64,000 bases of DNA, from positions 590 through 64,589 of the forward strand of contig JBKKCR010000096.1 of NCBI GenBank assembly GCA_046712825.1. Direction: 5' to 3'. The position numbers were made by a program, and so were the translations under genes. Below the pieces are notes generated by a model. It saw only the letters and a program-made list of their open reading frames with translations. It was not told the origin of the DNA and made no database searches. This stretch comes from Actinomycetota bacterium (lineage in GTDB: Bacteria; Actinomycetota; AC-67). This document shows positions 1-64,000 of the stretch, piece by piece; position 1 is the first letter of the stretch; the number at the start of each line of letters is the position of its first letter.

Positions 1-359
1 TTATCCATTATTGGTAGAAAAAGGAGGTAATGAGCGGATTCCTCGTGGCTGCGCCGGATGCTGATTCCTATGAGACGACCCCGGGCGTTTAGGTACTTTT
101 GATCCGATCCTTAACTTTCGGCTGCACTTGGGAGGGATTCGGTTGCCCCGATGGCGAACAGGACTAGTCGCAAGCAAGCCGCCGTCGGTTCCGGATGAGT
201 CGGACCGCACGGGATGAGCGGAAGCGATACCGGTGCACGAGGCCCGGCGGTTAGCCCGGGGTGATCGTCGGAGGGAGGTGGTCGGCGGAGTCGTGCAGTC
301 CTCCGGATTCTCGTTCCGGAGCGGCGGTCGAACGTAGGACTCTCGAAGAATGGAGCGTG

Positions 360-914
360 ATGCCTGTGAGGCATGTAGGTAGGCGTAGCCTCGTACTCGT
401 AGCGATCCTTGCGACCTTTGCGCTGCTGCTGCCATTCGGACCCGCGTCGGCGCACTCGGGTACTGGCGTTTCAGCATTTACCGGCACCGCCGCCACGGGT
501 GCGATCTGGTCACCTTACTCCCTGGCCTGCCCCAAGGTGGGGGCCCTGTGTGACGACGGGCCCAATATCCCATGGTCGTTCACCTCGTCGTCGGACGTCG
601 TCGTTCACCCGGGCAGCCCGATCGGGGCCGGCTCCGCCAGGGTCTCCGGCAGCGGTACTCTAACGGGCTGGTGCGGCCGGTCGGTCGGAAAGGGAAGCGT
701 CACCCTAAAGAACCCGGCCTCGACGTTGCATACGTTCAACATCAACTGGCAGAGCGCCGGGACCTTCCTGATCCTCACCGACGTCTCGCCGCCGAGCCGG
801 CTTGTCTCTATCGTGAACGCGCGCGCTGCGGGCTCCTCGGGAACGAACGTCAAGTGCGTTACCAGCGCCGCCACGTCGTTCACAGTGGTCGGCGTGTCCG
901 CAGGATCAGGCTAG
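360..914 (+). CDS. Small secreted hypothetical protein (paralog family A, copy 1); signal peptide MPVRHVGRRSLVLVAILATFALLL
   Basis: ORF 261..914, start re-assigned to the internal ATG at 360 because a signal peptide follows it. Shares the motif LACPKVGxLCDDGPNIPWSFTSxxDVVVHPGSPxGAGSARVSGSGTLTGWC with ORF 1014..1586. Confidence 0.6.
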   Translation: MPVRHVGRRSLVLVAILATFALLLPFGPASAHSGTGVSAFTGTAATGAIWSPYSLACPKVGALCDDGPNIPWSFTSSSDVVVHPGSPIGAGSARVSGSGTLTGWCGRSVGKGSVTLKNPASTLHTFNINWQSAGTFLILTDVSPPSRLVSIVNARAAGSSGTNVKCVTSAATSFTVVGVSAGSG

Positions 915-930
915 CGCGAACACTTCCGGA

Positions 931-963
931 CCAACTGAGGTCGCCGTTGGCGACCTCAGTTGG
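931..963. terminator. Perfect 15-bp inverted repeat (ccaactgaggtcgcc / ggcgacctcagttgg, 3-nt loop) 17 nt after the stop of the upstream gene
   Basis: Read directly from the sequence; sits between the two tandem paralogs; no clear T-tract follows. Confidence 0.5.
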
Positions 964-1013
964 TTCCTAACCCCTTGGCTCCAGGGCGTGTGCTGTCTTG
1001 CAGAGGATGCTGA

Positions 1014-1586
1014 GTGAGGAGGCCAGGCATGTGGCGCCGAGCTGTGCTACCTGTTGTGACAATGCTGACCGTGCTCTTGCCGGGTGGGCAGGCATCTACA
1101 CACCCGGGTGGGCTCGTCACGATATCGAGTTCTACCGCCGCCACGGGCGACCTCTGGTCCGCCTTCTCCCTGGCTTGCCCCAAGGTGGGACAGCTATGTG
1201 ACGACGGGCCGAACATCCCCTGGTCGTTCACCTCGGCGACGGACGTCGTCGTTCACCCGGGTAGCCCGGCCGGGGCCGGCTCCGCCAGGGTCTCCGGGAG
1301 CGGTACTCTGACGGGGTGGTGTGATCACGCGGTGGGAACCGGGTTCGTGACGGTCCAGAACCCCATTGGTGTTTCACATACGTTCCAGGTCCGCCTACAG
1401 CTGCAGGGATCGCTCGTGGGGGAATACTCAATACGATGGGTCTTCACCGACGTCAGCGTGCCCAGCCGGCTCGCCATGACCATGAATGGGCGTACTGCTG
1501 GCAACTCCGGGACGCACGTCAAATGCGTTACCAGCCCCGCCACCTCCTACACCTTCACGGGCGTGGCGGCAGGGCTGGCCGGGTAG
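1014..1586 (+). CDS. Small secreted hypothetical protein (paralog family A, copy 2)
   Basis: ORF track. N-terminal signal peptide (alternative start ATG 1029). Long conserved block shared with 360..914. Confidence 0.6.
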   Translation: MRRPGMWRRAVLPVVTMLTVLLPGGQASTHPGGLVTISSSTAATGDLWSAFSLACPKVGQLCDDGPNIPWSFTSATDVVVHPGSPAGAGSARVSGSGTLTGWCDHAVGTGFVTVQNPIGVSHTFQVRLQLQGSLVGEYSIRWVFTDVSVPSRLAMTMNGRTAGNSGTHVKCVTSPATSYTFTGVAAGLAG

Positions 1587-1862
1587 CCAAACGGGATCCA
1601 GGGCGAAAGCGTGGCATTGAGGAGCAGGAGCTGATGTCCTCCAAGGCCCGCCCTTCCGGGGGGCATGGGCGACAAGTCAGCATGGCTCCGGACTGCCGCG
1701 GGAACCGAACGAAAGCAGGTCTCGCGACAAGATAGTGGCGTGCGCGAATCGGGGGAGCCTCCCGAAGGAACCCTCGGAAATGACCGCGACCCAGGAAATG
1801 CCGGGCGGGCGTCGTATGTGGTATGAGCGGGATATTTCGATGGTTCTCGGAGCCGGTGAGGC

Positions 1863-4544
1863 ATGAGAAAGCGACAATTCGGCTCGTCAGTTCTCCTAGT
1901 GGGGGTGCTCGTGGCCCTTCCGCTTGCAATTGCCCCCGCTGGGGCTGAGGCGACGAGGCCCCGTGAGGTAGGCAGGATGCAGTCCGTTTCCGGGGGCTCG
2001 CAAGCCGAAACCCTAGTGATCAACTCGCGGACCCGGCGCGCCTACCAGATCAGCAACACGAACCCCTCGTCCGTCTCAGCCTTCGACGTTCGAAACCCGG
2101 CCCGACCCAAACTCTTAGGGACCATCGAATATCCGGGCTTGCTCAGGGCCGACGGACCCCACCTCGTCGACGAGCAGCGGGGACAGATCTTCCTGCCCAT
2201 AGTGGGTCTCGGGGGAAGCAGCGCCGCCTCCCCGTTCGCTGGTATCGCCGTCCTCGACGAGGACGAATTCCGGCCAGGGAACGCGAACGCCTTCCGCACG
2301 CTAACGCCTCGGACGAACTCTGCCGTGTACGGGCTGCTGTCCCTGGTGGGAATGCGATTCGAGCCCACGGCCCGAAAGCTGCTGATGCTCTTCGACAGTA
2401 TCCCTCAGCAGGGGCCCGAACAGATTGTCAATGCCGCGGCCGACAACACGAGCGGTCGTCAGCCCCTTTATCTCAGTCCCCTTGTGCAGTGGGACGCGGA
2501 CACGGGCGAGGAGGATTGGTTCGTGCTGGAAGCTTGTCCATCAGCGGCGGCCCAGGCGAATCAGGAACGCTCCCCGGACTGGGGGACGAGCGGGCCCTGG
2601 GTAACGCCTTTCCTCAGCGGCGACGGCAAGACCGTCAATTTCATCTGCTTCAGCGGGAGCCAGAACGCACAGTTCGCGCAGCTAGAGCTCGGAAAGGACG
2701 GCCAACCGACGGGCAGCATCGAGCGATTCCTGGGACCGCCGTTCGTTCGCCGCGTCCTGGTGGATCCGGAGCGTGAACGGACACACTTAGTGATGGTTGA
2801 TAGTTACGCCGTTACCTTCGACTGGGCACGGCGCCGCCTGGTCGGGACGGTCGCGCTGTCACCCCAGCAAGAACTCGGATGGCGTACGCCCGTCGGCATC
2901 GACCCCGCGTCGGGTCGCTGGTACGCGCTCATCCCCAAAGGATCCGCAACCCTGCACGGGCAACAATTGCTCGACCCGGGCGGCCTGCTGATGGTGGACG
3001 GGCGGCGCACCCCCCTGTCGCAGGCACTCGCGTTCCCGGAGTTCGCAGCTCCCACAATAAACTACGCCCCGCGAATCAACGTCTTGCCCGACCCGGAACG
3101 AGGACGGCGTTACGTCTTCGTCCGTCCGATGCAACCCGACGGAATCACAGTAGAGACCTTCTGGCGCATCATCGAAGACTCAGTACCAGTGACACAGGAC
3201 CCCCCACTGGGCGAACTGGACCGCACCGTAGACACCAACGAAGTCGAGGGTAAGACGGATCGAAGTTACGCAGGGCAGGCAACCGCCTATGGGTGGCGCG
3301 CGCTGCTCGTGTCCTTCGGGGTGGGCGTTGAGGAAGTCCTTGGGCCATGCCCCGCCGCGAACCGTGAGATCGTTGCGGCATCGGTGCAGAGCGCAAGCCT
3401 CTCAAGCATCGTCGCCGCGGCACGGGCGTTCCCCACAGATGCCGATCAGCGGACCCGCGAAGACTTGGGCGATGCTACCCGGTGTTGGCCTGCGGGCTTC
3501 CCGGACTTCAGAACTCCCGACCCCCCGGAAGCCCTTAGAGGCTTCGGGCCTGGGTGGGGACAGAGATCCGGGTACGTTCAAGGTGACCTGGACCCCGTTC
3601 TGGCTGCCGAGTGTGTGGGCGACGGAAACGGGGAGGGCCACGATCCGCGAGTGAGTGGCTCGGGAGCACACTCCGATTGCAGCCAGAAGGAGGAGAAGCT
3701 CGAGGCATGGGCCAACTACCCGGCTGTTCAGTTCGGATCGATTTCCGTCGGAAGGGCTTATTCGGCGACCAGGATGCACCGTGACCCGAAGTTGGGCGTG
3801 GTCGTGGAGACTCGTGCTCTGACTGAAGGTGTCGAGATCGCAGGGATTGGGTCGATCGAGGCAGTCCGTTCCTACGCCTACGCGCGGGCCAACGGCCGCA
3901 AGCCGCGTCCAGGGGATCCCGTTCGGGCCACTTGGGAGGTCGAATTCTGCGGCGTGCGAACCGGGGATTTCCAGCAGCAGGGCTGCGAGTTCCCAGACGC
4001 TGCACTTGCTGCGCTGAACGAAGCAGGCCGCGGGCAAGTCCTCTTCGTGCGACCGTCCCCCGACCCAAATCTGCGCCAGGGATCCCCCGGCGGCTTCGTT
4101 GCAGGCATCCAGCGGGACGAAGGCGACGCCCAGATCGCTTCGCTCGAGAACAACGATTCGCACCCAGCCGTGCCGGGCCTTGAGGTGCAGCTCCGGAACG
4201 ACGACAATAACGGTACACACCGCACGATCGTTCAGCTCGCCGGCGTGCAGGCGGTCGCAGCCTACGGCATCTCGTTGATCCCCGAGGATCGGCCCTTCGA
4301 TGACATCCCCGGGCCCGGCGGCATCATCCCACCCATCCCGGTGCCCCCCGTCGCGCCGTCTATTATCAACGAGCCGCCGAATCTGCCCGGCCCGGCCGAT
4401 GACATCGTCCGCGTGGTGAAGAAAGGGCTCGAGGTGTTCCTGCGGGCTTCCGTCGACGCGCTCGTGGCCGCGGGCATCTGGTCGATCTTCGCCACACCCG
4501 TATATCTCGTCGTGCGCAGGCGGCGCCTGCGCTTCGCCGGATGA
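1863..4544 (+). CDS. Large (893 aa) secreted protein with repeated LVxxD/YVTN-like beta-propeller-type segments, a Pro-rich stalk and a C-terminal hydrophobic anchor plus RRRR tail
   Basis: ORF track. Signal peptide MRKRQFGSSVLLVGVLVALPLAIAPAGAEA; C-terminus ...AAGIWSIFATPVYLVVRRRRLRFAG; stop overlaps the next start (ATGA at 4541-4544). Confidence 0.6.
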   Translation: MRKRQFGSSVLLVGVLVALPLAIAPAGAEATRPREVGRMQSVSGGSQAETLVINSRTRRAYQISNTNPSSVSAFDVRNPARPKLLGTIEYPGLLRADGPHLVDEQRGQIFLPIVGLGGSSAASPFAGIAVLDEDEFRPGNANAFRTLTPRTNSAVYGLLSLVGMRFEPTARKLLMLFDSIPQQGPEQIVNAAADNTSGRQPLYLSPLVQWDADTGEEDWFVLEACPSAAAQANQERSPDWGTSGPWVTPFLSGDGKTVNFICFSGSQNAQFAQLELGKDGQPTGSIERFLGPPFVRRVLVDPERERTHLVMVDSYAVTFDWARRRLVGTVALSPQQELGWRTPVGIDPASGRWYALIPKGSATLHGQQLLDPGGLLMVDGRRTPLSQALAFPEFAAPTINYAPRINVLPDPERGRRYVFVRPMQPDGITVETFWRIIEDSVPVTQDPPLGELDRTVDTNEVEGKTDRSYAGQATAYGWRALLVSFGVGVEEVLGPCPAANREIVAASVQSASLSSIVAAARAFPTDADQRTREDLGDATRCWPAGFPDFRTPDPPEALRGFGPGWGQRSGYVQGDLDPVLAAECVGDGNGEGHDPRVSGSGAHSDCSQKEEKLEAWANYPAVQFGSISVGRAYSATRMHRDPKLGVVVETRALTEGVEIAGIGSIEAVRSYAYARANGRKPRPGDPVRATWEVEFCGVRTGDFQQQGCEFPDAALAALNEAGRGQVLFVRPSPDPNLRQGSPGGFVAGIQRDEGDAQIASLENNDSHPAVPGLEVQLRNDDNNGTHRTIVQLAGVQAVAAYGISLIPEDRPFDDIPGPGGIIPPIPVPPVAPSIINEPPNLPGPADDIVRVVKKGLEVFLRASVDALVAAGIWSIFATPVYLVVRRRRLRFAG

Positions 4545-5944
4545 GCCGACTCCAGCGTTCCCCGCTCGGCACCGCGCTCATCCTGCTGGCGGTCGTGGTC
4601 GTGCTGAGCACCGTCGGCGTATCACTCCCGAGCGAGCGGGTTATTCGCACCGGCGGGCCGTCCGCCGCGCCGACCGGACCGGGGCAGCCATCGATCGACC
4701 CCACGACCGGCAAGACGATCGTTCCCACTCCCGGGGCCCGTCAGACGGTCATCGGCCGGGGCGGGCAGGTGCTGCAATGCGCCGCCGGCCGGAACGGCGG
4801 CGCGACGGCCGTCGGCGTCACGGCAACCGAGATCAAGCTCGCATCCACCGTGGTGCTCTCGGGCCCGGGGGCGACCTTCCTCTCGGGCTCGGTCACCGGT
4901 ATGCAGGCGGTGATCAACAAGGTCAACCGGCAGGGAGGGATCTGCGGGCGAAGGCTCGCGCTCACCGTGCGGGACGACGGATGGGACAAGAACCGCGGAC
5001 GCATCTTCCTCCAGAACTTCATCGAGGGCGGCTACTTCGCGCTTCCCGTCGTGCCGTCGTCGGAGGGGCTCACGGCAGCCATCGAGGCCGGAGACATCTC
5101 TCGGGCGCGCATCCCGGTCGTCGGCACCGACGGGATGCTGATCGAGCAGTACCGCGACCCATGGGTCTGGCCGGTCGCGTCGGCCACCATCTCGACCATG
5201 CGCATCATGGCGAAGTACGGCTACGGAAAAGGGGCACGGACTTTCGGCATCGTCTACGACAACCGGTACCGCTTCGGGAAGGAAGGCGCCGACGCGTTCC
5301 GCTCCTACGTCTCCAAGCTGTCCGGCGCTCAGGTGAAAGCGTTCGTCGGGATCGAGCCGGCGCAAGGCTCCTACGGCAGCGAGATCGATCGGTTCAACGG
5401 TATCTGCAATCCGTGCGACATGGTGGCGTATCTGCTCGAGCCCGGGACGGCAGAGACCTGGATGAACGGTCGCCCGAACCGCGGGTCGATCCTCACCAGC
5501 GGCGCACAGACGCTGTTCAATCGACGCTTCGCGTCGAACTGCCACAAGACCTGCCAGAGCATGCTGGTGTGGACGGGCTACACGCCGCCGATCGACGCCC
5601 TGGCTTCGATGCCCGACGTCGCCGAGTTCGTCGACGACGTGAAGGCCGTCGACCGCAGCGCCGACGTCGAGAACGCGTTCCTCGAGGGCGCCTACCTTGG
5701 GATGTCGGTGTTCGTGGAAGCGCTGCGCCGCGTCGGGCCGAACCTCACCCGAGAGGCGCTGCGAGCGGTCCTCAACGATATGACATATCCCACCCAGCTC
5801 GCGTCGTCTCTGTCATGGAAGGGCGGACGCCGCCACGCGAACATCCGCGCTCAGGCCTTTTCGCTCCAATACGCGGGCGAGCAATTCTCGGGCTTCCGGA
5901 ACGAGCAGACCGGCTGGATAACGGACCCGTCGTTCGGGGGCTGA
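4541..5944 (+). CDS. ABC transporter substrate-binding protein, LivK/Peripla_BP_6 family, N-terminally membrane anchored
   Basis: GVTATEIKLAS...LSGPGA...INKVNRQGGICGRRLALTVRDDGWD matches the branched-chain/amide-type binding-protein signature; followed by LivHMGF-like genes. Confidence 0.75.
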   Translation: MSRLQRSPLGTALILLAVVVVLSTVGVSLPSERVIRTGGPSAAPTGPGQPSIDPTTGKTIVPTPGARQTVIGRGGQVLQCAAGRNGGATAVGVTATEIKLASTVVLSGPGATFLSGSVTGMQAVINKVNRQGGICGRRLALTVRDDGWDKNRGRIFLQNFIEGGYFALPVVPSSEGLTAAIEAGDISRARIPVVGTDGMLIEQYRDPWVWPVASATISTMRIMAKYGYGKGARTFGIVYDNRYRFGKEGADAFRSYVSKLSGAQVKAFVGIEPAQGSYGSEIDRFNGICNPCDMVAYLLEPGTAETWMNGRPNRGSILTSGAQTLFNRRFASNCHKTCQSMLVWTGYTPPIDALASMPDVAEFVDDVKAVDRSADVENAFLEGAYLGMSVFVEALRRVGPNLTREALRAVLNDMTYPTQLASSLSWKGGRRHANIRAQAFSLQYAGEQFSGFRNEQTGWITDPSFGG

Positions 5945-5948
5945 GGCT

Positions 5949-6830
5949 TTGGAGACGCTGTTCGTCATCGTGCTGCTGTCCCTGCCCAAGATCGGCGCGA
6001 TCGCGATCTTCGCCATCGGCATCGTGCTGATGTACCGGGCCTCCCGCATCCTCAACCTCGCACACGGAGCGATGGCGATGGTGCCGGCGTACGTCGTCTA
6101 CTCCCTCGTGCAGGCGAGCGTTCCTACTCCGCTTGCGATCCTGATCGGCATCGCAGCCGGAGCGGTCCTCGGCGTCGCAGTGCAGCGTGTGTTCATCCGG
6201 CGGCTGCAGAACGAGACGGCCTCCGTCCAGACGGTCGCGACCGTGGCCGCGCTCGGACTCCTGGTGGCTGTGGCCGCCAAGGTTTGGGGCACTGCCTCGC
6301 TTCCTGCCGTGCGTGTGTTCCCCGACGCGTTCTTCTCGGTCGGCAACTCGGGGGTCCGCGCCGGGGAGATCGGCCTGTTCGTTGTCATGGTCGTTCTGAC
6401 CGTCGCGCTTCTCGTGCTGTTCCGAAAAACCGACATCGGGCTCCACCTGCGGGGCGCGGCCGAGAACCGGCGGGCGGCGGCGCTCATGGGCGTAGATCCC
6501 GACCGAATGACCGATCTGGCGTGGGCTATCGGCGGCGGCCTTGCGGCGCTGGCCGGCGTCCTGCTCGCGAGCGTCACCAACCTTCATCCCTACACGCTGA
6601 CGCTCCAGGCTCTGCCGGCCTTCGTGGCCGCGCTGCTCGGAGGACTCGGCAGCATCGAGGGCGCGGTAGCGGGCGCAGCCGTGGTAGGACTCACCCAGGG
6701 CGCCGTGCCCTACCTGCCGCTCGGCGAGTCCGAAGGCGCGCCCCAGTTGTTCCTCGCCGTGATCGCGCTGCTGGCGATGGCCGCGCGCGGCCAGAAACTC
6801 GTCGGAACGGATGTGCGGGGTGGGATCTAA
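5949..6830 (+). CDS. ABC permease, LivH-like
   Basis: Polytopic; N-terminus IAIFAIGIVLMYRASRILNLAHGAMAMVPAY is typical LivH; TTG start per the track. Confidence 0.8.
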   Translation: METLFVIVLLSLPKIGAIAIFAIGIVLMYRASRILNLAHGAMAMVPAYVVYSLVQASVPTPLAILIGIAAGAVLGVAVQRVFIRRLQNETASVQTVATVAALGLLVAVAAKVWGTASLPAVRVFPDAFFSVGNSGVRAGEIGLFVVMVVLTVALLVLFRKTDIGLHLRGAAENRRAAALMGVDPDRMTDLAWAIGGGLAALAGVLLASVTNLHPYTLTLQALPAFVAALLGGLGSIEGAVAGAAVVGLTQGAVPYLPLGESEGAPQLFLAVIALLAMAARGQKLVGTDVRGGI

Positions 6831-8819
6831 GTGGTGAGCGCCGCCGTCGCGAGCGTTGGTCGTGTCGTGGGCGGAGGTGTTCGACGCCTCGGTCGGGGCG
6901 CGCGGCGCCTGGTCGCGCCCTCGTTCCTCGCACGAGTGGCGCTGCTTGGTGTGGTCCTCGCGTTTCCCATCCTGCCCTTCGTCCCGTTCTCGGTAGTCGG
7001 CAGTGCCAACCTCGGGGCGTCCTACGCGCTCGTCGCCATCGCGCTGGTCATGCTCACCGGCTGGGTCGGCCAGATCTCCCTCGGCCATGCGGCCTTCGTT
7101 GGAGTCGGCGCCTATGCAACCGGCTGGGCATCGTCGGCGCTGAATATCCCCTTCCCCGTGAGCGCGCCGGTCGCCGGCATCGCCGGCGGCGCGGTCGCGC
7201 TCGTGCTGGGCGCCGTCGCGCTTCGCGTTCGCGGACTCTACCTGGCGGTCGCGACGCTCATCTTCTCGTGGATGGCCGACTCCTTCCTCTTCCGCCAGGA
7301 CTGGATCACCGACTACTCGACCCTCCCCAGCCGGCACGTCGGAAACCCCGGCGATCTGCCCTCCTTCGACCTAACCAACCGACGCACGATCTATTACCTC
7401 GTGTGGGTGCTCGTCGCGCTCGGCCTCGTCGTCGCCGCGAACGTGCGCGACTCCAAGAGTGGACGGGCGTTCTTCGCCATCCGCGGATCTGAGGTGGCAG
7501 CCGCCTCGCTCGGGATCGACGTCACGCGTTACAAGCTCCTCGCGTTCGGCGTCTCCGGCTTCCTCGCCGGGGTCGCCGGTTCGATCATCATGGGGGACGC
7601 CCGCGTGGTCAGCCCCGACCAGTTCAGCTTCAATGCGTCCCTGTTCTACCTCGCCATCGCTGTGGTCGGCGGCATCCGCAGCCTGCCCGGCGCCATCGTG
7701 TCCGCCCTCGTCTTCGCAAGCCTGAACGAGGTCTTCTTCCGAGTCGAGGCGCTCGGTGGCTACCTCGAGGTCGTCTCCGCCAGCCTGCTCGTCGTGGTTC
7801 TGCTGGTCCACCGCGGGGGCCTGGCCGCGCTCGCCACCGAAGGCGCCACCAGCCTGCGGCATCTGGTTTTTGGACGCCGACGCGCCGCGGGAGCGGGGGA
7901 AGCACCCCTGGAGCTGGTGTCGCTGCCCGTCTCGCTGGTCGCCTCGATCAATGGGCCGGAGTCGCCCCCGAAGCAGCCGGCCCGCGTCGGAAAGAAGAAA
8001 CGCGCGCCCGAGCCGGAGCGTCCTGCTCGCGAGGAGAGTCCGGCCATCATGCAGACGCAAAGCGTCACCGTGCAGTTCGGTGGGCTCACTGCCGTGAGCG
8101 ACGTCTCGCTTTCGGTGCGCGAAGGCGAGATCGTCGGGCTCATCGGCCCGAACGGGGCCGGCAAGACCGTCACGTTCAACTCCATCGCCGGCCTCGTCGT
8201 TCCGACGTCGGGGCGCGTCTTCCTCTTCGGCCAGGACGTCACCAACGCGGCGGTGCACGAGCGGGCGCGGATGGGCGTCGCTCGCACCTTCCAGGCGATC
8301 CAGCTCTTTCCTCAGCTCACCGTGTTCGAGAATCTGCTCGTCGCCACCCACGTGCACAACCCCACCGGATTCGTCAGCCATCTCCTCGTGACCGAACGCT
8401 CGGTAGCGCAGGAGCAACGCCACCGCCAACGCGTCCGGGAGGTGATGGCGCGCATGGGGCTGGAGGCCGTCGCCGACCGGCACGTGATCGATCTGCCCTT
8501 CGGCGTGCTTCGGATGGTCGAGGTGGCGCGAGCGCTCGTCACCGACTTCCGGTTCATCATGCTCGACGAGCCCGCCTCCGGCCTTGACAACCGCGAAACC
8601 GACGCGCTCGTCGCCGTACTGCGCGGCCTCCACGCAGACGGCATCACGCTGCTGCTGATCGAGCACGATGTGAAGATGGTCACCTCGGTGTGCGACTTCA
8701 TCTATGTGCTCGATCGCGGTCAGCTCATCGCCGAGGGCACGGCCGAGACGATCGCGCGCAACCCGCACGTGATCGAGGCCTACATCGGCCGTGCGCTCGA
8801 AGAGGAGCCGGTGGCATGA
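6831..8819 (+). CDS. Fused LivM-like permease plus LivG-like ATPase (662 aa) joined by a ~70-aa Pro/Lys/Arg-rich linker
   Basis: Continuous frame with no stop; permease part (LGASYALVAIALVMLTGWVGQISLGHAAFVGVGAYA); ATPase part begins at the internal ATG 8049 (MQTQSVTVQFGGLTAVSDVSLSVREGEIVGLIGPNGAGKT; Walker A). Confidence 0.7.
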   Translation: MVSAAVASVGRVVGGGVRRLGRGARRLVAPSFLARVALLGVVLAFPILPFVPFSVVGSANLGASYALVAIALVMLTGWVGQISLGHAAFVGVGAYATGWASSALNIPFPVSAPVAGIAGGAVALVLGAVALRVRGLYLAVATLIFSWMADSFLFRQDWITDYSTLPSRHVGNPGDLPSFDLTNRRTIYYLVWVLVALGLVVAANVRDSKSGRAFFAIRGSEVAAASLGIDVTRYKLLAFGVSGFLAGVAGSIIMGDARVVSPDQFSFNASLFYLAIAVVGGIRSLPGAIVSALVFASLNEVFFRVEALGGYLEVVSASLLVVVLLVHRGGLAALATEGATSLRHLVFGRRRAAGAGEAPLELVSLPVSLVASINGPESPPKQPARVGKKKRAPEPERPAREESPAIMQTQSVTVQFGGLTAVSDVSLSVREGEIVGLIGPNGAGKTVTFNSIAGLVVPTSGRVFLFGQDVTNAAVHERARMGVARTFQAIQLFPQLTVFENLLVATHVHNPTGFVSHLLVTERSVAQEQRHRQRVREVMARMGLEAVADRHVIDLPFGVLRMVEVARALVTDFRFIMLDEPASGLDNRETDALVAVLRGLHADGITLLLIEHDVKMVTSVCDFIYVLDRGQLIAEGTAETIARNPHVIEAYIGRALEEEPVA

Positions 8820-9562
8820 CCGCGCTGCTCGAAGTGGATGGCATCGACGTGTTCTACGGCTCGGTGCAGGCCCTTCGGGGCGTCTCGATCCGGGTGGAGG
8901 AACGCGAGCGCGTCGCGTTGCTCGGCGCCAACGGAGCCGGCAAGACCACGACGCTACGAACGATCTCCGGAATGGTCGGACCCGGCAGCGGCTCGATCCG
9001 TTTCGCCGGGGAGGACATCGCGGGCCTCCAGGCGCACCAGGTGATCACGCGCGGGCTCGCACATCTCCCGGAAGGACGTGAGCTGTTCCCGTCGCTCACC
9101 GTCGAGGAGAACCTCCGCTACGGCTACTACACGAAGCGCAAGGACCGCTCCGGCTACGCACGGCAGCGCGACCGCGTGATGGACTTCTTCCCGAAGCTCC
9201 GGGAGCGGCGCGACCAGGCCGCGTCGACGATGTCGGGCGGGGAGCAGCAGATGGTCGCCGTGGCCCGCTCACTCATGTCGTCGCCGCGGCTGCTGTGCGT
9301 CGACGAGCTGTCGCTCGGCCTCGCGCCGATCATCGTCGAGCAGCTCTACGGGATCCTGGGCGAGGTGAACCGCGAGGGCACGGCGCTCATCATCGTGGAG
9401 CAGTTCGTGCACATGGCGCTCGCGAACACCGACCGGGCCTACGTGCTGGCCAAGGGCGGGATCGTCATGGAGGATCGCTCGGAAGCGCTTGCTGGCAGCC
9501 CGGAGCTGGTGGCCTCCTATCTCGGCGAGGCGGCGGCCATGGAGAGGGCCCCCCGCAAGTGA
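8816..9562 (+). CDS. ABC ATPase, LivF-like
   Basis: MTALLEVDGIDVFYGSVQALRGVSIRVEERERVALLGANGAGKTT; ATGA overlap with the upstream gene; internal start chosen within ORF 8690..9562. Confidence 0.8.
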   Translation: MTALLEVDGIDVFYGSVQALRGVSIRVEERERVALLGANGAGKTTTLRTISGMVGPGSGSIRFAGEDIAGLQAHQVITRGLAHLPEGRELFPSLTVEENLRYGYYTKRKDRSGYARQRDRVMDFFPKLRERRDQAASTMSGGEQQMVAVARSLMSSPRLLCVDELSLGLAPIIVEQLYGILGEVNREGTALIIVEQFVHMALANTDRAYVLAKGGIVMEDRSEALAGSPELVASYLGEAAAMERAPRK

Positions 9563-10113
9563 CCCGGCGGAGGCGGGTCGCCGCGGCGCTGGCGATGGCT
9601 TTGGCTCTAGCCCTCACCGGGTGCAGCACGCGATCTGTCGCCGACGGTCGCTCCTCCCCGGGCCCGGGCGGCACGGCCGCTTCGCCTACGCAGTCCGGAC
9701 CGTCGCGCTCAAGTGGAGGTACGGGAGGCCCGCCAGCCTCCCCGACCGCGGGCAACAGCACGAAGACGCCGACCGCAGCACCGACCGGCGGGGCGACGGT
9801 GGCGAATAGCGACTTCCGGCTCGAGATCCAGGCCCCGGGTTGCGCGCGCATCGGTGGAACGCTCCCCGTCGCGATCACGACCGAACCGGAGGCAGACGTC
9901 GCACTCATCATCGCCTTCTCCGACGGTGACGCGCATGAGGCCCACCAGTTCGGAACGGCCGACGAAAAGGGCGCGTTCTCCACGCAGGTCCCGATCCCGG
10001 CCGCCGCCCCGAAGGGTGACGCCCAGCTGCTCGTGACCGTGGGTCGAGAGCTGAAGGGCAACTCCGGACAGAAGCCGTTCACCGTCGTCGGCGCGGCGGA
10101 CTCGTGCTCCTGA
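9559..10113 (+). CDS. Lipoprotein (lipobox LALTGC), Ser/Thr/Pro-rich linker
   Basis: GTG start overlapping the LivF stop (GTGA); the rest of ORF 9295..10113 upstream lies inside livF in another frame. Confidence 0.55.
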   Translation: MTRRRRVAAALAMALALALTGCSTRSVADGRSSPGPGGTAASPTQSGPSRSSGGTGGPPASPTAGNSTKTPTAAPTGGATVANSDFRLEIQAPGCARIGGTLPVAITTEPEADVALIIAFSDGDAHEAHQFGTADEKGAFSTQVPIPAAAPKGDAQLLVTVGRELKGNSGQKPFTVVGAADSCS

Positions 10114-10727
10114 GCCTCCTGCGCTTCCGGGCCGCCCCGGCCTTGCTCGCCCTGGCTGCGCTGTCCGTCGTCGGATGCCGCGACGGATCGCCCCGAGTCC
10201 TGAACGAGTTCTACTCGCAAGCGGCTCGGTTCACCGTCGAGGTGCGAGGCCACCGCAACGTTAGCTTCGACGGCGAGTGGCGGCTCGTCGTGCTCCGCAA
10301 CGAGGGAGCGGCCGGCATCCAGCTGCTCGTAGTGGGGACCGACACGCCGATCGAGACGCCGGAATGGACGATCGAAGCCTTCGTCGAGCTGGTGGACTTC
10401 CGCGGGGACGGCACCTATGAGGCGCGGCCGCCGACCGGCGCCGGGCAGCAGCAGCTCGTCAACGACGCCTACGCCCAGATCGTCCAACGCATGCCGTCGG
10501 GCATGCCCGAGGCGTTCCGCTACGACCGGGTGGTAAAGCCCTGTCGCTTCCGAATCGAGACCGAAGGACGGAAGGGATCGGCGGTATGCGATGGCCTCGC
10601 AGCCGACGAGGGGGCCAGTCTCCTAGTAACGCTGGAGATGTCGTGGGAGGGCCATGGACCTCTGCAACGGATCACGCCGGAACCGACACCGTCCGCGACC
10701 GCGACCGCGGCGCCGACTTCCACCTAA
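10104..10727 (+). CDS. Putative lipoprotein (…LSVVGC lipobox)
   Basis: ORF track (GTG start); signal peptide plus Cys; 10-nt overlap with the preceding lipoprotein gene. Confidence 0.5.
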   Translation: MLLSLLRFRAAPALLALAALSVVGCRDGSPRVLNEFYSQAARFTVEVRGHRNVSFDGEWRLVVLRNEGAAGIQLLVVGTDTPIETPEWTIEAFVELVDFRGDGTYEARPPTGAGQQQLVNDAYAQIVQRMPSGMPEAFRYDRVVKPCRFRIETEGRKGSAVCDGLAADEGASLLVTLEMSWEGHGPLQRITPEPTPSATATAAPTST

Positions 10728-10794
10728 AGAGGCGGAGAAGGCCCGAAACGTTAGTGCCCGGCCGGCGGCCGGGCACCACGATGAGATCTGCGTC

Positions 10795-11301
10795 CTACAG
10801 TGTCCTGCTCCATGCGAACTTGGCAACCGGCAGGCCGTCGGGCGGGCATTGGGCGAAGATTCGGGTGAAGAAGGTCCCGGCGCCCACCTCTCCGCCGTCG
10901 AAGATCAGGAACGGCGAGGCGACCGGGAAGGTCGTGAGCGGCGCCGCCCATCTCTCGGTCAGGATCAAGGGCACGAGGGTCGCGAAGCTGGTCAGAGTGA
11001 CAGTCACTTTGAGTTCCAGGTTCTGCACGAAGTCGGTCCCACCGCAACGGCCGAGCGTGTCCGAGGTCCCGGTGCCGCTGAACTCGACCGAATAGGTGCC
11101 GTGACCGTCTCCCTGACACGAGCCCTTCCCTAGGATGCTCCAGGGGCTCGCCGCCGGGCCGGGGGGGTTGGCCGTGAACTCCACAATGCCGGACGCGTCG
11201 CACGTGATCAGGCCGATATGGTTAGCCCCCGCCGTGCTCGGGAAGAGCGTGAGCAGCCCCAACGCCGCGAGCATCGCCGCGAGGCCCCGCCGGAATCTCA
11301 T
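10795..11301 (-). CDS. Small secreted hypothetical protein (paralog family B, copy 1)
   Basis: ORF 10795..11406; start re-assigned to MRFRRGLAAMLAALGLLTLFPSTAGA (frame arithmetic gives 11301). Shares GSCQGD..GTY...F.GAGTSDT.G.C......VQNL motifs with 24385..24900. Confidence 0.6.
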   Translation of the reverse strand: MRFRRGLAAMLAALGLLTLFPSTAGANHIGLITCDASGIVEFTANPPGPAASPWSILGKGSCQGDGHGTYSVEFSGTGTSDTLGRCGGTDFVQNLELKVTVTLTSFATLVPLILTERWAAPLTTFPVASPFLIFDGGEVGAGTFFTRIFAQCPPDGLPVAKFAWSRTL

Positions 11302-11698
11302 GGACTTGTCTCTCACCTGGACCCACCTCCCTGGTGGCATGCCCCCAACCCACCTCAATCCGTCGGGAACGCAAGCCATCCCTAGCCCTAAGCTACATTT
11401 CGCCACGAAGTGGACGTCCCCTGCTCAATCCGCGCCCGATTTTCGGCCTGGTGGCTGCGATGCCGGCTCAGGCCGTCTCTCCCGTTGCCGGACGACGAGG
11501 AACCAGGCCAAAGCTTCTGAACCGGCGTCGCTCGTCCCCGTTCTCTTCGAGGGAGGCGACCGGTTCCCTCTCGGACGGGGCGGTCGCGACGGCTGAGGGC
11601 GGACGAAGGGCCGCCACCCCTGAGTACGGGGTGGAGCGCCGCCGCCGTTCGGCTACGGGTACGGCGGAGGCAACAAGGGCCGCGCCGATGGAGAAGGG

Positions 11699-11842
11699 AT
11701 GTACACGTCGACCTGGGTCGTGCGGATCGACGCGCCGGTTGGGCCGGCGCGGGCGGACGTCATCGCCGCCGACGGCGAAAGCTTCGGCTACGACGACCCG
11801 CCCTTCTACGTGGCTGCCTCCAGTGCCGGCTGTCCGGGCTGA
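11699..11842 (+). CDS. Possible unlisted 47-aa ORF (MYTSTWVVRIDAPVGPARADVIAADGESFGYDDPPFYVAASSAGCPG)
   Basis: Not in the six-frame track (<60 aa). About 90% G/C at third codon positions over the whole ORF; GGAGAAGGG directly upstream of the ATG; lies in a 700-bp otherwise unassigned divergent intergenic region. Confidence 0.3.
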   Translation: MYTSTWVVRIDAPVGPARADVIAADGESFGYDDPPFYVAASSAGCPG

Positions 11843-12041
11843 TGGCCCCCAGGCCACCCGGCGAATAACCCCAGGTCAGACCCTCTCCCGGTTAGACCTT
11901 GCCCTGATTTGGGTACAAACGGAGCAACTCAGCCGGCTCAGGTGATAAAGCGAACATCCCGAAACAAGCGTTGCGGGAACTTCGCTCGAATCGTTGAACT
12001 AAGCAGATGTAGGCGTATCGTTGGTATCGGAGGTATGCAGG

Positions 12042-12308
12042 TTGCGGTCCAGGGCACGCGTCATCGTCGGCCTCGCAACGGCCTTGTGGCTGGCCGTCAT
12101 GCATTCGACCGCCTTCGCCCAGGGCTATCCCGGAGGCGGGAACACGCCCCCTCCCACGGTTGGTGGATCGAAGTTCTTCCCGGGCGACGACAAGCTTCCG
12201 CGTACGGGCACCGACCTTCTGCTGATCATCCTGGTCGCCCTCATCATCCTGTTCGTCGGGCTCGCGCTGCATCGGCTTTCTCGCCGCGCGAATCCAAGTG
12301 ACGGCTGA
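12042..12308 (+). CDS. Micro-protein with signal peptide, LPRTG motif, hydrophobic segment and basic tail (LPXTG-type sorting-signal architecture)
   Basis: Frame of ORF 12021..12308. The GC3 bias begins near TTG 12042, which sits 9 nt after GGAGG. Product: MRSRARVIVGLATALWLAVMHSTAFA|QGYPGGGNTPPPTVGGSKFFPGDDKLPRTG-TDLLLIILVALIILFVGLAL-HRLSRRANPSDG. Confidence 0.5.
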   Translation: MRSRARVIVGLATALWLAVMHSTAFAQGYPGGGNTPPPTVGGSKFFPGDDKLPRTGTDLLLIILVALIILFVGLALHRLSRRANPSDG

Positions 12309-14052
12309 TCGTTCCGCCGCTCTAAACGGCGCGCAACCTCCCGTTCCGATGCGTTCACGCGTACGCGTTCGCATCGTCTTGCTCGCGGGAGCAGCGATCG
12401 TTCTCATGATCGGAGGGCTCGCGCTGCTCGATGCGTTGGCGGTCGCGGATGACCTCCGCTCCGGTCGTGTCGCATTCAAGATGCTGACCGATCAAGGACT
12501 CACCGGCGACGGGAAGCTCGCCCTCCAAGTCGAGCGAGGCGCGGCGATATTCGCCGAAGCAGACCGGCGCGCGCAGGGAAGCGTGTGGCTCGACGGCCTC
12601 GGGAAGATCCCGTTCCTCGGACGGCCGGCCCGGTGGTTGCAAGCGGCATCGGATATCGCTGCACGACTCGGCGAAGAAGCGGCCGATTCCGTCGGGCGCA
12701 TCGAGCCGCGCCTGAAAGCTTCCGGGGAACCCAACGGGCGGCTCGAGATGATCTCGCTCGTCGAGACCGAGCTGGCGCGTCTTGGACGCCTCGTCGGCGA
12801 CATCCGCCTCCCATCCACCGGGGGGTTCCTGCCGCCGGTAAGCGCAGCCGATCGCGAGCTGCGCTCGGATCTTGCCCGGCTACGGCGAGCGCTCGTCGCC
12901 GGAACGGTGACCACTAAAGGACTTCGTGCGTTCCTCGCCGGACCGAGCACCTACGTGGTGCTCGCCGCGAACAACGCGGAGATGCGCTCCGGGGGGATGG
13001 TGCTCCAGGTCGGCGTCCTTCAGGCATCCGGGGGGCGGGTCCTCGCGGGCGGATTCCGATCGACGGGTGAAGCTGTGCTCCGCGATCCGGCGCCGTTGCC
13101 GCCGGAACTGGAGTCGCTGTACGGCTGGCTCGATCCCGACACCGAATGGAGGAACCTCGGCACCTCTCCCAACTTTCCGGGGATCGCGCCCGTCTACGCC
13201 TCGATGGCTCAGAAGAGCGGTCTGTCCCGCGTGGACGGCGTACTCCAGATCGACGTGCTCGGCGTTCGCGCCTTGCTCGAGGTGATCGGGCCGATCGAGG
13301 TCGACGGACGGCGGTACGATCCTTCCAACGTCGAGAAGCTCATGATGCACGACCTCTACGTCGCATACGGCGACGAGCAGTTCGAGCGTCGACACGAGTT
13401 CTCGCGCCTGGCGGCAGAGGCATTCCGTGTGCTGACCGAACGCAGCTCCGATCTCGGAAAGCTCGCCAAGGCGGTGAGCCGCGCGGCCGCGGGCAGGCAC
13501 CTGCTCGCATGGTCGGCGCGCCCGGACGAGCAGCGCGCCTGGGAGCGGCTGGGTATGGACGGGAGACTCGAGCGCGACGGCTTCATGGCGACGGTTCAGA
13601 ACCACGGCGGGAACAAGCTGGATTGGTACGTGCGGGCCTCGGTCGATTTGGCGGTCGAGCGTCCGGAAGGACGTTTCCGGCGCGTTCGCGCCAAAATAAA
13701 GATCGAGAACTTGACCCCGCCCGGCGAGCCTCCCTACGTCGCCGGGAATGGCGCCATCGTTCCGAAGAACGTCTACCGAGCTTTCGTCGCCGTTTACCTT
13801 CCGGGGTGGGCGACGAACGTCGAGCTCGTGGGGCGTGAGGCCCTCGTGATCGGAACCGACGGTCCGATGCGCGTCATCGCAACGCGACTCGACATCCGCC
13901 GCGCGGCCTCGGAGGTCGTGGAAGTCGTGTTCTCGGTGCCGCCGGGTATGGAACGGATCCTGCTGCTTCCGTCCGCTCGCCCGGCACCGGTTCCGTTCCG
14001 CATCGGCGATCGCACGGTCGACGATTCGGCCAAGCGTCTCGTGACCGTCTAG
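12298..14052 (+). CDS. DUF4012-like membrane-anchored protein
   Basis: N-terminal TM; the segment YVVLAANNAEMRSGGMVLQVGVLQASGGRV resembles the DUF4012 core (NNAExRxxGG). This family is commonly found in actinobacterial polysaccharide loci. Confidence 0.6.
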   Translation: MTADRSAALNGAQPPVPMRSRVRVRIVLLAGAAIVLMIGGLALLDALAVADDLRSGRVAFKMLTDQGLTGDGKLALQVERGAAIFAEADRRAQGSVWLDGLGKIPFLGRPARWLQAASDIAARLGEEAADSVGRIEPRLKASGEPNGRLEMISLVETELARLGRLVGDIRLPSTGGFLPPVSAADRELRSDLARLRRALVAGTVTTKGLRAFLAGPSTYVVLAANNAEMRSGGMVLQVGVLQASGGRVLAGGFRSTGEAVLRDPAPLPPELESLYGWLDPDTEWRNLGTSPNFPGIAPVYASMAQKSGLSRVDGVLQIDVLGVRALLEVIGPIEVDGRRYDPSNVEKLMMHDLYVAYGDEQFERRHEFSRLAAEAFRVLTERSSDLGKLAKAVSRAAAGRHLLAWSARPDEQRAWERLGMDGRLERDGFMATVQNHGGNKLDWYVRASVDLAVERPEGRFRRVRAKIKIENLTPPGEPPYVAGNGAIVPKNVYRAFVAVYLPGWATNVELVGREALVIGTDGPMRVIATRLDIRRAASEVVEVVFSVPPGMERILLLPSARPAPVPFRIGDRTVDDSAKRLVTV

Positions 14053-14058
14053 AGCGTC

Positions 14059-15540
14059 ATGAGGGCGAAGAGCTTGCTCGTCCGAACCCATATGGATGAG
14101 GTCTCTGCTCCTAGAAAGAGCGTTATCCCCCAGCAGATAGTCAGCTTCCTCCTTGCGTTGTTCGTCGGTGTTGCACCGATCGCTTCCTCGGTGCAGTCCG
14201 CATCCCCGGTCACCGTCGCACGGCTCGAGGTTCGGATCACCACGACTTCGCCGATGACGCAGGTGATCCTGAGACCGGGCCGGATCGCCGCTCAGCGTGC
14301 AATCTCAGTGCCCGACGACGTCAAGGTCACGCAACTGCCCGCCGGATGGGTGCTCAACACACCTGGGGGCCAGCTTCGCACCGTTGTGATGCGCGCCGTT
14401 TTCGAGGAAACCGCTCGCGCGTCGAAGATCCAGGTCGCCGTGCGGAAAGGTTTCGCGGGCAGGACGGACGTGGATATCCGTAACGTGTCCGGCGCTTCGT
14501 TCGCCGCTGCGCGGGTCGTGAACGATCTTCCGCGGTCCGCCACCGGAGCCAAGTCGAGCGACGGACTCACCGTGGTGCTCACCCGAACGCGCGCGCAGCT
14601 TCTCGGCTCGGCCAACCCCACTGCGATGCTTCCGGTCGATCCGCAGCGTCTCGTCCTTGCCGCGTACTACCCGTGGTACCCGGGGACGGAAGGCAGGTAC
14701 GCCAACCCGCAGTTCGCAGACCGTCCCGTGGATGGCCGCAGCACCGCGACATGGGCCGGGGTGCTTTCGATGACGCAGCAAGCCCGGCAGGTGGGGGTCG
14801 ACGGCTTCATCGTCTCGTGGGAAGGCGAGGGTTACTCGGGCAAGAGCTTCGACCTTGCGCTTACGGCCGCGCGTCAAACCGGCGGCGTTGTCTCTCCATA
14901 CCTCGAGATGCTGCGCGCGCGTGCTCCCGGCGACACGAGCGGCAAAGCCAACCCGCTCGTCGTTCTCGAGTGGCTGAGCGCGGTGCTGGGGAGGGCCGAC
15001 AACCCGGCGTTCTTGCGATCGGGTGGCATCCCGGTGGTCTTCGTCTGGCAGATGGGCAACCTGAGCCGTCTCGGCTGGCTGAACGTGCTCGGCGAGCTCG
15101 CCAAACAAGGGAAGGATGTGCGGCTCGTCGGCGACGCCGACAACTCCTACGGAGCGGTGCAGTGGGGCGTGCAGGAGTACAACCCGAACTTCATGTCGCC
15201 CGCCGATCTGGCGCGGCACAACCGCGACGTGATGCTCGACACGAGGTTGTTGGCGACGTCCGACGCGACGGCACCGCATGTGTACGTCGCGACCGTCTCT
15301 CCCGGCTACGACGATTCGAAGATCCCCGACCCCGCGCGCACGGCTCCGGTCGTCGCGCGCGGTGAGGCGGGCGAGCGGTACATCGCCTCATGGGATGCCG
15401 CTCTCGCAGCCCAGCCGGACTGGGTGATGATCACCTCATGGAACGAGTGGTTCGAGGGCACGGCCATCGAGCCGAGCATCGGCCACGGGGACCTTGCGCT
15501 CCGTCAAACCGCGGAACAGGCCGCGCGTTTCGCCGAATAG
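14059..15540 (+). CDS. Secreted GH99-like protein (endo-alpha-mannosidase / WbsX-related fold), copy 1
   Basis: YYPWYPG...VDGFIVSWEGEG... and C-terminal WVMITSWNEWFEGTAIEP (compare the GH99 catalytic NEWHE region). Paralog of 41030..42478. Confidence 0.55.
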   Translation: MRAKSLLVRTHMDEVSAPRKSVIPQQIVSFLLALFVGVAPIASSVQSASPVTVARLEVRITTTSPMTQVILRPGRIAAQRAISVPDDVKVTQLPAGWVLNTPGGQLRTVVMRAVFEETARASKIQVAVRKGFAGRTDVDIRNVSGASFAAARVVNDLPRSATGAKSSDGLTVVLTRTRAQLLGSANPTAMLPVDPQRLVLAAYYPWYPGTEGRYANPQFADRPVDGRSTATWAGVLSMTQQARQVGVDGFIVSWEGEGYSGKSFDLALTAARQTGGVVSPYLEMLRARAPGDTSGKANPLVVLEWLSAVLGRADNPAFLRSGGIPVVFVWQMGNLSRLGWLNVLGELAKQGKDVRLVGDADNSYGAVQWGVQEYNPNFMSPADLARHNRDVMLDTRLLATSDATAPHVYVATVSPGYDDSKIPDPARTAPVVARGEAGERYIASWDAALAAQPDWVMITSWNEWFEGTAIEPSIGHGDLALRQTAEQAARFAE

Positions 15541-15613
15541 GGCCCAAACGGTTGACCCCTTCTCCCTGCCCGGCCAGAATAGCGTCCTCTCCGGGGCCCG
15601 AGACGAGGGCGGC

Positions 15614-16333
15614 ATGAGCGGAAACGCCAGAGAATCGATGCGGACGTATTGGGACGAGGCCGCCAGGACCAACGCGGCCTGGTACGTCGATACCAGCCTC
15701 AGCTTCGACTCTCCGGACCTCGACCGGTTCTTCGAGACGGGCCGAACGGTCGTTGCCGCCGCGCTGGACGAGGCGAACGTCGTTCCGGCGGGCCGCGCCC
15801 TCGCCGTCGAGATCGGCTCGGGACTGGGGCGCATCTGCCGTGCGCTGTCGGAACGGTTCGATCGTGTGATCGGCCTCGACATCTCCGAAGAGATGGTGCG
15901 CCGGGCGAAGGAGTTCGTGCCCGAGCCGCGCATCGCATTCGAGGTCTCCAGCGGAACGGATCTGCGTTCGGTTCCCGACGCGGCGGCAGATCTCGTGCTG
16001 ACGTTCACCGTGTTCCAGCACATCCCCGACGTCGGTGTCATCGAGGGATACGTGCACGAGGCGGGGCGCGTCTTGAAGCCCGGCGGCGTGTTCGTGTTCC
16101 AGTGGAACAACACGCCCGGCGCGCGACGGTGGGCGTTCAAGCGGAGTTTGCTGGGGTTCCTGCAGCGGACCGGCTTGCGATCGGAGCGCTACAAGCGCAA
16201 CGCTCCGGAGTTCCTCGGCAGCCGAGTTCCGCTCGATCGCATGCGCGCCGCGCTGACCGCCGGGGGGATGGATCTGCGCGACACCATGGGCCTCGACACG
16301 CTATACGCCTGGGCGTGGGCGGTGAAGCGATGA
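15614..16333 (+). CDS. Class I SAM-dependent methyltransferase
   Basis: VEIGSGLGRICRALSERFDRVIGLDISEEMV (motif I) ... VLKPGGVFVF; internal ATG chosen in ORF 15494..16333. Confidence 0.7.
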   Translation: MSGNARESMRTYWDEAARTNAAWYVDTSLSFDSPDLDRFFETGRTVVAAALDEANVVPAGRALAVEIGSGLGRICRALSERFDRVIGLDISEEMVRRAKEFVPEPRIAFEVSSGTDLRSVPDAAADLVLTFTVFQHIPDVGVIEGYVHEAGRVLKPGGVFVFQWNNTPGARRWAFKRSLLGFLQRTGLRSERYKRNAPEFLGSRVPLDRMRAALTAGGMDLRDTMGLDTLYAWAWAVKR

Positions 16334-17463
16334 GGAAGCGCGAGCTCGCGAAGTCCGCGGTGCGCAACGGCGTCCCGCTCGCGCTCGTCGCCACGGCGCT
16401 GCGGCCCCGCGCGTCGCGTCTGCAGCGTGCCGGCGCCCTCGCTGCCCTGCTCGGCTTCTGGAGCGTCATCTACGCGCGCTACCGCAAGGGCGGCGTCGCG
16501 CAAACTCACCATGAACGCGAGCTGCTCAAGGGCGTCTCCTGGGAAGCGTTCTGGCGGCACTACAACGAACGCGTGCCCACGATCGAGGAAGAGTTCGAGA
16601 TGTGGGGCGCGTATCACCAGCATCGCCACGAGATGCGCTACGACCTCGTCGCCGACGAGGTACGCAAGTACCTTCCGCCCGGCGGCCGGGTGCTCGACGT
16701 CGGGTGTGGAAGCGCGCTGGTCGCCGACCGGATCCGCGACATGGACGCGACCTATGTGGGCTTCGATTTCGGCGGGCACCACATCGAGTACGCGGCGAAG
16801 AAATACGCGGATATCACCGACCGCAAGCTCGGAACCGTGTTCGCCCGCGGCGACGCGCAAAAGATGCCGTTCACCGATGCGAGCGCGGATGTCGTGGTAT
16901 TCAGCGAAGTCATCGAGCATCTCCTTCAGCCGGAGCTGGCCGTGTGGGAGATCGCCCGGGTCCTCAAACCGGGCGGCGTGCTCGTGATGACGACGAACAA
17001 CGCATCCGAGGTGCCGCTGCGCTCTCCGCTGTCGCACCTGTTCGCTTGGCTCGAGAAGGCTTTCGGGGCCGAGCACCCGAAGCTCATCTCGCTGCGACCG
17101 TGGGTCTGGCCGTGGCCGGTCGACCGGGATCTGCTACCGGAGGGATCCCCGGACGTCTACCTGCCGCACACGCACCACATCATGGGCGAGACCCGCGCGA
17201 TGTTCGGTGCCGCCGGGCTCGACACGTTCGAGTGGTCGACGTTCGAGTTCCCGCCGCCGCAAGCAGCGTCCGCGCAGTGGCTCGATAAGCGCGGGGCGCC
17301 GGGACGCAAAGCCGTGGACGCGATCGAGTGGGCGGCGCAACGCACGCCCCTCGTTTGGCGGCTCGGCTGTCACGTGTTCATGCGCGCGCGAAAGGTGTCC
17401 GACCCCGTGTCGCCAACGCCGCCTCCGGGCGTGTGGCCGGGACCCTTCTCGGGCGGGGACTAG
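16330..17463 (+). CDS. Class I SAM-dependent methyltransferase (with N-terminal extension)
   Basis: VLDVGCGSALVADRI...VVVFSEVIEHLLQPELAVWEIARVLKPGGVLVMTT; ATGA overlap with the upstream methyltransferase. Confidence 0.65.
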   Translation: MRKRELAKSAVRNGVPLALVATALRPRASRLQRAGALAALLGFWSVIYARYRKGGVAQTHHERELLKGVSWEAFWRHYNERVPTIEEEFEMWGAYHQHRHEMRYDLVADEVRKYLPPGGRVLDVGCGSALVADRIRDMDATYVGFDFGGHHIEYAAKKYADITDRKLGTVFARGDAQKMPFTDASADVVVFSEVIEHLLQPELAVWEIARVLKPGGVLVMTTNNASEVPLRSPLSHLFAWLEKAFGAEHPKLISLRPWVWPWPVDRDLLPEGSPDVYLPHTHHIMGETRAMFGAAGLDTFEWSTFEFPPPQAASAQWLDKRGAPGRKAVDAIEWAAQRTPLVWRLGCHVFMRARKVSDPVSPTPPPGVWPGPFSGGD

Positions 17464-17482
17464 ACTCCGCCGGGAAAAGACG

Positions 17483-17508
17483 GCGGCCCCCGGTTTCCCG
17501 GGAGCCGC
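17483..17508. terminator. GC-rich hairpin (gcggcccccgg-tttc-ccgggagccgc) between convergent genes
   Basis: Read from the sequence; one mismatch in an 11-bp stem. Confidence 0.35.
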
Positions 17509-17581
17509 GTTGGAGCATCCCTCGCAGGCTATAGGGATGATTCGCTATTTCCGGGCGGACTCCTGCTTGCGAAGAGAAGTC

Positions 17582-18598
17582 TTAGAGCACGGCCCGGCGG
17601 CTGCGGAGGCTGCCGGAAACGAGGGAAACCAGGCCGACGGCGTCCCCGGCGGCGAGCTGGCCCAGGCGGGCAAGACGCGGCCGCCCCGGCTTCCGTCCGG
17701 CCTGCCGCCAGCGAGCCGCGAGCCAGGGGAGCGCCGCGAGGGCCGGCCATGGCTTGCGGCTCATCAGCCCGGCGAGCCCTCCGGCGAGCGCCAGGTCGAA
17801 CAGCGCGGTATCCCACGACAAGAAGACGCCCAGCCGCATCGCGCGACGCAAGCCGGGGGCGCGTCGGACGAGGTCGGGGAACAGGCGGAGCCGGCGACGC
17901 TCGGCGAGCCAGTCCGCGAACGTGGCCGGATGGACACGGTGATGGACGAGGGCCGCCGGACGATAAACCGTCGTGCCGCCGTCGGCTATCAGTCTCCAGC
18001 CGAGCTCCGCGTCCTCACCGAAATGCGCGCGCGTGCCGGTTGGAGCGTCGGGCCTTCCGGCGGCGAATCCGCCGAGCCGCTCGAAGGTCCCGCGACGCCA
18101 GCCGATGTTGCAGGTCTCGTAGAGCTGCGTTGCGGCGGTGATCCAGACGGTGCGCGCCCAGGGCCCGGCGGCGGCCTGTTCCGACGGCGGCGGGAGCGTC
18201 CGCCCCTGGACGACGTCCGCGTCGCCCAACCCGCGCGTGATGGCGTCGAGCCAGCCCGGCGTCGGAAGACAGTCGTCGTCGGTGAACGCGAACGCCGGCG
18301 CGCGTGCGAGCGAGGCGGCGAGGTTCCGCGCGACGGCCGGGCCGCGATTTCCCTCCGCGCGTGCGGCGAGCATGCGCAGCGGCGTCGAGGATACGAGCCG
18401 TCGCAATACCTCCCACGTGTCGTCGGTCGACGCATCGTCCACGACGACCACCTCGAAGAGCGCTGGGGCGAGGGTTTGCGCTTCGAGCGACGCGATCAGC
18501 TCGGGCAGGAAAGTGGCGCGGTCGTGCGTCGGAACGATGACCGAGGTCGACGGCGTGCCTGCGGTGCTCCAAGAAGGGCTTTCGACGCGTTCGGTCAT
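17582..18598 (-). CDS. Glycosyltransferase family 2
   Basis: VIVPTHDRATFLPELIASLEAQT...EVVVVDDASTDDT...FTDDDCLP (DXD); start at MTERVE by frame arithmetic. Confidence 0.8.
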   Translation of the reverse strand: MTERVESPSWSTAGTPSTSVIVPTHDRATFLPELIASLEAQTLAPALFEVVVVDDASTDDTWEVLRRLVSSTPLRMLAARAEGNRGPAVARNLAASLARAPAFAFTDDDCLPTPGWLDAITRGLGDADVVQGRTLPPPSEQAAAGPWARTVWITAATQLYETCNIGWRRGTFERLGGFAAGRPDAPTGTRAHFGEDAELGWRLIADGGTTVYRPAALVHHRVHPATFADWLAERRRLRLFPDLVRRAPGLRRAMRLGVFLSWDTALFDLALAGGLAGLMSRKPWPALAALPWLAARWRQAGRKPGRPRLARLGQLAAGDAVGLVSLVSGSLRSRRAVL

Positions 18599-18602
18599 CG
18601 GT

Positions 18603-19859
18603 TCACCGCAGCTCGAGCCGGCGGTCGGGCGGATGGCCCGTTGCGAAGCGCCCGGCCGCGGCGACGTGCCATTCCTCGACGACGTCGGCGTACCGGTCGA
18701 GGCTGAGCTCGGCCGCGGCGCGGAGCCCTCCGGCCACGAGGCGCTTGCGCAGCGACGCATCGTCGGCGAGGCGGCGCACGGCGGCGGCGGTCGCCTCGGC
18801 GTCTTCCGTGGGGACGATCAGCGAGTTCACGCCGTCGAGAAGGTACTCGCCCGACCCTCCCGTACCGGTCCCGACCACCGGGGTCCCGCAGGCCATCGCT
18901 TCGAGCGGCACGAGCCCGAGCGGTTCCTCCCAGATGACTGGGAAGACGAAGACGTCGGCCGCCGCGTATCGCTCACGGAGTTCGATCCGGTCGGCCACAC
19001 CGAAGGTCACGCGCTCGGTGAGCCCGAGCCGCGCAACCTGCGCTCGAAGCTGCTCGGCATAGCGCTCGTCGCCGCGACCGATGATGTCGAGGGTCGCTTC
19101 TTGGGGCAGCAGCGCGAGCGCGTCGATCAGCACGTGGATGCCCTTGCGTTCGTCGAGGCGACCGACGTGGAGGAGCTTCCACTGCCAGGGGCGGGGCGGG
19201 GGCGGCTCGGCCGGCAGCGGGAACTCCTCGGTGTTGATCCCGCAATAGACGACGCCGGCCATCTTCGGCGCGGCCCAGCGCGATTTCCGTTCGACGCTGC
19301 GGCGGATCATGTCGCTGATGTAGCAGAAGGCTGCGTGCTCGCCTAGATCCGGGAGCACGGTGGGCACGCCGGCGAACGGACGCACGACGCGTCCGAGCAA
19401 TCCGCGACCGTCGAACGTCCGCATCCAGGGGTCGATGTTGGGCGCGTACCACGGCCACTCGTCGAGGAGCATCAGCACGAGCGGGATGCGCCGTTCCACG
19501 ACCGTCGTGAGGAGGCCGAGCGACATGGCTCCCATGTTCCACGCCGAGACCACGTCGGGCTTGGTGCGCGCGATCGCGGCAGCGATGGCGCGCTGGTTCC
19601 CACGCTCTATCGCGAGCCGGCGTGCGAGCGGAGGGGAGACCAGACGGTGGTCGTCCCAGTAGAACTCGAGGTCGCGATGGATCCCCCGCACGCGCTCGTC
19701 GGCGGGTTCGCGAACGTCGGGCAAGCGCATCGTGGTCGTGAGGATCTCGATCTCGTGGCCGCGGCCGCGGAGCCGGTCCATCACATCGCGGCAGGCGAGT
19801 TCGTATCCGCCCAGATGATGCGGCGGGTACATGTTCGAGACGACGAGGATCCGGGTCAC
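18603..19859 (-). CDS. Glycosyltransferase family 4
   Basis: MTRILVVSNMYPPHHLGGYE...; C-terminal EPLGLVPLEAMACGTPVVGTGTGG; GTG start. Confidence 0.8.
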   Translation of the reverse strand: MTRILVVSNMYPPHHLGGYELACRDVMDRLRGRGHEIEILTTTMRLPDVREPADERVRGIHRDLEFYWDDHRLVSPPLARRLAIERGNQRAIAAAIARTKPDVVSAWNMGAMSLGLLTTVVERRIPLVLMLLDEWPWYAPNIDPWMRTFDGRGLLGRVVRPFAGVPTVLPDLGEHAAFCYISDMIRRSVERKSRWAAPKMAGVVYCGINTEEFPLPAEPPPPRPWQWKLLHVGRLDERKGIHVLIDALALLPQEATLDIIGRGDERYAEQLRAQVARLGLTERVTFGVADRIELRERYAAADVFVFPVIWEEPLGLVPLEAMACGTPVVGTGTGGSGEYLLDGVNSLIVPTEDAEATAAAVRRLADDASLRKRLVAGGLRAAAELSLDRYADVVEEWHVAAAGRFATGHPPDRRLELR

Positions 19860-19865
19860 GACGAC

Positions 19866-21272
19866 TCAGATATAGCCGAGCTGCCGGAGCCGCTCTTCGA
19901 GCTCGGCGGCTTCATCGCCGTCGATGGCCGCAGGCGTCTCCGACGCGTCCTCCGCCGGCGCGTACGACTCGACTTCGTCGATCGCTGCGCGAAGGGCCGG
20001 CGCGGAGGGTTCGGCCGCGGCATCCAGCGGACGAGATTCCGCCGGGTCGGAACCGAGGTCGTACAAGCGCTCGCCGCTCTCGTCGCGGATCAGCTTGAAG
20101 CGGCCGTCCGTCGCCGATGTCATCGAGCTCGCCATACGTCGGATGGCCTCGTCGGGGATCCCCCACGCGCGAGCGAGCGCCTCCTTTTCGGGGAGCATGA
20201 TCTGTCCCGCGACCTGTGAGACGGCGGCGCCGCCCGGCCGGACTTCATCGCTCCACGGATGATCCTCGATCCCGAGCGCGCCGGCGATCATCGCCGGAAG
20301 CTCGGCCAGGCTCACCGGGCCATCGTGCCCCGGCTCGACCGGCGTGGAAAAAACCAGCGGCACCCGAAGCAATCGTTCGGACATCGAGAGCAGGTGCCCG
20401 ACCATGCCGTCCTCGCCGAGGTTCTCGCCGTGATCGGACGTGAGCACGATGAGCGTCTCCTCGAGCATCCCACGGCGGTCCAGCTCCTCCGCGATCCCAC
20501 CCAGCCACGCGTCCATCTGGAAGATCGCGCGCGCGTACAGATGCCGGGTGCGCCGGATCGTGTCCTCCGGCATCCGCAGCTCGCCGACGGTCACGCGGTA
20601 CGAGCCCTCCGGCGTCTGGTATCGCGCGGCGTCGAGCGCGGCGCCTATCCGCTGCAGCCCTGAGAGGTCGTTGAACGGGCGCGGAGGGAGGTACGGCCCG
20701 TGGCACTCCATCAGGTTCACGAACCAGAAGAACGGCGCGTCGGCCTTCCGCTCGTCCATCCACTTGCGCAGGATGTGCCCTGCGGTGGTCGCGCCGTCGT
20801 CCGCGCGTGCGCGCCACGCGTCGAGCGCCCACTCGAGCCGCGTCCGCAGGCTCCGGCCCGGCGCCTTGCGCTCTACGCCCCGGATGCTGTGGAAGAGGTC
20901 GAAGCCCGTCGCGAAGCCGTTGACCTCGTGGATCCAGGGGTTGGCGCTGATCCCGCCGGTCGCGTAGCCCTTCCGTCGCAAGAACTCCGCGAGCACACGG
21001 TCGCTCCGTTCCTCGAGCAACGCGCGCGAGTTCACCCCGACCTTCGATCCTTTCTTGATCCCGCTCGTGAGCCCCAGGGCGCCGGGAAGCATCCCAGTGA
21101 ACATCGAAGCATGCGAGGGGAGGGTCCAGTTCGACGGCGCGACGACGTGCCGAGGCGCCGAACCTCCTCGCGCCAGCTGAGCGGCGACCGGTGTCGCTCC
21201 GGGCGGCGCGCCCCACGGCTCGAACCCGTCCGCGCGCGCGGTGTCGAAGACGATGAGGATCAGGTTGCGCAT
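19866..21272 (-). CDS. Alkaline-phosphatase-superfamily enzyme of the NPP/type-I phosphodiesterase kind (usually auto-annotated 'sulfatase')
   Basis: LILIVFDTARADG (metal Asp), nucleophile region TLPSHASMFTGMLPG (T-x-P-S-H...TG, NPP-like, not C/S-x-P-x-R), LTSDHGENLGEDG. Confidence 0.65.
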   Translation of the reverse strand: MRNLILIVFDTARADGFEPWGAPPGATPVAAQLARGGSAPRHVVAPSNWTLPSHASMFTGMLPGALGLTSGIKKGSKVGVNSRALLEERSDRVLAEFLRRKGYATGGISANPWIHEVNGFATGFDLFHSIRGVERKAPGRSLRTRLEWALDAWRARADDGATTAGHILRKWMDERKADAPFFWFVNLMECHGPYLPPRPFNDLSGLQRIGAALDAARYQTPEGSYRVTVGELRMPEDTIRRTRHLYARAIFQMDAWLGGIAEELDRRGMLEETLIVLTSDHGENLGEDGMVGHLLSMSERLLRVPLVFSTPVEPGHDGPVSLAELPAMIAGALGIEDHPWSDEVRPGGAAVSQVAGQIMLPEKEALARAWGIPDEAIRRMASSMTSATDGRFKLIRDESGERLYDLGSDPAESRPLDAAAEPSAPALRAAIDEVESYAPAEDASETPAAIDGDEAAELEERLRQLGYI

Positions 21273-21291
21273 CAACCCACGGTGGGCGGCG

Positions 21292-21963
21292 TCATCGACG
21301 GCCGTCCCGTCCGGCCTTGCGGCGCAGCGCGTCGACGGTGTTACGAGCCGCGAACTTCCACAATTGCGGGATCGTCATCCGGATCGGGCCGAGGTCCACG
21401 GGATGGCCTTGGCCCCAACGCTTGCACGCGGCGTCCGTGCGGGTGAACCGTTCTCGTCTGAGTTCCTCGAAAGGCCCTTTCACCCCGACCCCGTGCACGC
21501 CTTCGGGCAATAGGTCGAACCCGTACCCGAACGCGAGTGAGCTCTCGAATGGCTCGAGCAGCAGCTGGAATCCTTCCGGGGTGAATCGCCAGAAGTCCCA
21601 GGGGTGAGCGTGGATCGGCATGAACATCACCGAGGTCAGTATCGCCACGCCGCCCGGCTTGAGCACGCGATGGATCTCCCGAACGCCGCGGAGCGGATCG
21701 GCGACGTGCTCGAGGGTCTCGACGCAGACGATCGTACCGACGCTGTTATCGGCGAAGGACAGCGCGTGGATGTCTTCGACCTGGTCGACGTTGGCCCCCT
21801 CCTGGAAGTCGCACCCGATGTATGTGTGGCCGGCGAAGAGGGAGCGAAGGTTGGCCTCGCGCTCCTGTCCCTCGGCCGGCCGGGATCCGATCTCGACGAC
21901 CGGGTCGGCGATCGGAAGGGCCTCGACCGCATCTTCGACGAACATCCGCACGGTGGGTCGCAT
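21292..21963 (-). CDS. Class I SAM-dependent methyltransferase
   Basis: VVEIGSRPAEGQ...IGCDFQEGANVD...VCVETLEHVADPLRGVREIHRVLKPGGVAILTS. Confidence 0.7.
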   Translation of the reverse strand: MRPTVRMFVEDAVEALPIADPVVEIGSRPAEGQEREANLRSLFAGHTYIGCDFQEGANVDQVEDIHALSFADNSVGTIVCVETLEHVADPLRGVREIHRVLKPGGVAILTSVMFMPIHAHPWDFWRFTPEGFQLLLEPFESSLAFGYGFDLLPEGVHGVGVKGPFEELRRERFTRTDAACKRWGQGHPVDLGPIRMTIPQLWKFAARNTVDALRRKAGRDGRR

Positions 21964-22038
21964 CGGCCGGAAAGCATAGCCGCTCGTTCCCCGACTCTCC
22001 GGCGCCGTCGGCTGCCTCTTCGGCTCGTTTCGGGCGTT

Positions 22039-23169
22039 TCAGCCGCCGGATGATCCGTGGCCGGCGAGCCTCGCGTAGATCTCCTCGTGGAGCGGGCCCA
22101 CCCGCTCTTCCCATCCCCACCGCGTGGCGTGCTCCCGGCAGCGCGCCGGGGTCCCCGGCCGGCCGGCGAGGGCGATCGTCTCCTCGAGGGCTCGGGCAAG
22201 GGCGGCCGCGTCGCCGAAGGGGGCCGTTCGGCCGACCTCGGGGCGGTCGATGATCTCGGGCATGCCGCCGTCGGCGCCGCAAACGGCCGGCGTGCCGCAG
22301 GCGAGCGACTCGACCAGGATGAGCCCGAAAGCCTCGTTGGTGGAAGGCAGCGCCGTGACGGTCGCCTCGGCGTACCGAGCGGGGAGGTCCTCGATGTTGC
22401 CGACGCCCGGCAGGTCGGTCGCCGCGCGCACCCGCTCGGCCCGCGGGCCGAGCCGCTCGAAGGCCCACCCGTGGTCGCCCGGCCCGGCGAGAACCAGGCG
22501 CGCCTCCGGAACCCGATCGAGCAGGAGGTCGAAGGCCTCGACCAGCGTGCCGAGCCCCTTCTCGGGGTTGGTTGCGAAGGCGGGGAACAGGACGCGCGGC
22601 GGGCCGGTGCGTGGCTCCGGTCGCAGCGGGAACCGATCGATGATCACGCCGGGCGGAAGCACTTCCGTCGGACGGCCGAACGCTTCCTCGGTCGCGCGGG
22701 CGGACGCGGAACTCAGGGCTGCGACCATCGACGCCGTGCGAACGGCCCGCCCGAGGAGCCGGCTCTCGCGCGGAAGGGCTTCGACCAGCTCGCGCGACGG
22801 GTGCCCGAGCACCGTGTACAGCGTGCGGTGACCCGCCAGCCGGGCCGCGATGGCCGCGGTCGGAGTGAACGCGTGCACGATCTCGAAGCCGCGGACGCGG
22901 AGCAGGGTGGGGAACGCACGCGCCCCGAACGTCTCGGCCTCGCCGTACCCGCGCCGCGCAAGCGGTCCGGGGGGCAGTTGTTTGAGCCTCCGGATCGTCG
23001 TGCCGCCGGCCGCCGAACGACCCGGCCGCCCGGAGGTGCCGGTGATGATCTCGACCCGATGTCCGGCGCGCTCGAGGTACCACGTGAGGTCGGCGAGGTA
23101 CCGCTCACCGCCGCGGCGCACCTCCGGCCACGAAAAGGGGTGAACGAGCGCGACGTGCAGGGGCTTCAA
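22039..23169 (-). CDS. Glycosyltransferase family 4
   Basis: ORF 22039..23469 trimmed to TTG 23169 (LKPLHVALVHPFSWPEVRRGGERY...), which forms a TTGA overlap with the stop of the upstream GT2; EAFGLILVESLACGTPAV. Confidence 0.7.
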   Translation of the reverse strand: MKPLHVALVHPFSWPEVRRGGERYLADLTWYLERAGHRVEIITGTSGRPGRSAAGGTTIRRLKQLPPGPLARRGYGEAETFGARAFPTLLRVRGFEIVHAFTPTAAIAARLAGHRTLYTVLGHPSRELVEALPRESRLLGRAVRTASMVAALSSASARATEEAFGRPTEVLPPGVIIDRFPLRPEPRTGPPRVLFPAFATNPEKGLGTLVEAFDLLLDRVPEARLVLAGPGDHGWAFERLGPRAERVRAATDLPGVGNIEDLPARYAEATVTALPSTNEAFGLILVESLACGTPAVCGADGGMPEIIDRPEVGRTAPFGDAAALARALEETIALAGRPGTPARCREHATRWGWEERVGPLHEEIYARLAGHGSSGG

Positions 23170-24089
23170 CGTCGTCGTGCGGGCAGGTGGGCGCCCAGCT
23201 CGCGCCGCCAGTAGGCCACCGCGCCGGGGTTGCCGCTCCGCCGCGCTCGAAGGTATCCACGAGCCGAACCAACGATGTTGAGCGCCCGGAACGCAGCCTC
23301 CGACGCGAGGCCGTATTCGGCCCGGTAGAAGCGGTACGTATTTCTCATGTACGCCTTCGTCCGTCGATCCCCGTAGGCTTGCGCTCCCGAAACGTTGCCG
23401 ACGTGTATCACTCGCGCGGCCGGCTCGAAGCGGATCGTCCACCCGCGCTTGCTCGCCCGCCAGCACCACTCGAGGTCCTCGACGTACATGAAGAACCGCT
23501 CGCTGAAGGGTCCGACATCCTCCAGAGCCACGCGAGGGATCAGTAGCGCGGCGCCTACCGCCCAGTCCACGTCGCGCGCACGATCGTGCCGCCAGCGTCC
23601 GACCAGCATCATCCGGTCCGCATCCTCATCGGAGATCCGGTTCGGGCCGCGCGCGGTCGCCGCCGCCACCCGCAGTGACGGGAACGGGAGCGTGGAGTGC
23701 TCGAGCTCGCCGTCGGGACGAAGCAGCAGGGGGGCGATCGCCGCGGCTTCGGGGTGCGCCCTGGCGGTCTCGATGAGGCGGCCTATCGCTCCCGGCTCGG
23801 GCCAGGCGTCCGGGTTCAGCGCGAGGAACCACGGCGCTTCGGACCTCGCGATCAAACGGTTCATCCCCGCGGCGAATCCGAGATTTTCCGTGCCGGCCTC
23901 GATCTCGGCTTCCGGTACAGACCGTGCGATCACTTCGGCGCTTCCATCGGAGGACGCGTTGTCGCGAACGAGGAGCCGGATGTCGCACCCCTGATCCGTA
24001 TCGAGCAGTTTGCGCAGGGCGGTCGCGGTGAGCTCGGCTGTGTTCCAGGTGACCACGCCGACGTCCACGGGCTCGCGTTCAGTGGCCAT
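23166..24089 (-). CDS. Glycosyltransferase family 2 (rhamnosyltransferase-like)
   Basis: VDVGVVTWNTAELTATALRKLL...RLLVRDNASSDGS...LNPDAWPEPGAIGRLIE. Confidence 0.8.
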   Translation of the reverse strand: MATEREPVDVGVVTWNTAELTATALRKLLDTDQGCDIRLLVRDNASSDGSAEVIARSVPEAEIEAGTENLGFAAGMNRLIARSEAPWFLALNPDAWPEPGAIGRLIETARAHPEAAAIAPLLLRPDGELEHSTLPFPSLRVAAATARGPNRISDEDADRMMLVGRWRHDRARDVDWAVGAALLIPRVALEDVGPFSERFFMYVEDLEWCWRASKRGWTIRFEPAARVIHVGNVSGAQAYGDRRTKAYMRNTYRFYRAEYGLASEAAFRALNIVGSARGYLRARRSGNPGAVAYWRRELGAHLPARRR

Positions 24090-24260
24090 TCGGTGGACGA
24101 GTCTAAACGACCACGCCTCGCCGCCCGACGAGCTACCTCAACCCACACAAAACGGGCGCCAGACCGGGTCCTTCCTCCCTTGTCGTGAGAAAGCTCACAT
24201 CTCCGACGTATTGTTTCGAGGGGAGGAAGGAGGTTCGCTTAATCGAGTCGAATCTTCTCG

Positions 24261-24304
24261 ACTGGTGCCTTCCGGCTAGGGGACTGGTGCCTTCCGGCTA
24301 GGGG
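24261..24304. repeat. Perfect tandem direct repeat 2 x 22 bp (actggtgccttccggctagggg) ~80 bp upstream of gene 24385
   Basis: Read directly from the sequence. Confidence 0.85.
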
Positions 24305-24384
24305 AGGTGAGGCACGGCTCCAGGGGATCGCAGCAATACCTTCGCACGGTTCTGTTACAAGCCACCCACAGGGAGGGGGCGACA

Positions 24385-24900
24385 ATGCAAAAAAAGGCTT
24401 ACGTACGCCGGATTCTTGCGGCGCTCGCGTTGACAGGATTGCTCGTGCCGGCGGCGGCTGGTCCGGCAAGTGCCGCGCCCCTGCCCATCGTTTGCACGGC
24501 GGCGGGAACGGTTGTCGTTGTCCAAGGGAACATCGACTCGTGGTCGGTTCAGGGCCGCGGCTCGTGTCAGGGCGACCTCGGGGGGACCTACTTCCTCGAC
24601 TTCGTCGGCGCAGGCACCTCGGACACGGTTGGGCTCTGCGACCAGACGCTGCTCGTGCAGAACCTCAACATCAACGTGCTCGGCTCGCTGACGAACGCGC
24701 AGACGGGCGTCCCGAAGTTCTTCAATCACGATTGGGTTGCTCCGGTTACCACGTACCCACTCGCGACACCGTTCCTGATCACGGAGAACGCGTCCGGTGA
24801 TCTGGCAGGTGCCGGGAACTTCTTCAACCACATCTTCCTGCAGTGCAACGGACCGACGGTGGCTCAGTTCACCCTCGTGTTCCTGCCGGGCGTGTTTTAA
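24385..24900 (+). CDS. Small secreted hypothetical protein (paralog family B, copy 2)
   Basis: Internal ATG of ORF 24307..24900 preceded by GGGAGGGGG; signal peptide MQKKAYVRRILAALALTGLLVPAAAGPASA; shares motifs with 10795..11301. Confidence 0.6.
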   Translation: MQKKAYVRRILAALALTGLLVPAAAGPASAAPLPIVCTAAGTVVVVQGNIDSWSVQGRGSCQGDLGGTYFLDFVGAGTSDTVGLCDQTLLVQNLNINVLGSLTNAQTGVPKFFNHDWVAPVTTYPLATPFLITENASGDLAGAGNFFNHIFLQCNGPTVAQFTLVFLPGVF

Positions 24901-24967
24901 CCGGAAGACAGAACCTTGGGGGCCTGCCGCTCGCGGCAGGCCCCCGAACTTTGCGCCGGTTCTCGCC

Positions 24968-26239
24968 CTAACGTTCCGCGTCGTTCCCGAGGGCGAACCG
25001 GTAATACGTGAGGCGGGCAACCCTTCCGTCCTCGAGGGTGACGGCCAAGATCCGGAGATGCAGAGACCCATCCGGGGCAGCGAACTTCATCACGGCCGTG
25101 GACGTCGGGACCCCCGGATGCAGATCGCCGGCCACCTGACGGCCGTCGAGCGCGGGGTCGTTCCGGGTCTCCTCGGCCAGTCGGTCCCACGCGGCGGCGC
25201 CGCGGCCCTTCCAATCGCCGCTCGGCGCGACGACCCGCACCAAGACCGACCCAAGGAGCGATTCGTTCAGCTCGTTCGCGCGCCGGCCGACGACCGCGGC
25301 GGCGATGCGGTCCACGGTCCTTTGGATATCCGTGATCTGTGAGACGTCGCTGCGCGCGCGATGCCCGCGCTCCCGGTCACGCAGCCGTCCACGCAAACGC
25401 CGCAGCGGCGGTTCGGGAAGCGGAGCCGCGGCACCGCTTGCCGACTTCGCGGCGAACTCCGGCTCGAGGTATCCCAAGCGCTCGAGGGTTCCGCCGGCGA
25501 CTTTCATAAGTGCGCTCAGGTCTGTCTCCGAGATCTTTTCGCGCCACTTCCCGGCACCCACCCGTCCGGTCGTCGGGTCCTGGTTGAAGGCGACCTTCGC
25601 CTCGCGGAGCGCCTCCTCGACCATCACCGGTGTCGCCGGGAGTCCGAACCATGCGAAGAGCTCCGCGACGTGAGCCTGTGGATCTACGAGCATCTCCTCG
25701 TAGCGGACGGTCCGAAATCGCTCCAGGCCCGCGCTCGCGGTTTCTGCGGCCTCGACCGAGCTACGCCACTCCATCGCCGCTTCCTCGAACGTGCGCGGAG
25801 CGTTCTTCCACGGCTGGGTCATGAGAGACCGTGCGACGTCGCGTCCATCACGGACGATGTTCAGGATCCACGCATCGGGATAGATCTCGCCGATCAGCTC
25901 GAGACACGTCACGTGCTCCGGGGTTCGCTCGGCCAGGCGCGTGGCGCCGGGGACGGTCTTGAGGAAGGGCAAGAAGACCCCGTCGCATAGGTTGCGCAGC
26001 GCGCGGGTCATCTCGCTTGGGTCCATGTACACGAAAGCCGTTCCCGGCGACCCCAGCACGCCGTGGTGGAAGCGCTCCCGGAGCGGCTTTATGCCTCGCG
26101 AGAAGAGATAGGTTTCCGAGGGCACCAAGGCCACCTCGGGGTGAGCGCCGAGGATGCGCTGTACCCAGTTGGTGCCGCTGCGGCGTGCGCCGACTAGGAA
26201 GATCATCCGGTCGCGCAGTGGTCCTTCGATGGAGCCCAT
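24968..26239 (-). CDS. Sulfotransferase domain (PAPS 5'-PSB loop GARRSGTNW) fused to a C-terminal ~150-aa NTF2/SnoaL-like domain
   Basis: MIFLVGARRSGTNWVQRILGAHPEV... then a RDV arginine region; C-terminal extension beyond a normal ~280-aa sulfotransferase. Confidence 0.6.
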   Translation of the reverse strand: MGSIEGPLRDRMIFLVGARRSGTNWVQRILGAHPEVALVPSETYLFSRGIKPLRERFHHGVLGSPGTAFVYMDPSEMTRALRNLCDGVFLPFLKTVPGATRLAERTPEHVTCLELIGEIYPDAWILNIVRDGRDVARSLMTQPWKNAPRTFEEAAMEWRSSVEAAETASAGLERFRTVRYEEMLVDPQAHVAELFAWFGLPATPVMVEEALREAKVAFNQDPTTGRVGAGKWREKISETDLSALMKVAGGTLERLGYLEPEFAAKSASGAAAPLPEPPLRRLRGRLRDRERGHRARSDVSQITDIQRTVDRIAAAVVGRRANELNESLLGSVLVRVVAPSGDWKGRGAAAWDRLAEETRNDPALDGRQVAGDLHPGVPTSTAVMKFAAPDGSLHLRILAVTLEDGRVARLTYYRFALGNDAER

Positions 26240-26272
26240 CCGATATGGTTCGATACCGGCGTCCTCAGCCCT

Positions 26273-26848
26273 TTACGGGCACGACCCGTTCCCTGCCGCG
26301 AGCGTGTAGACCAGATCGAACTGCCCCTCCTGGGTGATGACTCGCACCAAAGCCGGGCCCGACGGAGCGTTGGCGGGAGGTATCCAGACGCTGCGGAAAA
26401 CGCCGCTGCTGTCGGCGAACTTTGCGTCGTAGCCCGTCTTGTAGTCCGACTTCCCATCCACGCTGGAGCTGCCGTCCGAGTAGAGGGTGTTGAACCCGGC
26501 GGGACCTCCGGGGGCCGTTTGGACCGTGATGCCCTGGGTGTCGACGCCGGCACGCGCGCACGTGAGATCCAGCCGACCGGTCGATCCTCCGGTCGCGGTT
26601 GCCGAGGGCGACGGCTTCGTGGTCTTGGGGATATTCGTCGGTGTGCCGAAAGCGACGGGAGGCGACGACGTGGCGGGCGTCGTCGGCGTGGAGGTCCCGA
26701 CGGTATTTGTGGTCCCAAGGGCCGTCGGCTGCGCGCCCGGCTCCTTGTCGCCGCCGCATGCCGAAAGAACGATCGCGAGGGCCAGCACGCCCCCGCGAAT
26801 GAGGAAGCCGCCGCGCCGTCGTGAGGCTGAGTGATGAGAAGTGTTCAT
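26273..26848 (-). CDS. Lipoprotein (lipobox LSACGG) with Thr/Pro-rich linker
   Basis: ORF track; signal peptide plus Cys. Confidence 0.55.
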   Translation of the reverse strand: MNTSHHSASRRRGGFLIRGGVLALAIVLSACGGDKEPGAQPTALGTTNTVGTSTPTTPATSSPPVAFGTPTNIPKTTKPSPSATATGGSTGRLDLTCARAGVDTQGITVQTAPGGPAGFNTLYSDGSSSVDGKSDYKTGYDAKFADSSGVFRSVWIPPANAPSGPALVRVITQEGQFDLVYTLAAGNGSCP

Positions 26849-26928
26849 GGTTTCGGCCCTGAAGGGAGCCGAATCTTACACCTCGACCGGGGAGGACGCG
26901 GGTCGCCCGCCGGGACGCAGCCGGTACC

Positions 26929-27792
26929 ATGACCCGCATGCAACCCGTGGAAACGCCGCAACCGAGGCTGCCCACGTTCGTCATCATCGGCGCCATGAAA
27001 TCGGGGACGACCACGCTCGGGGCCTATCTCAATGCCCACCCCGACGCGTACTGCGCTCAAGAGCCGCACTTCTTCGACCAGAACTTCGAGCGAGGGGTGC
27101 CGTGGTACCGCGAACGCTTCCGGGACGCCGGGGCTGCGGCGGTGGTCGGCGAGAAGTCGCCTTCCTACATGTATCACCCGGATGCGATCCGGAGGCTCAC
27201 CGAGGTCTTGCCGGATGCCCGGCTGGTCGCGATCCTTCGGCATCCGGGTCACCGCGCATATTCGCACTACTGGCACGAGCGGCGGATCAAACAAGAGACG
27301 CTTTCCTTCGGCGACGCCCTCGACGCGGAGCCGCGCCGGCTGCGCGACTACGCGGACGGCCTGTGCCCCTTCGCCTACGTGGACCGCGGCCTCTACCTGG
27401 AGCAGCTCCGGCGCGTGGTCGGGTTCGCGCCGAGGGAGCGGCTGCTCGTGCTGCTCTTCGAGGATCTCCTGCGGGTGCCCGTGGAAACCTACTCCGAACT
27501 CGGTCGCTTCCTCGGCATCGACGGCTCTTTGGCCGCCCCGCCGGGCCCGGAGGAGTCGAACGCGTACCGCACCTATCATCCGGAATGGGCTTGGAAGCTG
27601 ATGCACCGGTATCGGCTCTGGGGACGCCTTCCGCGCCCGATCGCGGGACGGCTGTGGCGTGCGATGCAGCGCGAGGCGACGTATCCGCCGATCACCGAGG
27701 CGCAGCACGCGCGACTCCTCGATCGTTTCGCGGAACCCAACCGCGAGTTGGCCGATTGGTTAGGGCGCGACCTCTCCGAGTGGAGCGTCTGA
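26929..27792 (+). CDS. Sulfotransferase (heparan-sulfate/Sulfotransfer_3-like)
   Basis: PTFVIIGAMKSGTTTL (5'-PSB K-x-G-T-T) ... ILRHPGHRAYSHY (3'-PB region). Confidence 0.75.
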   Translation: MTRMQPVETPQPRLPTFVIIGAMKSGTTTLGAYLNAHPDAYCAQEPHFFDQNFERGVPWYRERFRDAGAAAVVGEKSPSYMYHPDAIRRLTEVLPDARLVAILRHPGHRAYSHYWHERRIKQETLSFGDALDAEPRRLRDYADGLCPFAYVDRGLYLEQLRRVVGFAPRERLLVLLFEDLLRVPVETYSELGRFLGIDGSLAAPPGPEESNAYRTYHPEWAWKLMHRYRLWGRLPRPIAGRLWRAMQREATYPPITEAQHARLLDRFAEPNRELADWLGRDLSEWSV

Positions 27793-27802
27793 ACTACCGG
27801 AG

Positions 27803-28633
27803 CTAGCCGATGCCCCAGCCGTCGAAGCCGGGCGGCATGTAGGCGCGCAGCCGCTCGACCGTCGGCTGCAGCCGCTCCCGAAGTTCCGACTCGACCGTGG
27901 CGGGAACCGCAACCGAGTCGGGAGCAGTGTGCCGCGTTGTGAGGCGCCGCAGCCTCCGCGCGATCGGTCGGGGCGTGGAGGGCCGTTCGGCGAGACGCCG
28001 CAGGGCCGGGATGCGATCGCCAAGGAGCGTCGGCGCAGGCTTGTCCTCGGTCCGGTGAAGCCTCTCGTCCAGGTTCGGCGGTGTCCGGCGGTCGTCCACC
28101 CCGATGAAGCCATAGATCGTTCGCAGGGTATCGGCGCGACGATCATCGAGCTCTTCGCTCGTCACGATCAGCAGCTGCTCACGAGGGAAGGACCCGAGGT
28201 ATCGCTCGATCTGGGTCGCGTAGTCGCTCAACGCGAACAGCATCGGGTTCGTCAAGAGGACTTCCGATGCCGGCCCACGTTCGCCGTACTCCGCAACATG
28301 GTGGAGGTACTGCGAAACCATGCGCCGGATGGGATGACGAACGACGTACACCATGCGCGCTTCGGGCAGCACCCGCTTGATGCGCTCGGGAACCCCCGGA
28401 AAGAACGGATGTTTCGTGTAGGAGGTCGAAGCCTCGCCTCGAGCGGCAGCGGCACCGCCCGATGCGAAGCAGCTCTCGTACCAGTCGACGCCGCGTTCCC
28501 AATTCTTGCCTTCGACGAAGAATTCGAGCTCCTTCGGCTCGGCCATGAACACGTCTGGGTGCGCTTGAAGGTACGCGTGGAGGCTCGTCGTGCCCGCCTT
28601 CATCGCGCCGATAACCAGGAAGGTCGGAAGCAT
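27803..28633 (-). CDS. Sulfotransferase (tandem duplicate of 28944..29777)
   Basis: MLPTFLVIGAMKAGTTSLHAYLQAHP...; start by frame arithmetic in ORF 27803..28774. Confidence 0.75.
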   Translation of the reverse strand: MLPTFLVIGAMKAGTTSLHAYLQAHPDVFMAEPKELEFFVEGKNWERGVDWYESCFASGGAAAARGEASTSYTKHPFFPGVPERIKRVLPEARMVYVVRHPIRRMVSQYLHHVAEYGERGPASEVLLTNPMLFALSDYATQIERYLGSFPREQLLIVTSEELDDRRADTLRTIYGFIGVDDRRTPPNLDERLHRTEDKPAPTLLGDRIPALRRLAERPSTPRPIARRLRRLTTRHTAPDSVAVPATVESELRERLQPTVERLRAYMPPGFDGWGIG

Positions 28634-28678
28634 CTGAGCTCGCACGATAACACCGGGTTGGGGGCGGCTGGGGGCCGA

Positions 28679-28790
28679 GACTACAGCACGATCGTCCGTG
28701 AGCTGATCGACCCGCGCACCATCGCGGTGACCTCCGCGAGATCGACGATCAGCGCGCCGGGAAGCTCCAGCCATCGCTGCCGGCGTCCCT
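28679..28790 (-). pseudogene. Relic of the 3' end of a GT2 gene, carried along with the sulfotransferase duplication
   Basis: ORF 28681..28941 ends ...RRQRWLELPGALIVDLAEVTAMVRGSISSRTIVL, near-identical to the C-terminus of the GT2 at 29778..30764 (...RRQRWLVLPGALLVDLAEVTAMVRGSISSRTIVL); DNA ~85% identical over ~110 bp. Confidence 0.5.
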
Positions 28791-28943
28791 CGACGACGAT
28801 CCGATCGACGACGACACGCCGACCGAACGGGGTGAGCCGCGCGTTACGATGAGCCACGAGAGCCTCCTCTCGGTTCGCACCTCGACAGCCCAAACCGTGC
28901 AGGGAGGCTCTCTCTTTGTAAAGAACGGCGCTGGGAACCACAA

Positions 28944-29777
28944 CTAGGCGATACCCCAGCCGTCGAATCCGGGCCCCATGTAGGCGCGCAGCTTCATGAT
29001 GTCGGGGCGGATCTGCGCGCGGATCCGCTCCTCGAGCTCCGCGGGGAGCTCTAGCGTGGACGTCGTCAGCGTCTTCGTGGTCACCCGGAAATGCAGGCGG
29101 CGGAGGGGAGCCGGAGTGAGCCTGGCGGCCGCGCGGTACAGACGGTTGTCGCGTATCTTTTCGATCGACTCCTTGCGGAGGTAGACCTCCCCGGTCGTGT
29201 TCGTCCGGCTCGACACCTCAGGCGGCGTCCAGCCCGGATCGACATCGAGGAAGGAGTAGACCGAGCGCATTGTCTCCACATACGAACCACGCAAGCCTTC
29301 GGTCGTGATGAGGAGGATCTGCTCGCGCGGGAAGTGACTCAGATAGTGCTCCAGTTGCCACGCGTACTGACTCGCGCGCACGTACCCGGGATGCTCACGC
29401 AAGGCCCGCTCCGGCGACCGCGACTCGCTTCCGGCGCGCAAGCGCTCCAGGTAGTGGGAGCGTAGACGCTTCATCGGGTCGCGTAACAGGTAGATGAGCT
29501 TCGCGTCCGGGATCAGGTCCGCGATCCGACCCGGCACTCCCGGATATGCATGGGCGAGTGTGTACTCCGGCGAGGCTTCTCCGATTGCCGTGGCGTCCCC
29601 AGCGCCGGCGAATTGGTCCAGGTACCAGTTCTGCCCGCGCCCCCAGTTCTTCTCCGCGATGAAATAAGCGAGCTCCTTTTCGGCCGGAGTGAAGATCTGC
29701 GGGTGGGCTCGCAGGTGGTGCCAGAGGCTGGTGGTCCCCGCCTTCATCGCGCCGATGACCAAGAAGGTCGGAAGCAT
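28944..29777 (-). CDS. Sulfotransferase
   Basis: MLPTFLVIGAMKAGTTSLWHHLRAHP...; ~50% identical to 27803..28633. Confidence 0.75.
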   Translation of the reverse strand: MLPTFLVIGAMKAGTTSLWHHLRAHPQIFTPAEKELAYFIAEKNWGRGQNWYLDQFAGAGDATAIGEASPEYTLAHAYPGVPGRIADLIPDAKLIYLLRDPMKRLRSHYLERLRAGSESRSPERALREHPGYVRASQYAWQLEHYLSHFPREQILLITTEGLRGSYVETMRSVYSFLDVDPGWTPPEVSSRTNTTGEVYLRKESIEKIRDNRLYRAAARLTPAPLRRLHFRVTTKTLTTSTLELPAELEERIRAQIRPDIMKLRAYMGPGFDGWGIA

Positions 29778-30764
29778 CTACAAGACGATCGTTCGTGAAC
29801 TGATCGATCCGCGCACCATCGCCGTAACCTCGGCGAGATCCACGAGAAGCGCGCCGGGAAGCACGAGCCAGCGCTGTCGCCGTCCCTGAGCGAGCGGCGC
29901 CGTCCGCACCCGATACCAGATCCAAGGGATCGCAAGCAGCAGCGCTGCGCGCTTGCGCGGCGCCAGGAGCAAACCGGCCATGGCGGCCAGCGCGGTCGGA
30001 TGAGACGGCTTCCAGAAGAGCCCTCCGTACAGATAGCCGCGCCCTTCCGGGTGCAACTTGACGACGCGGGGGATACCCGTCCATTTGAGCGCGTCCCGGG
30101 TTGCCGCGCGCAGGTCGCTCGGCTTCACGTCGTGATGCACGAGCGCCTCGGGCGCGAAGATGGCTTCCACGCCGCGGCGACGGATGCGCCAGCCGAGGTC
30201 GGTGTCTTCACCTCCGTGACGGCTGAAGGCCTCGTCGAAGCCGCCTGCTGCCTCGAGGTCGCTCCGGCGATAGAAGATGTTGCACGTCTCGAAGTAGGTG
30301 GCGTCCCTGACCGTGATCGTCCGTGAGAACGGGCCTTCAAGGTGCTGCTGGGCCGGGTCGGGGAGCGTGCGGCCGACGACGATCCGGGGACCCGCCCCCA
30401 GAGCTTCCAGACCTCGCTCGAGCCACGACGGCGTCGGGACGCAATCGTCGTCGGTGAACGCGACGACCGGTGCACGGGCACGGCCCCAGCCGATGTTGCG
30501 CGCGGCCGCCTGCCGCCGGTTGCGGCCGTCTCCGAGGATCTCGATGGACAACGTGCTGCGTCGCGCCAGGCCGGCGAGCAGCTCCACGGTTCCGTCGGTG
30601 GAGCCGTCGTCGACGAAGATCACCTCGAAGGAGCTCGGTGGAAGCGTCTGGGCCTCGAGCGCGCCGATGAGCCGCGGGAGGAGCTCGGCGCGATTGTAGG
30701 TTGCGATCACGACCGAGACGCGCGGGGCATCGCCGTTCGCGCTGCCGCGCTTCAGGCGCGCCAT
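29778..30764 (-). CDS. Glycosyltransferase family 2
   Basis: VSVVIATYNRAELLPRLIGALEAQT...EVIFVDDGSTDGT...AFTDDDCVP; start MARLKRG by frame arithmetic. Confidence 0.8.
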   Translation of the reverse strand: MARLKRGSANGDAPRVSVVIATYNRAELLPRLIGALEAQTLPPSSFEVIFVDDGSTDGTVELLAGLARRSTLSIEILGDGRNRRQAAARNIGWGRARAPVVAFTDDDCVPTPSWLERGLEALGAGPRIVVGRTLPDPAQQHLEGPFSRTITVRDATYFETCNIFYRRSDLEAAGGFDEAFSRHGGEDTDLGWRIRRRGVEAIFAPEALVHHDVKPSDLRAATRDALKWTGIPRVVKLHPEGRGYLYGGLFWKPSHPTALAAMAGLLLAPRKRAALLLAIPWIWYRVRTAPLAQGRRQRWLVLPGALLVDLAEVTAMVRGSISSRTIVL

Positions 30765-31591
30765 GACGACAAGTCCCTCCCGAGAAGCTGTTCGAGGCCG
30801 GCGATCTGGTCCGCGTATGCCTGGACGAGGCGGCGGCGAAGCTCGGGATCCATCGGCTCGTACGTGCTGCGGTCCGGACGCACGTTCATCGCGTTGATAC
30901 GCCAAGCCCACGAGCGCGGGATGCGACGCTTCAGGCGGGCCTTCAACACCGCCTCTCTCAGACGCACGGAGCGGACGCGCATCCGCGGATTGTAGGTCTT
31001 GCCCAGGTTGTCGGGCCGGTACCCGTCGTCGACGCCGAGGAATCGGCAGGCGTCGCCATACACGCCCGAAGCGTCCGACGCCAGATCCTCGAATAGCATC
31101 ACCATCAACGCCGAGGGCGGAAAGAGGCCGTGGAGTTTCCGGATCTGTTCCAGGTATCTGCCTCGAGCGAGGTAGAAGCCGAACGGTGGCGCCGTCCCCG
31201 CAAGCTCCTCGTCCACGACTTGAGCGAGCGGACGCTTTTCGCGGCCGATCGCACGGAGGTGGAGGAACTGCGAGTAGATCCGCTCCGCGGGATGCCGCAG
31301 GATCGCGATCATGCGGACGTCGGGCAGTAGCTTCGCCATCCGGTCCGGAACGTCCGGATGGGCCATGTACCCGGGGGTCGCCTCACCGATGGCGGGTTTG
31401 CCGGCACCGGCAGCGAACTGCGCTCGGTACCACTCTTCTCCCGCCTCGTAGCGATGAGGGTTGTCGAAGAAGTGAAGTTCCTTCTCCGAGGGGATGAAGA
31501 CCTCGGGGTGTTCGCGCAACCATGCCGCGAGCGAGGTGGTTCCGGCTTTCATCGCACCGATGATGAGGAAGTTCGGCAGCGGCGCGGTCAT
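30752..31591 (-). CDS. Sulfotransferase
   Basis: LPNFLIIGAMKAGTTSLAAWLREHP ... MIAILRHPAERIYSQF. Confidence 0.75.
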   Translation of the reverse strand: MTAPLPNFLIIGAMKAGTTSLAAWLREHPEVFIPSEKELHFFDNPHRYEAGEEWYRAQFAAGAGKPAIGEATPGYMAHPDVPDRMAKLLPDVRMIAILRHPAERIYSQFLHLRAIGREKRPLAQVVDEELAGTAPPFGFYLARGRYLEQIRKLHGLFPPSALMVMLFEDLASDASGVYGDACRFLGVDDGYRPDNLGKTYNPRMRVRSVRLREAVLKARLKRRIPRSWAWRINAMNVRPDRSTYEPMDPELRRRLVQAYADQIAGLEQLLGRDLSSWRA

Positions 31592-31604
31592 CTCGTTGCC
31601 CGCC

Positions 31605-32477
31605 TCATGGGACGCGTCCCTCGACGAACGGCACCTCGAAGACCTTGTCGTGGGCGACGGGGCCGTGGCCGAAGTATCCGTCCTCACCGAAGAGCTCACC
31701 GTGGTCGGACGTCACAACGACCCAGGTGTTGCTCGGGACGAGGTCGAAGAGCCGCTCGACGACGCCGTCTAAATAGCGGACGGCGTTGATCTGACGGTCG
31801 CGCAGCTCGGCGAGCTTCGCGTCGTCGAAGAACTCCGGTTCGCCTTCGGCGCCCGGCTGGTCGTCGAGTCGTTTGAAGACGCCGTGCACGCCCGATATCC
31901 GCGGCCAGGTCGAGGGGTCCTCATCGGGAAGCGCGTAGGGGTAGTGCGTCTCGCCGGTGTTCAACAGGTAGAAGGAAGGCCGCTCTTCCGAGAACGTCAT
32001 CTGGTCGAGCATGGCCGCCATGTCGTTGTGCTTCGGCATCAGCTCGTATGAGTCGAAGTCGCGGTTGATTGGCGTATGCCGGTTCAGAACCGGCATCGAC
32101 ACCATCGCATGCGTCGCGTAGCCGAGCTCCTTGCGAAGGAAGGTCGGCATGAAGATCGACGGAAGGAGCCGCTTGAACTCGATGCCTTGGACGCCGATCC
32201 GTTCGCTGTACCGGGTGAAGTCTTGCTTGTAGTACTCGGACGCGTACACACGAGGAGGGCTCGTATGAGGGAGGAGACCCATCAGCAAGTTGTAATGCGA
32301 CGGCGCGGTCCACGACGCATAGCTCCACCGCCGTTCGGGCTTTCCGAGGAGGCTCAGGGTCTTGGGGGAAGCGGCGACCCACGAGTCGTAGCGGCAAGAG
32401 TCGAAGATGACGACGACGAGGTTCCGCGCGCCCTCGGGGGGGCGCGGGCGTTCGGGCGCGGCTTCGGAGGGATCCAT
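31605..32477 (-). CDS. Alkaline-phosphatase-superfamily NPP/phosphodiesterase-like enzyme (second copy)
   Basis: LVVVIFDSCRYDSW, TAPSHYNLLMGLLPH (T-x-P-S-H), VVVTSDHGELFGEDGYFGHG; start at MDPSEA. Confidence 0.65.
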   Translation of the reverse strand: MDPSEAAPERPRPPEGARNLVVVIFDSCRYDSWVAASPKTLSLLGKPERRWSYASWTAPSHYNLLMGLLPHTSPPRVYASEYYKQDFTRYSERIGVQGIEFKRLLPSIFMPTFLRKELGYATHAMVSMPVLNRHTPINRDFDSYELMPKHNDMAAMLDQMTFSEERPSFYLLNTGETHYPYALPDEDPSTWPRISGVHGVFKRLDDQPGAEGEPEFFDDAKLAELRDRQINAVRYLDGVVERLFDLVPSNTWVVVTSDHGELFGEDGYFGHGPVAHDKVFEVPFVEGRVP

Positions 32478-32559
32478 CGGTCTCCAGGCTCTCGCTACAG
32501 GCACGGGGTGACCCGTCCGAGGCATTCTACCGGCGGGTTTCGACCTGCAGGGTAGGCTG

Positions 32560-33411
32560 TTGCGGTTCGGCTTCTTGATGGAGGATCGAGTGGATCGAAG
32601 CGATCGTTCCGGGCTCGCGGGTGCGAAAGTGGTCGCCCACAAGGCGCTCGCGTGGGCGAAGCGTCACGAAGCCGAGGGAGCACGAGCGATCTACGGCGCA
32701 CGCCGCGCCGCGTTCATCGCGCGGATGAAGGTCCAGGCCGCGTGGCAAGGGGCCCAGGTCGACGTCGAGGTCGCTCCCGACGTCCGATTCGGCAAGGACA
32801 TCGCGATCACGGTCTGGCCGGGCTCGCGCAACAGCATCCGCATCGGAGCGGGTTCGCGCATCGGCGACCGCGTGCTCTTCATCCTGAACGACGGACGCAT
32901 CGACCTCGGCGACAACGTCGAAGTGCGCAGGGACAGCACGTTCATGATGTGGGGGGGCTCGCTCGAGCTCGCAGGCGACAACATCCTGTCGTGGGGCAAC
33001 GTGATCCATTGCGCGTCGTCGATCCGGCTCGGCAGGATGACGTCCACCAACGAGTGGGTCACGATCGTCGACTCGAGCCACTACTTCACCACGCCCGACG
33101 AGTTCTTCTACCACAACACCAAAACCGGCCCGATCGAAGTCGGCAAGAACACGTGGATCTGCTCCAAGGCGACGCTGGCGCGCAACGCGAAGATCGGCGA
33201 TCACTGCATCATCGCGGGCAACTCGATCGTGAGCGGCGAGGTCCCCTCGGGGCACCTCGCGTCGGGCGTCCCCGCGCAGGTCGTTCGCGAGCTGGAGCTG
33301 CCGTGGAGACAGTCGGCCCCAACGCTGGTGGGCGCGACGGAACCTCGCAAGCCGGCGAAGCGCCGTCCCGCCGCGCGCAAGCCGCCGAAGCCGGCCGAGC
33401 CGACCGACTAG
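32560..33411 (+). CDS. Left-handed beta-helix (hexapeptide-repeat) acyl/acetyltransferase
   Basis: Repeated [LIV]G-x-x-x-x-[LIV] hexads: IGAGSRIGDRVLF, DLGDNVEV, IGDHCIIAGNSIVSGEVP. Confidence 0.7.
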   Translation: MRFGFLMEDRVDRSDRSGLAGAKVVAHKALAWAKRHEAEGARAIYGARRAAFIARMKVQAAWQGAQVDVEVAPDVRFGKDIAITVWPGSRNSIRIGAGSRIGDRVLFILNDGRIDLGDNVEVRRDSTFMMWGGSLELAGDNILSWGNVIHCASSIRLGRMTSTNEWVTIVDSSHYFTTPDEFFYHNTKTGPIEVGKNTWICSKATLARNAKIGDHCIIAGNSIVSGEVPSGHLASGVPAQVVRELELPWRQSAPTLVGATEPRKPAKRRPAARKPPKPAEPTD

Positions 33412-34022
33412 CTCCGCCGATCGATCTGCACGGCGGCGACCACGAAACCATCCGCCGTCGCGTAGCGAGCCGTGAAGGTCGGCGGAACCCGGGCATCGAT
33501 CGCGTGGCTCACGATCCGTCCCTCGAGCATCCCGGGACTTGCTTCGATGTACGCGACGTCCTGGAACCCAAGTCGCCTCGCGCCGAGCGGCGCGAGGGCC
33601 TTGTACGTCGCTTCCTTGACGCAGAACAGAGCGAGCAGTACATGGGGCTCGGCAAATCGCGACAGCTCTTCGGGGGTGCAGATACGCCGCGCGGTTCGCG
33701 TGTTGATGTGGCGCCCTTGGGCCTCGACGTCGATGCCCAGGCTCTCCAGTTCACCGGTGGAGGCGGTCACCGCGATCGCGACATCGTTCGTGTGGGCTAT
33801 GGAGCCGGTCAGTCCTGAGGGCCACACGGGCTCGCCGTCTGGTCCACGAGGAACGTCCGGCTGTGTCGTGCCGAGGTCCTTCATCGCGGCCGCCGCCGCC
33901 TCGCGACCGGCGACGAACGGACCGGCGCCACCGACCGCGACCACTCCGATCCCGACCGTGACCCGGAAGAGGGCACGCACGGCGTCGATGGACGGAGCAG
34001 GCTCAGAGATGGGGAGGGTCAC
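33408..34022 (-). CDS. 4'-phosphopantetheinyl transferase, Sfp/EntD type
   Basis: WPSGLTGSIAHTNDVAIAVTAS...LGIDVE and FCVKEATYKA (PPTase motifs 2 and 3). Confidence 0.7.
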   Translation of the reverse strand: MTLPISEPAPSIDAVRALFRVTVGIGVVAVGGAGPFVAGREAAAAAMKDLGTTQPDVPRGPDGEPVWPSGLTGSIAHTNDVAIAVTASTGELESLGIDVEAQGRHINTRTARRICTPEELSRFAEPHVLLALFCVKEATYKALAPLGARRLGFQDVAYIEASPGMLEGRIVSHAIDARVPPTFTARYATADGFVVAAVQIDRRS

Positions 34023-34053
34023 GGCTCAGGCCTCGAACCGTATAGTTGGCCCA

Positions 34054-34809
34054 ATGGACATACCGGGTTTGCAGCGTACCTGGGATGAGCTCGGCCGCAC
34101 CGATCCGCTCTGGGCGGTCTTGTCCTTGCCCGACAAGCGCGGGGGACGCTGGGAGCTCGATGAGTTCCTCGCAACCGGCGTCCGCGAGATCGATGAGGTG
34201 CTCGCCAGGGTGCGAGCGCTCGGGCTCGGACCGGTGCTCGGCAGGGCGCTCGACTTCGGCTGCGGCGTCGGCCGGCTCACGCAGCCACTCGCGGGCCGCT
34301 TCGAAGAGGCCACCGGCGTCGACATCGCTCCCTCGATGATCGAGCGGGCGAAGAGCATCAACAAGCACGGGGAGCGCTGCCGGTACGTGCTGAACGACCG
34401 CGACGATCTCGGGATCTTCCCCGACGGAACGTTCGACTTCATCTACTCGAGCATCACCCTGCAGCACATGCCGCGGCCGCTGATGATGACCTACGTCGCG
34501 GAGTTCATCCGACTGTTGACCCCTGCCGGCGTCCTCGTGTTCCAGCTCCCCGCGCGGCCACCTCGCACCTTGCGCAGCCGGCTGAAGCGCTTGGTGCCGT
34601 CGGTTCTTCGGACGAGGTGGCGACGTTTCCGGCACAAGCGGGGAGCGGAGGCTCGGATGCAGATGTTCTGGACCTCCCCGGAACGAGTAGCGAGACTGGT
34701 GCGCCGCTCCGGCGGGCGGATCGAGGCCGAGCAGGACGACTACTCGGCAGGCCCGGGCTGGACGGGAAAGCGATACGTGGTCCGCCGCGCCGGGGCAGCC
34801 GCGTCGTAG
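34054..34809 (+). CDS. Class I SAM-dependent methyltransferase (paralog of 49524..50243)
   Basis: LGRTDPLWAVLS...ALDFGCGVGRLTQPLAGRFEEATGVDIAPSMIERA...ITLQHMP; internal ATG of ORF 33472..34809. Confidence 0.7.
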   Translation: MDIPGLQRTWDELGRTDPLWAVLSLPDKRGGRWELDEFLATGVREIDEVLARVRALGLGPVLGRALDFGCGVGRLTQPLAGRFEEATGVDIAPSMIERAKSINKHGERCRYVLNDRDDLGIFPDGTFDFIYSSITLQHMPRPLMMTYVAEFIRLLTPAGVLVFQLPARPPRTLRSRLKRLVPSVLRTRWRRFRHKRGAEARMQMFWTSPERVARLVRRSGGRIEAEQDDYSAGPGWTGKRYVVRRAGAAAS

Positions 34810-34822
34810 CGACCGGCTCGCC

Positions 34823-35671
34823 TCAGCCTCGGCGCGTGATCCTGCCGGTCCATCGAGCGGCGAGCACCACCGCGTGGACGGGACCGAGGTGCCGTCGCCG
34901 GAGCGCCGGCCCGTCGGCGGCAACCTGATCGATGGCGGTGCCGAGGCGGAGGAGCATGGCGCCGTCCCGCCAGGGCTTCGGCCGGATCCCGTAGCGAGCC
35001 AGCTCGGAGAATCCCATCCCGAGCTTGCGATGCAGCGCCCAGGTGTCGCGCAGCGTCGCGCGCGGGTGGTGCTTCACCTGCGCCTCGGCCGCGTACACGA
35101 GCCGGTAACCGGCGCGCGACGCCCGCCGACAAAGCTCCTGATCTCCCGAGGCGGTGAGCTGCGGCACGAACCCTCCGAGGTCGGCGAACACCTTCGCTCG
35201 CACGAACAGGTTGGCGGTCGCGGCGAAGTGCTCGACCCGGATGTACAGATCCTGATCGAGGTAGGTCGCGCGGTCGTAGCGCTCCCAAACCGACGGGTCC
35301 GGGCTCGCCATCTGCACGATCCGCCCTCCGACGAGGTCGGCACCGCCGTCGAGGGCGGCGACGCCTTCGGCGAGCCACCGCGGATCGGGAAGACAGTCGG
35401 CGTCGGTGAACGCGAGGATCTCTCCTCGAGCGGCGGCGATGCCGGTGTTCCGGGCCGCGTACGGGCCGCGAGCGGGCTCCATCTCGAGTCGAGCGCCGAT
35501 CCTGTGGGTCCGCACCAGGTCCGGCGTCGCGTCGCGCGATCCGTTGTCGACCACGATCACCTCGAACGGCGGCGCGCCTTCTTGCGCCGCGAGCGCATCG
35601 AGACACGCGGTAACGCGCCGGGCCTCGTTCAGCACCGGCATGATCACGCTGACGCGCGGCGCTCCCGTCAT
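34823..35671 (-). CDS. Glycosyltransferase family 2
   Basis: VSVIMPVLNEARRVTACLDALAAQ...EVIVVDNGSRDAT...AFTDADCLP. Confidence 0.8.
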   Translation of the reverse strand: MTGAPRVSVIMPVLNEARRVTACLDALAAQEGAPPFEVIVVDNGSRDATPDLVRTHRIGARLEMEPARGPYAARNTGIAAARGEILAFTDADCLPDPRWLAEGVAALDGGADLVGGRIVQMASPDPSVWERYDRATYLDQDLYIRVEHFAATANLFVRAKVFADLGGFVPQLTASGDQELCRRASRAGYRLVYAAEAQVKHHPRATLRDTWALHRKLGMGFSELARYGIRPKPWRDGAMLLRLGTAIDQVAADGPALRRRHLGPVHAVVLAARWTGRITRRG

Positions 35672-36750
35672 CCGATCATGGTCTCGTAGAGGCCGTCCAT
35701 CGCTCGGGCAGTCTCCGCCCAGTCGAAGCGCTTCACCCATTCCGGACCGGCGGCGCCCATGCGCCGCGCGAGCGGTTCGTCGGAGAGCACGCGCTCGAGT
35801 GCGTCCGCCAGCCCGGCAGGGTCGTTCTCGGGGACGACCAGCGCGGTGCGGCCCTCATCCACGAACTCGGGGATCCCGCCGTGACGGGTCGTGACGACCG
35901 GCCGGCCGCTCGCCATCGCCTCGAGGTTGACGAGGAGCAACGTCTCGACGTCACCGTCGGCTGCCGTGCGGCTCGGCGTCACGATCACGCGGGCTCGCCT
36001 GATGGCGTCGCGCACCTGCGTACCTCGCCGTGACGGATCGGCCGGCTCCACGACGACGCCCTCGCCGCCCGAGTGCGCGAGGTTCTCGAGCGGACCGAAG
36101 CCGAGAAGGACCAACCGAGCTCCGGGCACGCGACGCCGGACCTCCTCCCACGCTTTCAACAGGACGTCGAGGCCCTTCTTCTCGACGAAGCGTCCGACGA
36201 ACAGGGCCTCCGGGACACCGTCGGGAAGCGGCGTCGGTGTGAAGAACGACGTCTCGACCCCCGACGGGATGACGTGTATGCGGTCGCCTGGAACTCCGGC
36301 CTCCTCGACCGCGCCGATGATGAATCGCGACGGGACGACCACGGCATCGGCTACCCGCAGCGGGTCGACGACCCCCGGCCACTGCCGCGCGTACGCCGTA
36401 ACGTCTTGCCCGTGGACCGACACGACCAGGGGCAGCTTCATGCGGCGCACGGCACCGAGCACATCCGAAAGACGGTACGCGTGGTGGTGATGGACGAGCT
36501 TCGCGCGATGAGCCGTCCCGATCGACACGATCGCAGCCGTCAGGATCCGTCGCTCGGCGATCGTGGGCGGGTCGTGCCGTTTCGCCAGGCGCGCGAGGCT
36601 GTAGAGCGGCTTGATCGGGAACGTCTCGCGGTTCTCGATGGCGTCGCGAGAAACCACCACGACCTTGTGCCTCGTGCGCGTGAGGAGCGTGTGCACGAAC
36701 TGCTCCGACAGCGGCAGATACCGCTGCATCGTGTGGAGCACCGTATTCAT
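35668..36750 (-). CDS. Glycosyltransferase family 4
   Basis: ...LVNLEAMASGRPVVTTRHGGIPEFV...; ATGA-type overlap with the downstream GT2. Confidence 0.8.
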   Translation of the reverse strand: MNTVLHTMQRYLPLSEQFVHTLLTRTRHKVVVVSRDAIENRETFPIKPLYSLARLAKRHDPPTIAERRILTAAIVSIGTAHRAKLVHHHHAYRLSDVLGAVRRMKLPLVVSVHGQDVTAYARQWPGVVDPLRVADAVVVPSRFIIGAVEEAGVPGDRIHVIPSGVETSFFTPTPLPDGVPEALFVGRFVEKKGLDVLLKAWEEVRRRVPGARLVLLGFGPLENLAHSGGEGVVVEPADPSRRGTQVRDAIRRARVIVTPSRTAADGDVETLLLVNLEAMASGRPVVTTRHGGIPEFVDEGRTALVVPENDPAGLADALERVLSDEPLARRMGAAGPEWVKRFDWAETARAMDGLYETMIG

Positions 36751-36784
36751 CTCACGGCCCGTCCGCCCCGCGGAGCCCGAGCGA

Positions 36785-38533
36785 TCATGCCGATGCTGCG
36801 CTGGGCTCCCCGGATCCGATGTAGCCCTCACGCTCGAGGTGCAACACGATCTGCTGGGCGGCTTCCTCAGGCGTGAGCTCGGTGGTATCGATCGTGATGT
36901 CGGCGTCCACGGGCTCCTCGTATGGATCCGAGATCCCGGTAAACTCCTTGAGGATCCCGGCGCGGGCCTTGGCGTAGAGCCCCTTCCGGTCGCGCTCCTC
37001 GCAGATCTCGAGCGGCGTCGCGACGTGGATCAGCACGAACCCGCCCATCGGCTCGATCATCCCGCGCACCTCTTTGCGGATGCTGTCGTAGGGCGCGATC
37101 GGGGCACAGATCGCTATGCCGCCGTTCTTGGTGATCTCGGACGCCACATAGCCGATGCGACGGATGTTGATGTCGCGATGCTCGCGGGAGAAGCCGAGCT
37201 CCGAAGACAGGTTCTTGCGAACCAGATCCCCATCGAGCATCGTGACCGGCCGCCCGCCCATCTCGAGGAACTTCACGAACAGCGCGTTCGCGATCGTCGA
37301 CTTCCCCGATCCCGACAGCCCGGTGAAGAAGACTGTGAGTCCCTGCTTGTGCCGCGCCGGATGCGTCTTGCGTAGCTCGGTGACGACCTCGGGGAACGAG
37401 AACCAGCTCGGGATATCGCGACCGTCCCCGAGCCGTTCGCGCAGCTCGGTTCCCGAGATATCGAGCACGCGCTCGCCTTCGGGCACCTCGTCCTCGGGGA
37501 AGTACGTGTCCCGGTCGGGCACGTAGAGCATCTGGCGGAACGGCACCATCCCGACGCCCAGTTCCTCCTCGTACTTCCGGAGCAGGTCCTGCGCGTCGTA
37601 GGGGCCGTAGTAGGGCGTTCCCTCGGGATCCTTGCCCGGTCCGGCGTGGTCGCGTCCCACGATGAAATGGGTGCAGCCGTGGTTCTTGCGGATGATCGCG
37701 TGCCAGACGGCCTCACGCGGTCCGGCCATGCGCATCGCCAGCGGCAGCAACGCCAGCTTCGCCGAGTACGACGGATAGCGATGCATGAGCGCCTCATAAC
37801 AGCGGACGCGTGTGTAGTGGTCGACGTCGCCGGGCTTGGTCATCCCGACCACCGGGTGCACGAGTAGGTTCGCCTCGAGCTCCTTGGAGGCGCGCAGCGT
37901 CAGCTCGAAATGCGCGCGGTGCATCGGGTTCCGCGTCTGGAACGCGACGATCTGCCGCCACCCCAGTCGCGAGAACTCCTCTCGGAGCTGCCGTGGCCCG
38001 AGGCGAAGTCCCGTGTAGTCGTAATGGATCGGCAGTTGGAGCCCCTCGATCTTGCCGCCAACGAACCACGCGTGCGTGCGGTCGGCCAGGTGCCCGACGC
38101 CGGGATGAGAGGTGTCGGTGTTTCCGTACACCTGCTCTGCCTCGGCCATCCGATCCGGCTTCCACACGTCGGTGATGTGGAGGACGGCGAGCATGACGCC
38201 TTCGGGATCCCGCAGCGCGAGCGCAGCGCCCGACCCGAGGCCCTTCGCGACGTCCTCGGTGACGTCGAGCACGACGGGGATGGGCCACAGCGTGCCGTCC
38301 GCCAAGCGCATGCGCTCGCAGACCTCCCGATGGTCCGCCTCCCCCATGAACCCCTCAAGCGGAGAGAAGCCGCCGGTGAGCAAGAGTTCCAGGTCGCAGA
38401 TCTGGCGGGGGGTCAGGTCCCAGGACGGCCATTCGCGGGAGGCGACCTTGAGCTGTGCCGAGCGGTTCTCGTCGGTCATGAGGTCGACGAGGCTGCCGCC
38501 GTGGGGCGGGATGAGATGGTCTTGGGCGCTCAC
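36785..38533 (-). CDS. Bifunctional sulfate adenylyltransferase (ATP sulfurylase) / adenylylsulfate kinase = PAPS synthase
   Basis: N-terminal sulfurylase (QTRNPMHRAHFEL, HFIVGRDHAGPG) plus C-terminal APS kinase (GLSGSGKSTIA Walker A, DGDLVRKNLSSELGFS). Confidence 0.85.
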   Translation of the reverse strand: MSAQDHLIPPHGGSLVDLMTDENRSAQLKVASREWPSWDLTPRQICDLELLLTGGFSPLEGFMGEADHREVCERMRLADGTLWPIPVVLDVTEDVAKGLGSGAALALRDPEGVMLAVLHITDVWKPDRMAEAEQVYGNTDTSHPGVGHLADRTHAWFVGGKIEGLQLPIHYDYTGLRLGPRQLREEFSRLGWRQIVAFQTRNPMHRAHFELTLRASKELEANLLVHPVVGMTKPGDVDHYTRVRCYEALMHRYPSYSAKLALLPLAMRMAGPREAVWHAIIRKNHGCTHFIVGRDHAGPGKDPEGTPYYGPYDAQDLLRKYEEELGVGMVPFRQMLYVPDRDTYFPEDEVPEGERVLDISGTELRERLGDGRDIPSWFSFPEVVTELRKTHPARHKQGLTVFFTGLSGSGKSTIANALFVKFLEMGGRPVTMLDGDLVRKNLSSELGFSREHRDINIRRIGYVASEITKNGGIAICAPIAPYDSIRKEVRGMIEPMGGFVLIHVATPLEICEERDRKGLYAKARAGILKEFTGISDPYEEPVDADITIDTTELTPEEAAQQIVLHLEREGYIGSGEPSAASA

Positions 38534-38729
38534 GGGTGTCCTCCGGTCTGTCGTCGGGTTTCGGCCCCGGGCCCGGGTCGGTCATACCTGGCCGGGAGGG
38601 GGTCCCCATGGTACCGGCCCGGTCGCCACCTGCCGAGACCCGAAACCGGGTCCGGAGTCCCCGCTACGCGGGAACGCTATCGGTCGTGACGGCAGGGCGA
38701 TACCCTGTGCGCCCCGCTACCGTTGTTAG

Positions 38730-39575
38730 GTGGGACACCAGATGGCCTCAGTTCCGGTCGAACAAGGGTTCGAGCTGCGCGGAGAGCGCAGCCGCTTGTC
38801 CACGCTCGTTCGCGACCTGTGGCGCTCTCGCGAGCTCGTCATCATGCTGGCGCGCAAGGACTTCTTCGTCCGCTACCGCCGCGCGTCGCTCGGAATCATC
38901 TGGGCCATCGGCCTTCCACTCGTCCAGGCGTCCGTCTTCGCCTTCGTCCTGAGTCAGTTCGCTCGGTTCGAGACACCCATCCCCTTCGCGGTCTTCGTTT
39001 TCTCGGGCGTCCTTCCGTGGAGCTTCTTCAACAACGCGGTGACGATGGGTACCACCTCGATCATCGACGGGTCGGCGCTTGCGACGAAGATCTACTTCCC
39101 GAGGGCTGTCTTGCCGCTCGTAACGGTCTTCTCGGGTTTCTACGGACTGATTATCGGCATCGTGGTCATGGTCGCGATGGCCGGCGCATTCGGCGCGCCG
39201 CTCGGCCTTCCGCTGCTCCTCCTGGTGCCGGCGATGGCGCTGCTCGTACTGCTCGCTTCCGGATTCGCTCTGATCCTGGGAGCGCTCCAGGTCTACTTCC
39301 GCGACATCAAGCACGTGATAGCGGCGATCACGCTGCCGTGGTTCTGGGCCTCCGGCGTCTTCTACCCCCAATCGGTCCTGAGTGAGGACTTCCGCCGCCT
39401 GATAGCGATCAATCCTGCGGTCGGGATGATCTCGCTTTTCCGAGCCGCGATCGGCTCCGCCCCCGCCGGCTGGGAGACGAGCGTCTTTTGGTCGATCGGC
39501 TGGGTCGTTGCGTTGTTCGTCCTCGCGGCCGTTCTGTACCGGCGCTGGGACCGAGTATGCGTGGATCTCCTGTGA
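38730..39575 (+). CDS. wzm: ABC-2 type polysaccharide exporter permease (Wzm/TagG-like)
   Basis: LWRSRELVIMLARKDFFVRYRRASLGIIWAIGLP (ABC-2 signature), 6 TM. Confidence 0.8.
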   Translation: MGHQMASVPVEQGFELRGERSRLSTLVRDLWRSRELVIMLARKDFFVRYRRASLGIIWAIGLPLVQASVFAFVLSQFARFETPIPFAVFVFSGVLPWSFFNNAVTMGTTSIIDGSALATKIYFPRAVLPLVTVFSGFYGLIIGIVVMVAMAGAFGAPLGLPLLLLVPAMALLVLLASGFALILGALQVYFRDIKHVIAAITLPWFWASGVFYPQSVLSEDFRRLIAINPAVGMISLFRAAIGSAPAGWETSVFWSIGWVVALFVLAAVLYRRWDRVCVDLL

Positions 39576-39600
39576 CGAGGAGACCGAAGGGCTCGCGCGC

Positions 39601-40845
39601 ATGACGCAGCGCGGCCGCGTCCATCTCGACGATGCCGGAAAGCGGTACGTCAAGTACGACGACGTCCCTCTTCTGCTCACCCGCGCGTTGCGTTTCCGCG
39701 CGGGGCACAAGAAAACCCATCTCTGGGCGGTCCGGCATGTAAACCTGATGGTAGAGCCTGGGGAGACCGTCGGCGTCATCGGACGCAACGGCTCGGGAAA
39801 ATCCACGATGTTGCGGATGCTCGCCGGGGTAACGGCCCCGACGGAGGGGGTCGTGACCGTTCACGGGCGCGTCGCGCCGCTCATCTCCGTCGGCGTGGGT
39901 TTCCACCCCGAGCTGACCGGACGCGAGAACGTGTACGTCAACGCGACGGTGCTCGGCATGCGGCGTAAAGAGATCGACCAGCTCTTCGATTCGATCCTCG
40001 AGTTCTCCGAGATCGAGAATTTCATCGACACCCCCGTCAAGTTCTACTCGTCGGGGATGTTCGTGCGACTCGGCTTCGCCGTCGCGGTCGCTGCGCGGCC
40101 GGACGTGCTCCTGATCGACGAGGTGCTCGCCGTCGGCGACGTCGCCTTCCAGGCCAAGTGCTTCGACCGCATGGAGGAGATCCGCAGTCAGGGGACGAGC
40201 GTGCTCGTCGTCAGCCACAACCTGAACGCCGTCCGGCTGCTGTGTAAAAGGACCCTCGTTCTGCACAACGGCGAGATGAAGTTCCTCGGCGACACCGATG
40301 CGGCGATCTCCCTGTACCACGAACTACTCGCGGTCCCCGTCGAGGAGCCGTCCGAGCCGGGCAACCAGGCGGCTCCCGTCCGGATCGAATCGTTCGCCAT
40401 GGTGGGGGAGAACGGGCTGGCGACCAACCATGTGAAGTTCGGTGAGGACGTGGCCTTCGTGCTCGAAGCGGAATTCCTGGCCGCCGTGCCTCGCCCGGCC
40501 TTCTCGTTCGTCCTCGCCAACGAGAAAGGCCAGATCGTCTACTCCGACGACGCGCACAACGCGGAGTTCCAGCGCTCATACCAGGCGGGAGAACGGGCAC
40601 GGTTCGAGGCGAGGATCCGAGCTACCCTTCCGACCGGCACATACAAAGCGCGCTGCGCGGTTCGATGGAAGGTCGGCGAAGAGGTCGACCGCGCCGCGCG
40701 CTACGTCACCTTCTTCGTGTCGGGGCGTCCGTTGGTGAAAGGCCTCGCCGATCTCGAGGCGGCGTTCACGGTTGAAGGAGGGTCGTCGGCCCTCACGGAG
40801 GCCGAGGCGACGCCGGTCGAACCGCTCGAGTCGGACGCGGGGTAG
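39601..40845 (+). CDS. wzt: ABC exporter ATPase (Wzt/TagH-like) with C-terminal carbohydrate-binding (Wzt_C-like) domain
   Basis: GVIGRNGSGKSTMLRMLAG, LSGG-equivalent YSSGMFVRLGFAVA, D-loop; ~190-aa C-terminal beta-rich extension. Confidence 0.8.
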   Translation: MTQRGRVHLDDAGKRYVKYDDVPLLLTRALRFRAGHKKTHLWAVRHVNLMVEPGETVGVIGRNGSGKSTMLRMLAGVTAPTEGVVTVHGRVAPLISVGVGFHPELTGRENVYVNATVLGMRRKEIDQLFDSILEFSEIENFIDTPVKFYSSGMFVRLGFAVAVAARPDVLLIDEVLAVGDVAFQAKCFDRMEEIRSQGTSVLVVSHNLNAVRLLCKRTLVLHNGEMKFLGDTDAAISLYHELLAVPVEEPSEPGNQAAPVRIESFAMVGENGLATNHVKFGEDVAFVLEAEFLAAVPRPAFSFVLANEKGQIVYSDDAHNAEFQRSYQAGERARFEARIRATLPTGTYKARCAVRWKVGEEVDRAARYVTFFVSGRPLVKGLADLEAAFTVEGGSSALTEAEATPVEPLESDAG

Positions 40846-41029
40846 CACAGGGGGAGGAAGGTCGTCGCCATGTGACACCTGATCGTTGACTGGTTATCTG
40901 GCCGGAGGGGGCGGAAAGTTCCTTCTGATTCGGGAAAAACCTAGTGGCGAAGCGGCAGGAACTTCCGGAATCATGCCGAATCAGGTGTTGTCCTAGGGAA
41001 AAAGTTGTCTTCGCTGACGTCCGGGGGGG

Positions 41030-42478
41030 ATGCGCGTGCGATATCGGATCGGGGCAGTCGTCGCCGTACTTGCTTTGCTTGTCACCGCCATGGGCATTCC
41101 ATCGGCGACGGCGAGTGGCAGTCCATATGTGACACGGCTCCGGGTCGAGCTGTCGGGAACCAGCGACTGGCAATACCTCCGTATCTCCGACAGCGGGATC
41201 GCCAGCTACCACCCAGACGTCCTCGCTTCGGGCACGACGGTAAGCCGTGGCCCGAACACCATGCTCATCGCCGGTCCGGGATACCAGAACGTTTCGGCGA
41301 CGATCAGCATGGTCGTGGAGACGTACAACGCGAACTCGTTCAACGTATCGCTGGTTAAAGGCAAGATCGGCGAAGCCCATATGAAGCTCTACCGGCTCAA
41401 CGACTCCACGCCCGTACAGATCCTGAGCTTGAACAACTACGAGACCAGCGGCGATGCGACGGTTTCCGCCACCGTCTCGCGGGCGACGCTGGTAGCCAAC
41501 GGGTACACCATGCCGCGTATGGACCCTCGGCGTCTGGTTCTCTCTTTCTACTACCCCTGGTTCGGTGAAGGCTCGTTCGACAAGGGACCCTGGTACGACA
41601 CTCCGACGGGACCCTACGACACCAAGAAACCCAGCGAGGTCTCCAAGATCGTGGCCCAAGCCCACTACGCGGGCGTCGACGGCTTCGTCGTGTCCTGGGA
41701 CGACGTCGGAGATCACACCGCCGCGTTCGACCTCGCGATGAATGAGCTCGCGACCCGTTCGATGTACGTCTCCCCGGTGATCGAGCTGCTCATGTTCAAG
41801 ACGTCCTCGGGAGCTTTCGACGTGCCGAAGATCATCGACACGATGAAGAAGGCGCTCCAGCGCTCTTCCAACCCCGCGTTCTTGAAGGTCGGCTCGCGGC
41901 CCGTGCTGTGGACCTTCGGGATGTGGGAGATGGACGTTCCGACCTGGACTGCGATCCGCGCCGCGGTGGTCTCCGCCGGATACAACCCCTTCTTCATAGG
42001 CGAACCCATGTCGACGGAGTGGGGATTGGACGGCACGTACTACTACACCCCGAACGGCATGACGTACGACGGCATCGTCTCGAAGTTCAGCCAGATCAAG
42101 CGTCAGCTGCGTTACGACGCGCAGGTGAACCCGCTCGTCAAGCAGCGCCTGTGGGCGGCACCGGTGTCCCCCGGCCAGAACCTGTCGTACACGTCGCCGC
42201 TGTTCCCGCAGCATCAGGACCGTAAAGACGGGGAGCGCTACGACCAGACCTGGAGTGCGGCCCTCACCTCGGAGCCCGAATGGATGCTCGTCACTTCGTG
42301 GAACGAATGGTTCGAAGCGACGCACATCACCCCGAGCGAGAAGTTCGGATCGAGGGCACTCAACCAGACGGCGGCGTGGAGCGATGCTTTCCACAACCCG
42401 CAGCCTTGGGGCCAGGGGGAGAGCCAGGGTGGCTTCTTGCCCATCAACCTCCCGCTGAAATTCGGCCCGGGCAAGTAG
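41030..42478 (+). CDS. Secreted GH99-like protein, copy 2
   Basis: Signal peptide; RRLVLSFYYPWFGEG...VDGFVVSWDDVGDH...WMLVTSWNEWFEATHITP; paralog of 14059..15540. Confidence 0.55.
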   Translation: MRVRYRIGAVVAVLALLVTAMGIPSATASGSPYVTRLRVELSGTSDWQYLRISDSGIASYHPDVLASGTTVSRGPNTMLIAGPGYQNVSATISMVVETYNANSFNVSLVKGKIGEAHMKLYRLNDSTPVQILSLNNYETSGDATVSATVSRATLVANGYTMPRMDPRRLVLSFYYPWFGEGSFDKGPWYDTPTGPYDTKKPSEVSKIVAQAHYAGVDGFVVSWDDVGDHTAAFDLAMNELATRSMYVSPVIELLMFKTSSGAFDVPKIIDTMKKALQRSSNPAFLKVGSRPVLWTFGMWEMDVPTWTAIRAAVVSAGYNPFFIGEPMSTEWGLDGTYYYTPNGMTYDGIVSKFSQIKRQLRYDAQVNPLVKQRLWAAPVSPGQNLSYTSPLFPQHQDRKDGERYDQTWSAALTSEPEWMLVTSWNEWFEATHITPSEKFGSRALNQTAAWSDAFHNPQPWGQGESQGGFLPINLPLKFGPGK

Positions 42479-42773
42479 CGCGTTCGATCGTCCGCGGGCC
42501 TGAGCGAGCCTCGGTCCGCCATGCGATACCCTTGCCTGTAAATGGCCGTTCTTCGACTCAGGCAGGTATCAGATCCGAACGCGTAAGCAATCCACCGAAC
42601 CCAAAGAAGCCGGCGGAGGACAAGCTCCTGCGGCCGAATCGCCGCCTCCGGCCGAGCCGGTAGCGCCGCCGACGCCGGCCCCAGCCCCAGCCCCAGCGCC
42701 TACACCCCGACCGCCGCGGCTGCAGTTCCGTGCCCCATCCCTGCGCCTGCTCATCGCGGCGGCTCTCATCGGT

Positions 42774-43328
42774 GTGATCGCCGCGGGCATCGCGGCCGCC
42801 TCGGTTCTTCGCCAGCCGGCCCGCTATTCGAGCCGCGCAGTGCTCGTCATCGACCAGCCGGGGCTCATCGCGAGGAGCTTGAGCGAGGGCGTTCTCGTGA
42901 AGCTCAACCAGCTTCGAACGAAGTACGCGCTTTTGGCCAGGACCGTGCAAGTAACCAAGCCCGTCGCCGATAAGACCGGCTTGCCCCCGGGTCTCATCGC
43001 CGGCGCGATCAACGTGTCCTTACCGGGCCCGTCGCTGATCATGGTGGTGGAGGCAAAAACCGGACAGCCGCCCATCTCGCGGGTCGTGGCTGATGCGACG
43101 GCCGAGCAGCTGGTCGCGTTGGTGAAAGCCGAGCAGGACGCCGCCAAGCCGGCCATCGCTCCGGAGTCTCGGATCCTATTGACGATCGCAGCCCCGGCTC
43201 AGCCCGGCGTCAAGATCCTGCCAACCCGTGATCGAGCGATGATGGTCGGAGCTCTCTGGGGCGTCCTCGCCTTTGCGGGCACGATAGCTTTGGTCGAAAC
43301 CTTCGGAGCCATGCGCAGAAGACGTTGA
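42774..43328 (+). CDS. Small Wzz-like (chain-length-regulator/PCP-like) bitopic protein; true 5' end uncertain
   Basis: YSSRAVLVIDQP (Wzz N-terminal motif) after a TM; C-terminal TM MMVGALWGVLAFAGTIALV plus RRRR. The open frame extends back to 42504 (Pro/Ala-rich stretch then a TM) but the first canonical start is GTG 42774, inside the TM. Confidence 0.45.
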   Translation: MIAAGIAAASVLRQPARYSSRAVLVIDQPGLIARSLSEGVLVKLNQLRTKYALLARTVQVTKPVADKTGLPPGLIAGAINVSLPGPSLIMVVEAKTGQPPISRVVADATAEQLVALVKAEQDAAKPAIAPESRILLTIAAPAQPGVKILPTRDRAMMVGALWGVLAFAGTIALVETFGAMRRRR

Positions 43329-45145
43329 TCTCGATCCTGGTCGGCGTCGCGATAGCGCTTCTCCTCGCCCGCTATCTCGTGCGGGCTTCGATAAAGGTTG
43401 CGCTCGTCGCTCTGCTGGCGACAACCCTTCTTCTCACCGGGAAGGTACTCGTCCCCGGGTCTTCATCGGGCTACACCACATTCCACCGGATCGTGCTCGG
43501 GATCTTCGTGCTCAACATCATCAGGAAGGTCGCGTTGAGACAGATCCCCCTGTCCGTCCTTTCGCCCAACCGTCTCACGATCGCGCTCGCTGGCTGGGTC
43601 GTACTCTCGTTCTCCATCGGCGTGGCTCTTGCCGATCCGACGATCTCGGTCAGCTTCTCGACGTACCTGTGGGTCTTCGTCGTGGACTACGGCGTGTTCT
43701 TCTACTTCGTGGTCGCGGCGCTCCGCGCGATTGACGACGTGTGGTGGTTCGCCCGGGTGCTCGCCGGGCTGATAGTTCTTTCGGCCGGCATCGCCGTGTA
43801 CGAACATTACTTCGGAGTGTCGGTCGCCCGGTGGTTGTCGAGGCTCATCCGTGGGCCCGGGTACCTCGGGGTCCCCGCGCTCGGGAGCCGTGGTGGCGAG
43901 GTCCGCGCCCAGGCGGGGTTCGAATTTCCGCTCGCCTACGCCTGGGCGGCTACGGCAACGCTGCCTTTGGTCGTCGTCGTCGCTTCTCGGGCCCGCCACT
44001 GGATAGCGCGTTTCGCCCCGGCTCTCGCCGTCCTTGCGGTGGCTTGGACGTACACCCGCAGCGCGTACATCGGTGTCGCAGCCGCCGGCCTGCTCCTGCT
44101 TTTGACGTCCGGCTTCGATCGCAGGATCGCCGGCATGGTCATAGCGGGAGTAGCCGTCGTCGGACTCGCGATCTCGGTCACTCCGGTGCTGAACCGCACG
44201 TTCTCGTCACCCGAGGTCTCTGGGTCGACCGAGGTCCGGGAAGAGCGGTTCCCGCTCGTTCTCTCGTCGGCTGCGGAGCGCCCCTATGTGGGCCGCGGTC
44301 TCTCGTCGGCCGTCGAGCAAGGGATCCTTGTGACGGATTCCACGTTCTTGCTCGTGTACGCGGAGATGGGTGTCGTCGGGATCACCGGGCTCGTGTTGTT
44401 GATGCTGGCCACGGTTTGCTTCGTCGCCCCTGCCATGCGCGCACCCTCACCCGACCGGCTCTTAGGAGCGGCCGCATTCTGTGGGGTGCTTCTCGGGATC
44501 GCGTCAGGAGCGTTCCTCGACACGTTCAACGTTTCGGGATCTGCGCGGGTGTTCTGGGCGATGGCTGCGCTCGGCGTCGTCGTGGCCGAGCGAGCCGGTG
44601 TTCGATGGCCGATCGCGCAAGGGAGGCATCTCCTCACGCGGGCATGGATGCCGGCGGTGGCCGTGGCCGCCGGGTTCCTCCTCATCGCGAACACCGCTCC
44701 GAGGTCGTCGCAGGTGATCAGGTTCACGACCCGGTCGCCGACCTTCGAAGCCGCCTCCCTGGGACCTGCGCCGTTCATCGGGACCATGCTCGTCAATACG
44801 ACGTGCGAGATCTTCGAGACCCGAGTGGCGACGGCCGGCCACAAGGTGACGTGCTACGACCTGCAGAGCGGATTGGGGATAGGAGACGTTCGTATCGAGG
44901 CGCCGGATGCCGCGTCACTCACCCGGGTTACGCTCTCCGCGGCAACGGTGGTGCGTCGCCTTCTCGGGAGTCCTCGCTTCTATCTGCTGGAGGCCGACTA
45001 CAGCGTTCGTCCGACGTGGGTCCGGACCGCCCCGGTGTGGATGGGGATCGCCGGCGGGGCCCTGGCGGTTCTCGTACCTCCGCTGCCGCCCGTCCGCCGC
45101 CGATCCCGCGTGCGCGGGCCGGTCGCGACACCGCTGCCTGCGTAG
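43325..45145 (+). CDS. O-antigen ligase/polymerase-like (Wzy_C family) polytopic membrane protein with ~200-aa C-terminal extra-membrane extension
   Basis: 10-12 TM; WTYTRSAYIGVAAAGLLLLL region; TTG start in TTGA overlap with the upstream stop. Confidence 0.65.
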   Translation: MISILVGVAIALLLARYLVRASIKVALVALLATTLLLTGKVLVPGSSSGYTTFHRIVLGIFVLNIIRKVALRQIPLSVLSPNRLTIALAGWVVLSFSIGVALADPTISVSFSTYLWVFVVDYGVFFYFVVAALRAIDDVWWFARVLAGLIVLSAGIAVYEHYFGVSVARWLSRLIRGPGYLGVPALGSRGGEVRAQAGFEFPLAYAWAATATLPLVVVVASRARHWIARFAPALAVLAVAWTYTRSAYIGVAAAGLLLLLTSGFDRRIAGMVIAGVAVVGLAISVTPVLNRTFSSPEVSGSTEVREERFPLVLSSAAERPYVGRGLSSAVEQGILVTDSTFLLVYAEMGVVGITGLVLLMLATVCFVAPAMRAPSPDRLLGAAAFCGVLLGIASGAFLDTFNVSGSARVFWAMAALGVVVAERAGVRWPIAQGRHLLTRAWMPAVAVAAGFLLIANTAPRSSQVIRFTTRSPTFEAASLGPAPFIGTMLVNTTCEIFETRVATAGHKVTCYDLQSGLGIGDVRIEAPDAASLTRVTLSAATVVRRLLGSPRFYLLEADYSVRPTWVRTAPVWMGIAGGALAVLVPPLPPVRRRSRVRGPVATPLPA

Positions 45146-45163
45146 CCTCGTATCCTGCGCAGT

Positions 45164-46450
45164 ATGGAAGAGTCCCCCGGCGAGAAACTGCCCAGGGTTT
45201 CCGTCGTCATCCCGGTGCGCAACCGTCCGGACGGGATCCGCGCATGCCTCGACAGTCTCGTCGCCCTCGATTACCCGCACGCGTGCCTCGAGATCATCGT
45301 GGTCGACGACGCCTCGACCGACGAGACGCCGTCGGCCGTCGCTTCCTACAGCCGGGGCTCGGTGCGACTCCTCGCGCAGAAGCAGCATCGAGGGCAGTCC
45401 GAATGCCGGAACGTCGGCGCTCGGGAGGGGACGGGCGAGTTGGTCGCCTTCATCGACAGCGATTGCATCGCCGACGCGGCTTGGTTACGGACCCTCGTTC
45501 GGGATCTCGATGATCGACACGTGGTCGCGACGGGGGGCAGCGTACGCGAGGCGAGCCCGCACGGGTGGCTGAAGCGCTACGAGGCCTCCGCCTCCCCGTT
45601 GCACATGGGGGAGACCCCAGCGCGGGTCATGCCCGGCTCCGGGGTGGAGTTCCTTCCTTCGTGCAATATCGTGGTGCGCAAGCAGGTTTTCCTCGAAGCG
45701 GGAGGATTCGATGCGTCACTCCGCTTCGGCGAGGACGTCGATCTCATTTGGCGGCTGTGTGAGCGTGGCGAAGTCAGATACCTGCCGGCCGCCGTCGTGT
45801 GGCACGATAGCCGCGGCCGTCTCGGCTCTTTCCTATCGAACCGGATCAGCTACACGACGGCGCAGGCGGTCTTCCTTTCCAGATTCCCCGCCAACCGCCG
45901 ACGCCTCGACGTTCCCGTCGGTCTGGTGTTGGGCGTCGCTGCGGGGGTGGGCCTGGCGATGTTCCATCCGGCCTTCATCGCCGTTGGGCTGATGCCGCCG
46001 CTGGCGGAGGGTACCGCGGCTATCGTGGGCGCGACCGGCTCCCGATCCGTCGCGGACGGAGCCCGTGCGGTCATCGGTGGATACGCGTCGAGCGCTTACC
46101 GCGCGTTGTCGTTCGCCGGTCGCACCTACGCGATCCCCATCGCACTTAGCTCCGTCGCTCTGGCCGTGGTGTGGCCCGGATGGCTCATCGGTCTCGGCCT
46201 TGCGGGAGCGTGCGTCATCCTTCCGGCGATCGTGGAGTGGTTCCGCCGCAGACCCCGCCTCGATCCTGTGCGGTTCGTTGCCGCGTTCGCGCTCGATTCG
46301 CTTGCGGTCGGCAGCGGCACATTGGCGGGCTGCGTCCGCTATCGAACTCTGCGGCCGATGGCTCTTGGGATACGGCTCCATCGATCCGCGCGCACCCTTC
46401 CCTCGACGCGCGTGGCGCTGCCGGAGCCGCACGTGCCGGAGCCGTCGTGA
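45164..46450 (+). CDS. Glycosyltransferase family 2 with C-terminal multi-TM domain
   Basis: VSVVIPVRNRPDGIRACLDSL...EIIVVDDASTDET...FIDSDC; ~150-aa C-terminal hydrophobic region. Confidence 0.7.
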   Translation: MEESPGEKLPRVSVVIPVRNRPDGIRACLDSLVALDYPHACLEIIVVDDASTDETPSAVASYSRGSVRLLAQKQHRGQSECRNVGAREGTGELVAFIDSDCIADAAWLRTLVRDLDDRHVVATGGSVREASPHGWLKRYEASASPLHMGETPARVMPGSGVEFLPSCNIVVRKQVFLEAGGFDASLRFGEDVDLIWRLCERGEVRYLPAAVVWHDSRGRLGSFLSNRISYTTAQAVFLSRFPANRRRLDVPVGLVLGVAAGVGLAMFHPAFIAVGLMPPLAEGTAAIVGATGSRSVADGARAVIGGYASSAYRALSFAGRTYAIPIALSSVALAVVWPGWLIGLGLAGACVILPAIVEWFRRRPRLDPVRFVAAFALDSLAVGSGTLAGCVRYRTLRPMALGIRLHRSARTLPSTRVALPEPHVPEPS

Positions 46451-47355
46451 CGGAGGGGCCGGCCTCCGGCGTGACGGTCGTGCTCGCGACGCGCGACCGG
46501 CCGGCGCTCCTCGAAGGCGCCGTCGCATCGATCGTCGAGAGTCTCCGCACCTCCGACGAGCTGATCGTGGTCGACTCGGCCTCACGAGATCCTGCGACCT
46601 CACGGATCGGCCGTGCTGCGGGGGCACGGGTGATCCGCCTCGAGATCCCCGGCACGTCGCGGGCCCGCAACGCGGGGTGGATGGCCGCTCGCTCGCCCAT
46701 CGTGGCCTTCACCGACGACGACTGCGAGGTCCCATCGGATTGGCTCCTGAAGATCGAAGCGGCGCTCGACGACCCGGAGGTCGGCTTCGTCACCGGAAGG
46801 GTGCTCGGCGATCGTGAAGCGTCGATCGCATCGGCCGCCGTCGTCGGCGAGACACCGAAACGGTTCGACGGGCCGTCGGATCCGGCCGGGTTCGGTTCGG
46901 GAGCGAACATGGCTTTCCGCAGAGACGCGCTCGTGGCGATCGCCGGCTTCGACGAGGGGATGGGTCCGGGAACCCCCTTTCGTGCGGCGGAAGATCAGGA
47001 TGCCTTCTGGAGGGCGCTGAGGGCGGCGAGGATCGGTCTCTACGACCCGGCGATCGTCGTAACGCACCGGCTCTGGCGAACCCGAGGGGGTGCCGTGGCA
47101 CGCGAGTACGCCTACGGAGTCGGAGCGGGCGCCCTGGCGGTGAAGCTGATCCGCAACGATGACCCGGGGGCTTGGCGGCTATTCCGACGTCGGCTGTGGG
47201 GCGACGGGTTCGCGCTTGCGGCGCGCCATCTCGTGACGGGCTACGAGTCGGGGGCCGCCGGCGCCGCGATGAAGGCGTTCGGCGTGGTGGTCGGGTCGAT
47301 CCGAGCCTCGAGGAGGCGGCTCGAGTCCGGGCTGTTCGCGCGACCGCATCGCTAG
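46447..47355 (+). CDS. Glycosyltransferase family 2
   Basis: GTG start in GTGA overlap; VTVVLATRDRPALLEGAVASIVES...LIVVDSASRD...FTDDDCEVP. Confidence 0.7.
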   Translation: MTEGPASGVTVVLATRDRPALLEGAVASIVESLRTSDELIVVDSASRDPATSRIGRAAGARVIRLEIPGTSRARNAGWMAARSPIVAFTDDDCEVPSDWLLKIEAALDDPEVGFVTGRVLGDREASIASAAVVGETPKRFDGPSDPAGFGSGANMAFRRDALVAIAGFDEGMGPGTPFRAAEDQDAFWRALRAARIGLYDPAIVVTHRLWRTRGGAVAREYAYGVGAGALAVKLIRNDDPGAWRLFRRRLWGDGFALAARHLVTGYESGAAGAAMKAFGVVVGSIRASRRRLESGLFARPHR

Positions 47356-48287
47356 GCCGTGCGTTCGCGACTTTCGATCATCCGCCACAAGGTCCGCGCG
47401 CCGATCGCAGGATCGCCGATCACCCATCCGACCCGGGCCGCCAGCGACTCGGCGGCGACGATCGAGCGGATCTCGCGAGGAAGCTCGAACAGGAAGCGCC
47501 GGTGAAGAGCCAGGCGGTCGCGCTGGCTCTCTGCTCCGATCAGCTTCAGCTTCGCCTGATGGTAGGCGAGACACGCTTCGGACATCTCGGCGCGGTGCTT
47601 GGAGATGAACCGCACGTGTCCGTCGCGCAGCTTGTCTCGGGTCCCGGTCAGCGCTTGAGCCCCGTGGTAAACGTAGGTGCAGAGGGGCTCCGGCACGACG
47701 TCGAAGCGTCGCTTCTCGGCCAGGCGATACCAGAGATCCCAGTCCTCGCACGGCGGCAAACCTTCGTCGAATCTCACAAGGCTCTCGTCGAACGCGCTGC
47801 GGCGAAGCGCCACGAACGACGCGCCCCCTGCGAAGTCGTTCCACAGGAGCCCGCGCGCGGATAGCCGCGTCGGACCTTTCCAGACGTAGGTTCGCGGTTT
47901 GCCCTCGAAGACGATCCGGTAATGACACGAAACGGCGCCCACATCCGGATGCTCGGTCATGTACTCAACCTGCCGCTCGACCTTGGAGGGATGCCACGCG
48001 TCGTCGTCATCGAGGAAACCGATGAACTCGCCGCCGGCGTGCGCTATCCCGTGGTTTCGAGCGTTCGCGGCGCCGGACGCCTGCGGTATCCGTAGGTAGC
48101 GGATCCGGCGGTCTTCGGCGGCCAGCGCTTCCACGACCTCGGGTGTCGAATCGGACGACCCATCATCGACCACGAGGATCTCGATGTTGCGGAACGTCTG
48201 CGCGCTCGCGCTGCGAACGGCGGCCGGCAGCCGATCGGCGCGATCGTGCGTCGGAAGGACGACGCTCAGCAGCGGCTGGGCGGTCAT
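47352..48287 (-). CDS. Glycosyltransferase family 2
   Basis: LSVVLPTHDRADRLPAAVRSASAQT...EILVVDDGSSDST...FLDDDDAWHP. Confidence 0.8.
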   Translation of the reverse strand: MTAQPLLSVVLPTHDRADRLPAAVRSASAQTFRNIEILVVDDGSSDSTPEVVEALAAEDRRIRYLRIPQASGAANARNHGIAHAGGEFIGFLDDDDAWHPSKVERQVEYMTEHPDVGAVSCHYRIVFEGKPRTYVWKGPTRLSARGLLWNDFAGGASFVALRRSAFDESLVRFDEGLPPCEDWDLWYRLAEKRRFDVVPEPLCTYVYHGAQALTGTRDKLRDGHVRFISKHRAEMSEACLAYHQAKLKLIGAESQRDRLALHRRFLFELPREIRSIVAAESLAARVGWVIGDPAIGARTLWRMIESRERTA

Positions 48288-49399
48288 GCGGTCCGGTGCG
48301 CGGCCGTCGCGGAACCGGCACGCTCGATCGCGCGGGCGTAGATCGCACGGATGCGCGGGACCACGGCTTCCGTCGTGTGGTGCGCAAGCGCGTACCGACG
48401 GCCGGCCTCGCCCAGCCTCCCGGCGAGCTTGTCGTCGTCTAGGAGCCGGTCTATCGCGGTCGCGAGCGCCTCGGCCGACTCCGGCGGTACGACCAGCCCA
48501 CCGTCGCTGCGGTCGACGAACTCCCGGAGCGCACGGTCGTCGCTCACCACGACCGGCCGCCCGAGCAACGCGGCTTCGATCACCGTGATGCCGGCGCCTT
48601 CGGGGCGTAAGCGCGGGATGGCCGGAGCGACGAGCGTGCGCGCACCTGCCATGAGCGCGCGCACGGCATCCTCGTCGAGCCTCCCGAGCATCTTGACGCG
48701 GTCGCCGAGCGGAGCGGCGAGTGCGGCCAAAGCAGCCGACTCGGAACCATCCCCGGCGATAAGGAGCCGCGCAGAGGGGTGCCTGCCGGCGATCCGTCCG
48801 AACGCAGCGACGGCGATGTGCGCGCCCTTGTCGCGGCTGAGCCGTCCGACGAAGACGACGTCCGTCGCGGTCCCGACCGGCGCAGGCTCCTCCGTCGGGT
48901 TCGGAGCGAAGACGGGAACGTGCTCGACGTCTGGGAACCCGGCTGCGCGCAGGCGGTGCGCGATCTGTTCGGAGACCGCGGTCGCGACGTGGATGCGGCG
49001 GCGCGCCACGCGGGTGTCGAGAGCCCCTTTGAGGCGCCCTGCGGCCGAGCGGAGGCCGCGGGCACGGTCGTCGGGCACACCGAACAACCGAAAGTCATGG
49101 ACGGTCAGAACGTTCGCGGTGCCCGCCGGGACGCCCAAGACCGAGGCGGAGAGCTCGCGAAGGACGTTGTGATGGTGGACGACGTCGGGCTTGAAGTGAG
49201 CGGCAACCCGGGTGAGCGCGCGACGGGCGAACGGATCCCACGCGTCGAGGAGGCGGCCGATGCCTCGATGCTCCACTTCGCCGGCGAAAACCACGACCTC
49301 GTCGCCTGCGCTCCGCAACCCGTCGAGCAAGCGGCCGGCATAGATCTCGGCGCCCCAGCCGGCGCCGAGCGGGAGGTCGTTCACGAAGAGGATGCGCAT
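48284..49399 (-). CDS. Glycosyltransferase family 4
   Basis: MRILFVNDLPLGAGWGAEIY...EGAGITVIEAALLGRPVVVSD. Confidence 0.8.
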   Translation of the reverse strand: MRILFVNDLPLGAGWGAEIYAGRLLDGLRSAGDEVVVFAGEVEHRGIGRLLDAWDPFARRALTRVAAHFKPDVVHHHNVLRELSASVLGVPAGTANVLTVHDFRLFGVPDDRARGLRSAAGRLKGALDTRVARRRIHVATAVSEQIAHRLRAAGFPDVEHVPVFAPNPTEEPAPVGTATDVVFVGRLSRDKGAHIAVAAFGRIAGRHPSARLLIAGDGSESAALAALAAPLGDRVKMLGRLDEDAVRALMAGARTLVAPAIPRLRPEGAGITVIEAALLGRPVVVSDDRALREFVDRSDGGLVVPPESAEALATAIDRLLDDDKLAGRLGEAGRRYALAHHTTEAVVPRIRAIYARAIERAGSATAAHRTA

Positions 49400-49523
49400 C
49401 GTCTGCGGCAGGGCCGCACGGTCAACCTACCAGGGCCGTCACCCGAGCCGGGCTTGCCTCGATGCTGCGGCTAACCGTCCCGAAGGGTCCTCCGCCGTCT
49501 CGGTCGAATACGCTGAACCCTCT

Positions 49524-50243
49524 ATGGTTTCCCTGCGCAGGATCCAGAAGGACTGGAACGAGTTCGGGAAGACCGATCCGTTGTGGGCCGTGATCACCGC
49601 CGAGGGTACGCGCGGTGGCAAGTGGGATGCGGACGCGTTCTTCGAGACCGGACGGACCGAGATCAGCCAAGTCATGCAAGTGATCGACGGGCTGGGTGTG
49701 CCGGTCGGGAGGGCGCGAGCGCTCGATTTCGGCTGCGGGGTCGGCAGGCTCTCGCGGGCGCTCGCCGATCATTTCGCGGAAGTCGTGGGGGTCGACATCG
49801 CGCCGTCCATGATCGAGCTTGCCAACAAGATGAGCTCCGTCGACGGCCGGTGCACGTACGTCCTCAACGAGTCGGATGAGCTCCGCATGCTTCCGACCGA
49901 CTCCTTCGACCTGGTTTACTCCAACATCACGCTCCAGCACATGCCCCCGCGCTACGGCTGCCGCTACCTTGAGGAGTTCTTGCGGGTCACGCGGCCCGAA
50001 GGATTGATCGTGTTCGAGCTGCTTCGCCCTCCGGACAGTCGCTACCGAAGGGCTCGAGCCTTCGCGGGCCACATCAGGAACCAGCTCATGAGACGGCCGT
50101 CGATGCACGCCTACTGGATGACTGGCCGAGCGGTTCGAAGGTTCTTCGATGGTCGAGGTGCTACGGTCCTCGACGAGGCGAACACGTATCACGACGGATA
50201 CGCCCAGCGGGTCAGGTACTGCGTCGCGCCTGCGCGGACCTAG
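49524..50243 (+). CDS. Class I SAM-dependent methyltransferase (paralog of 34054..34809)
   Basis: FGKTDPLWAVIT...ALDFGCGVGRLSRALADHFAEVVGVDIAPSMIELA...ITLQHMP. Confidence 0.7.
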   Translation: MVSLRRIQKDWNEFGKTDPLWAVITAEGTRGGKWDADAFFETGRTEISQVMQVIDGLGVPVGRARALDFGCGVGRLSRALADHFAEVVGVDIAPSMIELANKMSSVDGRCTYVLNESDELRMLPTDSFDLVYSNITLQHMPPRYGCRYLEEFLRVTRPEGLIVFELLRPPDSRYRRARAFAGHIRNQLMRRPSMHAYWMTGRAVRRFFDGRGATVLDEANTYHDGYAQRVRYCVAPART

Positions 50244-50268
50244 GAGGGCTTGAGCGTGCGGCCCGAGC

Positions 50269-51744
50269 CTAGTTGGGGCCGCGGCGGTGGAGGAGCGCCG
50301 GGATCGTGCGGACCAGAAGCCGCATGTCGAGCCACAGCGACCAGTTCTCGATGTACGCGAAGTCGAGCTTGATCATCTCTTCGTAGGTCAGCTCGTTCGA
50401 TCCCGAGACCTGCCAATAGCCGGTGATGCCGGGGCGCACGGCGTGACGCTGATTGTCGACCGGGCCGAAATCCTGCGGCTCGACGGCGAGCGGCCGGGGG
50501 CCGACGAGCGACATGTCGCCGCGGATGACGTTCCAAAGCTGCGGCAGCTCGTCGATCGACAGGCGGCGGATCAGTCGTCCGACCTTCGTGATACGCGGGT
50601 CGTCGTACACCTTGAACAGCAGCCCGTTGCTGACGTTGTGATCGCGGAGATCGATGATCAGTCGCTCGGCGCCGACGACCATCGAGCGGAACTTGAGCAT
50701 GTGGAACACCTTGCCGTCGCGCCCGACACGGCGCTGCCGGTACAGGATCGGCCCGCGGTCGAGCACCTTGATGCCCAGCGCGACCGCCGCGAGGATCGGC
50801 GCGATCACGAACATGATCAGCGAGCCGACGACGATGTCGAACAGGCGCTTGCCCGGGAGCGCGCGGTGGTGTTGCGCGATCTTGCCGAGCGGGATCAGCG
50901 GCAGTCCGCCGGCCTGAGTGACGAGTCCCGGGTGGAGGAAGAACTCGGACATCGGCGGCAACATCGAGAAGGACACGTCCCCTTCGGAACCCTTGACGCA
51001 TTCGAGGATCGCCTCGTCGCTGCCGTCAGGCGCGAGCACCACGTGCTCGATGTCGGCGTCGGCGATCGCGCGCGAAAGCTCCTGCGCGGCGGGGAACGAA
51101 GGGACGAACCGCGTGTAGCCGTGACCGTTACCCGTCGGCAGCATCGCGACGGGAAGGAGTCCGACCTCGGGGAAGCTCATGAGCTTGTGGGAGAGCAGGC
51201 GCCCGTGCTTGCTGTCGCCGACGATCAGCGTGCGCCGCAGGCCGACGCCGCGGCGGCGTGACTCGACGAGCGTCAGCCAGGTGATGAGCCGCATCCCGAT
51301 CAGCGCCGAGGCCGCGACGATCCCGAAACGGACGACGTCCTTGCGCACCCAAAAGGCGACGTCCGGCGCGATCGCGAACGCGACGAGAACCGTGAGGGCC
51401 GTCGGCATCCCGATCAGCGAGATCGCCCAGAGGACGCCCTGTGTTTCCAGGGTCGTCCGGAATCGGTACCAGTTGGAGACGTAGAGGACGGTGACGAGGG
51501 CGGCCGTGAGCGGTACAAGCGCCTTCAACGGTACGCCGGCCAGCGCGGCCGCTCCCCCTATCGCAAGAGCGTCGATCGGCAGGACCCGCGGTCCGTCCGC
51601 CCGGTGAACCGTGTCGAGGGCCCGGAGCCAGCGCGGGAACCGGCCGCCCGCCTTAACGGAGACATGCGTCTTGACCTGCGGCTTAGCAGGTCGAGGTGGG
51701 GCGAGGCGTTCCTCTACGGTGCCGGTTGCCATGTCAGTTGTCAC
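50269..51744 (-). CDS. Undecaprenyl-phosphate sugar-1-phosphate transferase (WbaP/CpsE-type polyprenyl glycosylphosphotransferase)
   Basis: N-terminal TM block plus C-terminal 'bacterial sugar transferase' domain: KRLFDIVVGSLIMFVIAPIL...PILYRQRRVGRDGKVFHMLKFRSM...DELPQLWNVIRGDMSLVGPRP. Confidence 0.85.
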   Translation of the reverse strand: MTTDMATGTVEERLAPPRPAKPQVKTHVSVKAGGRFPRWLRALDTVHRADGPRVLPIDALAIGGAAALAGVPLKALVPLTAALVTVLYVSNWYRFRTTLETQGVLWAISLIGMPTALTVLVAFAIAPDVAFWVRKDVVRFGIVAASALIGMRLITWLTLVESRRRGVGLRRTLIVGDSKHGRLLSHKLMSFPEVGLLPVAMLPTGNGHGYTRFVPSFPAAQELSRAIADADIEHVVLAPDGSDEAILECVKGSEGDVSFSMLPPMSEFFLHPGLVTQAGGLPLIPLGKIAQHHRALPGKRLFDIVVGSLIMFVIAPILAAVALGIKVLDRGPILYRQRRVGRDGKVFHMLKFRSMVVGAERLIIDLRDHNVSNGLLFKVYDDPRITKVGRLIRRLSIDELPQLWNVIRGDMSLVGPRPLAVEPQDFGPVDNQRHAVRPGITGYWQVSGSNELTYEEMIKLDFAYIENWSLWLDMRLLVRTIPALLHRRGPN

Positions 51745-51951
51745 GCGTGTCCCCTGTACATGTACGCAGGTTACGTCTGGGCCTTACACGCGGATAACGA
51801 ATCCCCCTGCCACTCGATTCGACGGCGAGCCAAGGAATCCTCTCTAAGCGGTAAGTTCGGGCGACTATGGGTGATCCGGTCGAGACTCCGAGTGAGTCGA
51901 ACTGGTTAGTGGAGGGGCGGCGGCCAGGCGACGGGCTACACTCGGCCCTCG

Positions 51952-53121
51952 ATGCGCTTGGCCGTTTACCACCCCTGGACATACCTGCAAGGCGGGATCG
52001 AGCGGATCCTCGTCGAGCTCTTCCGTCGAAGCAGACACTCCTGGACTCTCTATACCCACCGATTCGAGTCGGAAGGAACGTTCCCGGAGCTTTCGAGTAA
52101 TCCGGTCGTCGAGCTGTCACCGAGAGTGTCGGTGAAGCGATCGCTGGGCCCCCTTGCCCACGCTGCGTGGACGATGGGGAGGGCTCGCCTTCCCGAGCAA
52201 GGCAACAAGGCGCTTCTGGTGTCTTCGGAGGGGCTGGGTGACTTCATCGTCGCCCGCAACCGCCTGCCGGCCGTCTGCTACTGCCACACGCCGCTCAAGA
52301 TCTTCCACGACCCCGCCACGAACCAGGCGCTCAAGCGCCGCGATCCGCGCAAGGCACTCGCCTTGTCCTTGCTCGGCCCGGCTTTCAACGTCGCCGACCG
52401 GCGCATGTGGCGGCGCTTCCGGCACGTGTTCGTCAGCAGTGAGGAGATCAGGGGCCGCGCCGAGCGCGCCGGTCTGCGTCCGTCGGGTCCGGTCGAGATC
52501 CTTCCGCCCGGCGTCGATCTCGAGTGGTTCAGCGACGACGGGAACCCGCGAGAGCGGTTCCTGCTCGTCGCGGGTCGCGTGAAGTGGTGGAAGAACATCG
52601 AGCTCGCGATCTCCGGGCTCGCCGAAGCGCATCGCCGCGGCTCGACCGCGCCGATGGTGATCGCCGGCGGCGTCGATCCACTCGACGGGGAGTATCTGGA
52701 CCGTCTGCGCGCGCAGGCCAGCGGCCTGCCGGTGACGTTCGAGACCGAGCCCACACAGGAGCGGCTGCGGGAGCTCTACCGCCGCTGCGCGGCTCTCGTC
52801 CTTCCGACGCTCAACGAGGACTTCGGCATGGTGCCGCTCGAGGCTATGGCGTGCGGAGCCCCCGTCGTGGCCGTCGACTCCGGCGGCCCACGTGAGACCG
52901 TCGTGCCGGGGAAGACGGGCTGGCTCGTGCCGCCAACGCCGGAGGCGTTCGCCGAGGCGATCGCGCGAGCGACCTCCGGTGAAGGGCCCATCCCCGGCGT
53001 TCGCGAGGCTGCACGGGCCCGCGCCGAGCAATTCACCTGGGGGAGATTCGTAAACCGACTGGACGACGTGATGGAGGCGGTGGCGCTACAGGAACCCGAG
53101 CGAGGACAACGCGGCCCGTAG
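51952..53121 (+). CDS. Glycosyltransferase family 4
   Basis: ...EDFGMVPLEAMACGAPVVAVDSGGPRETV. Confidence 0.75.
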   Translation: MRLAVYHPWTYLQGGIERILVELFRRSRHSWTLYTHRFESEGTFPELSSNPVVELSPRVSVKRSLGPLAHAAWTMGRARLPEQGNKALLVSSEGLGDFIVARNRLPAVCYCHTPLKIFHDPATNQALKRRDPRKALALSLLGPAFNVADRRMWRRFRHVFVSSEEIRGRAERAGLRPSGPVEILPPGVDLEWFSDDGNPRERFLLVAGRVKWWKNIELAISGLAEAHRRGSTAPMVIAGGVDPLDGEYLDRLRAQASGLPVTFETEPTQERLRELYRRCAALVLPTLNEDFGMVPLEAMACGAPVVAVDSGGPRETVVPGKTGWLVPPTPEAFAEAIARATSGEGPIPGVREAARARAEQFTWGRFVNRLDDVMEAVALQEPERGQRGP

Positions 53122-54120
53122 CTGCTCGGCGGCGTCGGACCAGCGCCACGCGGGCGGTGGGCCGAAGGCGACCTCGCCGCGGAGCGCATCTCGCATCGCG
53201 GAAGCCCACGCTTCGACGTCCCCCGGACGCACGAACCTCGCGGCGTCTCCCGTGCTCTCGTGCAGCACCGGGATGTCAGACACCAACGCCGGCACGCCGC
53301 ACGCGAGCGCCTCGACGGGGGGGAGTCCGAAGCCTTCGTAGCGCGACGGGAACACCAGCGCGGCCGCGCCCGTGAGCAACGAGCGCAGGTCCTCGTTCGG
53401 CAGGTATCCGATGACCTGGACGGTCGGGGCGTCCGGGATGTGAACGGGCCCGAAGTTGGAGTGCGGACGGCCGACGACGACCAGGCGGTGCGGGGTCTCA
53501 GCGACGATGGAGAGATGTGCCGCGACCGCGGTTGCAACGTCCTTGCGCGGGTCGGCCCAGCCGACGCACAAGAGATACGGCTCGGTGAGTCCCAGACGCC
53601 CCTTTGCTGCCGCGACGGCATCGGGTGTGGCGGGTCCGTACCCGTCATCGAGCGCGTTCCGTACCGCGAAGACGCGGTCGGGGGAGTAGCCACCGGCGAT
53701 GAGCTCCCGCCGGACCTGCTCGCTCGGCGTGAGGATCCCGCGAGCCCGTTTCGCGGACGCCCCGGCCAGCCGGCCGTAGAGGCGGCCGATCCGGCTGAAC
53801 CACGTGGGGTCGATCTCCCAGCCGAGGTCGTGGATCATCACGATGCTTCGTCGCACTGCGAGAGGTGCGGTGTTGGCCAACGAGATGATCGGGCGTCGCC
53901 CGGCCGCCCGCGGCAGCAGGACCTGCTCCCAGACGTGCTCGCCGAACCGCCCGGGAGGCGCCCAAACCGCTCGATCCACTCGGGGGTCGTCGGCGCCCGC
54001 TGGGGCGATAACCTCGAGTCGGAGCCCCGCAGCCCGGCCACCGTCCACCAGGCCCCTCCCGACCCGGTGGATGCCGGTAGCCGCCCCCCGCAAGAAGCGG
54101 CCGTTGACGACCAGACTCAC
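53086..54120 (-). CDS. Glycosyltransferase family 4 (mannosyltransferase-like)
   Basis: ...YEGFGLPPVEALACGVPALVSD; convergent 36-nt overlap with the previous gene. Confidence 0.75.
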   Translation of the reverse strand: MSLVVNGRFLRGAATGIHRVGRGLVDGGRAAGLRLEVIAPAGADDPRVDRAVWAPPGRFGEHVWEQVLLPRAAGRRPIISLANTAPLAVRRSIVMIHDLGWEIDPTWFSRIGRLYGRLAGASAKRARGILTPSEQVRRELIAGGYSPDRVFAVRNALDDGYGPATPDAVAAAKGRLGLTEPYLLCVGWADPRKDVATAVAAHLSIVAETPHRLVVVGRPHSNFGPVHIPDAPTVQVIGYLPNEDLRSLLTGAAALVFPSRYEGFGLPPVEALACGVPALVSDIPVLHESTGDAARFVRPGDVEAWASAMRDALRGEVAFGPPPAWRWSDAAEQLRAALSSLGFL

Positions 54121-54349
54121 GTGGCTCCCTTCAGCGTTCTCGGCGGGTGCGAGCGTAGCGGCGCAGCAGGATAGAGGCCCTGGTCCGGCATGTCACGGGG
54201 CAGATTCACCGACCTTCCGAATGGGCAGGAAACCACCCAGGGCACGACGAACCAAACGGAATGCTACTGTCCGGTCGGAATTTTTCTGGAGCATGAAGAT
54301 CGGACCGCGTCGGACGCGACGTGAAACACCCTGGGGAGGGAGCCAACTC

Positions 54350-56251
54350 ATGCATGGGCGTATCCGGGTCGTGCTCCTTGTCGGCAGCATCGTCGCGGCG
54401 GGTCTCGGCGTCGCAGCGGCGGCGCCATCGCCCGTCCACCCGCTCCCGCACCCCCTTCCCGAGCCCGGCTTTCTCGAGCCCGTCCCGGCAGGCGAGTGCA
54501 CGTCCACGAACGAGTACGAGTCCAAGCTATGGTCCGGCTACGGGGACAAGTGCAAGCGGCTCCACTTCGTCTTCGGCCCGATCATCGCGAAGCCCGGCCA
54601 GAACGACGTCCTCATCGAGCCGGTCACCATCCAGAAGCCGGCCTACGACGGATACATCGTGCGGTTCCGGCCCGACCTGGTGGACGTGACCGGGCAGCCC
54701 CCGCCGATCGAGGAGATCCACCTCCACCATGCCACTTGGCTGAACGTCTATCCGCAATACGGCAGCGGCCCCTTCTTCGCCGCCGGTGAGGAGAAGACGA
54801 TCGCCACCTTCCCGCCGGGCTACGGCATGCACGTCGGCGCGACCGACACGTGGCTGCTGCTCTACATGGTGCACAACGCGATCCAGTCGCCGCGGCCGGT
54901 CTGGATCACCTACGACGTCGACTTCGTTGCCGAGGAGGACGCCGAGGCGCTCGGAATCGTTCCGGTGAAGCCGGTCTGGCTGGACGTGCAGCAGAAGCCG
55001 ATCGCCCCCGGTGCGACGGATACGGGCGGCAACCCGGTGTTCAACGTTCAGCGCGGGTTCGGCGCCACCGACTCGGCGCTCTTCGGCGATCCGGCCATCG
55101 GTGCGGGTACCGGACGGAACGTGTGCTCGTGGCCCGAACAGAACTGCGCGCGCCATGACGTCTACGGCAATGTGACGCCGCAACAAGGCGTGCCGATCAC
55201 GGTCCCCGGTGCCGACTGGACGGTGGGGGAAGGCTTCGAAGGCACGTTGATCGGGATCGGCGGGCACCTGCATCCCGGTGGGATCCGCGACGAGGTGAGC
55301 CTCGTCCGGAACGGCGTCGAGAAACCGATCTTCTTCTCTGAGGCCGTCCCGTGGGAGCACAACGACATCAACGGCAACGGGAAGATCGACGCAGGCGTCT
55401 ACGACGAGCTGGACTCGTGGGACTTCTCGATGACGGTGACCGGCTCGACGCTGGGATGGAAGGTCAAGATCAAGGAAGGCGACGTCCTCCGGCTCAACGC
55501 GATCTACGACTCCCAGAACGCCTCGTGGTACGAGAACATGGGGATCGTCGTCGCGATGGTCGCCCCCGCGGAGACGGAGCGGGAAGATGCGCTTCACAAC
55601 GGACCAGGCGTCGACGTCTTCGACGACAACGTGATCCTGGATCAGGGACTGCCGGTGATGGCGACGGAGGCTCCAGGATGGCCGACGCCGTCGTGCGCGC
55701 CCGACGCGGTGAGCGCGACGAAGCGGCTCTGCCTGCGCGGTCAGGTGACGCACGGGCACATGGAGGAGGCCAGCCACCATGGCGGCGCCGCAGGACCGGC
55801 CCTCCCGGAGGCGCCCGGGCCGATGGTCGACCAGCTCGTTTCAGTCGGGTTCACGTACGGGCAGGCGGACCTCGGTCTCGCGGGAACCATGGGCGTCCCG
55901 CAGCTGAAGCTCGGGAAGTCGGCGCGTTTCTGGAACCTCGATTCGCCGCTCGATATCTGGCACACCTGGACCCGCTGCAAGGAACCGTGCACCGGCGGTA
56001 CGGGGATCTCGTATCCGCTCGCGAACGGCGGAACCGGGCTGAGCGACACGATGGACTTCGATTCGACCGAGATCGGCTACGGCCTGTTCTTTTCTCCGGC
56101 GAGCGGCCAGCTGGGCGGCCCGAACAAGTCGACGGGCGAGGCGCTGCAGGATGGGCTCTTCTGGGACTTCACGCCATCCCAGACCGGCACGTTCTCGCTG
56201 TTCTGCCGGATCCATCCGTTCATGCGCGGCGTGTTCCAAGTCGTGGAGTAA
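54350..56251 (+). CDS. Secreted His-rich 633-aa protein with C-terminal cupredoxin-like (type-1 Cu) domain
   Basis: Start re-assigned inside ORF 53804..56251 to MHGRIRVVLLVGSIVAAGLGVAAAAPSP (signal peptide; the upstream part is antisense to the GT4). His clusters EIHLHHATW, GGHLHPGG; C-terminus ...NLDSPLDIWH...FSLFCRIHPFMRGVFQVV (H...C-x-x-H-x-x-M). Confidence 0.55.
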   Translation: MHGRIRVVLLVGSIVAAGLGVAAAAPSPVHPLPHPLPEPGFLEPVPAGECTSTNEYESKLWSGYGDKCKRLHFVFGPIIAKPGQNDVLIEPVTIQKPAYDGYIVRFRPDLVDVTGQPPPIEEIHLHHATWLNVYPQYGSGPFFAAGEEKTIATFPPGYGMHVGATDTWLLLYMVHNAIQSPRPVWITYDVDFVAEEDAEALGIVPVKPVWLDVQQKPIAPGATDTGGNPVFNVQRGFGATDSALFGDPAIGAGTGRNVCSWPEQNCARHDVYGNVTPQQGVPITVPGADWTVGEGFEGTLIGIGGHLHPGGIRDEVSLVRNGVEKPIFFSEAVPWEHNDINGNGKIDAGVYDELDSWDFSMTVTGSTLGWKVKIKEGDVLRLNAIYDSQNASWYENMGIVVAMVAPAETEREDALHNGPGVDVFDDNVILDQGLPVMATEAPGWPTPSCAPDAVSATKRLCLRGQVTHGHMEEASHHGGAAGPALPEAPGPMVDQLVSVGFTYGQADLGLAGTMGVPQLKLGKSARFWNLDSPLDIWHTWTRCKEPCTGGTGISYPLANGGTGLSDTMDFDSTEIGYGLFFSPASGQLGGPNKSTGEALQDGLFWDFTPSQTGTFSLFCRIHPFMRGVFQVVE

Positions 56252-56263
56252 GGAGGATCGTCG

Positions 56264-56629
56264 ATGAGATCTCGCACCGACAAGCGTCGTGGTTCCGTGT
56301 TGATCGCGCTCGTCGCGGTGGTCGCCGTGCTGGCGATGCTGACGCCGGCGAGCGCCGCACCGTCGTTCGTGGTCGCCGGGCCCGGCAACGCCGCCTCGCC
56401 CGTCTACTACACGCCGTTCGTCGTTCTGCAGAAGGGTCAGCCGCTCAACTTCGTCAACCTCGATATCGCGCCTCACGATGTTCGCTCGACGAGCGGCCTG
56501 TTCTTCTCTGCCTTGATCACCATCGGCAAGAAGACGGCGGTCAATGGCGTCCAGAACCTGGCGAAGGGTTCCTACAAGTTCTACTGCTCGCTCCACCCGA
56601 TCATGAAAGGCACGCTCCGGGTCATCTGA
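56264..56629 (+). CDS. Small secreted cupredoxin (plastocyanin/amicyanin-like blue copper protein)
   Basis: Signal peptide; NFVNLDIAPHDV (His ligand) ... YKFYCSLHPIMKGTLRV (Cys-His-Met ligands). Confidence 0.7.
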   Translation: MRSRTDKRRGSVLIALVAVVAVLAMLTPASAAPSFVVAGPGNAASPVYYTPFVVLQKGQPLNFVNLDIAPHDVRSTSGLFFSALITIGKKTAVNGVQNLAKGSYKFYCSLHPIMKGTLRVI

Positions 56630-56651
56630 CGTCTCGACGCGAGGACGAGTC

Positions 56652-58418
56652 ATGCTCAACTGGAAACGCTCCTGGCCGGAACTGTCCGAGGATCTGCCGT
56701 TGGATGTAACGCCGTATTCGAACGGTGAGTTCATCCCACCGCCGCCGACCGAGAAGCAGAAGCTCATCATGCGGCTCGCGAACGAAGAGTCCGAGCGGCT
56801 GCGCCGCAAGATGGGGATGTCCCGTCGCCAGTTCGTGCGCACCGCCGCTGCGTACACCGTGGGCCTATGGGCGATCAATCAGGTCGGATTGCGGTTCGGA
56901 AGCGACGCCGGCGCCGACAACACCGAGACGACCGCTCCGTGCGACCTCGAGTGGGAGGGCGCGAGCGGCGTCGCAACGCTCGGCAACATGCCCGGCGAGT
57001 TCATCTTCGACATCCAAAGTCACCACATCGACGCCAACGGCCTCTGGCGGGTGAAGAACCCGGCGTTCGAGGTGTTCTTCGCGGCCGCGTGGTCGCAGGC
57101 CGGCCCGACCGGCGGCTGGCCGGGCGTTCGTCCGGACGGGACGATCCGCGGGTTCGGCGCCGGGGAGCTCGACCCGATCGCCAATCTGTCCCGCTACCAC
57201 TACGTCAAGGAGATGTACCTCGACAGCGCGACGAACATGTGCGTGCTCTCGGCCGTGCCGTCTTCGCCTGAGAATCAGCCGTTGCCGATCATGGAAGCCG
57301 CGGAGACCGTGGCGATGGTCAACGAGATGGCCGGCGGCACCCAGCGCGCCGTCATGCACGCGTTCGTGATGCCCAACCGCGGCGCGTACGGCACCAATCA
57401 GGCTCCCGTCGGTCCGAAGCCGCTGTACATGCAGGAGGAGTTCGACGCGATGGAGGAGATCGCCGGCCTCTACGGGCCCGGCGGCTCGAACATCCTCCGC
57501 GGCTGGAAGACGTACTGCCCGTGGGGCGACGTTCCGAACGCGACCGGATGGATGTTCGACGACCGGGTCGGCGAGGCGTTCATCGCGCAGGTTCGTCACG
57601 TCGGCGACACGCTCGGCGCACCCAAGGTCATCGCGACGCACAAGGGGTTCGCGCTTCCGGGCTTCGACCAGCGCGCCGCCTCTCCCCGCGACATCGGTCC
57701 GGCCGCGAAGCAGAATCCCGATATCGCTTTCATCGTGTACCACTCGGGCTACGACATCGGGGACTCGCAAGGCCCGTATCCGACGCCGAACTTCGTGACG
57801 CGGCAGGGACGCGGCATCGATTCGCTGATCAAGAGCCTCATCGACGCGGGGCACGACGCGGCCGTCTACGTTCCGGCCGGCAAGACCTTCGGCAACGTCC
57901 CGAACGTCTATGCCGAGCTCGGCTCGGTGTGGTCGGGCGTGATGTCGGATCAGTTCGAGGCTGCGCATCTGCTCGGCAAGCTCATCAAGTACGTCGGCCC
58001 GAAGCGCGTCGTATGGGGAACCGACAGCATCTGGGGCGGATCGCCTCAAGGCATGATCGCCCGTCTCCGCGAGTTCCCGCGCGCCAACGAGACACAGGCG
58101 CTCGAGATCTTCAACAGCTACGGGATGCCGTGGGCGCTGGAAGGCGACGTCGAGGACCCGACGGTCAAGGCTCCGACCCCGGAACGGACGATCCGCAACG
58201 CGATCCTCGGGCGCAACGCCGCGGTGCCGTATGGGATCGACCCGGACGCACAGCGCAACGCGATCAACTGTGATGACCTTCATCGCACTCGGGACGACTA
58301 CATAGTCGACGTCGGCACGATGCAGGAATCGGCTCCGATGCGTTCGAACGTCGTCTACGGCTACCGGAGCCGTCGCGAGCTGTTCCGCGACCTGGCCTCG
58401 AAGCCCTGGGCACCGTAG
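56652..58418 (+). CDS. Tat-exported metal-dependent hydrolase, Amidohydro_2 (TIM-barrel) family
   Basis: Twin-arginine motif MSRRQFVRTAAAYTVGLWA (the true start may be ATG ~56811); ...VYHSGYD..., VVWGTDSIWGG. Confidence 0.6.
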   Translation: MLNWKRSWPELSEDLPLDVTPYSNGEFIPPPPTEKQKLIMRLANEESERLRRKMGMSRRQFVRTAAAYTVGLWAINQVGLRFGSDAGADNTETTAPCDLEWEGASGVATLGNMPGEFIFDIQSHHIDANGLWRVKNPAFEVFFAAAWSQAGPTGGWPGVRPDGTIRGFGAGELDPIANLSRYHYVKEMYLDSATNMCVLSAVPSSPENQPLPIMEAAETVAMVNEMAGGTQRAVMHAFVMPNRGAYGTNQAPVGPKPLYMQEEFDAMEEIAGLYGPGGSNILRGWKTYCPWGDVPNATGWMFDDRVGEAFIAQVRHVGDTLGAPKVIATHKGFALPGFDQRAASPRDIGPAAKQNPDIAFIVYHSGYDIGDSQGPYPTPNFVTRQGRGIDSLIKSLIDAGHDAAVYVPAGKTFGNVPNVYAELGSVWSGVMSDQFEAAHLLGKLIKYVGPKRVVWGTDSIWGGSPQGMIARLREFPRANETQALEIFNSYGMPWALEGDVEDPTVKAPTPERTIRNAILGRNAAVPYGIDPDAQRNAINCDDLHRTRDDYIVDVGTMQESAPMRSNVVYGYRSRRELFRDLASKPWAP

Positions 58419-58422
58419 CGCG

Positions 58423-60348
58423 ATGACGAGGCGCATGGTCTTCCGTGCGGCGCTTCTCGCCGTCGCTCTAGCGGCCGTCGTCGTTGCGCCTGGTGCCGGA
58501 GTTGCGGCCGCGACCTGTGCTCCCACGACGACCTCGACGGGCGACCCATGGCCCGGCGGTGAGTGGCGATGGTATGGCCACGATTACTCGAACTCACGGA
58601 GTCAGCCCGAGGAGACCGTGATCGGAGCGGACAACGTCCGTGATCTCGGTCCCGCCTGGGTCTTCTCCACGTCCAACGCCGTCGCCGACGGCGGCGGGTT
58701 CAGCAACACGCCGGTCGTCGCCGACGGATGCGTCTACCTGGCTTCGAACACCGGCTGGGTCTTCTCGCTCAACGCCGACACGGGCGAGCTGCTTTGGAGC
58801 ACGAAGCTCACGGGCGAAGGGCAGACGCTCGTTGGTGGTGTCATCGTTGGCTCGCCGACCGTCGTCAACGGGCTCGTGTTCTTGGGCGTGAGTCAGCCCG
58901 GCGCCCCCTACGTCGCCGCGCTAGACCAGGCGACGGGGGAAGTCCTTTGGACCACCGTCGTCGAGACCGGCCAGCCGAGCTCGTTCATCAACGCCGGACC
59001 GTTGTACTTCGACGGCATGATCCTTCAGGGCTTCGCGGGCTTCGAAGGGAACACGGAGGTCTCGCGCGGCGGGTTCGCCGTCGTCGATGCCGGGCGCGAG
59101 TGCGAATCGAGTTCGGTCACCGTCTGCACCGACTCGATCGCCGGCGCGCTCGGCGGTCGGGTCCTCGCCCATCAGCACACGATCCCCGACGACCTCTACG
59201 CTGAGGGGTTCCGGGGCGCTTCGTTCTGGTGCACGCCGTCGCTCGACGTCGAATCCCGCTACGCCTTCGGCTGCGGCGGGAACCCGCACAGCGAGGGCAT
59301 GGAGGCTCCGCACGCGAACTCTTTGTTCAAGATCGACCTCGATCGGAACCGGCCGACCTTCGGGACGATCGTCGACCACTACAAGGGCAACGTCGATCAG
59401 TACTACCCGGGCATCGATAAGCAGCCGGTATGCGAGAACTTCCGCGACGAGACGACCGTGGTCGTGTGGAGCCTCGGGTGCTTCATGCTCGACCTCGACT
59501 TCGGGGGGTCGCCGAACCTGTTCCGCAACGCGGCGGGTCGCCTGGTGATCGGCGATCTGCAGAAGTCGGGTGTGTACCACGCCGCCTACGCGGACGATAT
59601 GACCGCCGCGTGGAAAGCGATCGTCGGCGTGCCGTGCTTCAGCTGTAACGGGACGTCGGGGGCGTTCGACGGCGAGGGCATCTACACGGTGGGCACACCC
59701 CCGAGCCAGCTCGTCGGTCTCGATCGCGAAGGTGGCGCGGCTCCGTACAAGTGGGTGACGCCGATCCTCGACCTCATCCACTATCAGTCGGTGACCGTCG
59801 CGAACGGTGTCGTCTACGTCATGGACAACCTCGGCTCGCTCAACGCGGTCGACGCCCGCACCGGCGTGCCGCTCCTCAAGCGGCCGCTTACGCTCGACGC
59901 CGAGGGGGAGATCGCGACGGATGCGGGGAGCAGCGCGGGCGTTTCCGTGGCTCGCAACACGGTGTACGCGGCGGCGAGCGAGTTCGTCGTCGCCTACAAG
60001 GTCGGCGGTGAAGGCGGCGGCCCCAGTCTTCCCGGCCTGCCTTCGCTGCCCGGCATCGGCGGCGGGGTCCCGGTCGTCGCCGGCCCCGGCGCAGCAGCCG
60101 CGACGTATCTCACGCCCGTTTCGCTCGTGCAGGCCGACGCTCCGTCGCTGTCGTTCCTGAACCTCGATATCGCACAGCACGACGTGGATCACAAGCCTGC
60201 GGCCGGCCAGCCGAAGCTGTTCGACAGCCCGCTCATCGGGACCGGTCAGACGGCCCAGGTCACGTTTACCGGCCCGCTCGAGGCGGGAACCTACGACTTT
60301 TACTGCTCGATACACCCCAATATGTTCGGGAAGCTGATCGCGACATAG
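58423..60348 (+). CDS. Secreted PQQ-dehydrogenase-like 8-bladed beta-propeller fused to a C-terminal cupredoxin domain
   Basis: Signal peptide; WRWYGHDYSNSRSQPEETVIGADNVRDLGPAWVFST (quinoprotein-ADH N-terminal signature); PQQ-type repeats (NADTGELLWST, ALDQATGEVLWTT, AVDARTGVPLL); C-terminus FLNLDIAQHDV...YDFYCSIHPNMFGKLIA. Confidence 0.65.
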   Translation: MTRRMVFRAALLAVALAAVVVAPGAGVAAATCAPTTTSTGDPWPGGEWRWYGHDYSNSRSQPEETVIGADNVRDLGPAWVFSTSNAVADGGGFSNTPVVADGCVYLASNTGWVFSLNADTGELLWSTKLTGEGQTLVGGVIVGSPTVVNGLVFLGVSQPGAPYVAALDQATGEVLWTTVVETGQPSSFINAGPLYFDGMILQGFAGFEGNTEVSRGGFAVVDAGRECESSSVTVCTDSIAGALGGRVLAHQHTIPDDLYAEGFRGASFWCTPSLDVESRYAFGCGGNPHSEGMEAPHANSLFKIDLDRNRPTFGTIVDHYKGNVDQYYPGIDKQPVCENFRDETTVVVWSLGCFMLDLDFGGSPNLFRNAAGRLVIGDLQKSGVYHAAYADDMTAAWKAIVGVPCFSCNGTSGAFDGEGIYTVGTPPSQLVGLDREGGAAPYKWVTPILDLIHYQSVTVANGVVYVMDNLGSLNAVDARTGVPLLKRPLTLDAEGEIATDAGSSAGVSVARNTVYAAASEFVVAYKVGGEGGGPSLPGLPSLPGIGGGVPVVAGPGAAAATYLTPVSLVQADAPSLSFLNLDIAQHDVDHKPAAGQPKLFDSPLIGTGQTAQVTFTGPLEAGTYDFYCSIHPNMFGKLIAT

Positions 60349-60594
60349 ACTCGGACGGCTCCATGGCAAGGCCTCGAGGGATCCGGACGAGCCGGGCCGC
60401 CTCGGCTCTCTTCTCGCCGGTCCTCGCGCTGACGACGTTCACGTCGCGTCGACGGTGCTGGCGGCCGCCGCGGTTCGCAGATGAGCGCCAGGAAACGCAT
60501 GCCTCTCTTTTTTCTGGCGGACCGAGCCCCACGCGTCCCTTCGTGAGTCGCGAGAACGACCTGCGGTTAGCGGATCACCCCGCGAGGGTAAGGA

Positions 60595-60861
60595 ATGGCG
60601 GACGAAAGGAGGCGAGCCGTGGGCATCGGAGCCAGCATCTTCTTGTTTGCCGTCGGTGCGATCCTGGCGTTCGCTGTTGAGGCGAACACGCGAGGGATCG
60701 ACCTCAACGCGGTTGGAGTCATTCTCATGGTCGTCGGAGCGATCGGGCTTTTGATCTCAATGATGCTGTTGAGCAGCTGGTCGCCGTGGTACCGGCGTCG
60801 CGACGAGACCATCATCACCGAAGACGTGCACGAGCCCCGCGCCGTGCACCATCACCACTAA
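60595..60861 (+). CDS. Small 2-TM membrane protein (DUF6458-like), His-rich C-terminus
   Basis: GIGASIFLFAVGAILAFAV...GIDLNAVGVILMVVGAIGLLISMML; the likely real start is GTG 60622, 8 nt after AAAGGAGG. Confidence 0.55.
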   Translation: MADERRRAVGIGASIFLFAVGAILAFAVEANTRGIDLNAVGVILMVVGAIGLLISMMLLSSWSPWYRRRDETIITEDVHEPRAVHHHH

Positions 60862-60867
60862 GCCGCT

Positions 60868-60905
60868 CAGACCGGCACCGGGCCAGACGCTCCGGTGCCG
60901 GTCTG
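60868..60905. terminator. Perfect 14-bp inverted repeat (cagaccggcaccgg / ccggtgccggtctg, 10-nt loop) 7 nt after the stop codon
   Basis: Read directly from the sequence. Confidence 0.5.
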
Positions 60906-60908
60906 TGA

Positions 60909-61148
60909 CGGTCCCAAAGGAACGTACCCGGCGAGCTCTCGGTCGAACTGCCGCTTCCACGCCATTTCGAGCAAGCCTCGGAGCTTCTGTCCGAGGACGA
61001 TGTATGCAAGGAGCTCACGTGCGGGCCGGATCCCGACCGCCACCACGAAGCCATCCGCACCTACACCGAGGCGGGGTACGACCACGTCTACGTCCATCAG
61101 ATCGGGCCGGATCAGCGCGGATTCTTCGAGTTCTACGAGGAAGAGATC
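60909..61148 (+). pseudogene. C-terminal ~75-codon remnant of an F420-dependent LLM-family oxidoreductase (Fgd-like)
   Basis: Frame with no start codon: ...HFEQASELLSEDDVCKELTCGPDPDRHHEAIRTYTEAGYDHVYVHQIGPDQRGFFEFYEEEILPRF (compare the Fgd/LLM C-terminal ...GPDQ..F..FY...VLP motif); strong GC3 bias; begins right at the hairpin. Confidence 0.45.
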
Positions 61149-61164
61149 TTGCCGCGTTTCGGGA

Positions 61165-62331
61165 CTAGGCTGCGCGCCGGCGCGACTTCCGCTTGGCCGC
61201 CTTCAAGCTCCTGTGAAGCGCATCCCCGACGGAAGGCATGGATTCCGGGAGGCCCTTCAAGAACGCAAGAAGGGTCGCCTCGTCCGGGCGAAGCCGGTCG
61301 TCTGGCTCCGAGCCGTTCTTCCTCGCCCGTCGGCGAGGCAACGTAACGAGTGAGCCGTCGAGGTAGGCGTCGACGATCGCGGGATGCACGTAGCACGCGC
61401 GGCACACCGCGACCGTGTTCCCGAGGGTCGACGCGACCGTCTCGATGGCGGCAAGGATATTGCTCTTGGTCTCGCGGTCCGACGTCGCCGGCGCCGCGTC
61501 TCGCAGCGCCCGCAACGCGAGCACCGTTCCGGCCCAGGTGCGGAAGTCTTTCGCAGTGAAGTCCTCGTCGGTCGACGCCCGCAGGTAGGCATTCACGTCC
61601 TCGGAGTCGATCGGCTTCCTCTCGCCCGACTCGTCGAGGTACTGGAAAAGGTGCTGGCCGGGGATCTCCTGACACCGCTTGACGATGCGCGCGACTCGTT
61701 GATCGCGGAGGTCGACCGTGTGCATCTTGCCGCTCTTGCCGCGGAACTCGAACCGGATCGTCGAGCCCGACACGTCCACGTGGCGGCCTCGCATCGTCGT
61801 CAACCCGAACGACCCGTTGTCCTTGGCATAGCGCGTGTTGCCGACACGGATATACGTGAGGTCGATCAGGCGCACGACGGTCGCAAGAACCTTTTCGCGC
61901 GGGAGCCCCGGCAAGCTCATGTCCTCACGGACGTGCTTGCGGATCGCCGGCAAGGCTTCACCGAATGCCGCTAGGCGGTTGTACTTCGTCTGATCGCGGG
62001 TCTGTCGCCAAGCCCGGTGGTAGCGGTATTGCTTGCGGCCGCGCGCGTCCCGGCCCGTCGCCTGGATGTGTCCGCGGGGCGAAGGGCAGATCCAGATGTC
62101 GATCCACGCGGGCGGCACGGCCAGCGCCTTGATGCGGTGAAGGTCCGCCTTGTCGCGGATGGGCTTCCCGTCGGGGCCGATGTAGGAGAAGCCGCGGCCG
62201 GAGCGTTTCCGACGGATCCCCGGGGCCTCGTCGACGACGTAGATCAGCCCGGCATCGTGTGCGGCTTCGACGGCCGGATCCTCGACCGGCGCGCGCACGG
62301 TCCTTTGAGTACGATTCGTCTTCTTCGTCAT
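61165..62331 (-). CDS. DNA topoisomerase IB (poxvirus/bacterial TopIB type)
   Basis: ...RVGNTRYAKDNGSFGLTTMRGRHVDVSGSTIRFEFRGKSGK... matches the TopIB N-terminal and catalytic-domain pattern; ~388 aa with a basic C-terminal tail. Confidence 0.7.
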   Translation of the reverse strand: MTKKTNRTQRTVRAPVEDPAVEAAHDAGLIYVVDEAPGIRRKRSGRGFSYIGPDGKPIRDKADLHRIKALAVPPAWIDIWICPSPRGHIQATGRDARGRKQYRYHRAWRQTRDQTKYNRLAAFGEALPAIRKHVREDMSLPGLPREKVLATVVRLIDLTYIRVGNTRYAKDNGSFGLTTMRGRHVDVSGSTIRFEFRGKSGKMHTVDLRDQRVARIVKRCQEIPGQHLFQYLDESGERKPIDSEDVNAYLRASTDEDFTAKDFRTWAGTVLALRALRDAAPATSDRETKSNILAAIETVASTLGNTVAVCRACYVHPAIVDAYLDGSLVTLPRRRARKNGSEPDDRLRPDEATLLAFLKGLPESMPSVGDALHRSLKAAKRKSRRRAA

Positions 62332-62465
62332 GGTCGCTTCTCCGGGATGAGGCTCGGGTTCCTTTCCCAGCCGGGGCTTTTCCCAAGCGTTCGCACTCTG
62401 CGCGTTTGATCGTGACCGGATCGCGGTAGGTATCCGGAATCGTTCTTCGGCCGGGGGAGGACCTC

Positions 62466-62801
62466 GTGGACGGCGCGTTCCACACGAAGCTCGAGCACGA
62501 CGATCTTGCTTGGACCCTTGTCTGCGGCGGCGAGCTCGATCTCGCGACCGCGATGCGACTCGAGGAGGCGTTCGACCTCTGCGAGCAGATGCGCCCCCGA
62601 TCCATCCACATAGACGCTCGCGATGTGTCCTTCATCGATAGCGCTGGGATCACCGCGCTGATCCGGTGTGCTCACCGGTGCAACGAAGAAGGGATCGGCT
62701 TCAGCTTGGAGCCCAGCCAACAGGTGAGAGCCATCCTGCACGAGGCGGGGATCGCGGAGCGTCTTCTGCTGGGGCGGCCCACAGCGCCGGCTCCCGCCTA
62801 G
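62466..62801 (+). CDS. STAS-domain protein (anti-sigma-factor antagonist-like)
   Basis: LVCGGELDLATAMRLEEAF...IHIDARDVSFIDSAGITALIR; GTG start. Confidence 0.6.
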   Translation: MDGAFHTKLEHDDLAWTLVCGGELDLATAMRLEEAFDLCEQMRPRSIHIDARDVSFIDSAGITALIRCAHRCNEEGIGFSLEPSQQVRAILHEAGIAERLLLGRPTAPAPA

Positions 62802-62833
62802 GCCGGATCCAGCGACGAACCGACGTCCACGGC

Positions 62834-63180
62834 GTGAGCTGTCGGACGTCGATCCGGCGGCGTTCACGATCCGCACCGTCCCCGAACGATTCGCCTCGAT
62901 CGGCGATCCCCTCGCCGGCATCGACGACCACGCATACTGGCTGGATGCTCTGCTCGAGCTGGCGGACCGTCAGGAGAGCGCCGGTGCCGAGGACGCCCCC
63001 TGGCCACCGCAGTTCCCCAAGGCTGAAGGGGAACCCAGGCGGGTCGCGCCGTCGCGAGCGAAAGATATGCGAAACAATCAGGCTGCGGAGGTTGGCGCCG
63101 AGAAGAAGGCTCCGGTCAAGAAGGCTTCGATGAAGAAGGCGTCCGCAGGGACGACGAAGTCGAAGAGGAAGGCCATATGA
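62834..63180 (+). pseudogene. Ku-protein C-terminal remnant (no start codon, N-terminal core absent) ending in a Lys-rich tail
   Basis: Frame open from 62728 (the 5' part overlaps the STAS gene): ...DVDPAAFTIRTVPERFASIGDPLAGIDDHAYWLDALLELADRQESAGAED... resembles the mycobacterial Ku C-terminus (DRYHDTYQEQLQELIDTKLEGG...AED); tail KKAPVKKASMKKASAGTTKSKRKAI; strong GC3 bias; stop overlaps the ligase start (ATGA). Confidence 0.4.
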
Positions 63181-64000
63181 AGCTGCCGGTGATGCCGCCC
63201 GTGAAGCCGATGCTCGCGAAGCTTGTGACCGAGATCCCCGAGGGTGCCTTCTACGAGCCCAAGTTCGACGGCTTCCGGTGCGTCGTGTTCCGGGACGGCG
63301 ACGATATTGAGCTCGGCAGCCGGAACGAGCGGCCGTTGAACCGGTACTTCCCGGACGTGATCGACGCGCTGAAGCGCGAGGCGCCACCGCGATGCGTGCT
63401 CGACGGCGAGATCGTGCTCATGGCCGACGGGCGTCTGGACTTCGAGGCGTTGCAGCAGCGCATCCATCCAGCGGCTTCCCGCGTCGCGATGCTCGCCCGC
63501 GATACACCCGCATCGTTCATCGCTTTCGACCTCCTCGCGTTGGGGGACGAATCCATGACCGAACGGCCGTTCGCCGACCGGCGGCGCGCGCTCGAGGAGG
63601 CGCTCGCCGGCGCCGAGCCGCCCGTGTACGTGACCCCGGCGACGTCGTCCATCGAGGAGGGACGCGATTGGTTCGACCGGTTCGAAGGCGCCGGCGTCGA
63701 CGGGATCATCGCCAAGCCTCCCTCGATAAAGTACGTGCCAGACAAGCGCGTGATGTTCAAGATCAAACACGAGCGAACCGCGGACTGCGTCGTCGCGGGC
63801 TGCCGCCCTTACAAGAGTGGCGATGGGATCGGCTCGCTCCTCCTCGGGCTCTACGATGGCGACAACCTGTGGCCGGTGGGCGTCGCGGCGTCGTTCGCGG
63901 CGACGTTCCGCAAGAAGCTCGTCGAGGAGCTTGAGCCGTACCGATTGGCGAAGGGCGACACTCACCCGTGGGCTCCGGAAGGCGTGTTCGAGCGCATGCC
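63177..64000 (+). CDS. ATP-dependent DNA ligase (LigC/LigD ligase-domain type), 3' partial at window edge
   Basis: Not in the ORF track (runs off the end). Translation: MKLPVMPPVKPMLAKL...FYEPKFDGFRCVVF (KxDG motif I) ...DGEIV...FIAFDLL...DGIIAK (motif IV)...MFKIKH (motif V). Confidence 0.75.
   Translation, partial: MKLPVMPPVKPMLAKLVTEIPEGAFYEPKFDGFRCVVFRDGDDIELGSRNERPLNRYFPDVIDALKREAPPRCVLDGEIVLMADGRLDFEALQQRIHPAASRVAMLARDTPASFIAFDLLALGDESMTERPFADRRRALEEALAGAEPPVYVTPATSSIEEGRDWFDRFEGAGVDGIIAKPPSIKYVPDKRVMFKIKHERTADCVVAGCRPYKSGDGIGSLLLGLYDGDNLWPVGVAASFAATFRKKLVEELEPYRLAKGDTHPWAPEGVFERM

Follow-up and report, generated by a model that had tools for sequence, protein, structure and literature searches.

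What would an uncultured soil actinobacterium, a member of the monoderm Actinomycetota, sulfate with a battery of sulfotransferases encoded beside a PAPS synthase and a glycan exporter? The question arises from the 64-kb stretch of DNA analyzed here (the window), in which the original prediction had placed a system for a sulfated cell-surface polysaccharide or glycolipid at 24968-38533. All genes named in that prediction were found where it had located them, in reading frames backed by GC3, and Pfam bore out the GT2 and GT4 glycosyltransferases, the methyltransferase, the hexapeptide transferase, the Sfp-type phosphopantetheinyl transferase (PPTase) and Wzm/Wzt (Table 1).

The glycan locus exceeds the predicted interval, spanning ~42 kb (about 12.3-54.1 kb of the window). 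This span encodes 13 glycosyltransferases, one priming phosphoglycosyltransferase, five methyltransferases and one acetyltransferase (Pfam). It also encodes Wzm/Wzt, of which Wzt carries a Wzt_C domain, a ligase-like protein of the Wzy_C type and a pair of secreted GH99-like enzymes. The reading with the best support is still that of a system for a sulfated cell-surface glycan, with family identities, motifs and synteny in its favor. Specifically, the locus likely makes a sulfated, methylated heteroglycan that is put together in the cytoplasm and leaves it through the ABC transporter Wzm/Wzt (a probability of roughly 70%). Nucleotide-sugar genes were absent from the 64-kb window, which counts against this reading in its detail.

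Table 1. Features of the locus and its edges (positions in the window)
Position	Strand	Feature	Evidence and remarks
10104-10727		Lipoprotein	Locus edge
12021-12308		Tiny LPRTG-anchored peptide	Locus edge
12298-24089		Left arm	DUF4012 protein, GH99-like enzyme, three methyltransferases, two GT2, two GT4, 469-aa alkaline-phosphatase-superfamily enzyme (Pfam)
14059-15540		GH99-like paralog, left arm	Pfam Glyco_hydro_99; secreted
15494-16333; about 16330-17463; 21292-21963		Methyltransferases, left arm	Pfam
17582-18760; 23166-24089		GT2, left arm	Pfam
18603-19859; 22039-23469		GT4, left arm	Pfam
19866-21275	-	Larger cytoplasmic alkaline-phosphatase-superfamily enzyme, 469 aa	Threonine nucleophile WTLPSHASMFTGMLP, read directly
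24307-24900	+	Small secreted four-cysteine protein	Signal peptide; 94-96% conserved
24968-26239	-	ST423 sulfotransferase	N-terminal TPST/NoeE-like PAPS domain; C-terminal NTF2-like domain (residues about 290-420)
26273-26848	-	Lipoprotein, mid sulfotransferase block	Lipobox LSAC|GG; Ser/Thr/Pro-rich linker, conserved C-terminal domain
26929-27792	+	ST287, heparan-sulfate 3-OST/NDST-like	Pfam; GAMKSGTT, RHPGHRAYS; conserved-trio member
27803-28774	-	ST323, heparan-sulfate 3-OST-like	Pfam; GAMKAGTT, KELEFF, RHPIRRMVS; conserved-trio member; start probably further in, about 28633
28944-29777	-	ST277, heparan-sulfate 3-OST-like	Pfam; variable accessory sulfotransferase
29778-30911	-	GT2 with Glyco_transf_7C-like region, among sulfotransferases	Pfam; 79% ortholog in L082
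30752-31699	-	ST315, heparan-sulfate 3-OST-like	Pfam; GAMKAGTT, KELHFF, RHPAERIYS; variable accessory sulfotransferase; start probably further in, about 31591
31605-32642	-	Small cytoplasmic alkaline-phosphatase-superfamily enzyme	Threonine nucleophile; start probably about 32474, product 289 aa
32560-33411	+	Hexapeptide-repeat (left-handed beta-helix) acyltransferase	Pfam Hexapep; 84% ortholog in L082
33408-34022	-	Sfp-type 4'-phosphopantetheinyl transferase	Pfam 4PPT_N, ACPS; NCBIfam PptT/Npt weak
34030-34809	+	SAM-dependent methyltransferase MT4	Pfam; frame plot: ORF 33472-34809 coding from about 34030
34823-35740	-	GT2, third in PAPS synthase-GT4-GT2 run	Pfam; synteny in JGI contig, L081, L082
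35668-36831	-	GT4, directly downstream of PAPS synthase	Pfam; orthologs 93% (L081), 81% (L082)
36785-38533	-	Bifunctional sulfate adenylyltransferase/APS kinase (Sat-CysC fusion), PAPS synthase	Pfam PUA_2, ATP-sulfurylase, APS_kinase
38730-39575	+	Wzm, ABC-2 permease of glycan exporter	Pfam ABC2_membrane; six TM-like segments
39508-40845	+	Wzt, ABC ATPase with C-terminal carbohydrate-binding Wzt_C	Pfam ABC_tran, Wzt_C (53 bits, cut-off 30)
41030-42478	+	GH99-like enzyme, secreted or anchored	Pfam Glyco_hydro_99; N-terminal signal anchor
42774-43328	+	PCP/Wzz-like small membrane protein	TM scan; Wzz-like by sequence reading only
43325-45145	+	Wzy_C (O-antigen-ligase-like) protein, 14 TM	Pfam Wzy_C; TM scan
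45164-54120		Right arm	Three GT2, three GT4, methyltransferase, Bac_transf priming enzyme (Pfam)
45164-46450; about 46450-47355; 47352-48287		GT2, right arm	Pfam
48284-49399; 51952-53121; 53086-54120		GT4, right arm	Pfam
49392-50243		Methyltransferase, right arm	Pfam
50269-51744		Priming Bac_transf phosphoglycosyltransferase, right arm	Pfam

Sulfotransferases and their conservation

A 7-kb stretch contains the genes of five PAPS-type sulfotransferases (Pfam E-values 1e-13 to 6e-27), and all five products score above the gathering cut-offs of Sulfotransfer_3 and Sulfotransfer_1, in agreement with the prediction. The anticipated PAPS loop, K-x-G-T-T, appears as GAMK(A/S)GTT in four paralogs and as GARRSGTN in the fifth, ST423; the 3'-PB motif R-x-x-x-x-R-x-x-S was also found in every one. 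All five thus keep both the 5'-PSB and the 3'-PB residues, the loss of which had been named as evidence against the assignment. The Glu that is catalytic in heparan-sulfate 3-O-sulfotransferases is preserved in the four paralogs, as is the TPST-type Glu in ST423; a sequence scan detected no signal peptide or transmembrane (TM) segment in these proteins. ST277 matched PDB 3RNL (E = 4e-26), human HS3ST3A1/1/5 (E = 1e-15 to 1e-13) and NDST1 (4e-11), whereas ST423 resembles TPST, with a C-terminal region resembling the NTF2-like fold.

Syntenic loci were found in Actinomycetota metagenome-assembled genomes and in soil metagenomes. In a JGI soil contig with six sulfotransferase genes and in locus L081, a mosaic despite 90-92% identity, synteny covers Wzm/Wzt as well as the PAPS synthase, GT4, GT2 and the sulfotransferases; MT4 is missing from both (blastn for L081). 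The comparison with L083 (Actinomycetota assembly GCA_040905475.1) covers the sulfotransferase block, with six such genes, and the left arm, which is collinear at 87-91% nucleotide identity; that with L082 runs from GT4 downstream and includes GT4, GT2 and three sulfotransferases in synteny. Three sulfotransferase orthogroups are conserved across the syntenic loci, and the rest vary, even among near-identical strains. ST287 has orthologs at 91% identity in L083 and 62% in L082, and ST323 at 91% and 79%, respectively (both 276 aa). The closest ortholog of ST277 is merely 67% identical (JGI P0004), with a shifted position in L081, and the top ortholog of ST315 reaches 54% (L083).

Sulfate activation

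The predicted ATP-sulfurylase/APS-kinase matched the NCBIfam equivalog NF004040 at 920 bits (curated cut-off, 669), and its translation contains the motifs QTRNPMHRAH, GRDHAG, GLSGSGKST and LDGD, with both active sites intact. The enzyme is a Sat-CysC fusion encoded inside the cluster and not a CysDN, which would have spoken against a role in the cluster. Its gene heads a co-directional run with GT4 and GT2 that points away from wzm-wzt, a position that the JGI contig and L081, both related loci, preserve, and in the distant locus L104 a PAPS-synthase homolog lies directly upstream of an ST423 homolog. This synteny suggests that the PAPS synthase may be dedicated to the cluster, as predicted. 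That it is instead the general assimilatory sulfate-activation enzyme of the organism and happens to sit here, sulfation not being specially provisioned, appears quite unlikely. Its nearest homologs (67-73% identity), from Acidobacteriota, Gemmatimonadota and one Actinomycetes MAG, lack adjoining sulfotransferases or a similar locus, as might fit a general role, but the conserved place in front of GT4 and GT2 and the renewed adjacency to an ST423 homolog in L104 argue against it. Furthermore, APS kinase is dispensable for assimilation in bacteria with APS reductase, among them most Actinomycetota, and a Sat-CysC shared with assimilation would supply the sulfotransferases anyway.

Export and modification enzymes

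Wzt matched Aquifex Wzt (PDB 8DKU/7K2T, E = 2e-66), TagH/TarH and M. tuberculosis RfbE. A TM scan revealed no Wzx flippase or other multi-TM exporter in the 64 kb, and no chain terminator to partner the Wzt_C domain was identified in the window. The GH99-like enzyme next to Wzt aligned with Bacteroides endo-alpha-mannosidase (PDB 4ACY, E = 1e-6), its NEWFEA facing NEWHEG. The Wzy_C and PCP-like proteins could belong to a second glycan, assembled differently. The hexapeptide acyltransferase is most similar to WbbJ/WcaF sugar O-acetyltransferases (NCBIfam WbbJ E = 2e-13, below cut-off).

Two NPP-type phosphodiesterases had been predicted within the interval. One is there (31605-32642); the other lies outside it, at 19866-21275. 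The nucleophile motif, T-x-P-S-H, is indeed of the NPP type, but the best Pfam family of both proteins is Sulfatase and not Phosphodiest (for the 19866-21275 product, E = 3e-25 versus 2e-10). The 19866-21275 product has PDB matches to choline sulfatase and arylsulfatase A, with Cys69 aligned to Thr and Arg73 to His. The 31605-32642 product, with threonine as its nucleophile (WTAPSHYNLLMGLLP), is not a sulfatase. Both enzymes lack a signal peptide or TM segment.

A model for glycan assembly

Enzyme families and their catalytic motifs, the order and conservation of the genes, and the location of the products as cytoplasmic or secreted were read from the data; from these, we infer the substrate, sequence of steps, sugar composition and final attachment site. 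The Bac_transf phosphoglycosyltransferase would prime synthesis on polyprenyl phosphate, and up to 13 GT2 and GT4 enzymes would build the whole chain at the cytoplasmic face of the membrane. The still cytoplasmic chain would be O-sulfated at several positions by the five soluble PAPS-dependent sulfotransferases, namely, the four heparan-sulfate 3-OST/NDST-like paralogs and the TPST/NoeE-like ST423, the NTF2-like domain of which probably aids acceptor binding; the Sat-CysC fusion would produce the PAPS locally. Five SAM methyltransferases would methylate the chain, the hexapeptide transferase would O-acetylate it, and the two threonine-nucleophile enzymes may be involved in phospho-modification. 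The Wzt_C domain is predicted to recognize the finished polymer via a terminal cap for export by Wzm/Wzt. Outside the cell, the Wzy_C ligase-like protein would handle the polymer, and the two secreted GH99-like enzymes would trim it.

Alternative products and acceptors

Rather than forming a free wall polymer or capsule, the sulfated glycan might be O-linked to protein, on the Gram-positive S-layer model: a lipid-carried chain, exported by Wzm/Wzt, would be transferred by a Wzy_C-type enzyme to Ser/Thr residues of surface proteins, for example the lipoproteins encoded in the locus. S-layer glycan clusters of Geobacillus and Paenibacillus encode WsaP, Wzm/Wzt, methyl capping and the Wzy_C enzyme WsaB. 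Here, a Wzy_C protein likewise occurs in a Wzm/Wzt locus lacking Wzx, the lipoprotein with the long Ser/Thr/Pro-rich linker is conserved within the sulfotransferase block (L081, L083 and L082), and another lipoprotein, the LPRTG-anchored peptide and secreted proteins are encoded at the locus edge. We nevertheless consider protein linkage unlikely: no S-layer protein was recognized in the window, Wzy_C proteins also serve as ligases or polymerases with non-protein acceptors, actinobacterial lipoproteins often have Ser/Thr/Pro linkers irrespective of locus, and the lipoprotein has no direct tie to glycosylation.

A narrower version of a protein acceptor concerns ST423, the sulfotransferase domain of which is structurally nearest to protein tyrosine sulfotransferases, counting against a glycan acceptor. 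It could sulfate tyrosines of an adjacent secreted protein or lipoprotein: proteins of the four-cysteine type (which has a paralog at 10795-11406) repeatedly adjoin ST423-type sulfotransferases, even in loci as distant as L100 and L138, and the neighboring lipoprotein has invariant tyrosines beside Asp/Ser. These tyrosines, however, lie outside strongly acidic TPST-type contexts; ST423 homologs are independently linked to glycan genes in distant loci, co-directional with Wzm-Wzt in L136 and L148 and with PAPS synthase in L104; the sole NCBIfam match of ST423 is NoeE, the fucose sulfotransferase of Nod factors; and NodH, a carbohydrate sulfotransferase, is a member of Sulfotransfer_3 (PMC11625862). 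Tyrosine sulfation thus seems very unlikely. The glycolipid branch of the original prediction fared worst: a sulfated glycolipid or small glycoconjugate of the sulfolipid-1, sulfated glycopeptidolipid or Nod-factor type, with the PPTase activating the carrier protein of its acyl moiety, is highly improbable. Loci of the multi-sulfotransferase clade do retain the Sfp-type PPTase, but the whole 64-kb window contains no ACP/PCP carrier-protein motif, PKS, NRPS, FAAL, MmpL, Pap-type acyltransferase or other lipid-assembly gene, the hexapeptide enzyme resembles acetyl-CoA-dependent O-acetyltransferases, and 13 glycosyltransferases, a polyprenyl-phosphate priming transferase and Wzm/Wzt with Wzt_C indicate a long polymer.

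Relation to known systems

The rarity of such loci had been overstated, given that published clusters combine an ABC exporter with sulfotransferases and genes for PAPS synthesis (PMC11641403), with a candidate in an actinomycete (PMC13390465). A sulfated capsule marked by a polysaccharide cluster with PAPS-synthesis genes and sulfotransferases has been proven chemically (PMC11641403). In its cluster logic, the present system, known from its genes, is similar to the sulfated-polysaccharide clusters of Vibrio KMM 8419 and synechan and to Actinoplanes wps-1. Polysaccharide loci in which sulfotransferases accompany a synthase of the sulfate donor are already described in other bacteria. For the sulfated heteroglycan favored here, the three-member conserved core, combined with strain-to-strain swap, gain and loss of the other sulfotransferases, suggests that related strains sulfate the glycan in different patterns.

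Extent and gene content of the glycan locus

Because the G+C content of the window is ~67% and raw ORF lists were swamped by spurious frames, real frames were picked by third-position G+C and frame plot, and the resulting ~60 predicted proteins were scanned against Pfam and NCBIfam. The original prediction placed a sulfated glycan locus, with five sulfotransferases and a dedicated PAPS synthase, at 24968-38533; frame selection and domain scans recovered every gene that it had named, each where it had been placed. The glycan locus itself is larger and spans ~12.3-54.1 kb, with seven GT2 (one of them the MftF match of the table) and six GT4 glycosyltransferases (Pfam) in addition to the other genes listed in the table. 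NCBIfam provided a sugar specificity for none of the glycosyltransferases in the window, apart from one out-of-context match to MftF. The flanks are unrelated to the glycan locus: a Liv-type amino-acid ABC transporter lies on the left, and cupredoxin and PQQ proteins, topoisomerase IB, and an ATP-dependent ligase on the right. Rfam and tRNA scans of the window yielded no matches, and consensus scanning for promoters and terminators produced site numbers no higher than in shuffled sequence.

Close homologs of the window proteins carry the label "MAG: Actinomycetota bacterium," and the predicted proteins display an LPRTG sorting signal and lipoboxes that agree with a monoderm organism. The LPRTG-bearing protein, encoded where the locus begins on the left, is a very small predicted sortase substrate that consists of a signal peptide, a ~30-residue mature peptide, LPRTG, a hydrophobic stretch, and a basic tail. 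Farther to the left, an 893-aa protein starts with a signal peptide and has a TM segment at its C-terminus, followed by an RRRR tail; it lacks a Pfam match and is possibly a large surface protein. Immediately to the right of the locus is a cluster of secreted copper and PQQ proteins: a ~630-aa protein with a C-terminal type-1 copper site (FCRIHPFM), a small cupredoxin, an amidohydrolase-like protein, and a PQQ beta-propeller-cupredoxin fusion.

Features of the glycan locus and its surroundings (positions in the window, strand in parentheses)
Feature	Position	Source or remark
893-aa protein	1863-4544(+)	
Four-cysteine secreted protein, paralog	10795-11406(-)	
Predicted sortase substrate	12021-12308(+)	
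GH99-like protein	14059-15540(+)	
Larger AlkP-superfamily enzyme	19866-21275(-)	469 aa
Four-cysteine secreted protein	24307-24900(+)	
Sulfotransferase ST423	24968-26239(-)	Pfam
Lipoprotein	26273-26848(-)	
Sulfotransferase ST287	26929-27792(+)	Pfam
Sulfotransferase ST323	27803-28774(-)	Pfam
Sulfotransferase ST277	28944-29777(-)	Pfam
Sulfotransferase ST315	30752-31699(-)	Pfam
Small AlkP-superfamily enzyme	31605-32642(-)	probable start 32474, giving 31605-32474(-)
Sfp-type PPTase	33408-34022(-)	
Methyltransferase	34030-34809	
PAPS synthase	36785-38533(-)	
wzm-wzt	38730-40845(+)	
GH99-like protein	41030-42478(+)	
GT2 with MftF match	45164-46450(+)	
Copper and PQQ protein cluster	53804-60348(+)	
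Bacterial type IB topoisomerase, STAS-domain protein, start of ATP-dependent DNA ligase	61165-64000	right end of window
Bac_transf priming phosphoglycosyltransferase	within ~12.3-54.1 kb	Pfam
SAM methyltransferases (n=5, including 34030-34809)	within ~12.3-54.1 kb	Pfam
WbbJ/WcaF-like hexapeptide acetyltransferase	within ~12.3-54.1 kb	
Wzy_C protein with 14 TM, PCP-like protein just before	within ~12.3-54.1 kb	
DUF4012 protein	within ~12.3-54.1 kb	

Five sulfotransferases and a PAPS synthase

All five sulfotransferases score above the gathering thresholds for Sulfotransfer_3 and Sulfotransfer_1 (Pfam; E 1e-13 to 6e-27), and the PAPS loop, predicted for four of them, was found in all five, together with the 3'-phosphate-binding (3'-PB) motif. 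Four are short paralogs (ST287, ST323, ST277, and ST315) with a mutual identity of 34-43%. The 5'-phosphosulfate-binding (5'-PSB) loop (P/G-x-x-K/R-x-G-T/S-T) reads GAMK(A/S)GTT in these four and GARRSGTN in ST423, where R20-S21-G22-T23 is invariant across 39 homologs. The 3'-PB motif (R-x7-S), represented by RHPxxRxxS or RDPxxRxxS in the paralogs and RDGRDVARS in ST423, aligns with those of HS3ST3A1 and TPST1. At the position of the HS3ST catalytic glutamate, ST323, ST277, and ST315 contain K-E-L-x-F/Y-F and ST287 contains E-P-H-F-F; S-E42-T of ST423 aligns with E-E-T of TPST1 and is invariant in homologs. With a 5'-PSB, a 3'-PB, and a predicted catalytic base, all five belong, at the level of sequence, to the PAPS-dependent sulfotransferase superfamily. 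No signal peptide or TM segment was found in these proteins.

The nearest solved structures to the four paralogs are the bacterial sulfotransferase 3RNL (E 4e-26) and human HS3ST3A1, HS3ST1, HS3ST5, and NDST1. The paralogs have the fold, the 5'-PSB and 3'-PB motifs, and the catalytic-Glu position (K-E-L-x-F-F vs N-E-V-H-F-F) in common with animal HS3ST/NDST, but only ~25-30% identity, and are soluble cytoplasmic proteins, whereas the animal enzymes are Golgi type II membrane proteins. The likeness to animal heparan sulfate extends to the action of several regiospecific sulfotransferases on one polymer, which in the window is predicted.

ST423 (423 aa) shares RSGT, the catalytic Glu-Thr, and RDGR-x-x-x-S with the paralogs, and its AlphaFold model (39 homologs, pLDDT 85.5) contains a distinct C-terminal alpha+beta domain. 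With helices packed on a curved antiparallel sheet in an alpha+beta cone, this domain fits the NTF2-like fold. At the sequence level, it is found in only 110 cluster representatives among 1.84 billion, and nearly all of these carry it at the C-terminus of 400-440-residue proteins, that is, in an ST423-type fusion. ST423 showed weak matches to NoeE (NCBIfam) and structural matches to Stf1 and Stf9. Its likeness to tyrosylprotein sulfotransferases (TPST/RaxST-like) is confined to the fold and motifs, and the genomic context favors a glycan substrate.

The bifunctional ATP-sulfurylase/APS-kinase of the original prediction was likewise confirmed. Pfam identified a fusion of PUA_2, ATP-sulfurylase, and APS-kinase, and the protein passes the NCBIfam equivalog NF004040 (920 bits against a cut-off of 669; residues 7-572). 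Both active sites are present (QTRNPMHRAH, GRDHAG, P-loop GLSGSGKST, and LDGD), and the sulfurylase motifs and the kinase P-loop are retained. Among 80 PAPS-synthase-centered loci from GTDB species representatives, mostly Acidobacteriota with 67-73% identity and used only as a negative control for PAPS synthase-sulfotransferase linkage, none holds this cluster.

Export route and glycan backbone

The exporter comprises Wzm (ABC2_membrane) and Wzt (ABC_tran with a Wzt_C carbohydrate-binding domain); Wzt is closest to that of Aquifex (E 2e-66), and a Bac_transf priming enzyme is also encoded. No Wzx-type flippase or other multi-TM exporter was detected within the 64-kb window. With its permease and ATPase, an enzyme for priming on polyprenyl-P, and Wzx missing, the locus has the makeup of a Wzm/Wzt pathway. 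In the Wzm/Wzt O-polysaccharide route, the chain is completed in the cytoplasm on a polyprenyl carrier. Cytoplasmic PAPS-dependent modification fits this route, in which the glycan has to be complete before the ABC transporter takes it out of the cytoplasm. The arrangement resembles the E. coli O8/O9a-type and Aquifex aeolicus (7K2T/8DKU) systems in combining an ABC-2 permease with a Wzt_C-containing ATPase. By analogy with the O8/O9a type, the methyltransferases in the window are candidate capping enzymes, although none of the five was recognized as a WbdD-like terminator for Wzt_C, and Pfam found no kinase domain. The organism is monoderm and therefore has no lipid A-core acceptor, unlike the O8/O9a type, and the sulfation predicted for the window is not among the features of the Wzm/Wzt model systems.

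On either side of the part of the locus that contains the sulfotransferases, a secreted GH99-like protein is encoded; the two are paralogs. Each has a signal anchor and an extra ~190-aa N-terminal domain and retains E-W-x-E, the catalytic motif of endo-alpha-mannosidases. Together with the six GT4 proteins and many methyltransferases, they provide only a hint of a backbone that is mannan-like and partly methylated. A glycosaminoglycan backbone gained no support: UDP-glucose dehydrogenase is missing, as are heparosan and chondroitin synthases. The GT2 protein with four C-terminal TM segments that matches the mycofactocin glycosyltransferase MftF (TIGR03965; 370 bits, above the cut-off of 280) is encoded next to Wzy_C, GT2, and GT4 genes. 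Because no mftA-E genes are nearby, this assignment was dismissed despite the equivalog pass, and automatic annotation would probably misname the gene.

Alkaline phosphatase superfamily enzymes and other associated genes

Two NPP-type phosphodiesterases had been predicted within the 24968-38533 interval, but just one of the two genes lies there. The T-x-P-S-H threonine motif speaks for the assignment, and the best Pfam match, Sulfatase, against it. Both enzymes contain T-x-P-S-H (WTLPSH and WTAPSH) in place of the C/S-x-P-x-R formylglycine motif, and in the region aligned with arylsulfatase A, Cys69 is replaced by Thr. Formylglycine-dependent sulfatases (Pfam Sulfatase, S1) are thus ruled out, and the two proteins are threonine-nucleophile members of the AlkP superfamily. 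The family of the small enzyme is very strongly conserved, with 6340 matches, the best 120 of which are at least 74% identical; identity is 75-87% in loci where neighbor genes show 40-60%. Its usual companions are a ~470-aa paralog and a GT2, including in loci that lack sulfotransferases (L164). In a sulfotransferase-rich JGI contig, the family occupies the center of an ST-ST-AlkP-ST-ST array. A role in removing PAP, the by-product of sulfotransfer, would tie the enzyme to sulfation; this specific link was rejected because the enzyme pair is also present in the sulfotransferase-free polysaccharide locus L164, and the small enzyme is therefore not sulfation-specific.

The predicted Sfp-type PPTase is real and is conserved in multi-sulfotransferase glycan loci (the syntenic JGI soil contig described below, L081, L082, and L083). 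Neither a carrier protein for it in the 64 kb (G-x-D-S motif in six frames; Pfam on small ORFs) nor a PKS or NRPS within the window was found. A small secreted four-cysteine protein is represented by two paralogs, and its genes directly adjoin ST423-type genes in close and distant loci (L100:11331-11660, L138:6754-7164). In the middle of the sulfotransferase block is a conserved lipoprotein with a Ser/Thr/Pro-rich linker and a C-terminal domain with invariant tyrosines in four loci (YSDGS..DGKS.Y.TGY); it could be a target of glycosylation or sulfation, or unrelated.

Related loci and variation of the sulfotransferase complement

A sulfotransferase identical to ST277 and a shorter call of ST423 are present in the public collection, both on a 64,797-bp NCBI contig. 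Syntenic loci were identified in public genome and metagenome collections. A JGI soil contig has the order GH99, Wzt, Wzm, PAPS synthase, GT4, GT2, PPTase, hexapeptide transferase, six sulfotransferases, and more glycosyltransferases. L083 (assembly GCA_040905475.1) also encodes six sulfotransferases, including two groups beyond those of the window, and L082, a forest-soil contig, shows protein identities of 46-87%. ST423, ST287, and ST323 form a conserved trio (89-91% identity in L083, 60-79% in L082); the best matches of the variable ST277 and ST315 are 67% and 54% identical, respectively. The flanks of L081 are 90-92% identical to the window at the nucleotide level, and the central sulfotransferase block (window 28900-32500 vs L081:6357-11234) is mosaic and rearranged. 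L081 carries two additional sulfotransferase genes between the acetyltransferase and the AlkP-superfamily gene, has an ST277-like gene in a different position (78% nucleotide identity), and lacks the methyltransferase adjacent to the PPTase. This variation among close relatives suggests diversifying selection on surface sulfation patterns.

A metagenome scan for the ST423 family yielded 80 loci, in which distant homologs (37-50% identical) are mostly the sole sulfotransferase of a glycan locus. The homolog is directly downstream of a PAPS synthase in L104, directly downstream of or near Wzm-Wzt in L136 and L148, and next to a homolog of the four-cysteine protein encoded to the left of ST423 in L100 and L138. 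The ST423-type enzyme and its PAPS synthase look like the ancestral sulfation module, and the heparan-sulfate-3-OST-like paralogs like a clade-specific expansion.

Parallels in known sulfation systems

The capsule cluster of Vibrio sp. KMM 8419 includes its own PAPS-synthesis genes (an extra cysNDC copy), three sulfotransferases, glycosyltransferases, an acyltransferase, and ABC export, and its authors regard PAPS genes and sulfotransferases in a polysaccharide cluster as a hallmark of sulfated polysaccharide synthesis (PMC11641403). The window shares with it PAPS genes, several sulfotransferases, glycosyltransferases, an acyltransferase, and the ABC-transporter route, but the Vibrio capsule is of the Gram-negative Kps type, with separate CysD, CysN, and CysC instead of a Sat-CysC fusion (PMC11641403), and three sulfotransferases instead of five or six. 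The Vibrio product has been proven by chemistry; that of the window is predicted from its genes. Synechan, made by the xss system of Synechocystis sp. PCC 6803, is a sulfated exopolysaccharide; its ratio of sugar to sulfate agrees with how many glycosyltransferase and sulfotransferase genes the cluster has, and the sulfotransferases act on a cytoplasmic lipid-linked intermediate; unlike the window, this cyanobacterial system is Wzx/Wzy-dependent, with two sulfotransferases and no in-cluster PAPS synthase (PMC8205485). The wps-1 cluster of Actinoplanes missouriensis encodes a heparan-sulfate-type and a second sulfotransferase, a methyltransferase, and a glycoside hydrolase, and the adjacent AMIS_7390, a sulfate adenylyltransferase/APS kinase gene, is required for the same phenotype (PMC13390465). 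Both are actinomycete polysaccharide clusters with sulfotransferases and Sat/APS kinase alongside; wps-1 differs in its Wzx/Wzy route, two sulfotransferases, and a cultured host with mutant phenotypes, and its sulfation is a candidate only (PMC13390465).

Sulfated polymers are also widely reported from environmental biofilms. In rhizobia, NodPQ supplies PAPS specifically for a sulfated glycoconjugate of the cell surface. The rhizobial NodPQ/NodH/NoeE and mycobacterial Stf systems differ from the window: their products are sulfated lipo-oligosaccharides or glycolipids, each relies on one sulfotransferase, and their PAPS synthase is of the CysDN-CysC type.

Interpretation

The most economical reading is that the locus would encode an ABC-transporter-dependent pathway for a complex heteroglycan that would be sulfated at multiple positions, methylated, and acetylated, all in the cytoplasm, with PAPS probably supplied by the enzyme encoded first in the gene run facing away from wzm-wzt. 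The logic of such a system matches the three published cases, Vibrio sp. KMM 8419, synechan, and wps-1. The locus is set apart from them by its phylum, by the use of Wzm/Wzt export in a monoderm, by how many sulfotransferases it has and to which families they belong, and by the NTF2 fusion; its most original aspects are the strain-variable sulfotransferase cassettes and the NTF2-fused family.

A bolder reading, which we consider unlikely, is that a wall glycan of soil Actinomycetota bears a "sulfation code" resembling that of heparan sulfate, in which a three-sulfotransferase core with swappable accessory cassettes would produce strain-specific patterns and the undescribed NTF2-fused family would be the founding enzyme. 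Under this reading, the cassettes may differ even between strains at ~90% nucleotide identity, and strain-specific sulfation could serve, for example, in phage evasion, metal binding, or host-surface binding. In its extreme version, the substrate of the NTF2-fused enzyme may be the secreted protein or the lipoprotein conserved alongside it, and this would amount to protein tyrosine sulfation in a Gram-positive bacterium.

To our knowledge, few sulfated polysaccharides of bacteria have been proven by chemistry, and Actinomycetota are the source of none of them. If the locus that we read as a heteroglycan pathway works as predicted, heavy multi-site glycan sulfation would extend to abundant uncultured soil actinobacteria, and the window would be a source of several soluble heparan-sulfate-3-OST-like sulfotransferases of bacterial origin and of a compact PAPS synthase, which could serve in the enzymatic making of sulfated glycans.

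Follow-up and report, generated by a model that had tools for sequence, protein, structure and literature searches.

Why should a gene cluster for a sulfated polysaccharide carry a gene for a 4'-phosphopantetheinyl transferase (PPTase), an enzyme that, with CoA and Mg2+, is predicted to modify a carrier protein by attaching a phosphopantetheine arm to its conserved serine? We examined this question for a locus contained in a 64,000-nucleotide stretch of Actinomycetota DNA (hereafter, the window), in which a PPTase gene lies next to one for a hexapeptide-repeat acyltransferase. It is tempting to read a PPTase in a glycan cluster as a sign of carrier-dependent chemistry, and the original prediction had proposed either a carrier-dependent acyl or aminoacyl decoration or a link to a polyketide-type lipid, as in the mycobacterial sulfolipid SL-1 pathway. 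The comparative context calls for caution, as it points to a lineage-specific and dispensable addition.

The glycan locus and its gene order

The surroundings are a real sulfated-polysaccharide cluster. They encode six sulfotransferases, an ATP sulfurylase/APS kinase, a Wzm/Wzt exporter and about twelve glycosyltransferases, together with five or six methyltransferases, an initiating Bac_transf enzyme and a Wzy_C/O-antigen-ligase-like protein, arranged as in polymer pathways that depend on an ABC transporter. The embedding of the two genes in a glycan locus was thus correctly recognized. The product would be a sulfated, methylated and O-acetylated glycan exported by Wzm/Wzt.

The hexapeptide gene (32560..33411, plus strand) and the PPTase gene (33408..34022, minus strand) are convergent, with a CTAG palindrome (33408..33411) common to both stop codons and zero intergenic spacer. 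The same stop overlap occurs in the homologous loci L001 and L004; in L173, which has no PPTase, the CTAG is common to the hexapeptide gene and a GT2 glycosyltransferase gene. In the junction comparison for gain versus loss, this overlap was therefore present both with and without the PPTase. On the other side, a SAM-dependent methyltransferase (34054..34809, plus strand; Pfam Methyltransf_25/11) is divergent from the PPTase across a 31-nt spacer. It is present in L002, L006, L008 and L091 and absent in L001 and L004, and in relatives without it the PPTase comes directly after the GT2 gene (34823..35740, minus strand, in the window; Pfam Glycos_transf_2, 1.9e-29), with a TGATG overlap in L001 and a 3-nt gap in L004. 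The operon continues upstream with a GT1/GT4 glycosyltransferase (35668..36831, minus strand; Pfam Glycos_transf_1 / Glyco_trans_1_4), whose start is uncertain and which overlaps its neighbours, and a bifunctional ATP sulfurylase/APS kinase for PAPS synthesis (Sat/CysC; 36785..38533, minus strand; Pfam PUA_2, ATP-sulfurylase and APS_kinase). The latter opens the Sat/CysC-GT1-GT2(-PPTase) string and is 88–97% identical across PPTase-bearing loci. Such tight packing into the operon, as in L001 and L004, would suit a gene that takes part in the pathway better than a passenger.

The conserved neighbour on the far side of the hexapeptide gene encodes an STM4013-like protein of the sulfatase/alkaline-phosphatase superfamily (31605..32642, minus strand; Pfam Sulfatase 2.6e-11; NCBIfam STM4013 family 2.7e-18, under the cut-off). 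Identity to its counterparts is 86–92% in L002, L004, L006 and L008, 50% in L001 and 76% in the PPTase-less L173, and L175 has a sulfatase-family gene at the equivalent position. A scan for promoters and terminators around the PPTase and hexapeptide genes gave nothing exceeding shuffled expectation.

A PptT-like phosphopantetheinyl transferase

The PPTase gene starts with GTG, preceded by GAGG 9–12 nt upstream, and its 204-aa translation contains the motifs '...SLGIDVEAQG...' and '...LFCVKEATYKALAP...'. It belongs to the type-II (EntD/PptT-like) enzymes, with matches over the gathering cut-offs to Pfam 4PPT_N (3.3e-15, 56.3 bits against 27) and ACPS (3.8e-10, 40.2 bits against 25). The top NCBIfam models were PptT and Npt, each far under its own cut-off; for the PptT orthologue model NF050105 the score was 77.2 against 365 bits, and the protein is, by these matches, PptT-like but not PptT. 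Its best sequence matches are the corynebacterialean enzymes PptT and PptAb (PDB 4qjk, 6qwu and 6rcx; phmmer 1.8e-21 to 2.5e-16, with PptAb 6qwu as the best PDB match at 1.8e-21), at 33–38% identity in the best tblastn segments and 26–28% in the structure-based alignment. The EntD model (1.6e-10) and the Sfp structure (E 5.5e-6) matched more weakly.

The AF2 model was confident and folded throughout (pLDDT 92, pTM 0.89). Foldseek aligned it to PptAb, PptT, MuPPT and PcpS with TMq of 0.70–0.82, the best matches being PptT and PptAb (0.75–0.82), which have the same two-lobed fold. R40, H77, D98, E100, E137 and K141 are invariant in 22 aligned sequences and correspond to PptT R56, H93, D114/E116, E157 and K161, whose roles we take from the published PptT structures. 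The Mg2+ ligands (D and E of GIDxE), the catalytic Glu and Lys of KExxxK and the CoA-binding His and Arg are thus all in place, and the protein is predicted to be enzymatically active. It departs from its relatives at the N-terminus, which is ~25 residues shorter than in the nine typical EntD/PptT-type enzymes of the alignment; PptT R48, one of the arginines that touch the CoA 3'-phosphate, has no equivalent in it. The position of PptT W170 is occupied in its clade by a variable polar residue. Domain matches, catalytic residues and predicted fold all agree with the original assignment to the Sfp/EntD type, which had been made from GIDVE and the second motif.

The adjacent hexapeptide-repeat acyltransferase

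The neighbouring gene encodes 283 aa when read from TTG 32560, or 273 aa from GTG 32590 in the public call. The protein exceeds the gathering cut-off of Pfam Hexapep (6.5e-9, 35.5 bits against 27), and its best PDB matches are galactoside and maltose O-acetyltransferases, aligned at residues 178–246, in keeping with the earlier description of a hexapeptide acyltransferase. Among NCBIfam models it matched WbbJ (1.7e-13), EpsC, WcaF, LacA and Maa, all under their cut-offs; the equivalog thresholds were missed widely (WbbJ 50.5 vs 243, WcaF 27.6 vs 326 and LacA 37.4 vs 347 bits), so that it is best described, at class level only, as a probable sugar O-acetyltransferase. With WbbJ, WcaF, LacA and Maa it has in common a left-handed beta-helix, formed by its C-terminal hexapeptide block, and with WbbJ and WcaF also the setting in a polysaccharide locus. 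However, it is 70–90 residues longer than these enzymes, with a helical region at its N-terminus and a tail that is basic and rich in proline, and comes from an Actinomycetota-specific family, with >100 clusters of homologues at 44–94% identity in Actinomycetota MAGs.

Models of LpxA and LpxD were much weaker on this protein (E 1e-7 to 1e-5) than those of acetyl-CoA users (1e-13 to 1e-8). Since it groups with acetyl-CoA-dependent sugar O-acetyltransferases, the enzyme would need no carrier protein, and this WbbJ/WcaF-like neighbour of the PPTase most likely draws its acyl group directly from acetyl-CoA.

Search for a carrier protein and its partner enzymes

The original prediction had noted the lack of a carrier protein in the window, and at the sensitivity used this was borne out by every approach. 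No called gene of the 64 kb matched the PP-binding, AMP-binding or ketosynthase families of Pfam, and condensation-type domains were found nowhere in it. The 133 six-frame ORFs touching unannotated stretches gave no carrier family among the 25 of 28 families listed, and nowhere in the six-frame translation of the window did a G-x-[DNEH]-S motif of the carrier type stand in plausible surroundings. Neither phmmer with four approximate ACP sequences nor tblastn with a genuine ACP, encoded in the related locus L011 (see below), matched the window, and tblastn with the ligase of L011 found nothing in the window or in L001–L008. Seven further contigs with the PPTase are 8 kb or longer, and in these the ~8–21 kb examined around the gene contained no carrier, ligase, PKS or NRPS. 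Three small proteins that are conserved in the locus but have no Pfam matches (24307–24900, 26273–26848 and 42774–43328) were considered as carriers and set aside for their signal-peptide, lipoprotein or membrane features. A very divergent carrier might escape detection, as the genuine ACP of L011 itself reaches only 20 bits on PF00550.

Distribution and evolution of the gene

The clade of the window PPTase is small, with 14 clusters, in all of which the reading frame is open. All members with readable surroundings (14 contigs, among them the window, L001–L008, L091, L092 and L171) lie in the same Wzm/Wzt sulfated-glycan locus, after Sat/CysC-GT1-GT2, and the gene has been kept in these contigs despite local insertions of methyltransferase, sulfotransferase or GT47 genes. 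A tblastn scan of GTDB representative contigs gave no clade member; the best matches there were PptT of Corynebacteriales (33–38%) and a protein from one Actinomycetota MAG (42%).

Within this conserved setting, the PPTase is the core gene that evolves fastest. In the genome pairs where it shows 51–68% identity, the GT1, GT2, hexapeptide and Sat/CysC genes reach 77–97%, and the sulfatase-like gene, L001 excepted, 86–92%. The dN/dS ratio of the PPTase, 0.22–0.43 (~0.33; 28 pairs), was the highest among seven genes compared and shows that it is still under purifying selection; 59 columns are invariant in the clade, and all catalytic and CoA-binding residues that we checked are among them.

Two collinear but more distant forms of the cluster (L173/L174 and L175/L176) retain the hexapeptide gene (73–77% and 66% identity, respectively), the GT1 glycosyltransferase, Sat/CysC and Wzm/Wzt, and L173 also the GT2. 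Within the ~20 kb examined in them, tblastn with 22 PPTases found no PPTase. As the collinear L173 and L175 loci keep the rest of the cluster but have no PPTase, the glycan pathway appears to have no need for this enzyme. The identity ladders place L173/L174 and L175/L176 as successive outgroups to the PPTase-bearing loci and, by a midpoint-style reasoning from the identity values, the PPTase was probably gained in one lineage and not lost elsewhere.

The nearest PPTase relatives outside the clade lie in unrelated or housekeeping contexts: that of L096 in a purQ-purL-purF-...-kinase-PPTase arrangement and that of L009 beside a GNAT and a hydrolase. The subfamily thus seems to behave as a resident gene. 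In a sister group (L011, L093 and L098), the PPTase is again convergent with a hexapeptide transferase, beyond which L011 encodes an AMP-ligase, an acyl-CoA dehydrogenase and a 79-aa ACP (GIVDSLGVMEL; PF00550, 20 bits). From this arrangement, one could conceive that PPTase, acyltransferase and carrier chemistry were linked in an ancestor. However, the focal hexapeptide protein shows only ~29% identity to its sister-group counterparts, no more than to generic members of the family, and the pairing may thus be coincidental; in addition, L096, a close relative of L011 (its radical SAM neighbour is 92% identical), is without the ACP cassette. Given these two observations and the >100 closer relatives of the focal hexapeptide protein, in a family far broader than the PPTase clade (>100 vs 14 clusters), we downgraded the idea of an ancestral PPTase-hexapeptide pair common to the sister group.

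Possible roles of the phosphopantetheinyl transferase

The explanation that we favour, with a probability of about 0.55, is that a functional PPTase was added at the end of the operon in one lineage and primes a carrier encoded elsewhere, the glycan pathway itself having no need for it. That related clusters are without the gene and that no carrier lies nearby make a lineage-specific add-on most likely. The PPTase would have come to close the Sat/CysC-GT1-GT2 operon at its 3' end in a single narrow, uncultured Actinomycetota lineage, while older versions of the locus would work without any PPTase. Its substrate would be found elsewhere in the genome; we assume that it most likely consists of at least one carrier protein encoded there, as for PptT-type enzymes.

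Alternatively, and with a clearly lower probability, the enzyme could be dedicated to a carrier-dependent decoration, with a carrier and a loading enzyme encoded outside the locus and an acyl or aminoacyl group passed to the sugar chain, possibly via the adjacent hexapeptide transferase. The conserved position in the 14 readable contigs and the integration into the operon end would fit such a role, as would the pairing of the sister PPTases with a hexapeptide transferase and the ligase, dehydrogenase and ACP that L011 adds to it; moreover, the pantetheine arm is common to CoA and holo-carriers, so that an acyl-S-carrier could in principle also serve as donor for a beta-helix enzyme of the acetyl-CoA type. 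Nevertheless, neither the 64 kb nor the stretches examined in the seven further PPTase contigs (8 kb or longer) contain a carrier, ligase or dehydrogenase, the same hexapeptide enzyme is retained in the PPTase-less loci, its low identity to the sister proteins leaves room for coincidence, and the ACP cassette is dispensable beside the PPTase of L096. The proposed acyl or aminoacyl decoration is therefore possible but found no support here, given the acetyl-CoA-type neighbour, the loci without PPTase and the failure to find a carrier or ligase. If such a dedicated PPTase with a trans-encoded carrier did exist, it would suggest that an uncultured lineage bears an unusual cell-surface polymer, both acylated and sulfated.

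It is improbable that the gene is a drifting relic, left by a lost carrier-dependent module or by a chance insertion and devoid of any remaining role. Its rate of divergence, its dN/dS rank and the ~25 missing N-terminal residues, including the equivalent of PptT R48, could be read in that way, but the dN/dS values are well under 1 in 28 of the 28 pairs, the frame is open throughout the clade, the catalytic and CoA-binding residues checked are among its 59 invariant columns and the AF2 model is confident and fully folded; in addition, PPTases generally evolve fast. Least probable of all, to the point of being very doubtful, is a PPTase-fold enzyme acting in the glycan pathway without a carrier, either by transferring phosphopantetheine from CoA onto a sugar hydroxyl or a pathway protein or by binding PAPS. 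PAPS and CoA have a 3'-phospho-ADP moiety in common, the operon joins the gene to a PAPS-synthesis gene and glycosyltransferases with no carrier gene (a circumstantial association), and the N-terminal deletion removes one of the arginines through which PptT contacts the CoA 3'-phosphate. However, the full canonical catalytic set and the PptT-like fold are retained, no sequence feature indicates a changed substrate and the outgroup loci work without a PPTase. We found no precedent in the literature for carrier-free PPTase activity in a glycan pathway, and we know of none for a carrier-free activity of the PPTase fold; if true, the fold would have a new activity and the glycan a substituent of a new kind.

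Comparison with known systems

The gene of mycobacterial PptT lies apart from those of the carrier proteins that the enzyme primes, as our favoured explanation proposes for the window PPTase. The window enzyme differs from PptT and PptAb in being lodged inside a glycan operon, and we know of no mycolic acid or polyketide lipid synthesis in its host lineage. With EntD, Sfp and PcpS it has in common the superfamily, the Pfam architecture and the GIDxE and (F/W)xxKE(A/S)xxK motifs. The genes of these enzymes typically accompany siderophore or lipopeptide synthetases, whereas the window has no such synthetase.

Acylation of glycans or glycolipids that does depend on carriers is exemplified by the rfbKLMNO tetronate module of Vibrio cholerae O1 and by rhizobial NodF/NodE. 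The co-occurrence of a PPTase and an acyltransferase in a glycan-type locus recalls these modules and the cassette of L011, but neither the window nor the examined stretches of the homologous loci encode the two defining parts, a carrier and a loading enzyme. The literature yielded nothing relevant on PPTases in sulfated or O-antigen glycan clusters.

The SL-1 pathway involves Stf0, Pks2, PapA1/2, FadD23 and MmpL8, with PptT acting in trans. PAPS supply, sulfotransferases and a PptT-like enzyme in one organism are the points of likeness, but the window is without PKS, FadD, PapA-type acyltransferase or MmpL and, whereas SL-1 is a trehalose lipid, its locus has the components of a polymer pathway (initiating phosphoglycosyl transferase, glycosyltransferases, Wzm/Wzt and an O-antigen-ligase-like protein). 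Given the absence of a PKS and a PapA-type acyltransferase from the window, and its ABC-transporter-dependent layout, the SL-1-like link that had been suggested finds no support.

The locus also illustrates an annotation trap, since a long antisense ORF in GC-rich DNA can mask a PPTase. In the window, an open frame of 445 codons (33472..34809, plus strand) runs antisense across the PPTase and then into the methyltransferase; it is a GC-rich artefact and not a gene. In L171, the public gene call took the equivalent fused ORF of 469 aa and so missed the PPTase, which tblastn locates at L171:11036-11641 on the minus strand.

A convergent gene pair within a sulfated-glycan locus

The phosphopantetheinyl transferase (PPTase) gene (33408..34022, minus strand) encodes a protein of 204 residues that contains SLGIDVEAQG and LFCVKEATYKALAP and matches the Pfam families 4PPT_N (3.3e-15) and ACPS (3.8e-10), each above its gathering score. 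Its neighbour (32560..33411, plus strand) encodes a hexapeptide protein (Pfam Hexapep, 6.5e-9) of 283 aa with a TTG start; the identical protein has 273 aa in a public gene call, which places the start at the GTG at 32590. The two genes are convergent and their stop codons overlap in the palindrome CTAG (33408-33411). The same overlap occurs in convergent pairs of two contigs bearing related genes (L004:10582-10585 and L173:10804-10807), the partners being the PPTase and hexapeptide genes in the focal lineage and the glycosyltransferase GT2 and hexapeptide genes in a PPTase-less outgroup. We found no terminator-like hairpin between the CTAG-sharing genes. The open reading frames and Pfam domains agree with the original prediction, which had placed a PPTase and a hexapeptide acyltransferase in a glycan locus, and its observation was therefore factually correct in all respects.

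The GC content of the window is 63-72% (2-kb bins). A 445-codon open frame (33472-34809, plus strand) runs antisense to the PPTase gene and continues in-frame into a methyltransferase gene. At the equivalent place in contig L171 (11018-12427), the public gene call is a fused ORF of 469 aa and the PPTase, 100% identical to protein P0014, is left uncalled; in GC-rich DNA, an antisense open frame of this kind is a trap for annotation.

Pfam scans of the whole window delimited a glycan locus of ~42 kb (about 12.2-54.2 kb). It comprises an initiating Bac_transf enzyme (50269-51783), six Sulfotransfer_1/3 proteins (24968-26272, 26863-27792, 27803-28843, 28944-29777 and 30752-31699, among others), a bifunctional ATP sulfurylase/APS kinase (Sat/CysC, 36785-38533), Wzm/Wzt (38730-40845), a Wzy_C/O-antigen-ligase-like membrane protein (43232-45145), about twelve GT1/GT2 glycosyltransferases, five or six SAM methyltransferases and two sulfatase-superfamily proteins. 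This gene content implies that an uncultured Actinomycetota lineage has a glycan at its surface that is heavily sulfated and methylated. The layout is that of an ABC-transporter-dependent polymer and not of a lipid pathway, and the locus (12200-54200) is unusual for a bacterium, with collinear loci in at least 10 further metagenomic contigs. The original prediction had drawn an analogy with the mycobacterial sulfolipid SL-1 pathway; every defining component of that pathway is missing here save PAPS supply and sulfotransferases.

Two GH99/GH71-like proteins (14053-15540 and 41030-42478) lie within the locus and may serve as polymer processing or release enzymes; the second has a signal-peptide-like N-terminus, adjoins Wzt and is conserved in all relatives. 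Three small proteins with no Pfam family (24307-24900, 26273-26848 and 42774-43328) are also conserved across related loci: one carries a signal peptide, another is a lipoprotein (LSACGG lipobox, low-complexity linker), and the third is a membrane protein directly upstream of the Wzy_C gene.

Predicted activities of the two enzymes

Among solved structures, the PPTase comes closest to PptAb from M. abscessus (1.8e-21) and PptT from M. tuberculosis (~1e-16). Its top NCBIfam models are PptT (77 bits, cut-off 365) and Npt (72 bits, cut-off 370), scores that make the protein PptT-like and no PptT orthologue. Residues R40, H77, D98, E100, E137 and K141 are invariant in an alignment of 22 sequences; by a HMMER alignment and the PptT structures, they correspond to PptT R56, H93, D114, E116, E157 and K161, the residues that contact the 3'-phosphate and diphosphate of CoA, bind Mg2+ and provide the catalytic base and the lysine. 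A confident AlphaFold model (pLDDT 92, pTM 0.89) superposes on PptAb, PptT, MuPPT and PcpS with TMq of 0.70-0.82. Compared with typical EntD/PptT enzymes, those of the window clade are shorter by ~25 residues, with a clade-specific gap of ~21-25 residues near the N-terminus that removes the equivalent of PptT R48. Together, sequence, conserved residues and model predict a sound type-II enzyme.

The hexapeptide enzyme matched WbbJ best (1.7e-13), followed by EpsC, WcaF, LacA and Maa, and its best structures were galactoside and maltose O-acetyltransferases; matches to the acyl-ACP-dependent LpxA/LpxD models were much weaker. Because all matches fall below equivalog cut-offs, it can be assigned to a class alone, that of sugar O-acetyltransferases, with acetyl-CoA as the putative donor.

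Search for a carrier protein

None of the called genes of the window encodes a PP-binding, AMP-binding or ketosynthase domain detectable with Pfam. A further 133 six-frame ORFs that overlap unannotated stretches were scanned and gave matches to 28 families (E <= 0.05); the best 25 of these were glycosyltransferase and methyltransferase families, STAS and some weak, incidental ones, with no PP-binding or AMP-binding family among them. Across the window, no credible match came from a carrier-serine motif regular expression, from phmmer with four ACP sequences or from tblastn with the genuine ACP of a related locus. The original statement that the window holds no carrier protein thus stands, with the proviso that a highly diverged carrier might go unnoticed, because the genuine ACP itself reaches just 20.0 bits on PF00550.

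Distribution of the PPTase among related loci

A search of 5.8 billion proteins with the PPTase returned 39 hits in all. Its clade is a tight one of 14 clusters (51-100% identity, 194-212 aa), the next hits having 43-44% identity and below, and the same locus surrounds every clade member with readable surroundings (contigs L001, L002/L003, L004/L005, L006/L007, L008 (= L172), L091, L092 and L171). The longer contigs share the order Wzy_C, small protein, GH99, Wzt, Wzm, then Sat/CysC, GT1, GT2, (methyltransferase) and PPTase, followed by (sulfotransferase or GT47), the hexapeptide gene, a sulfatase-like gene and then sulfotransferases and glycosyltransferases. Where the methyltransferase is missing, GT2 overlaps the PPTase gene in a TGATG (L001) or is separated from it by 3 nt (L004); the PPTase gene therefore ends the Sat/CysC-GT1-GT2 string. 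The interval from GT2 to the hexapeptide gene (window 33408-34809; L002:9194-11525; L006:9243-11550; L008:2341-4984) holds, besides the PPTase, a methyltransferase, sulfotransferase or GT47-like gene depending on the relative, and is a hot spot at which the locus gains and loses genes.

The hexapeptide family is far larger than the PPTase clade (>100 clusters, 44-94% identity) and extends to versions of the locus that have no PPTase. Compared with the PPTase-bearing locus, L173/L174 show 73-77% identity for the hexapeptide protein and 80% for Sat/CysC, and L175/L176 show 66% and 76%. L173 and the window are collinear: the sulfatase-like gene is followed by the hexapeptide gene, on which GT2 and GT1 converge, and by Sat/CysC, Wzm and Wzt. 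L175 has no GT2 at this place, so that GT1 is the direct convergent neighbour of its hexapeptide gene, ahead of Sat/CysC, Wzm and Wzt. Searches of ~20 kb of each of these two contigs by tblastn yielded only noise (E >= 0.007), both with 22 PPTase queries and with three proteins of contig L011 (ACP, ligase and dehydrogenase). A PPTase would accordingly seem not to be needed by the locus. Sat/CysC identity is 88-97% among PPTase-bearing loci, 79-82% between these and L173, 76% between these and L175, and 79% between L173 and L175; these identity distances alone fit L173 and L175 as successive outgroups, and hence a putative single gain of the PPTase. The junctions favour neither gain nor loss, since both states end alike in the shared CTAG.

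Outside the clade, the nearest relatives lie in unrelated contexts: beside GNAT and hydrolase genes (L009), with a redox gene set (L010), or after purQ, purL, purF and, further along, a histidine kinase, and before a radical SAM gene (L096). In L011 (= L095; Actinomycetota MAG SMAG_U9793), L093 and L098, PPTases 39-43% identical to that of the window converge with a 204-aa hexapeptide transferase; the L011 transferase is ~29% identical to the window's, no nearer than generic family members. In L011, where the array from the PPTase onwards occupies 1742-9729, the transferase is followed by a ligase of the AMP-binding type, an acyl-CoA dehydrogenase, an ACP of 79 aa encoded on the opposite strand (L011:5769-6008, GIVDSLGVMEL), an O-methyltransferase, a fusion of GT2 and methyltransferase, and a radical SAM protein. 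This is a bona fide carrier-dependent module, whose ligase, carrier and dehydrogenase resemble aminoacyl-carrier dehydrogenation modules such as those forming pyrrolyl-carriers. It is missing from the close relative L096 (radical SAM neighbours 92% identical). We read the PPTases of this subfamily as resident genes beside which accessory modules come and go, so that a local carrier-dependent step is not inferable from a PPTase gene alone.

Role of the PPTase

We favour, with a probability of about 0.55, the explanation that a functional PptT/EntD-class PPTase was gained at the end of the PAPS/GT operon in one lineage and would prime carriers encoded outside the locus, the glycan pathway and the O-acetyltransferase running without it. 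A PPTase dedicated to a trans-encoded, glycan-decorating carrier would agree with the retention of the gene and its operon packing but offers no partner genes to name, and we consider it doubtful.

The gene evolves rapidly. In the same genome pairs, identity is 51-68% for the PPTase, 81-85% for the hexapeptide protein, 77-91% for GT2, 77-97% for GT1, 89-97% for Sat/CysC and, outside L001, 86-92% for the sulfatase-like protein. Nei-Gojobori dN/dS is 0.22-0.43 for the PPTase, compared with 0.08-0.25 (GT2), 0.12-0.23 (methyltransferase), 0.10-0.24 (hexapeptide gene), 0.10-0.21 (GT1), 0.07-0.15 (sulfatase-like gene) and 0.05-0.14 (Sat/CysC). Among these seven genes, constraint is weakest on the PPTase, yet the gene is clearly under purifying selection, and 59 columns are invariant within its clade. 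That it is a relic gene appears improbable, and a non-canonical acceptor or donor more improbable still.

Other genes in the window

An 823-aa ORF with a strong coding signal (53780-56251, GC3 0.85) has no match in Pfam or NCBIfam; cupredoxin, amidohydrolase-like and PQQ beta-propeller/cupredoxin genes follow it (56252-60348). The right end of the window carries a bacterial type IB topoisomerase (Topoisom_I and Top1B_N_bact, 61165-62631, minus strand) adjoining an ATP-dependent DNA ligase (63027-64000, plus strand). One of the 133 six-frame ORFs matched a STAS domain (1.3e-11), which suggests an anti-sigma-factor antagonist gene missed by the GC3-based gene list.

Follow-up and report, generated by a model that had tools for sequence, protein, structure and literature searches.

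The window, by which we mean the whole stretch of 64,000 nucleotides of DNA from an uncultured soil actinobacterium that was analyzed, contains a locus of about 42 kb around an adjacent wzm-wzt gene pair (Table 1). The locus encodes 13 glycosyltransferases (GT2/GT4), and Pfam analysis bears out the five methyltransferases and five sulfotransferases counted in an earlier note on this DNA. That note had also delimited the wzt ORF correctly. An alternative ORF that starts with TTG at position 39508 would encode 445 aa and overlaps the end of wzm (39575); the residue range 250-445 that the earlier note gave for the C-terminal extension of Wzt was taken from this longer ORF.

Table 1. Features of the wzm-wzt locus, in the order of their positions in the window
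Feature	Position	Strand	Evidence and remarks
Methyltransferase MT1	15431-16333	+	Pfam Methyltransf_11 4e-19; translationally coupled to MT2
Methyltransferase MT2, 377 aa, candidate chain-capping O-methyltransferase	16330-17463	+	Pfam; ATG overlaps MT1 stop codon
Alkaline-phosphatase-superfamily protein, cytoplasmic	19866-21374	-	Pfam Sulfatase 3.5e-25 and Phosphodiest; W-T-L-P-S-H motif
Methyltransferase MT3	21292-22038	-	Pfam partial domain match; 88% identical in L087
Sulfotransferase ST1, TPST/Stf-like, ~165-aa C-terminal extension	24968-26272	-	Pfam Sulfotransfer_3 6e-27; PDB TPST and Stf-like matches
Sulfotransferase ST2	26863-27792	+	Pfam Sulfotransfer_3/_1; KSGTT and RHPGHRAYS motifs
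Sulfotransferase ST3	27803-28843	-	Pfam; PAPS motifs
Sulfotransferase ST4	28944-29777	-	Pfam; PAPS motifs
Sulfotransferase ST5	30752-31711	-	Pfam; PAPS motifs
Second alkaline-phosphatase-superfamily protein	31605-32663	-	Pfam Sulfatase 2.8e-11; NCBIfam STM4013-family hydrolase below cut-off; W-T-A-P-S-H motif
Methyltransferase MT4	33466-34809 (stop-to-stop ORF)	+	Pfam Methyltransf_25 5e-19; conserved part from near 34054
Bifunctional PAPS synthase (ATP sulfurylase and APS kinase)	36785-38533	-	Pfam ATP-sulfurylase 3.5e-86, APS_kinase 6.5e-57, PUA_2 2e-51
wzm, ABC-2 permease, 281 aa, multi-span membrane protein	38730-39575	+	Pfam ABC2_membrane 1.5e-15; hydrophobic segments
wzt, 414 aa	39601-40845	+	ATG at 39601; stop codon ends at 40845
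wzt nucleotide-binding domain, residues 1-245	39601-40335	+	Includes hinge helix ...ISLYHELL
wzt carbohydrate-binding domain (CBD) core, residues ~259-392	40375-40776	+	Pfam Wzt_C, AF2 model, Foldseek
wzt acidic C-terminal tail, ending PLESDAG and stop codon	40777-40845	+	Shared ending PLESDA[GVR]; pLDDT 75-81
GH99/GH71/WbsX-like glycoside hydrolase, secreted or membrane-anchored	41030-42478	+	Pfam Glyco_hydro_99 2e-13; N-terminal hydrophobic segment
Small membrane protein	42774-43328	+	Hydrophobic segments near both ends; chain-length-regulator-like topology
Wzy_C (O-antigen-ligase-like) polytopic membrane protein	43325-45145	+	Pfam Wzy_C 9e-10; ~14 hydrophobic segments; conserved in related loci
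Methyltransferase MT5	49344-50243	+	Pfam Methyltransf_11 1.5e-19
WbaP-like polyprenyl-phosphate sugar-1-phosphate transferase (initiating enzyme)	50269-51783	-	Pfam Bac_transf 3e-66; TM segments

The ATG of wzt follows the end of wzm, its direct upstream neighbor, after 25 nt, and in all related loci the two genes are likewise adjacent, with Wzm proteins that are 41-55% identical. The ATPase domain of Wzt matches Pfam ABC_tran over residues 45-175 (E = 4e-20) and is 61-73% identical to its counterparts in these loci; in the alignment, His240 occupies the position of the hinge residue Tyr233 of Aquifex aeolicus Wzt. Aquifex WzmWzt (8DKU, 7K2T) is the best whole-protein match in the PDB (phmmer, E = 1.3e-66), with an alignment that spans residues 11-320 and that, with a family profile, extends to the C-terminus, reaching residue 394 of 404. 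Domain order, hinge helix and the adjacent Wzm are shared with Aquifex. Since the host is an actinobacterium, however, the product is not an LPS O antigen, and the substrate, unlike that of Aquifex, is predicted to carry sulfate. The mycobacterial galactan exporter Wzm-Wzt (RfbD/RfbE, 9QFX) and TagGH/TarGH also have ATPase domains that are homologous to that of the window (1e-40 to 1e-55; phmmer against the PDB, 1e-51 to 1e-55 for TagH/TarH), but these actinobacterial and Gram-positive ABC exporters of lipid-linked polymers lack a Wzt_C domain. [quoted passage not shown] No Wzx flippase was found when all ORFs of the locus were scanned with family profiles, which leaves Wzm-Wzt as the only exporter of the locus. 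NCBIfam provided no equivalog for any key protein of the locus, as no score came anywhere near its cut-off.

The extension beyond the ATPase domain, for which a length of about 190 aa and the character of a carbohydrate-binding module had been proposed, is shorter than that (169 aa, residues 246-414), but its proposed character was confirmed. It consists of a beta-sandwich core of about 135 aa and an acidic tail of 22 aa, the PLESDA[GVR] ending of which is common to the proteins of the window, L081/P0001, L082 and P0002. Pfam Wzt_C (PF14524) matches residues 260-385 (E = 3.8e-14; 53.3 bits versus a gathering score of 30.4) and is covered from position 10 to 143 of its 143 positions. The structure prediction that the earlier note had suggested for comparison with the Wzt_C fold, run here as a monomer model, gave a confident all-beta CBD fold (AF2, pLDDT 89, pTM 0.81), which is neither disordered nor of a non-CBM type. 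The top 17 PDB matches of this model in Foldseek were all CBDs of Wzt proteins (E = 2e-8 to 2e-6), and the next non-Wzt fold matched 1000-fold more weakly. These CBDs belong to the methyl-cap system of Aquifex, which gave the best fold match (6O14, 8DKY and full-length Wzt), to the Kdo-cap system of Klebsiella O12/Raoultella terrigena (5HNO/5HNP), which gave the lowest rmsd (2.5 A), and to E. coli O9a (2R5O); the CBDs of Klebsiella O3 and O7 have the same fold. The match is not due to chance, since the copy in the related locus L082 (74% identical) evolves under purifying selection (dN/dS of 0.18 for the CBD versus 0.06 for the ATPase domain). This also rules out the possibility that the CBD is a decaying remnant. 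A near-invariant G381-x-x-D384-L385 motif precedes the last strand and is compatible with C-terminal strand exchange, and by analogy to the solved Wzt proteins the CBD is presumably a strand-swapped dimer. Searches with the CBD alone yielded 3 matches in a word-indexed database (4 with a 20-sequence profile), a full HMMER scan yielded 80 matches that were mostly fragments, a metagenome scan with a subfamily profile yielded 2 loci, and a six-sequence profile had no match among the PDB sequences.

In Aquifex, the CBD dimer and the hinge helix hold the capped end of the chain as long as no nucleotide is bound, and ATP binding makes them release it (PMC9445017). That export in the window is gated by a terminal cap, as the earlier note had proposed, can fairly be inferred because this domain reads a cap at the chain end in every studied case (PMC11231755, PMC9445017), and cap-gated export by the Wzt CBD is thus well supported by homology. 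The terminator machinery of the known systems was not recovered to match: a crude home-made heptad scan of all locus proteins detected no coiled-coil segment of more than 30 residues that could serve as a ruler, and WbdD was absent both from the PDB sequence matches and from the top 50 fold matches of MT2. The window locus differs in this respect from E. coli O9a/Klebsiella O3, where the CBD reads a methylphosphate, an anionic cap whose synthesis takes two steps (PMC11231755); no WbdD-like kinase-methyltransferase was found, and an anionic group would come from PAPS rather than from ATP. The beta-Kdo cap that WbbB provides in Klebsiella O12/Raoultella is a further precedent for a negatively charged cap, but the locus showed neither a Kdo transferase nor genes for CMP-Kdo. 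The missing coiled-coil terminator would suit a scenario without gating, in which the CBD binds internal sulfated repeats or merely tethers the substrate while chain length is set by another factor, for instance the small membrane protein with its chain-length-regulator-like topology, which is conserved along with the Wzy_C protein across the locus family. Considering that every studied CBD-bearing Wzt reads a terminal epitope and needs its CBD for export (PMC11231755, PMC9445017), we regard this scenario as very improbable. As to the chemistry of the cap, for which the earlier note had considered a methyl or a sulfate group, the sequence provides indirect evidence for both.

The capacity of the locus for sulfation is clear. 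All five sulfotransferases scored above the Pfam threshold and have intact PAPS-binding motifs, which were sought as a 5'-phosphosulfate loop (K/R-x-G-T) and a 3'-phosphate motif (R-x-x-x-x-R-x-x-S). ST2 to ST5 carry GAMK[AS]GTT with R[HD]P..R...S, and ST1 carries GARRSGT with RDGRDVARS. The PAPS synthase gene is divergent from wzm and has a counterpart at the same position in L082 (95% identical), and L085 has a homologous fragment in the vicinity of wzt. Neither a TM segment nor a signal peptide was found in the sulfotransferases, the methyltransferases or the alkaline-phosphatase-like proteins, which indicates that the glycan is modified in the cytoplasm before export. The latter proteins match the Pfam family Sulfatase, but in both of them W-T-L-P-S-H or W-T-A-P-S-H replaces the C/S-x-P-x-R formylglycine motif, and their NCBIfam scores are far below the cut-off. 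They are therefore probably no sulfatases, and a role as true cap-editing sulfatases is ruled out by the missing motif. Their Thr-x-P-S-H nucleophile motif is typical of phosphotransferases and phosphodiesterases, and six Acidimicrobiia-type loci have such genes immediately upstream of wzm; homologues of the 19866-21374 protein adjoin wzm in L001, L004, L005, L010, L013 and L083. These proteins could accordingly be thought to provide a phosphate-containing cap, possibly methylated like the O9a methylphosphate and bound by basic residues of the CBD. However, their presence does not track these residues (L005, L010 and L013 encode such proteins, but their Wzt lacks the R351/W356 pair described below), genes for synthesis of a donor were not seen, and both genes of the window are 7-18 kb away from wzm. 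We consider a phosphate cap extremely improbable.

Aquifex Wzt binds a 3-O-methyl-mannose or -rhamnose cap with L300, T346, A348, W362 and H350, in a pocket that also includes T344, V380 and the hinge residue Y233 (PMC9445017). From a sequence alignment at about 15-20% identity, the residues L300, T344, T346, A348, H350, W362, V380 and Y233 are predicted to correspond to V304, K349, R351, A353, R355, R364, K380 and H240 of the window Wzt. Together with W356, the seven CBD residues make up the putative pocket. The hydrophobic methyl pocket of Aquifex is thus not conserved, and V304, R351, A353, R355, R364 and H240 stand in its place. Among 70 family members, only the window clade has Lys or Arg at all of the positions 349, 351, 355, 364 and 380; the basic residues are kept in L081, L082, P0002 and P0003. 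Overall, the CBD core carries no net charge (17 K/R versus 17 D/E). Each of the three informative lineages, namely the window clade, L001/L004 and L085, has sulfation genes along with a signature of R351 plus W356, whereas such genes occur in 1-2 of 9 lineages with other pocket types, although this signature was set post hoc, after the data had been seen, and the lineages are few and phylogenetically clustered. Arg351 alone is ruled out as a marker of sulfation, because L012 and L091 carry it without nearby sulfotransferases. The predicted binding face, which is unusually rich in positive charge, may read a sulfated chain end.

A sulfate ester could even be both the terminator and the export ticket, for instance if ST1 blocked the hydroxyl needed for elongation, with methylation playing no role. 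The basic pocket and the PAPS synthase gene beside wzm agree with this idea, as do the positions of sulfotransferase genes in related loci: in seven Mycobacteriales-type loci, wzt is immediately followed by an ST1-like gene, and L081 has a sulfotransferase gene two genes downstream of wzt. Yet the Wzt proteins of the Mycobacteriales-type loci retain an Aquifex-like pocket (T351, S353 and H355, with the hinge Tyr), so that adjacency of a sulfotransferase gene does not predict a basic pocket. Moreover, the heptad scan found no sulfotransferase with a ruler or terminator-like architecture, and the literature searched holds no precedent. Overall, termination by sulfation appears decidedly unlikely.

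The methyltransferases provide a different candidate for the chain stopper. MT2 combines an N-terminal helical hairpin (22+39 residues) with a class I SAM methyltransferase domain and a conserved C-terminal part (AF2 model built with database homologues, pLDDT 90.8). It is the most conserved tailoring enzyme of the locus family (55-81% identical across related loci), with 623 homologues in a database search. Its gene is located directly upstream of wzm in L003, L008, L015 and L021 and overlaps the wzt stop codon in L086, but it is separated from wzt by 21 kb in the window and by 10 kb in L090/L092. An overlap of wzt with the gene of a capping enzyme is also known from the S-layer glycan (slg) cluster of Geobacillus stearothermophilus NRS 2004/3a (PMC2943079). 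The fold neighbors of MT2 include the sugar O-methyltransferases RebM and AtmM, but since the matches are generic class I methyltransferases, the fold does not settle a terminator role. MT1 and MT2 are paired in L087 and L089 as well; the possibility that they represent one frameshifted gene is ruled out, as they are separate in L003 and L010 and form an ATGA-overlapping pair in L087 and L089. The L082 counterpart of MT4 shows 73% identity, beginning at query residue 197.

The conservation of MT2, its frequent contiguity with wzm-wzt and its resemblance to sugar O-methyltransferases, together with the methyl pocket retained by the Mycobacteriales-type relatives, would fit a classical methyl cap, which MT2 or another methyltransferase adds and the CBD reads, as in Aquifex, E. 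coli O8 or the S-layer glycan of Geobacillus; no other cap is known from as many systems (PMC9445017, PMC2943079). The sulfates would then merely decorate the backbone, and the basic residues would serve elsewhere, for example by contacting the ATPase domain or the membrane. In the window clade, however, Arg, Ala, Arg and Arg replace Thr, Ala, His and Trp of the methyl pocket, and this change tracks sulfation-rich loci. Moreover, because five sulfotransferases modify the chain before it is exported, sulfate is likely to be present on its last residues; these would be in contact with the CBD, which in Aquifex reaches about three terminal sugars (PMC9445017). We therefore rate a purely methyl-based cap as unlikely.

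The model that we tentatively favor, while giving it rather less than an even chance, combines both modifications: a sulfated terminal sugar would be the epitope of the CBD, an O-methyl group added by MT2 would most likely stop the chain, and export would be cap-gated. It builds on the observed fold, homology and gene content, the cytoplasmic nature of the tailoring enzymes and the purifying selection on the CBD. The WbaP-like transferase would start the glycan on polyprenyl phosphate, and the 13 glycosyltransferases would build it in the cytoplasm, where it would be O-methylated and also sulfated by the five PAPS-dependent sulfotransferases, with PAPS from the dedicated synthase encoded beside wzm. 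The gating, the pocket mapping and the chemical nature of the epitope are inferred. Once the chain is complete, the CBD beta-sandwich would bind its modified non-reducing end, on the face that holds the cap in Aquifex Wzt, and this binding would license ATP-driven export. The sulfated terminal sugar would be held by K349, R351, R355, R364 and, from the partner protomer, K380, together with Trp356. Terminal sulfation would be the alternative to the O-methyl group as the stopper. After export, the ligase-like Wzy_C protein would probably hand the glycan over to an acceptor. Two observations on MT2 speak against this model: MT2 is much better conserved than the CBD, which would be odd for a domain that simply reads its product, and its gene is distant from wzt in the window and in L090/L092. 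The Geobacillus slg cluster is a Gram-positive precedent with the same list of parts, as it has a methyl cap, Wzm/Wzt, the WbaP-like initiator WsaP and the Wzy_C-type transferase WsaB (PMC2943079). It differs in that its methyltransferase is fused to rhamnosyltransferases (WsaE) and that sulfation is lacking, and no gene for an S-layer protein was recognized in the window.

Sulfated polysaccharides of bacteria are rare and sought after. To our knowledge, the established export tickets of glycans made by ABC-transporter pathways comprise methyl, methylphosphate and Kdo, and each of them comes from work on Gram-negative bacteria. If a sulfated chain end is indeed read by a basic pocket, this would be a new checkpoint chemistry and would extend such checkpoints to Actinomycetota. 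The literature that we searched contains no paper that ties Wzm/Wzt to a sulfated glycan. The specific claim that the export ticket consists of a sulfate ester carried by the terminal sugar, which would make this the first sulfate-reading CBD of a Wzt protein and the first ABC-transporter-dependent pathway shown to produce a sulfated cell-surface glycan, we consider unlikely as it stands; the named pocket residues make the idea of sulfate reading directly testable with one recombinant domain. In any case, the locus is a compact toolkit that comprises a PAPS synthase, five sulfotransferases and an exporter which has to cope with polyanionic cargo, and its family is common in soil metagenomes (more than 600 homologues of the marker MT2), the group being widespread, uncultured soil Actinomycetota.

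Some further genes accompany this core. The small membrane protein has no Pfam or NCBIfam match, and its gene is conserved beside the Wzy_C gene in related loci. An acyl-carrier protein that could pair with the phosphopantetheinyl transferase was searched for and not found. The gene for the GH99-like hydrolase is located directly downstream of wzt, and it occupies the same place in L081 and L082.

With coding frames assigned from third-position G+C in a window of 63-72% G+C, wzt was read from an ATG at 39601 to a stop codon ending at 40845, which yields a protein of 414 amino acids and agrees with the coordinates in the earlier note. The residue numbering up to 445 in that note stems from an alternative TTG start at 39508, which gives a longer reading that runs over the end of the upstream gene; alignments with wzt homologues begin at residues 1-9 of the ATG form. 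Pfam assigned an ABC ATPase domain to residues 45-175 and Wzt_C (PF14524) to residues 260-385 (53.3 bits, curated cut-off 30.4), and identified the upstream gene as an ABC-2 permease, i.e. Wzm. The closest solved relative of Wzt is full-length Aquifex aeolicus Wzt (E = 1.3e-66), to which the family profile aligned up to the end of the Aquifex carbohydrate-binding domain. The carbohydrate-binding domain (CBD) that the earlier note had proposed for the Wzt C-terminus was confirmed: neither disorder nor a non-CBM fold was found, and the model of residues 246-414, based on an alignment of 72 sequences, is confident and all-beta (pLDDT 89, pTM 0.81). All 17 top PDB matches of this model are Wzt carbohydrate-binding domains (E 2e-8 to 2e-6), including the Aquifex domain in its apo and 3-O-methyl-mannose-bound forms, the Kdo-cap domain of Klebsiella O12/Raoultella and the E. 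coli O9a domain, the next fold class being about 1000-fold weaker. The CBD is under selection, with a dN/dS of 0.18 (0.06 for the ATPase part) between the window and the close metagenome relative L082. We show that wzm and wzt encode a genuine exporter whose Wzt carries a Wzt_C domain, in itself a routine annotation, and that their locus is equipped for glycan sulfation and methylation before export.

Features of the glycan locus and its surroundings
Coordinates	Strand	Feature	Remarks
1860-4544	+	894-aa ORF	strong coding signal; no Pfam match
14053-15540	+	GH99/GH71/WbsX-like protein	N-terminal hydrophobic segment; after DUF4012 gene
15431-16333	+	methyltransferase MT1
16330-17463	+	methyltransferase MT2	ATG overlaps MT1 stop codon (ATGA, 16330-16333)
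19866-21374	-	alkaline-phosphatase-superfamily protein	Pfam name 'Sulfatase'
24280-24900	+	small protein, two hydrophobic segments	no family match; conserved in-locus in L087, L089, L090/L092
31605-32663	-	alkaline-phosphatase-superfamily protein	Pfam name 'Sulfatase'
33408-34025	-	4'-phosphopantetheinyl transferase	conserved in L082
38730-39575	+	wzm
39601-40845	+	wzt
40777-40842	+	acidic 22-aa tail of Wzt
41030-42478	+	GH99/GH71/WbsX-like protein	N-terminal hydrophobic segment; directly after wzt, always so in closest relatives
42774-45145	+	small membrane protein and 606-aa Wzy_C protein
53780-56251	+	823-aa ORF	strong coding signal; no Pfam match; right edge of locus, before cupredoxin and PQQ-propeller genes
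		bifunctional PAPS synthase	divergent from wzm

Scanning every plausible ORF with Pfam placed the glycan locus at about 12.2-54.2 kb. To its left lies a branched-chain amino-acid ABC transporter, and to its right are unrelated redox and topoisomerase genes. The locus encodes a WbaP-like transferase for initiation, 13 glycosyltransferases of the GT2/GT4 families, a hexapeptide acyltransferase and, at the left border, a DUF4012 protein; the five sulfotransferases and five methyltransferases counted previously were recovered. Since no Wzx-type flippase is present among these ORFs, Wzm-Wzt is the only exporter of the locus. Membrane segments and signal peptides are absent from all sulfotransferases, methyltransferases and phosphatase-like proteins of the locus, and both PAPS-binding motifs are intact in all five sulfotransferases; sulfation and methylation should therefore precede export, with the lipid-linked chain still in the cytoplasm. 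Both GH99-like proteins are probably extracytoplasmic glycan trimmers or releasers. As GH99 enzymes are endo-alpha-mannosidases or mannanases, their genes hint at a mannan-like backbone. The small membrane protein, which has no family match, and the ligase-like Wzy_C protein are conserved together throughout the locus family despite the ABC-transporter pathway; no LytR-CpsA-Psr gene was seen, nor did a motif search reveal an acyl-carrier protein gene to match the 4'-phosphopantetheinyl transferase.

The CBD is rare and evolves fast: among 5.8 billion clustered proteins, only three close homologues were found, and a full HMMER scan gave 80 representatives at E<=1e-3. All 21 related loci in species-representative genomes come from uncultured Acidimicrobiales, Frankiales, Mycobacteriales or unclassified Actinomycetota, and share 61-73% identity with the window in the ATPase domain but only 27-37% in the CBD. 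The nearest loci, L081 and L082, keep the gene order PAPS synthase, wzm-wzt-GH99. Identity between L082 and the window is 95% for PAPS synthase and 93% for the ATPase domain, compared with 80% for Wzm and 74% for the CBD, and the GH99 protein shares 55-69% with the nearest loci. Divergence thus falls on those proteins that presumably contact the glycan, a pattern shared with hypervariable O-antigen loci.

By alignment, the positions of the Aquifex cap pocket and hinge (PMC9445017) appear to correspond to V304, R351, A353, R364, R355, K380 and H240 of the window Wzt, with K349 and W356 alongside. Hydrophobic and polar residues alternate along strand 346-355, so that K349, R351, A353 and R355 lie on the exposed face, which in the model would be the one bearing the Aquifex pocket. 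Lys or Arg at all five positions 349, 351, 355, 364 and 380 was found, among 70 family members, only in the clade of the window, and the basic residues are conserved in L081, L082 and the database homologues P0002 and P0003; the CBD core has a neutral net charge. A reduced signature, R351 plus W356, occurs in two further lineages: L001/L004, with four sulfotransferase genes each, and L085, with a PAPS-synthase fragment near wzt. Where the pocket is of another type, sulfotransferase genes are mostly absent within 10 kb (L002, L003, L005, L010, L012, L091 and L092). Sulfation genes accompany three of three lineages with the signature versus 1-2 of nine informative lineages with other pocket types, an association that we regard as suggestive only because the signature was defined post hoc and the lineages are few. 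The acidic Wzt tail ends in PLESDA[GVR], an ending restricted to the clade whose pocket is fully basic (window, L081, L082, P0002); speculatively, it could fold back and mimic an anionic ligand.

The two 'Sulfatase' proteins carry W-T-x-P-S-H at the site of the formylglycine motif, which is C/S-x-P-x-R in formylglycine sulfatases, and are probably not sulfatases. Judged by their sequences, they look like cytoplasmic Thr-nucleophile phosphotransferases or diesterases of the alkaline-phosphatase superfamily. Such proteins often abut wzm in Acidimicrobiia-type loci, lying directly upstream of it in six, which speaks for a phosphate-type cap; because the distribution of these proteins does not follow that of the basic pocket, we consider such a cap a minor and highly improbable alternative.

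Among the tailoring enzymes of the locus family, MT2 is the most conserved (55-81% identity across related loci; 623 database homologues, over 120 clusters of which reach an identity of at least 63%). Its gene is the immediate upstream neighbour of wzm in L003, L008, L015 and L021. In L086 it overlaps the stop codon of wzt, just as the capping-enzyme gene does in a Geobacillus S-layer cluster (PMC2943079). The MT2 model (pLDDT 90.8) combines an N-terminal helical hairpin with a class I methyltransferase body, among whose fold neighbours are the sugar O-methyltransferases RebM and AtmM; no kinship to WbdD, the E. coli O9a terminator, was detected. An Aquifex-like pocket (T351, S353, H355 and the hinge Tyr) persists in Mycobacteriales-type relatives, and a methyl cap may therefore be ancestral. 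Together with the conservation and gene position of MT2, this speaks for recognition of methyl only. A simple pairing of MT2 with the CBD is, however, countered by the far better conservation of MT2, by its distance from wzt (21 kb in the window, 10 kb in L090/L092) and by the sulfotransferase gene that also directly follows wzt in Mycobacteriales-type loci. We regard methyl-only recognition as rather unlikely. In nine Mycobacteriales-type MAG loci (L008, L009, L011, L014-L017, L019, L021), MT2, wzm, wzt and the sulfotransferase gene form a tight module. The MT1-MT2 coupling recurs in L087 and L089; a long ORF at 15583-17463 is an artefact, an open alternative frame over MT1.

Judged by its homology, the CBD probably reads the chain end and thereby licenses export, as the earlier note had envisaged for a methyl or sulfate cap, and binding without gating seems very unlikely. 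We tentatively propose, at somewhat below even odds, that the epitope would include a terminal sugar that carries sulfate and is bound by the basic cluster, the chain being likely stopped by an O-methyl group that MT2 adds; sulfate itself as the terminator is a still less likely option than methyl alone. The caps known so far are methyl, methylphosphate and Kdo, and literature searches turned up nothing that connects Wzm/Wzt with sulfated glycans; the novelty lies in the basic pocket and in a cargo predicted to be sulfated. In studied systems the terminator belongs to a protein that bears a coiled-coil ruler (PMC11231755); no such ruler was detected in the locus proteins by a crude heptad scan.

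L087 and L089 share the left border of the locus, beside liv genes, and differ further in. Compared with window positions 4400-12200, they show that the locus occupies a fixed chromosomal site in relatives, adjacent to ABC transporter genes of the liv type; one 265-kb scaffold ends inside the locus. The fixed site, the conserved left arm and the variable middle resemble a hypervariable surface-glycan island.
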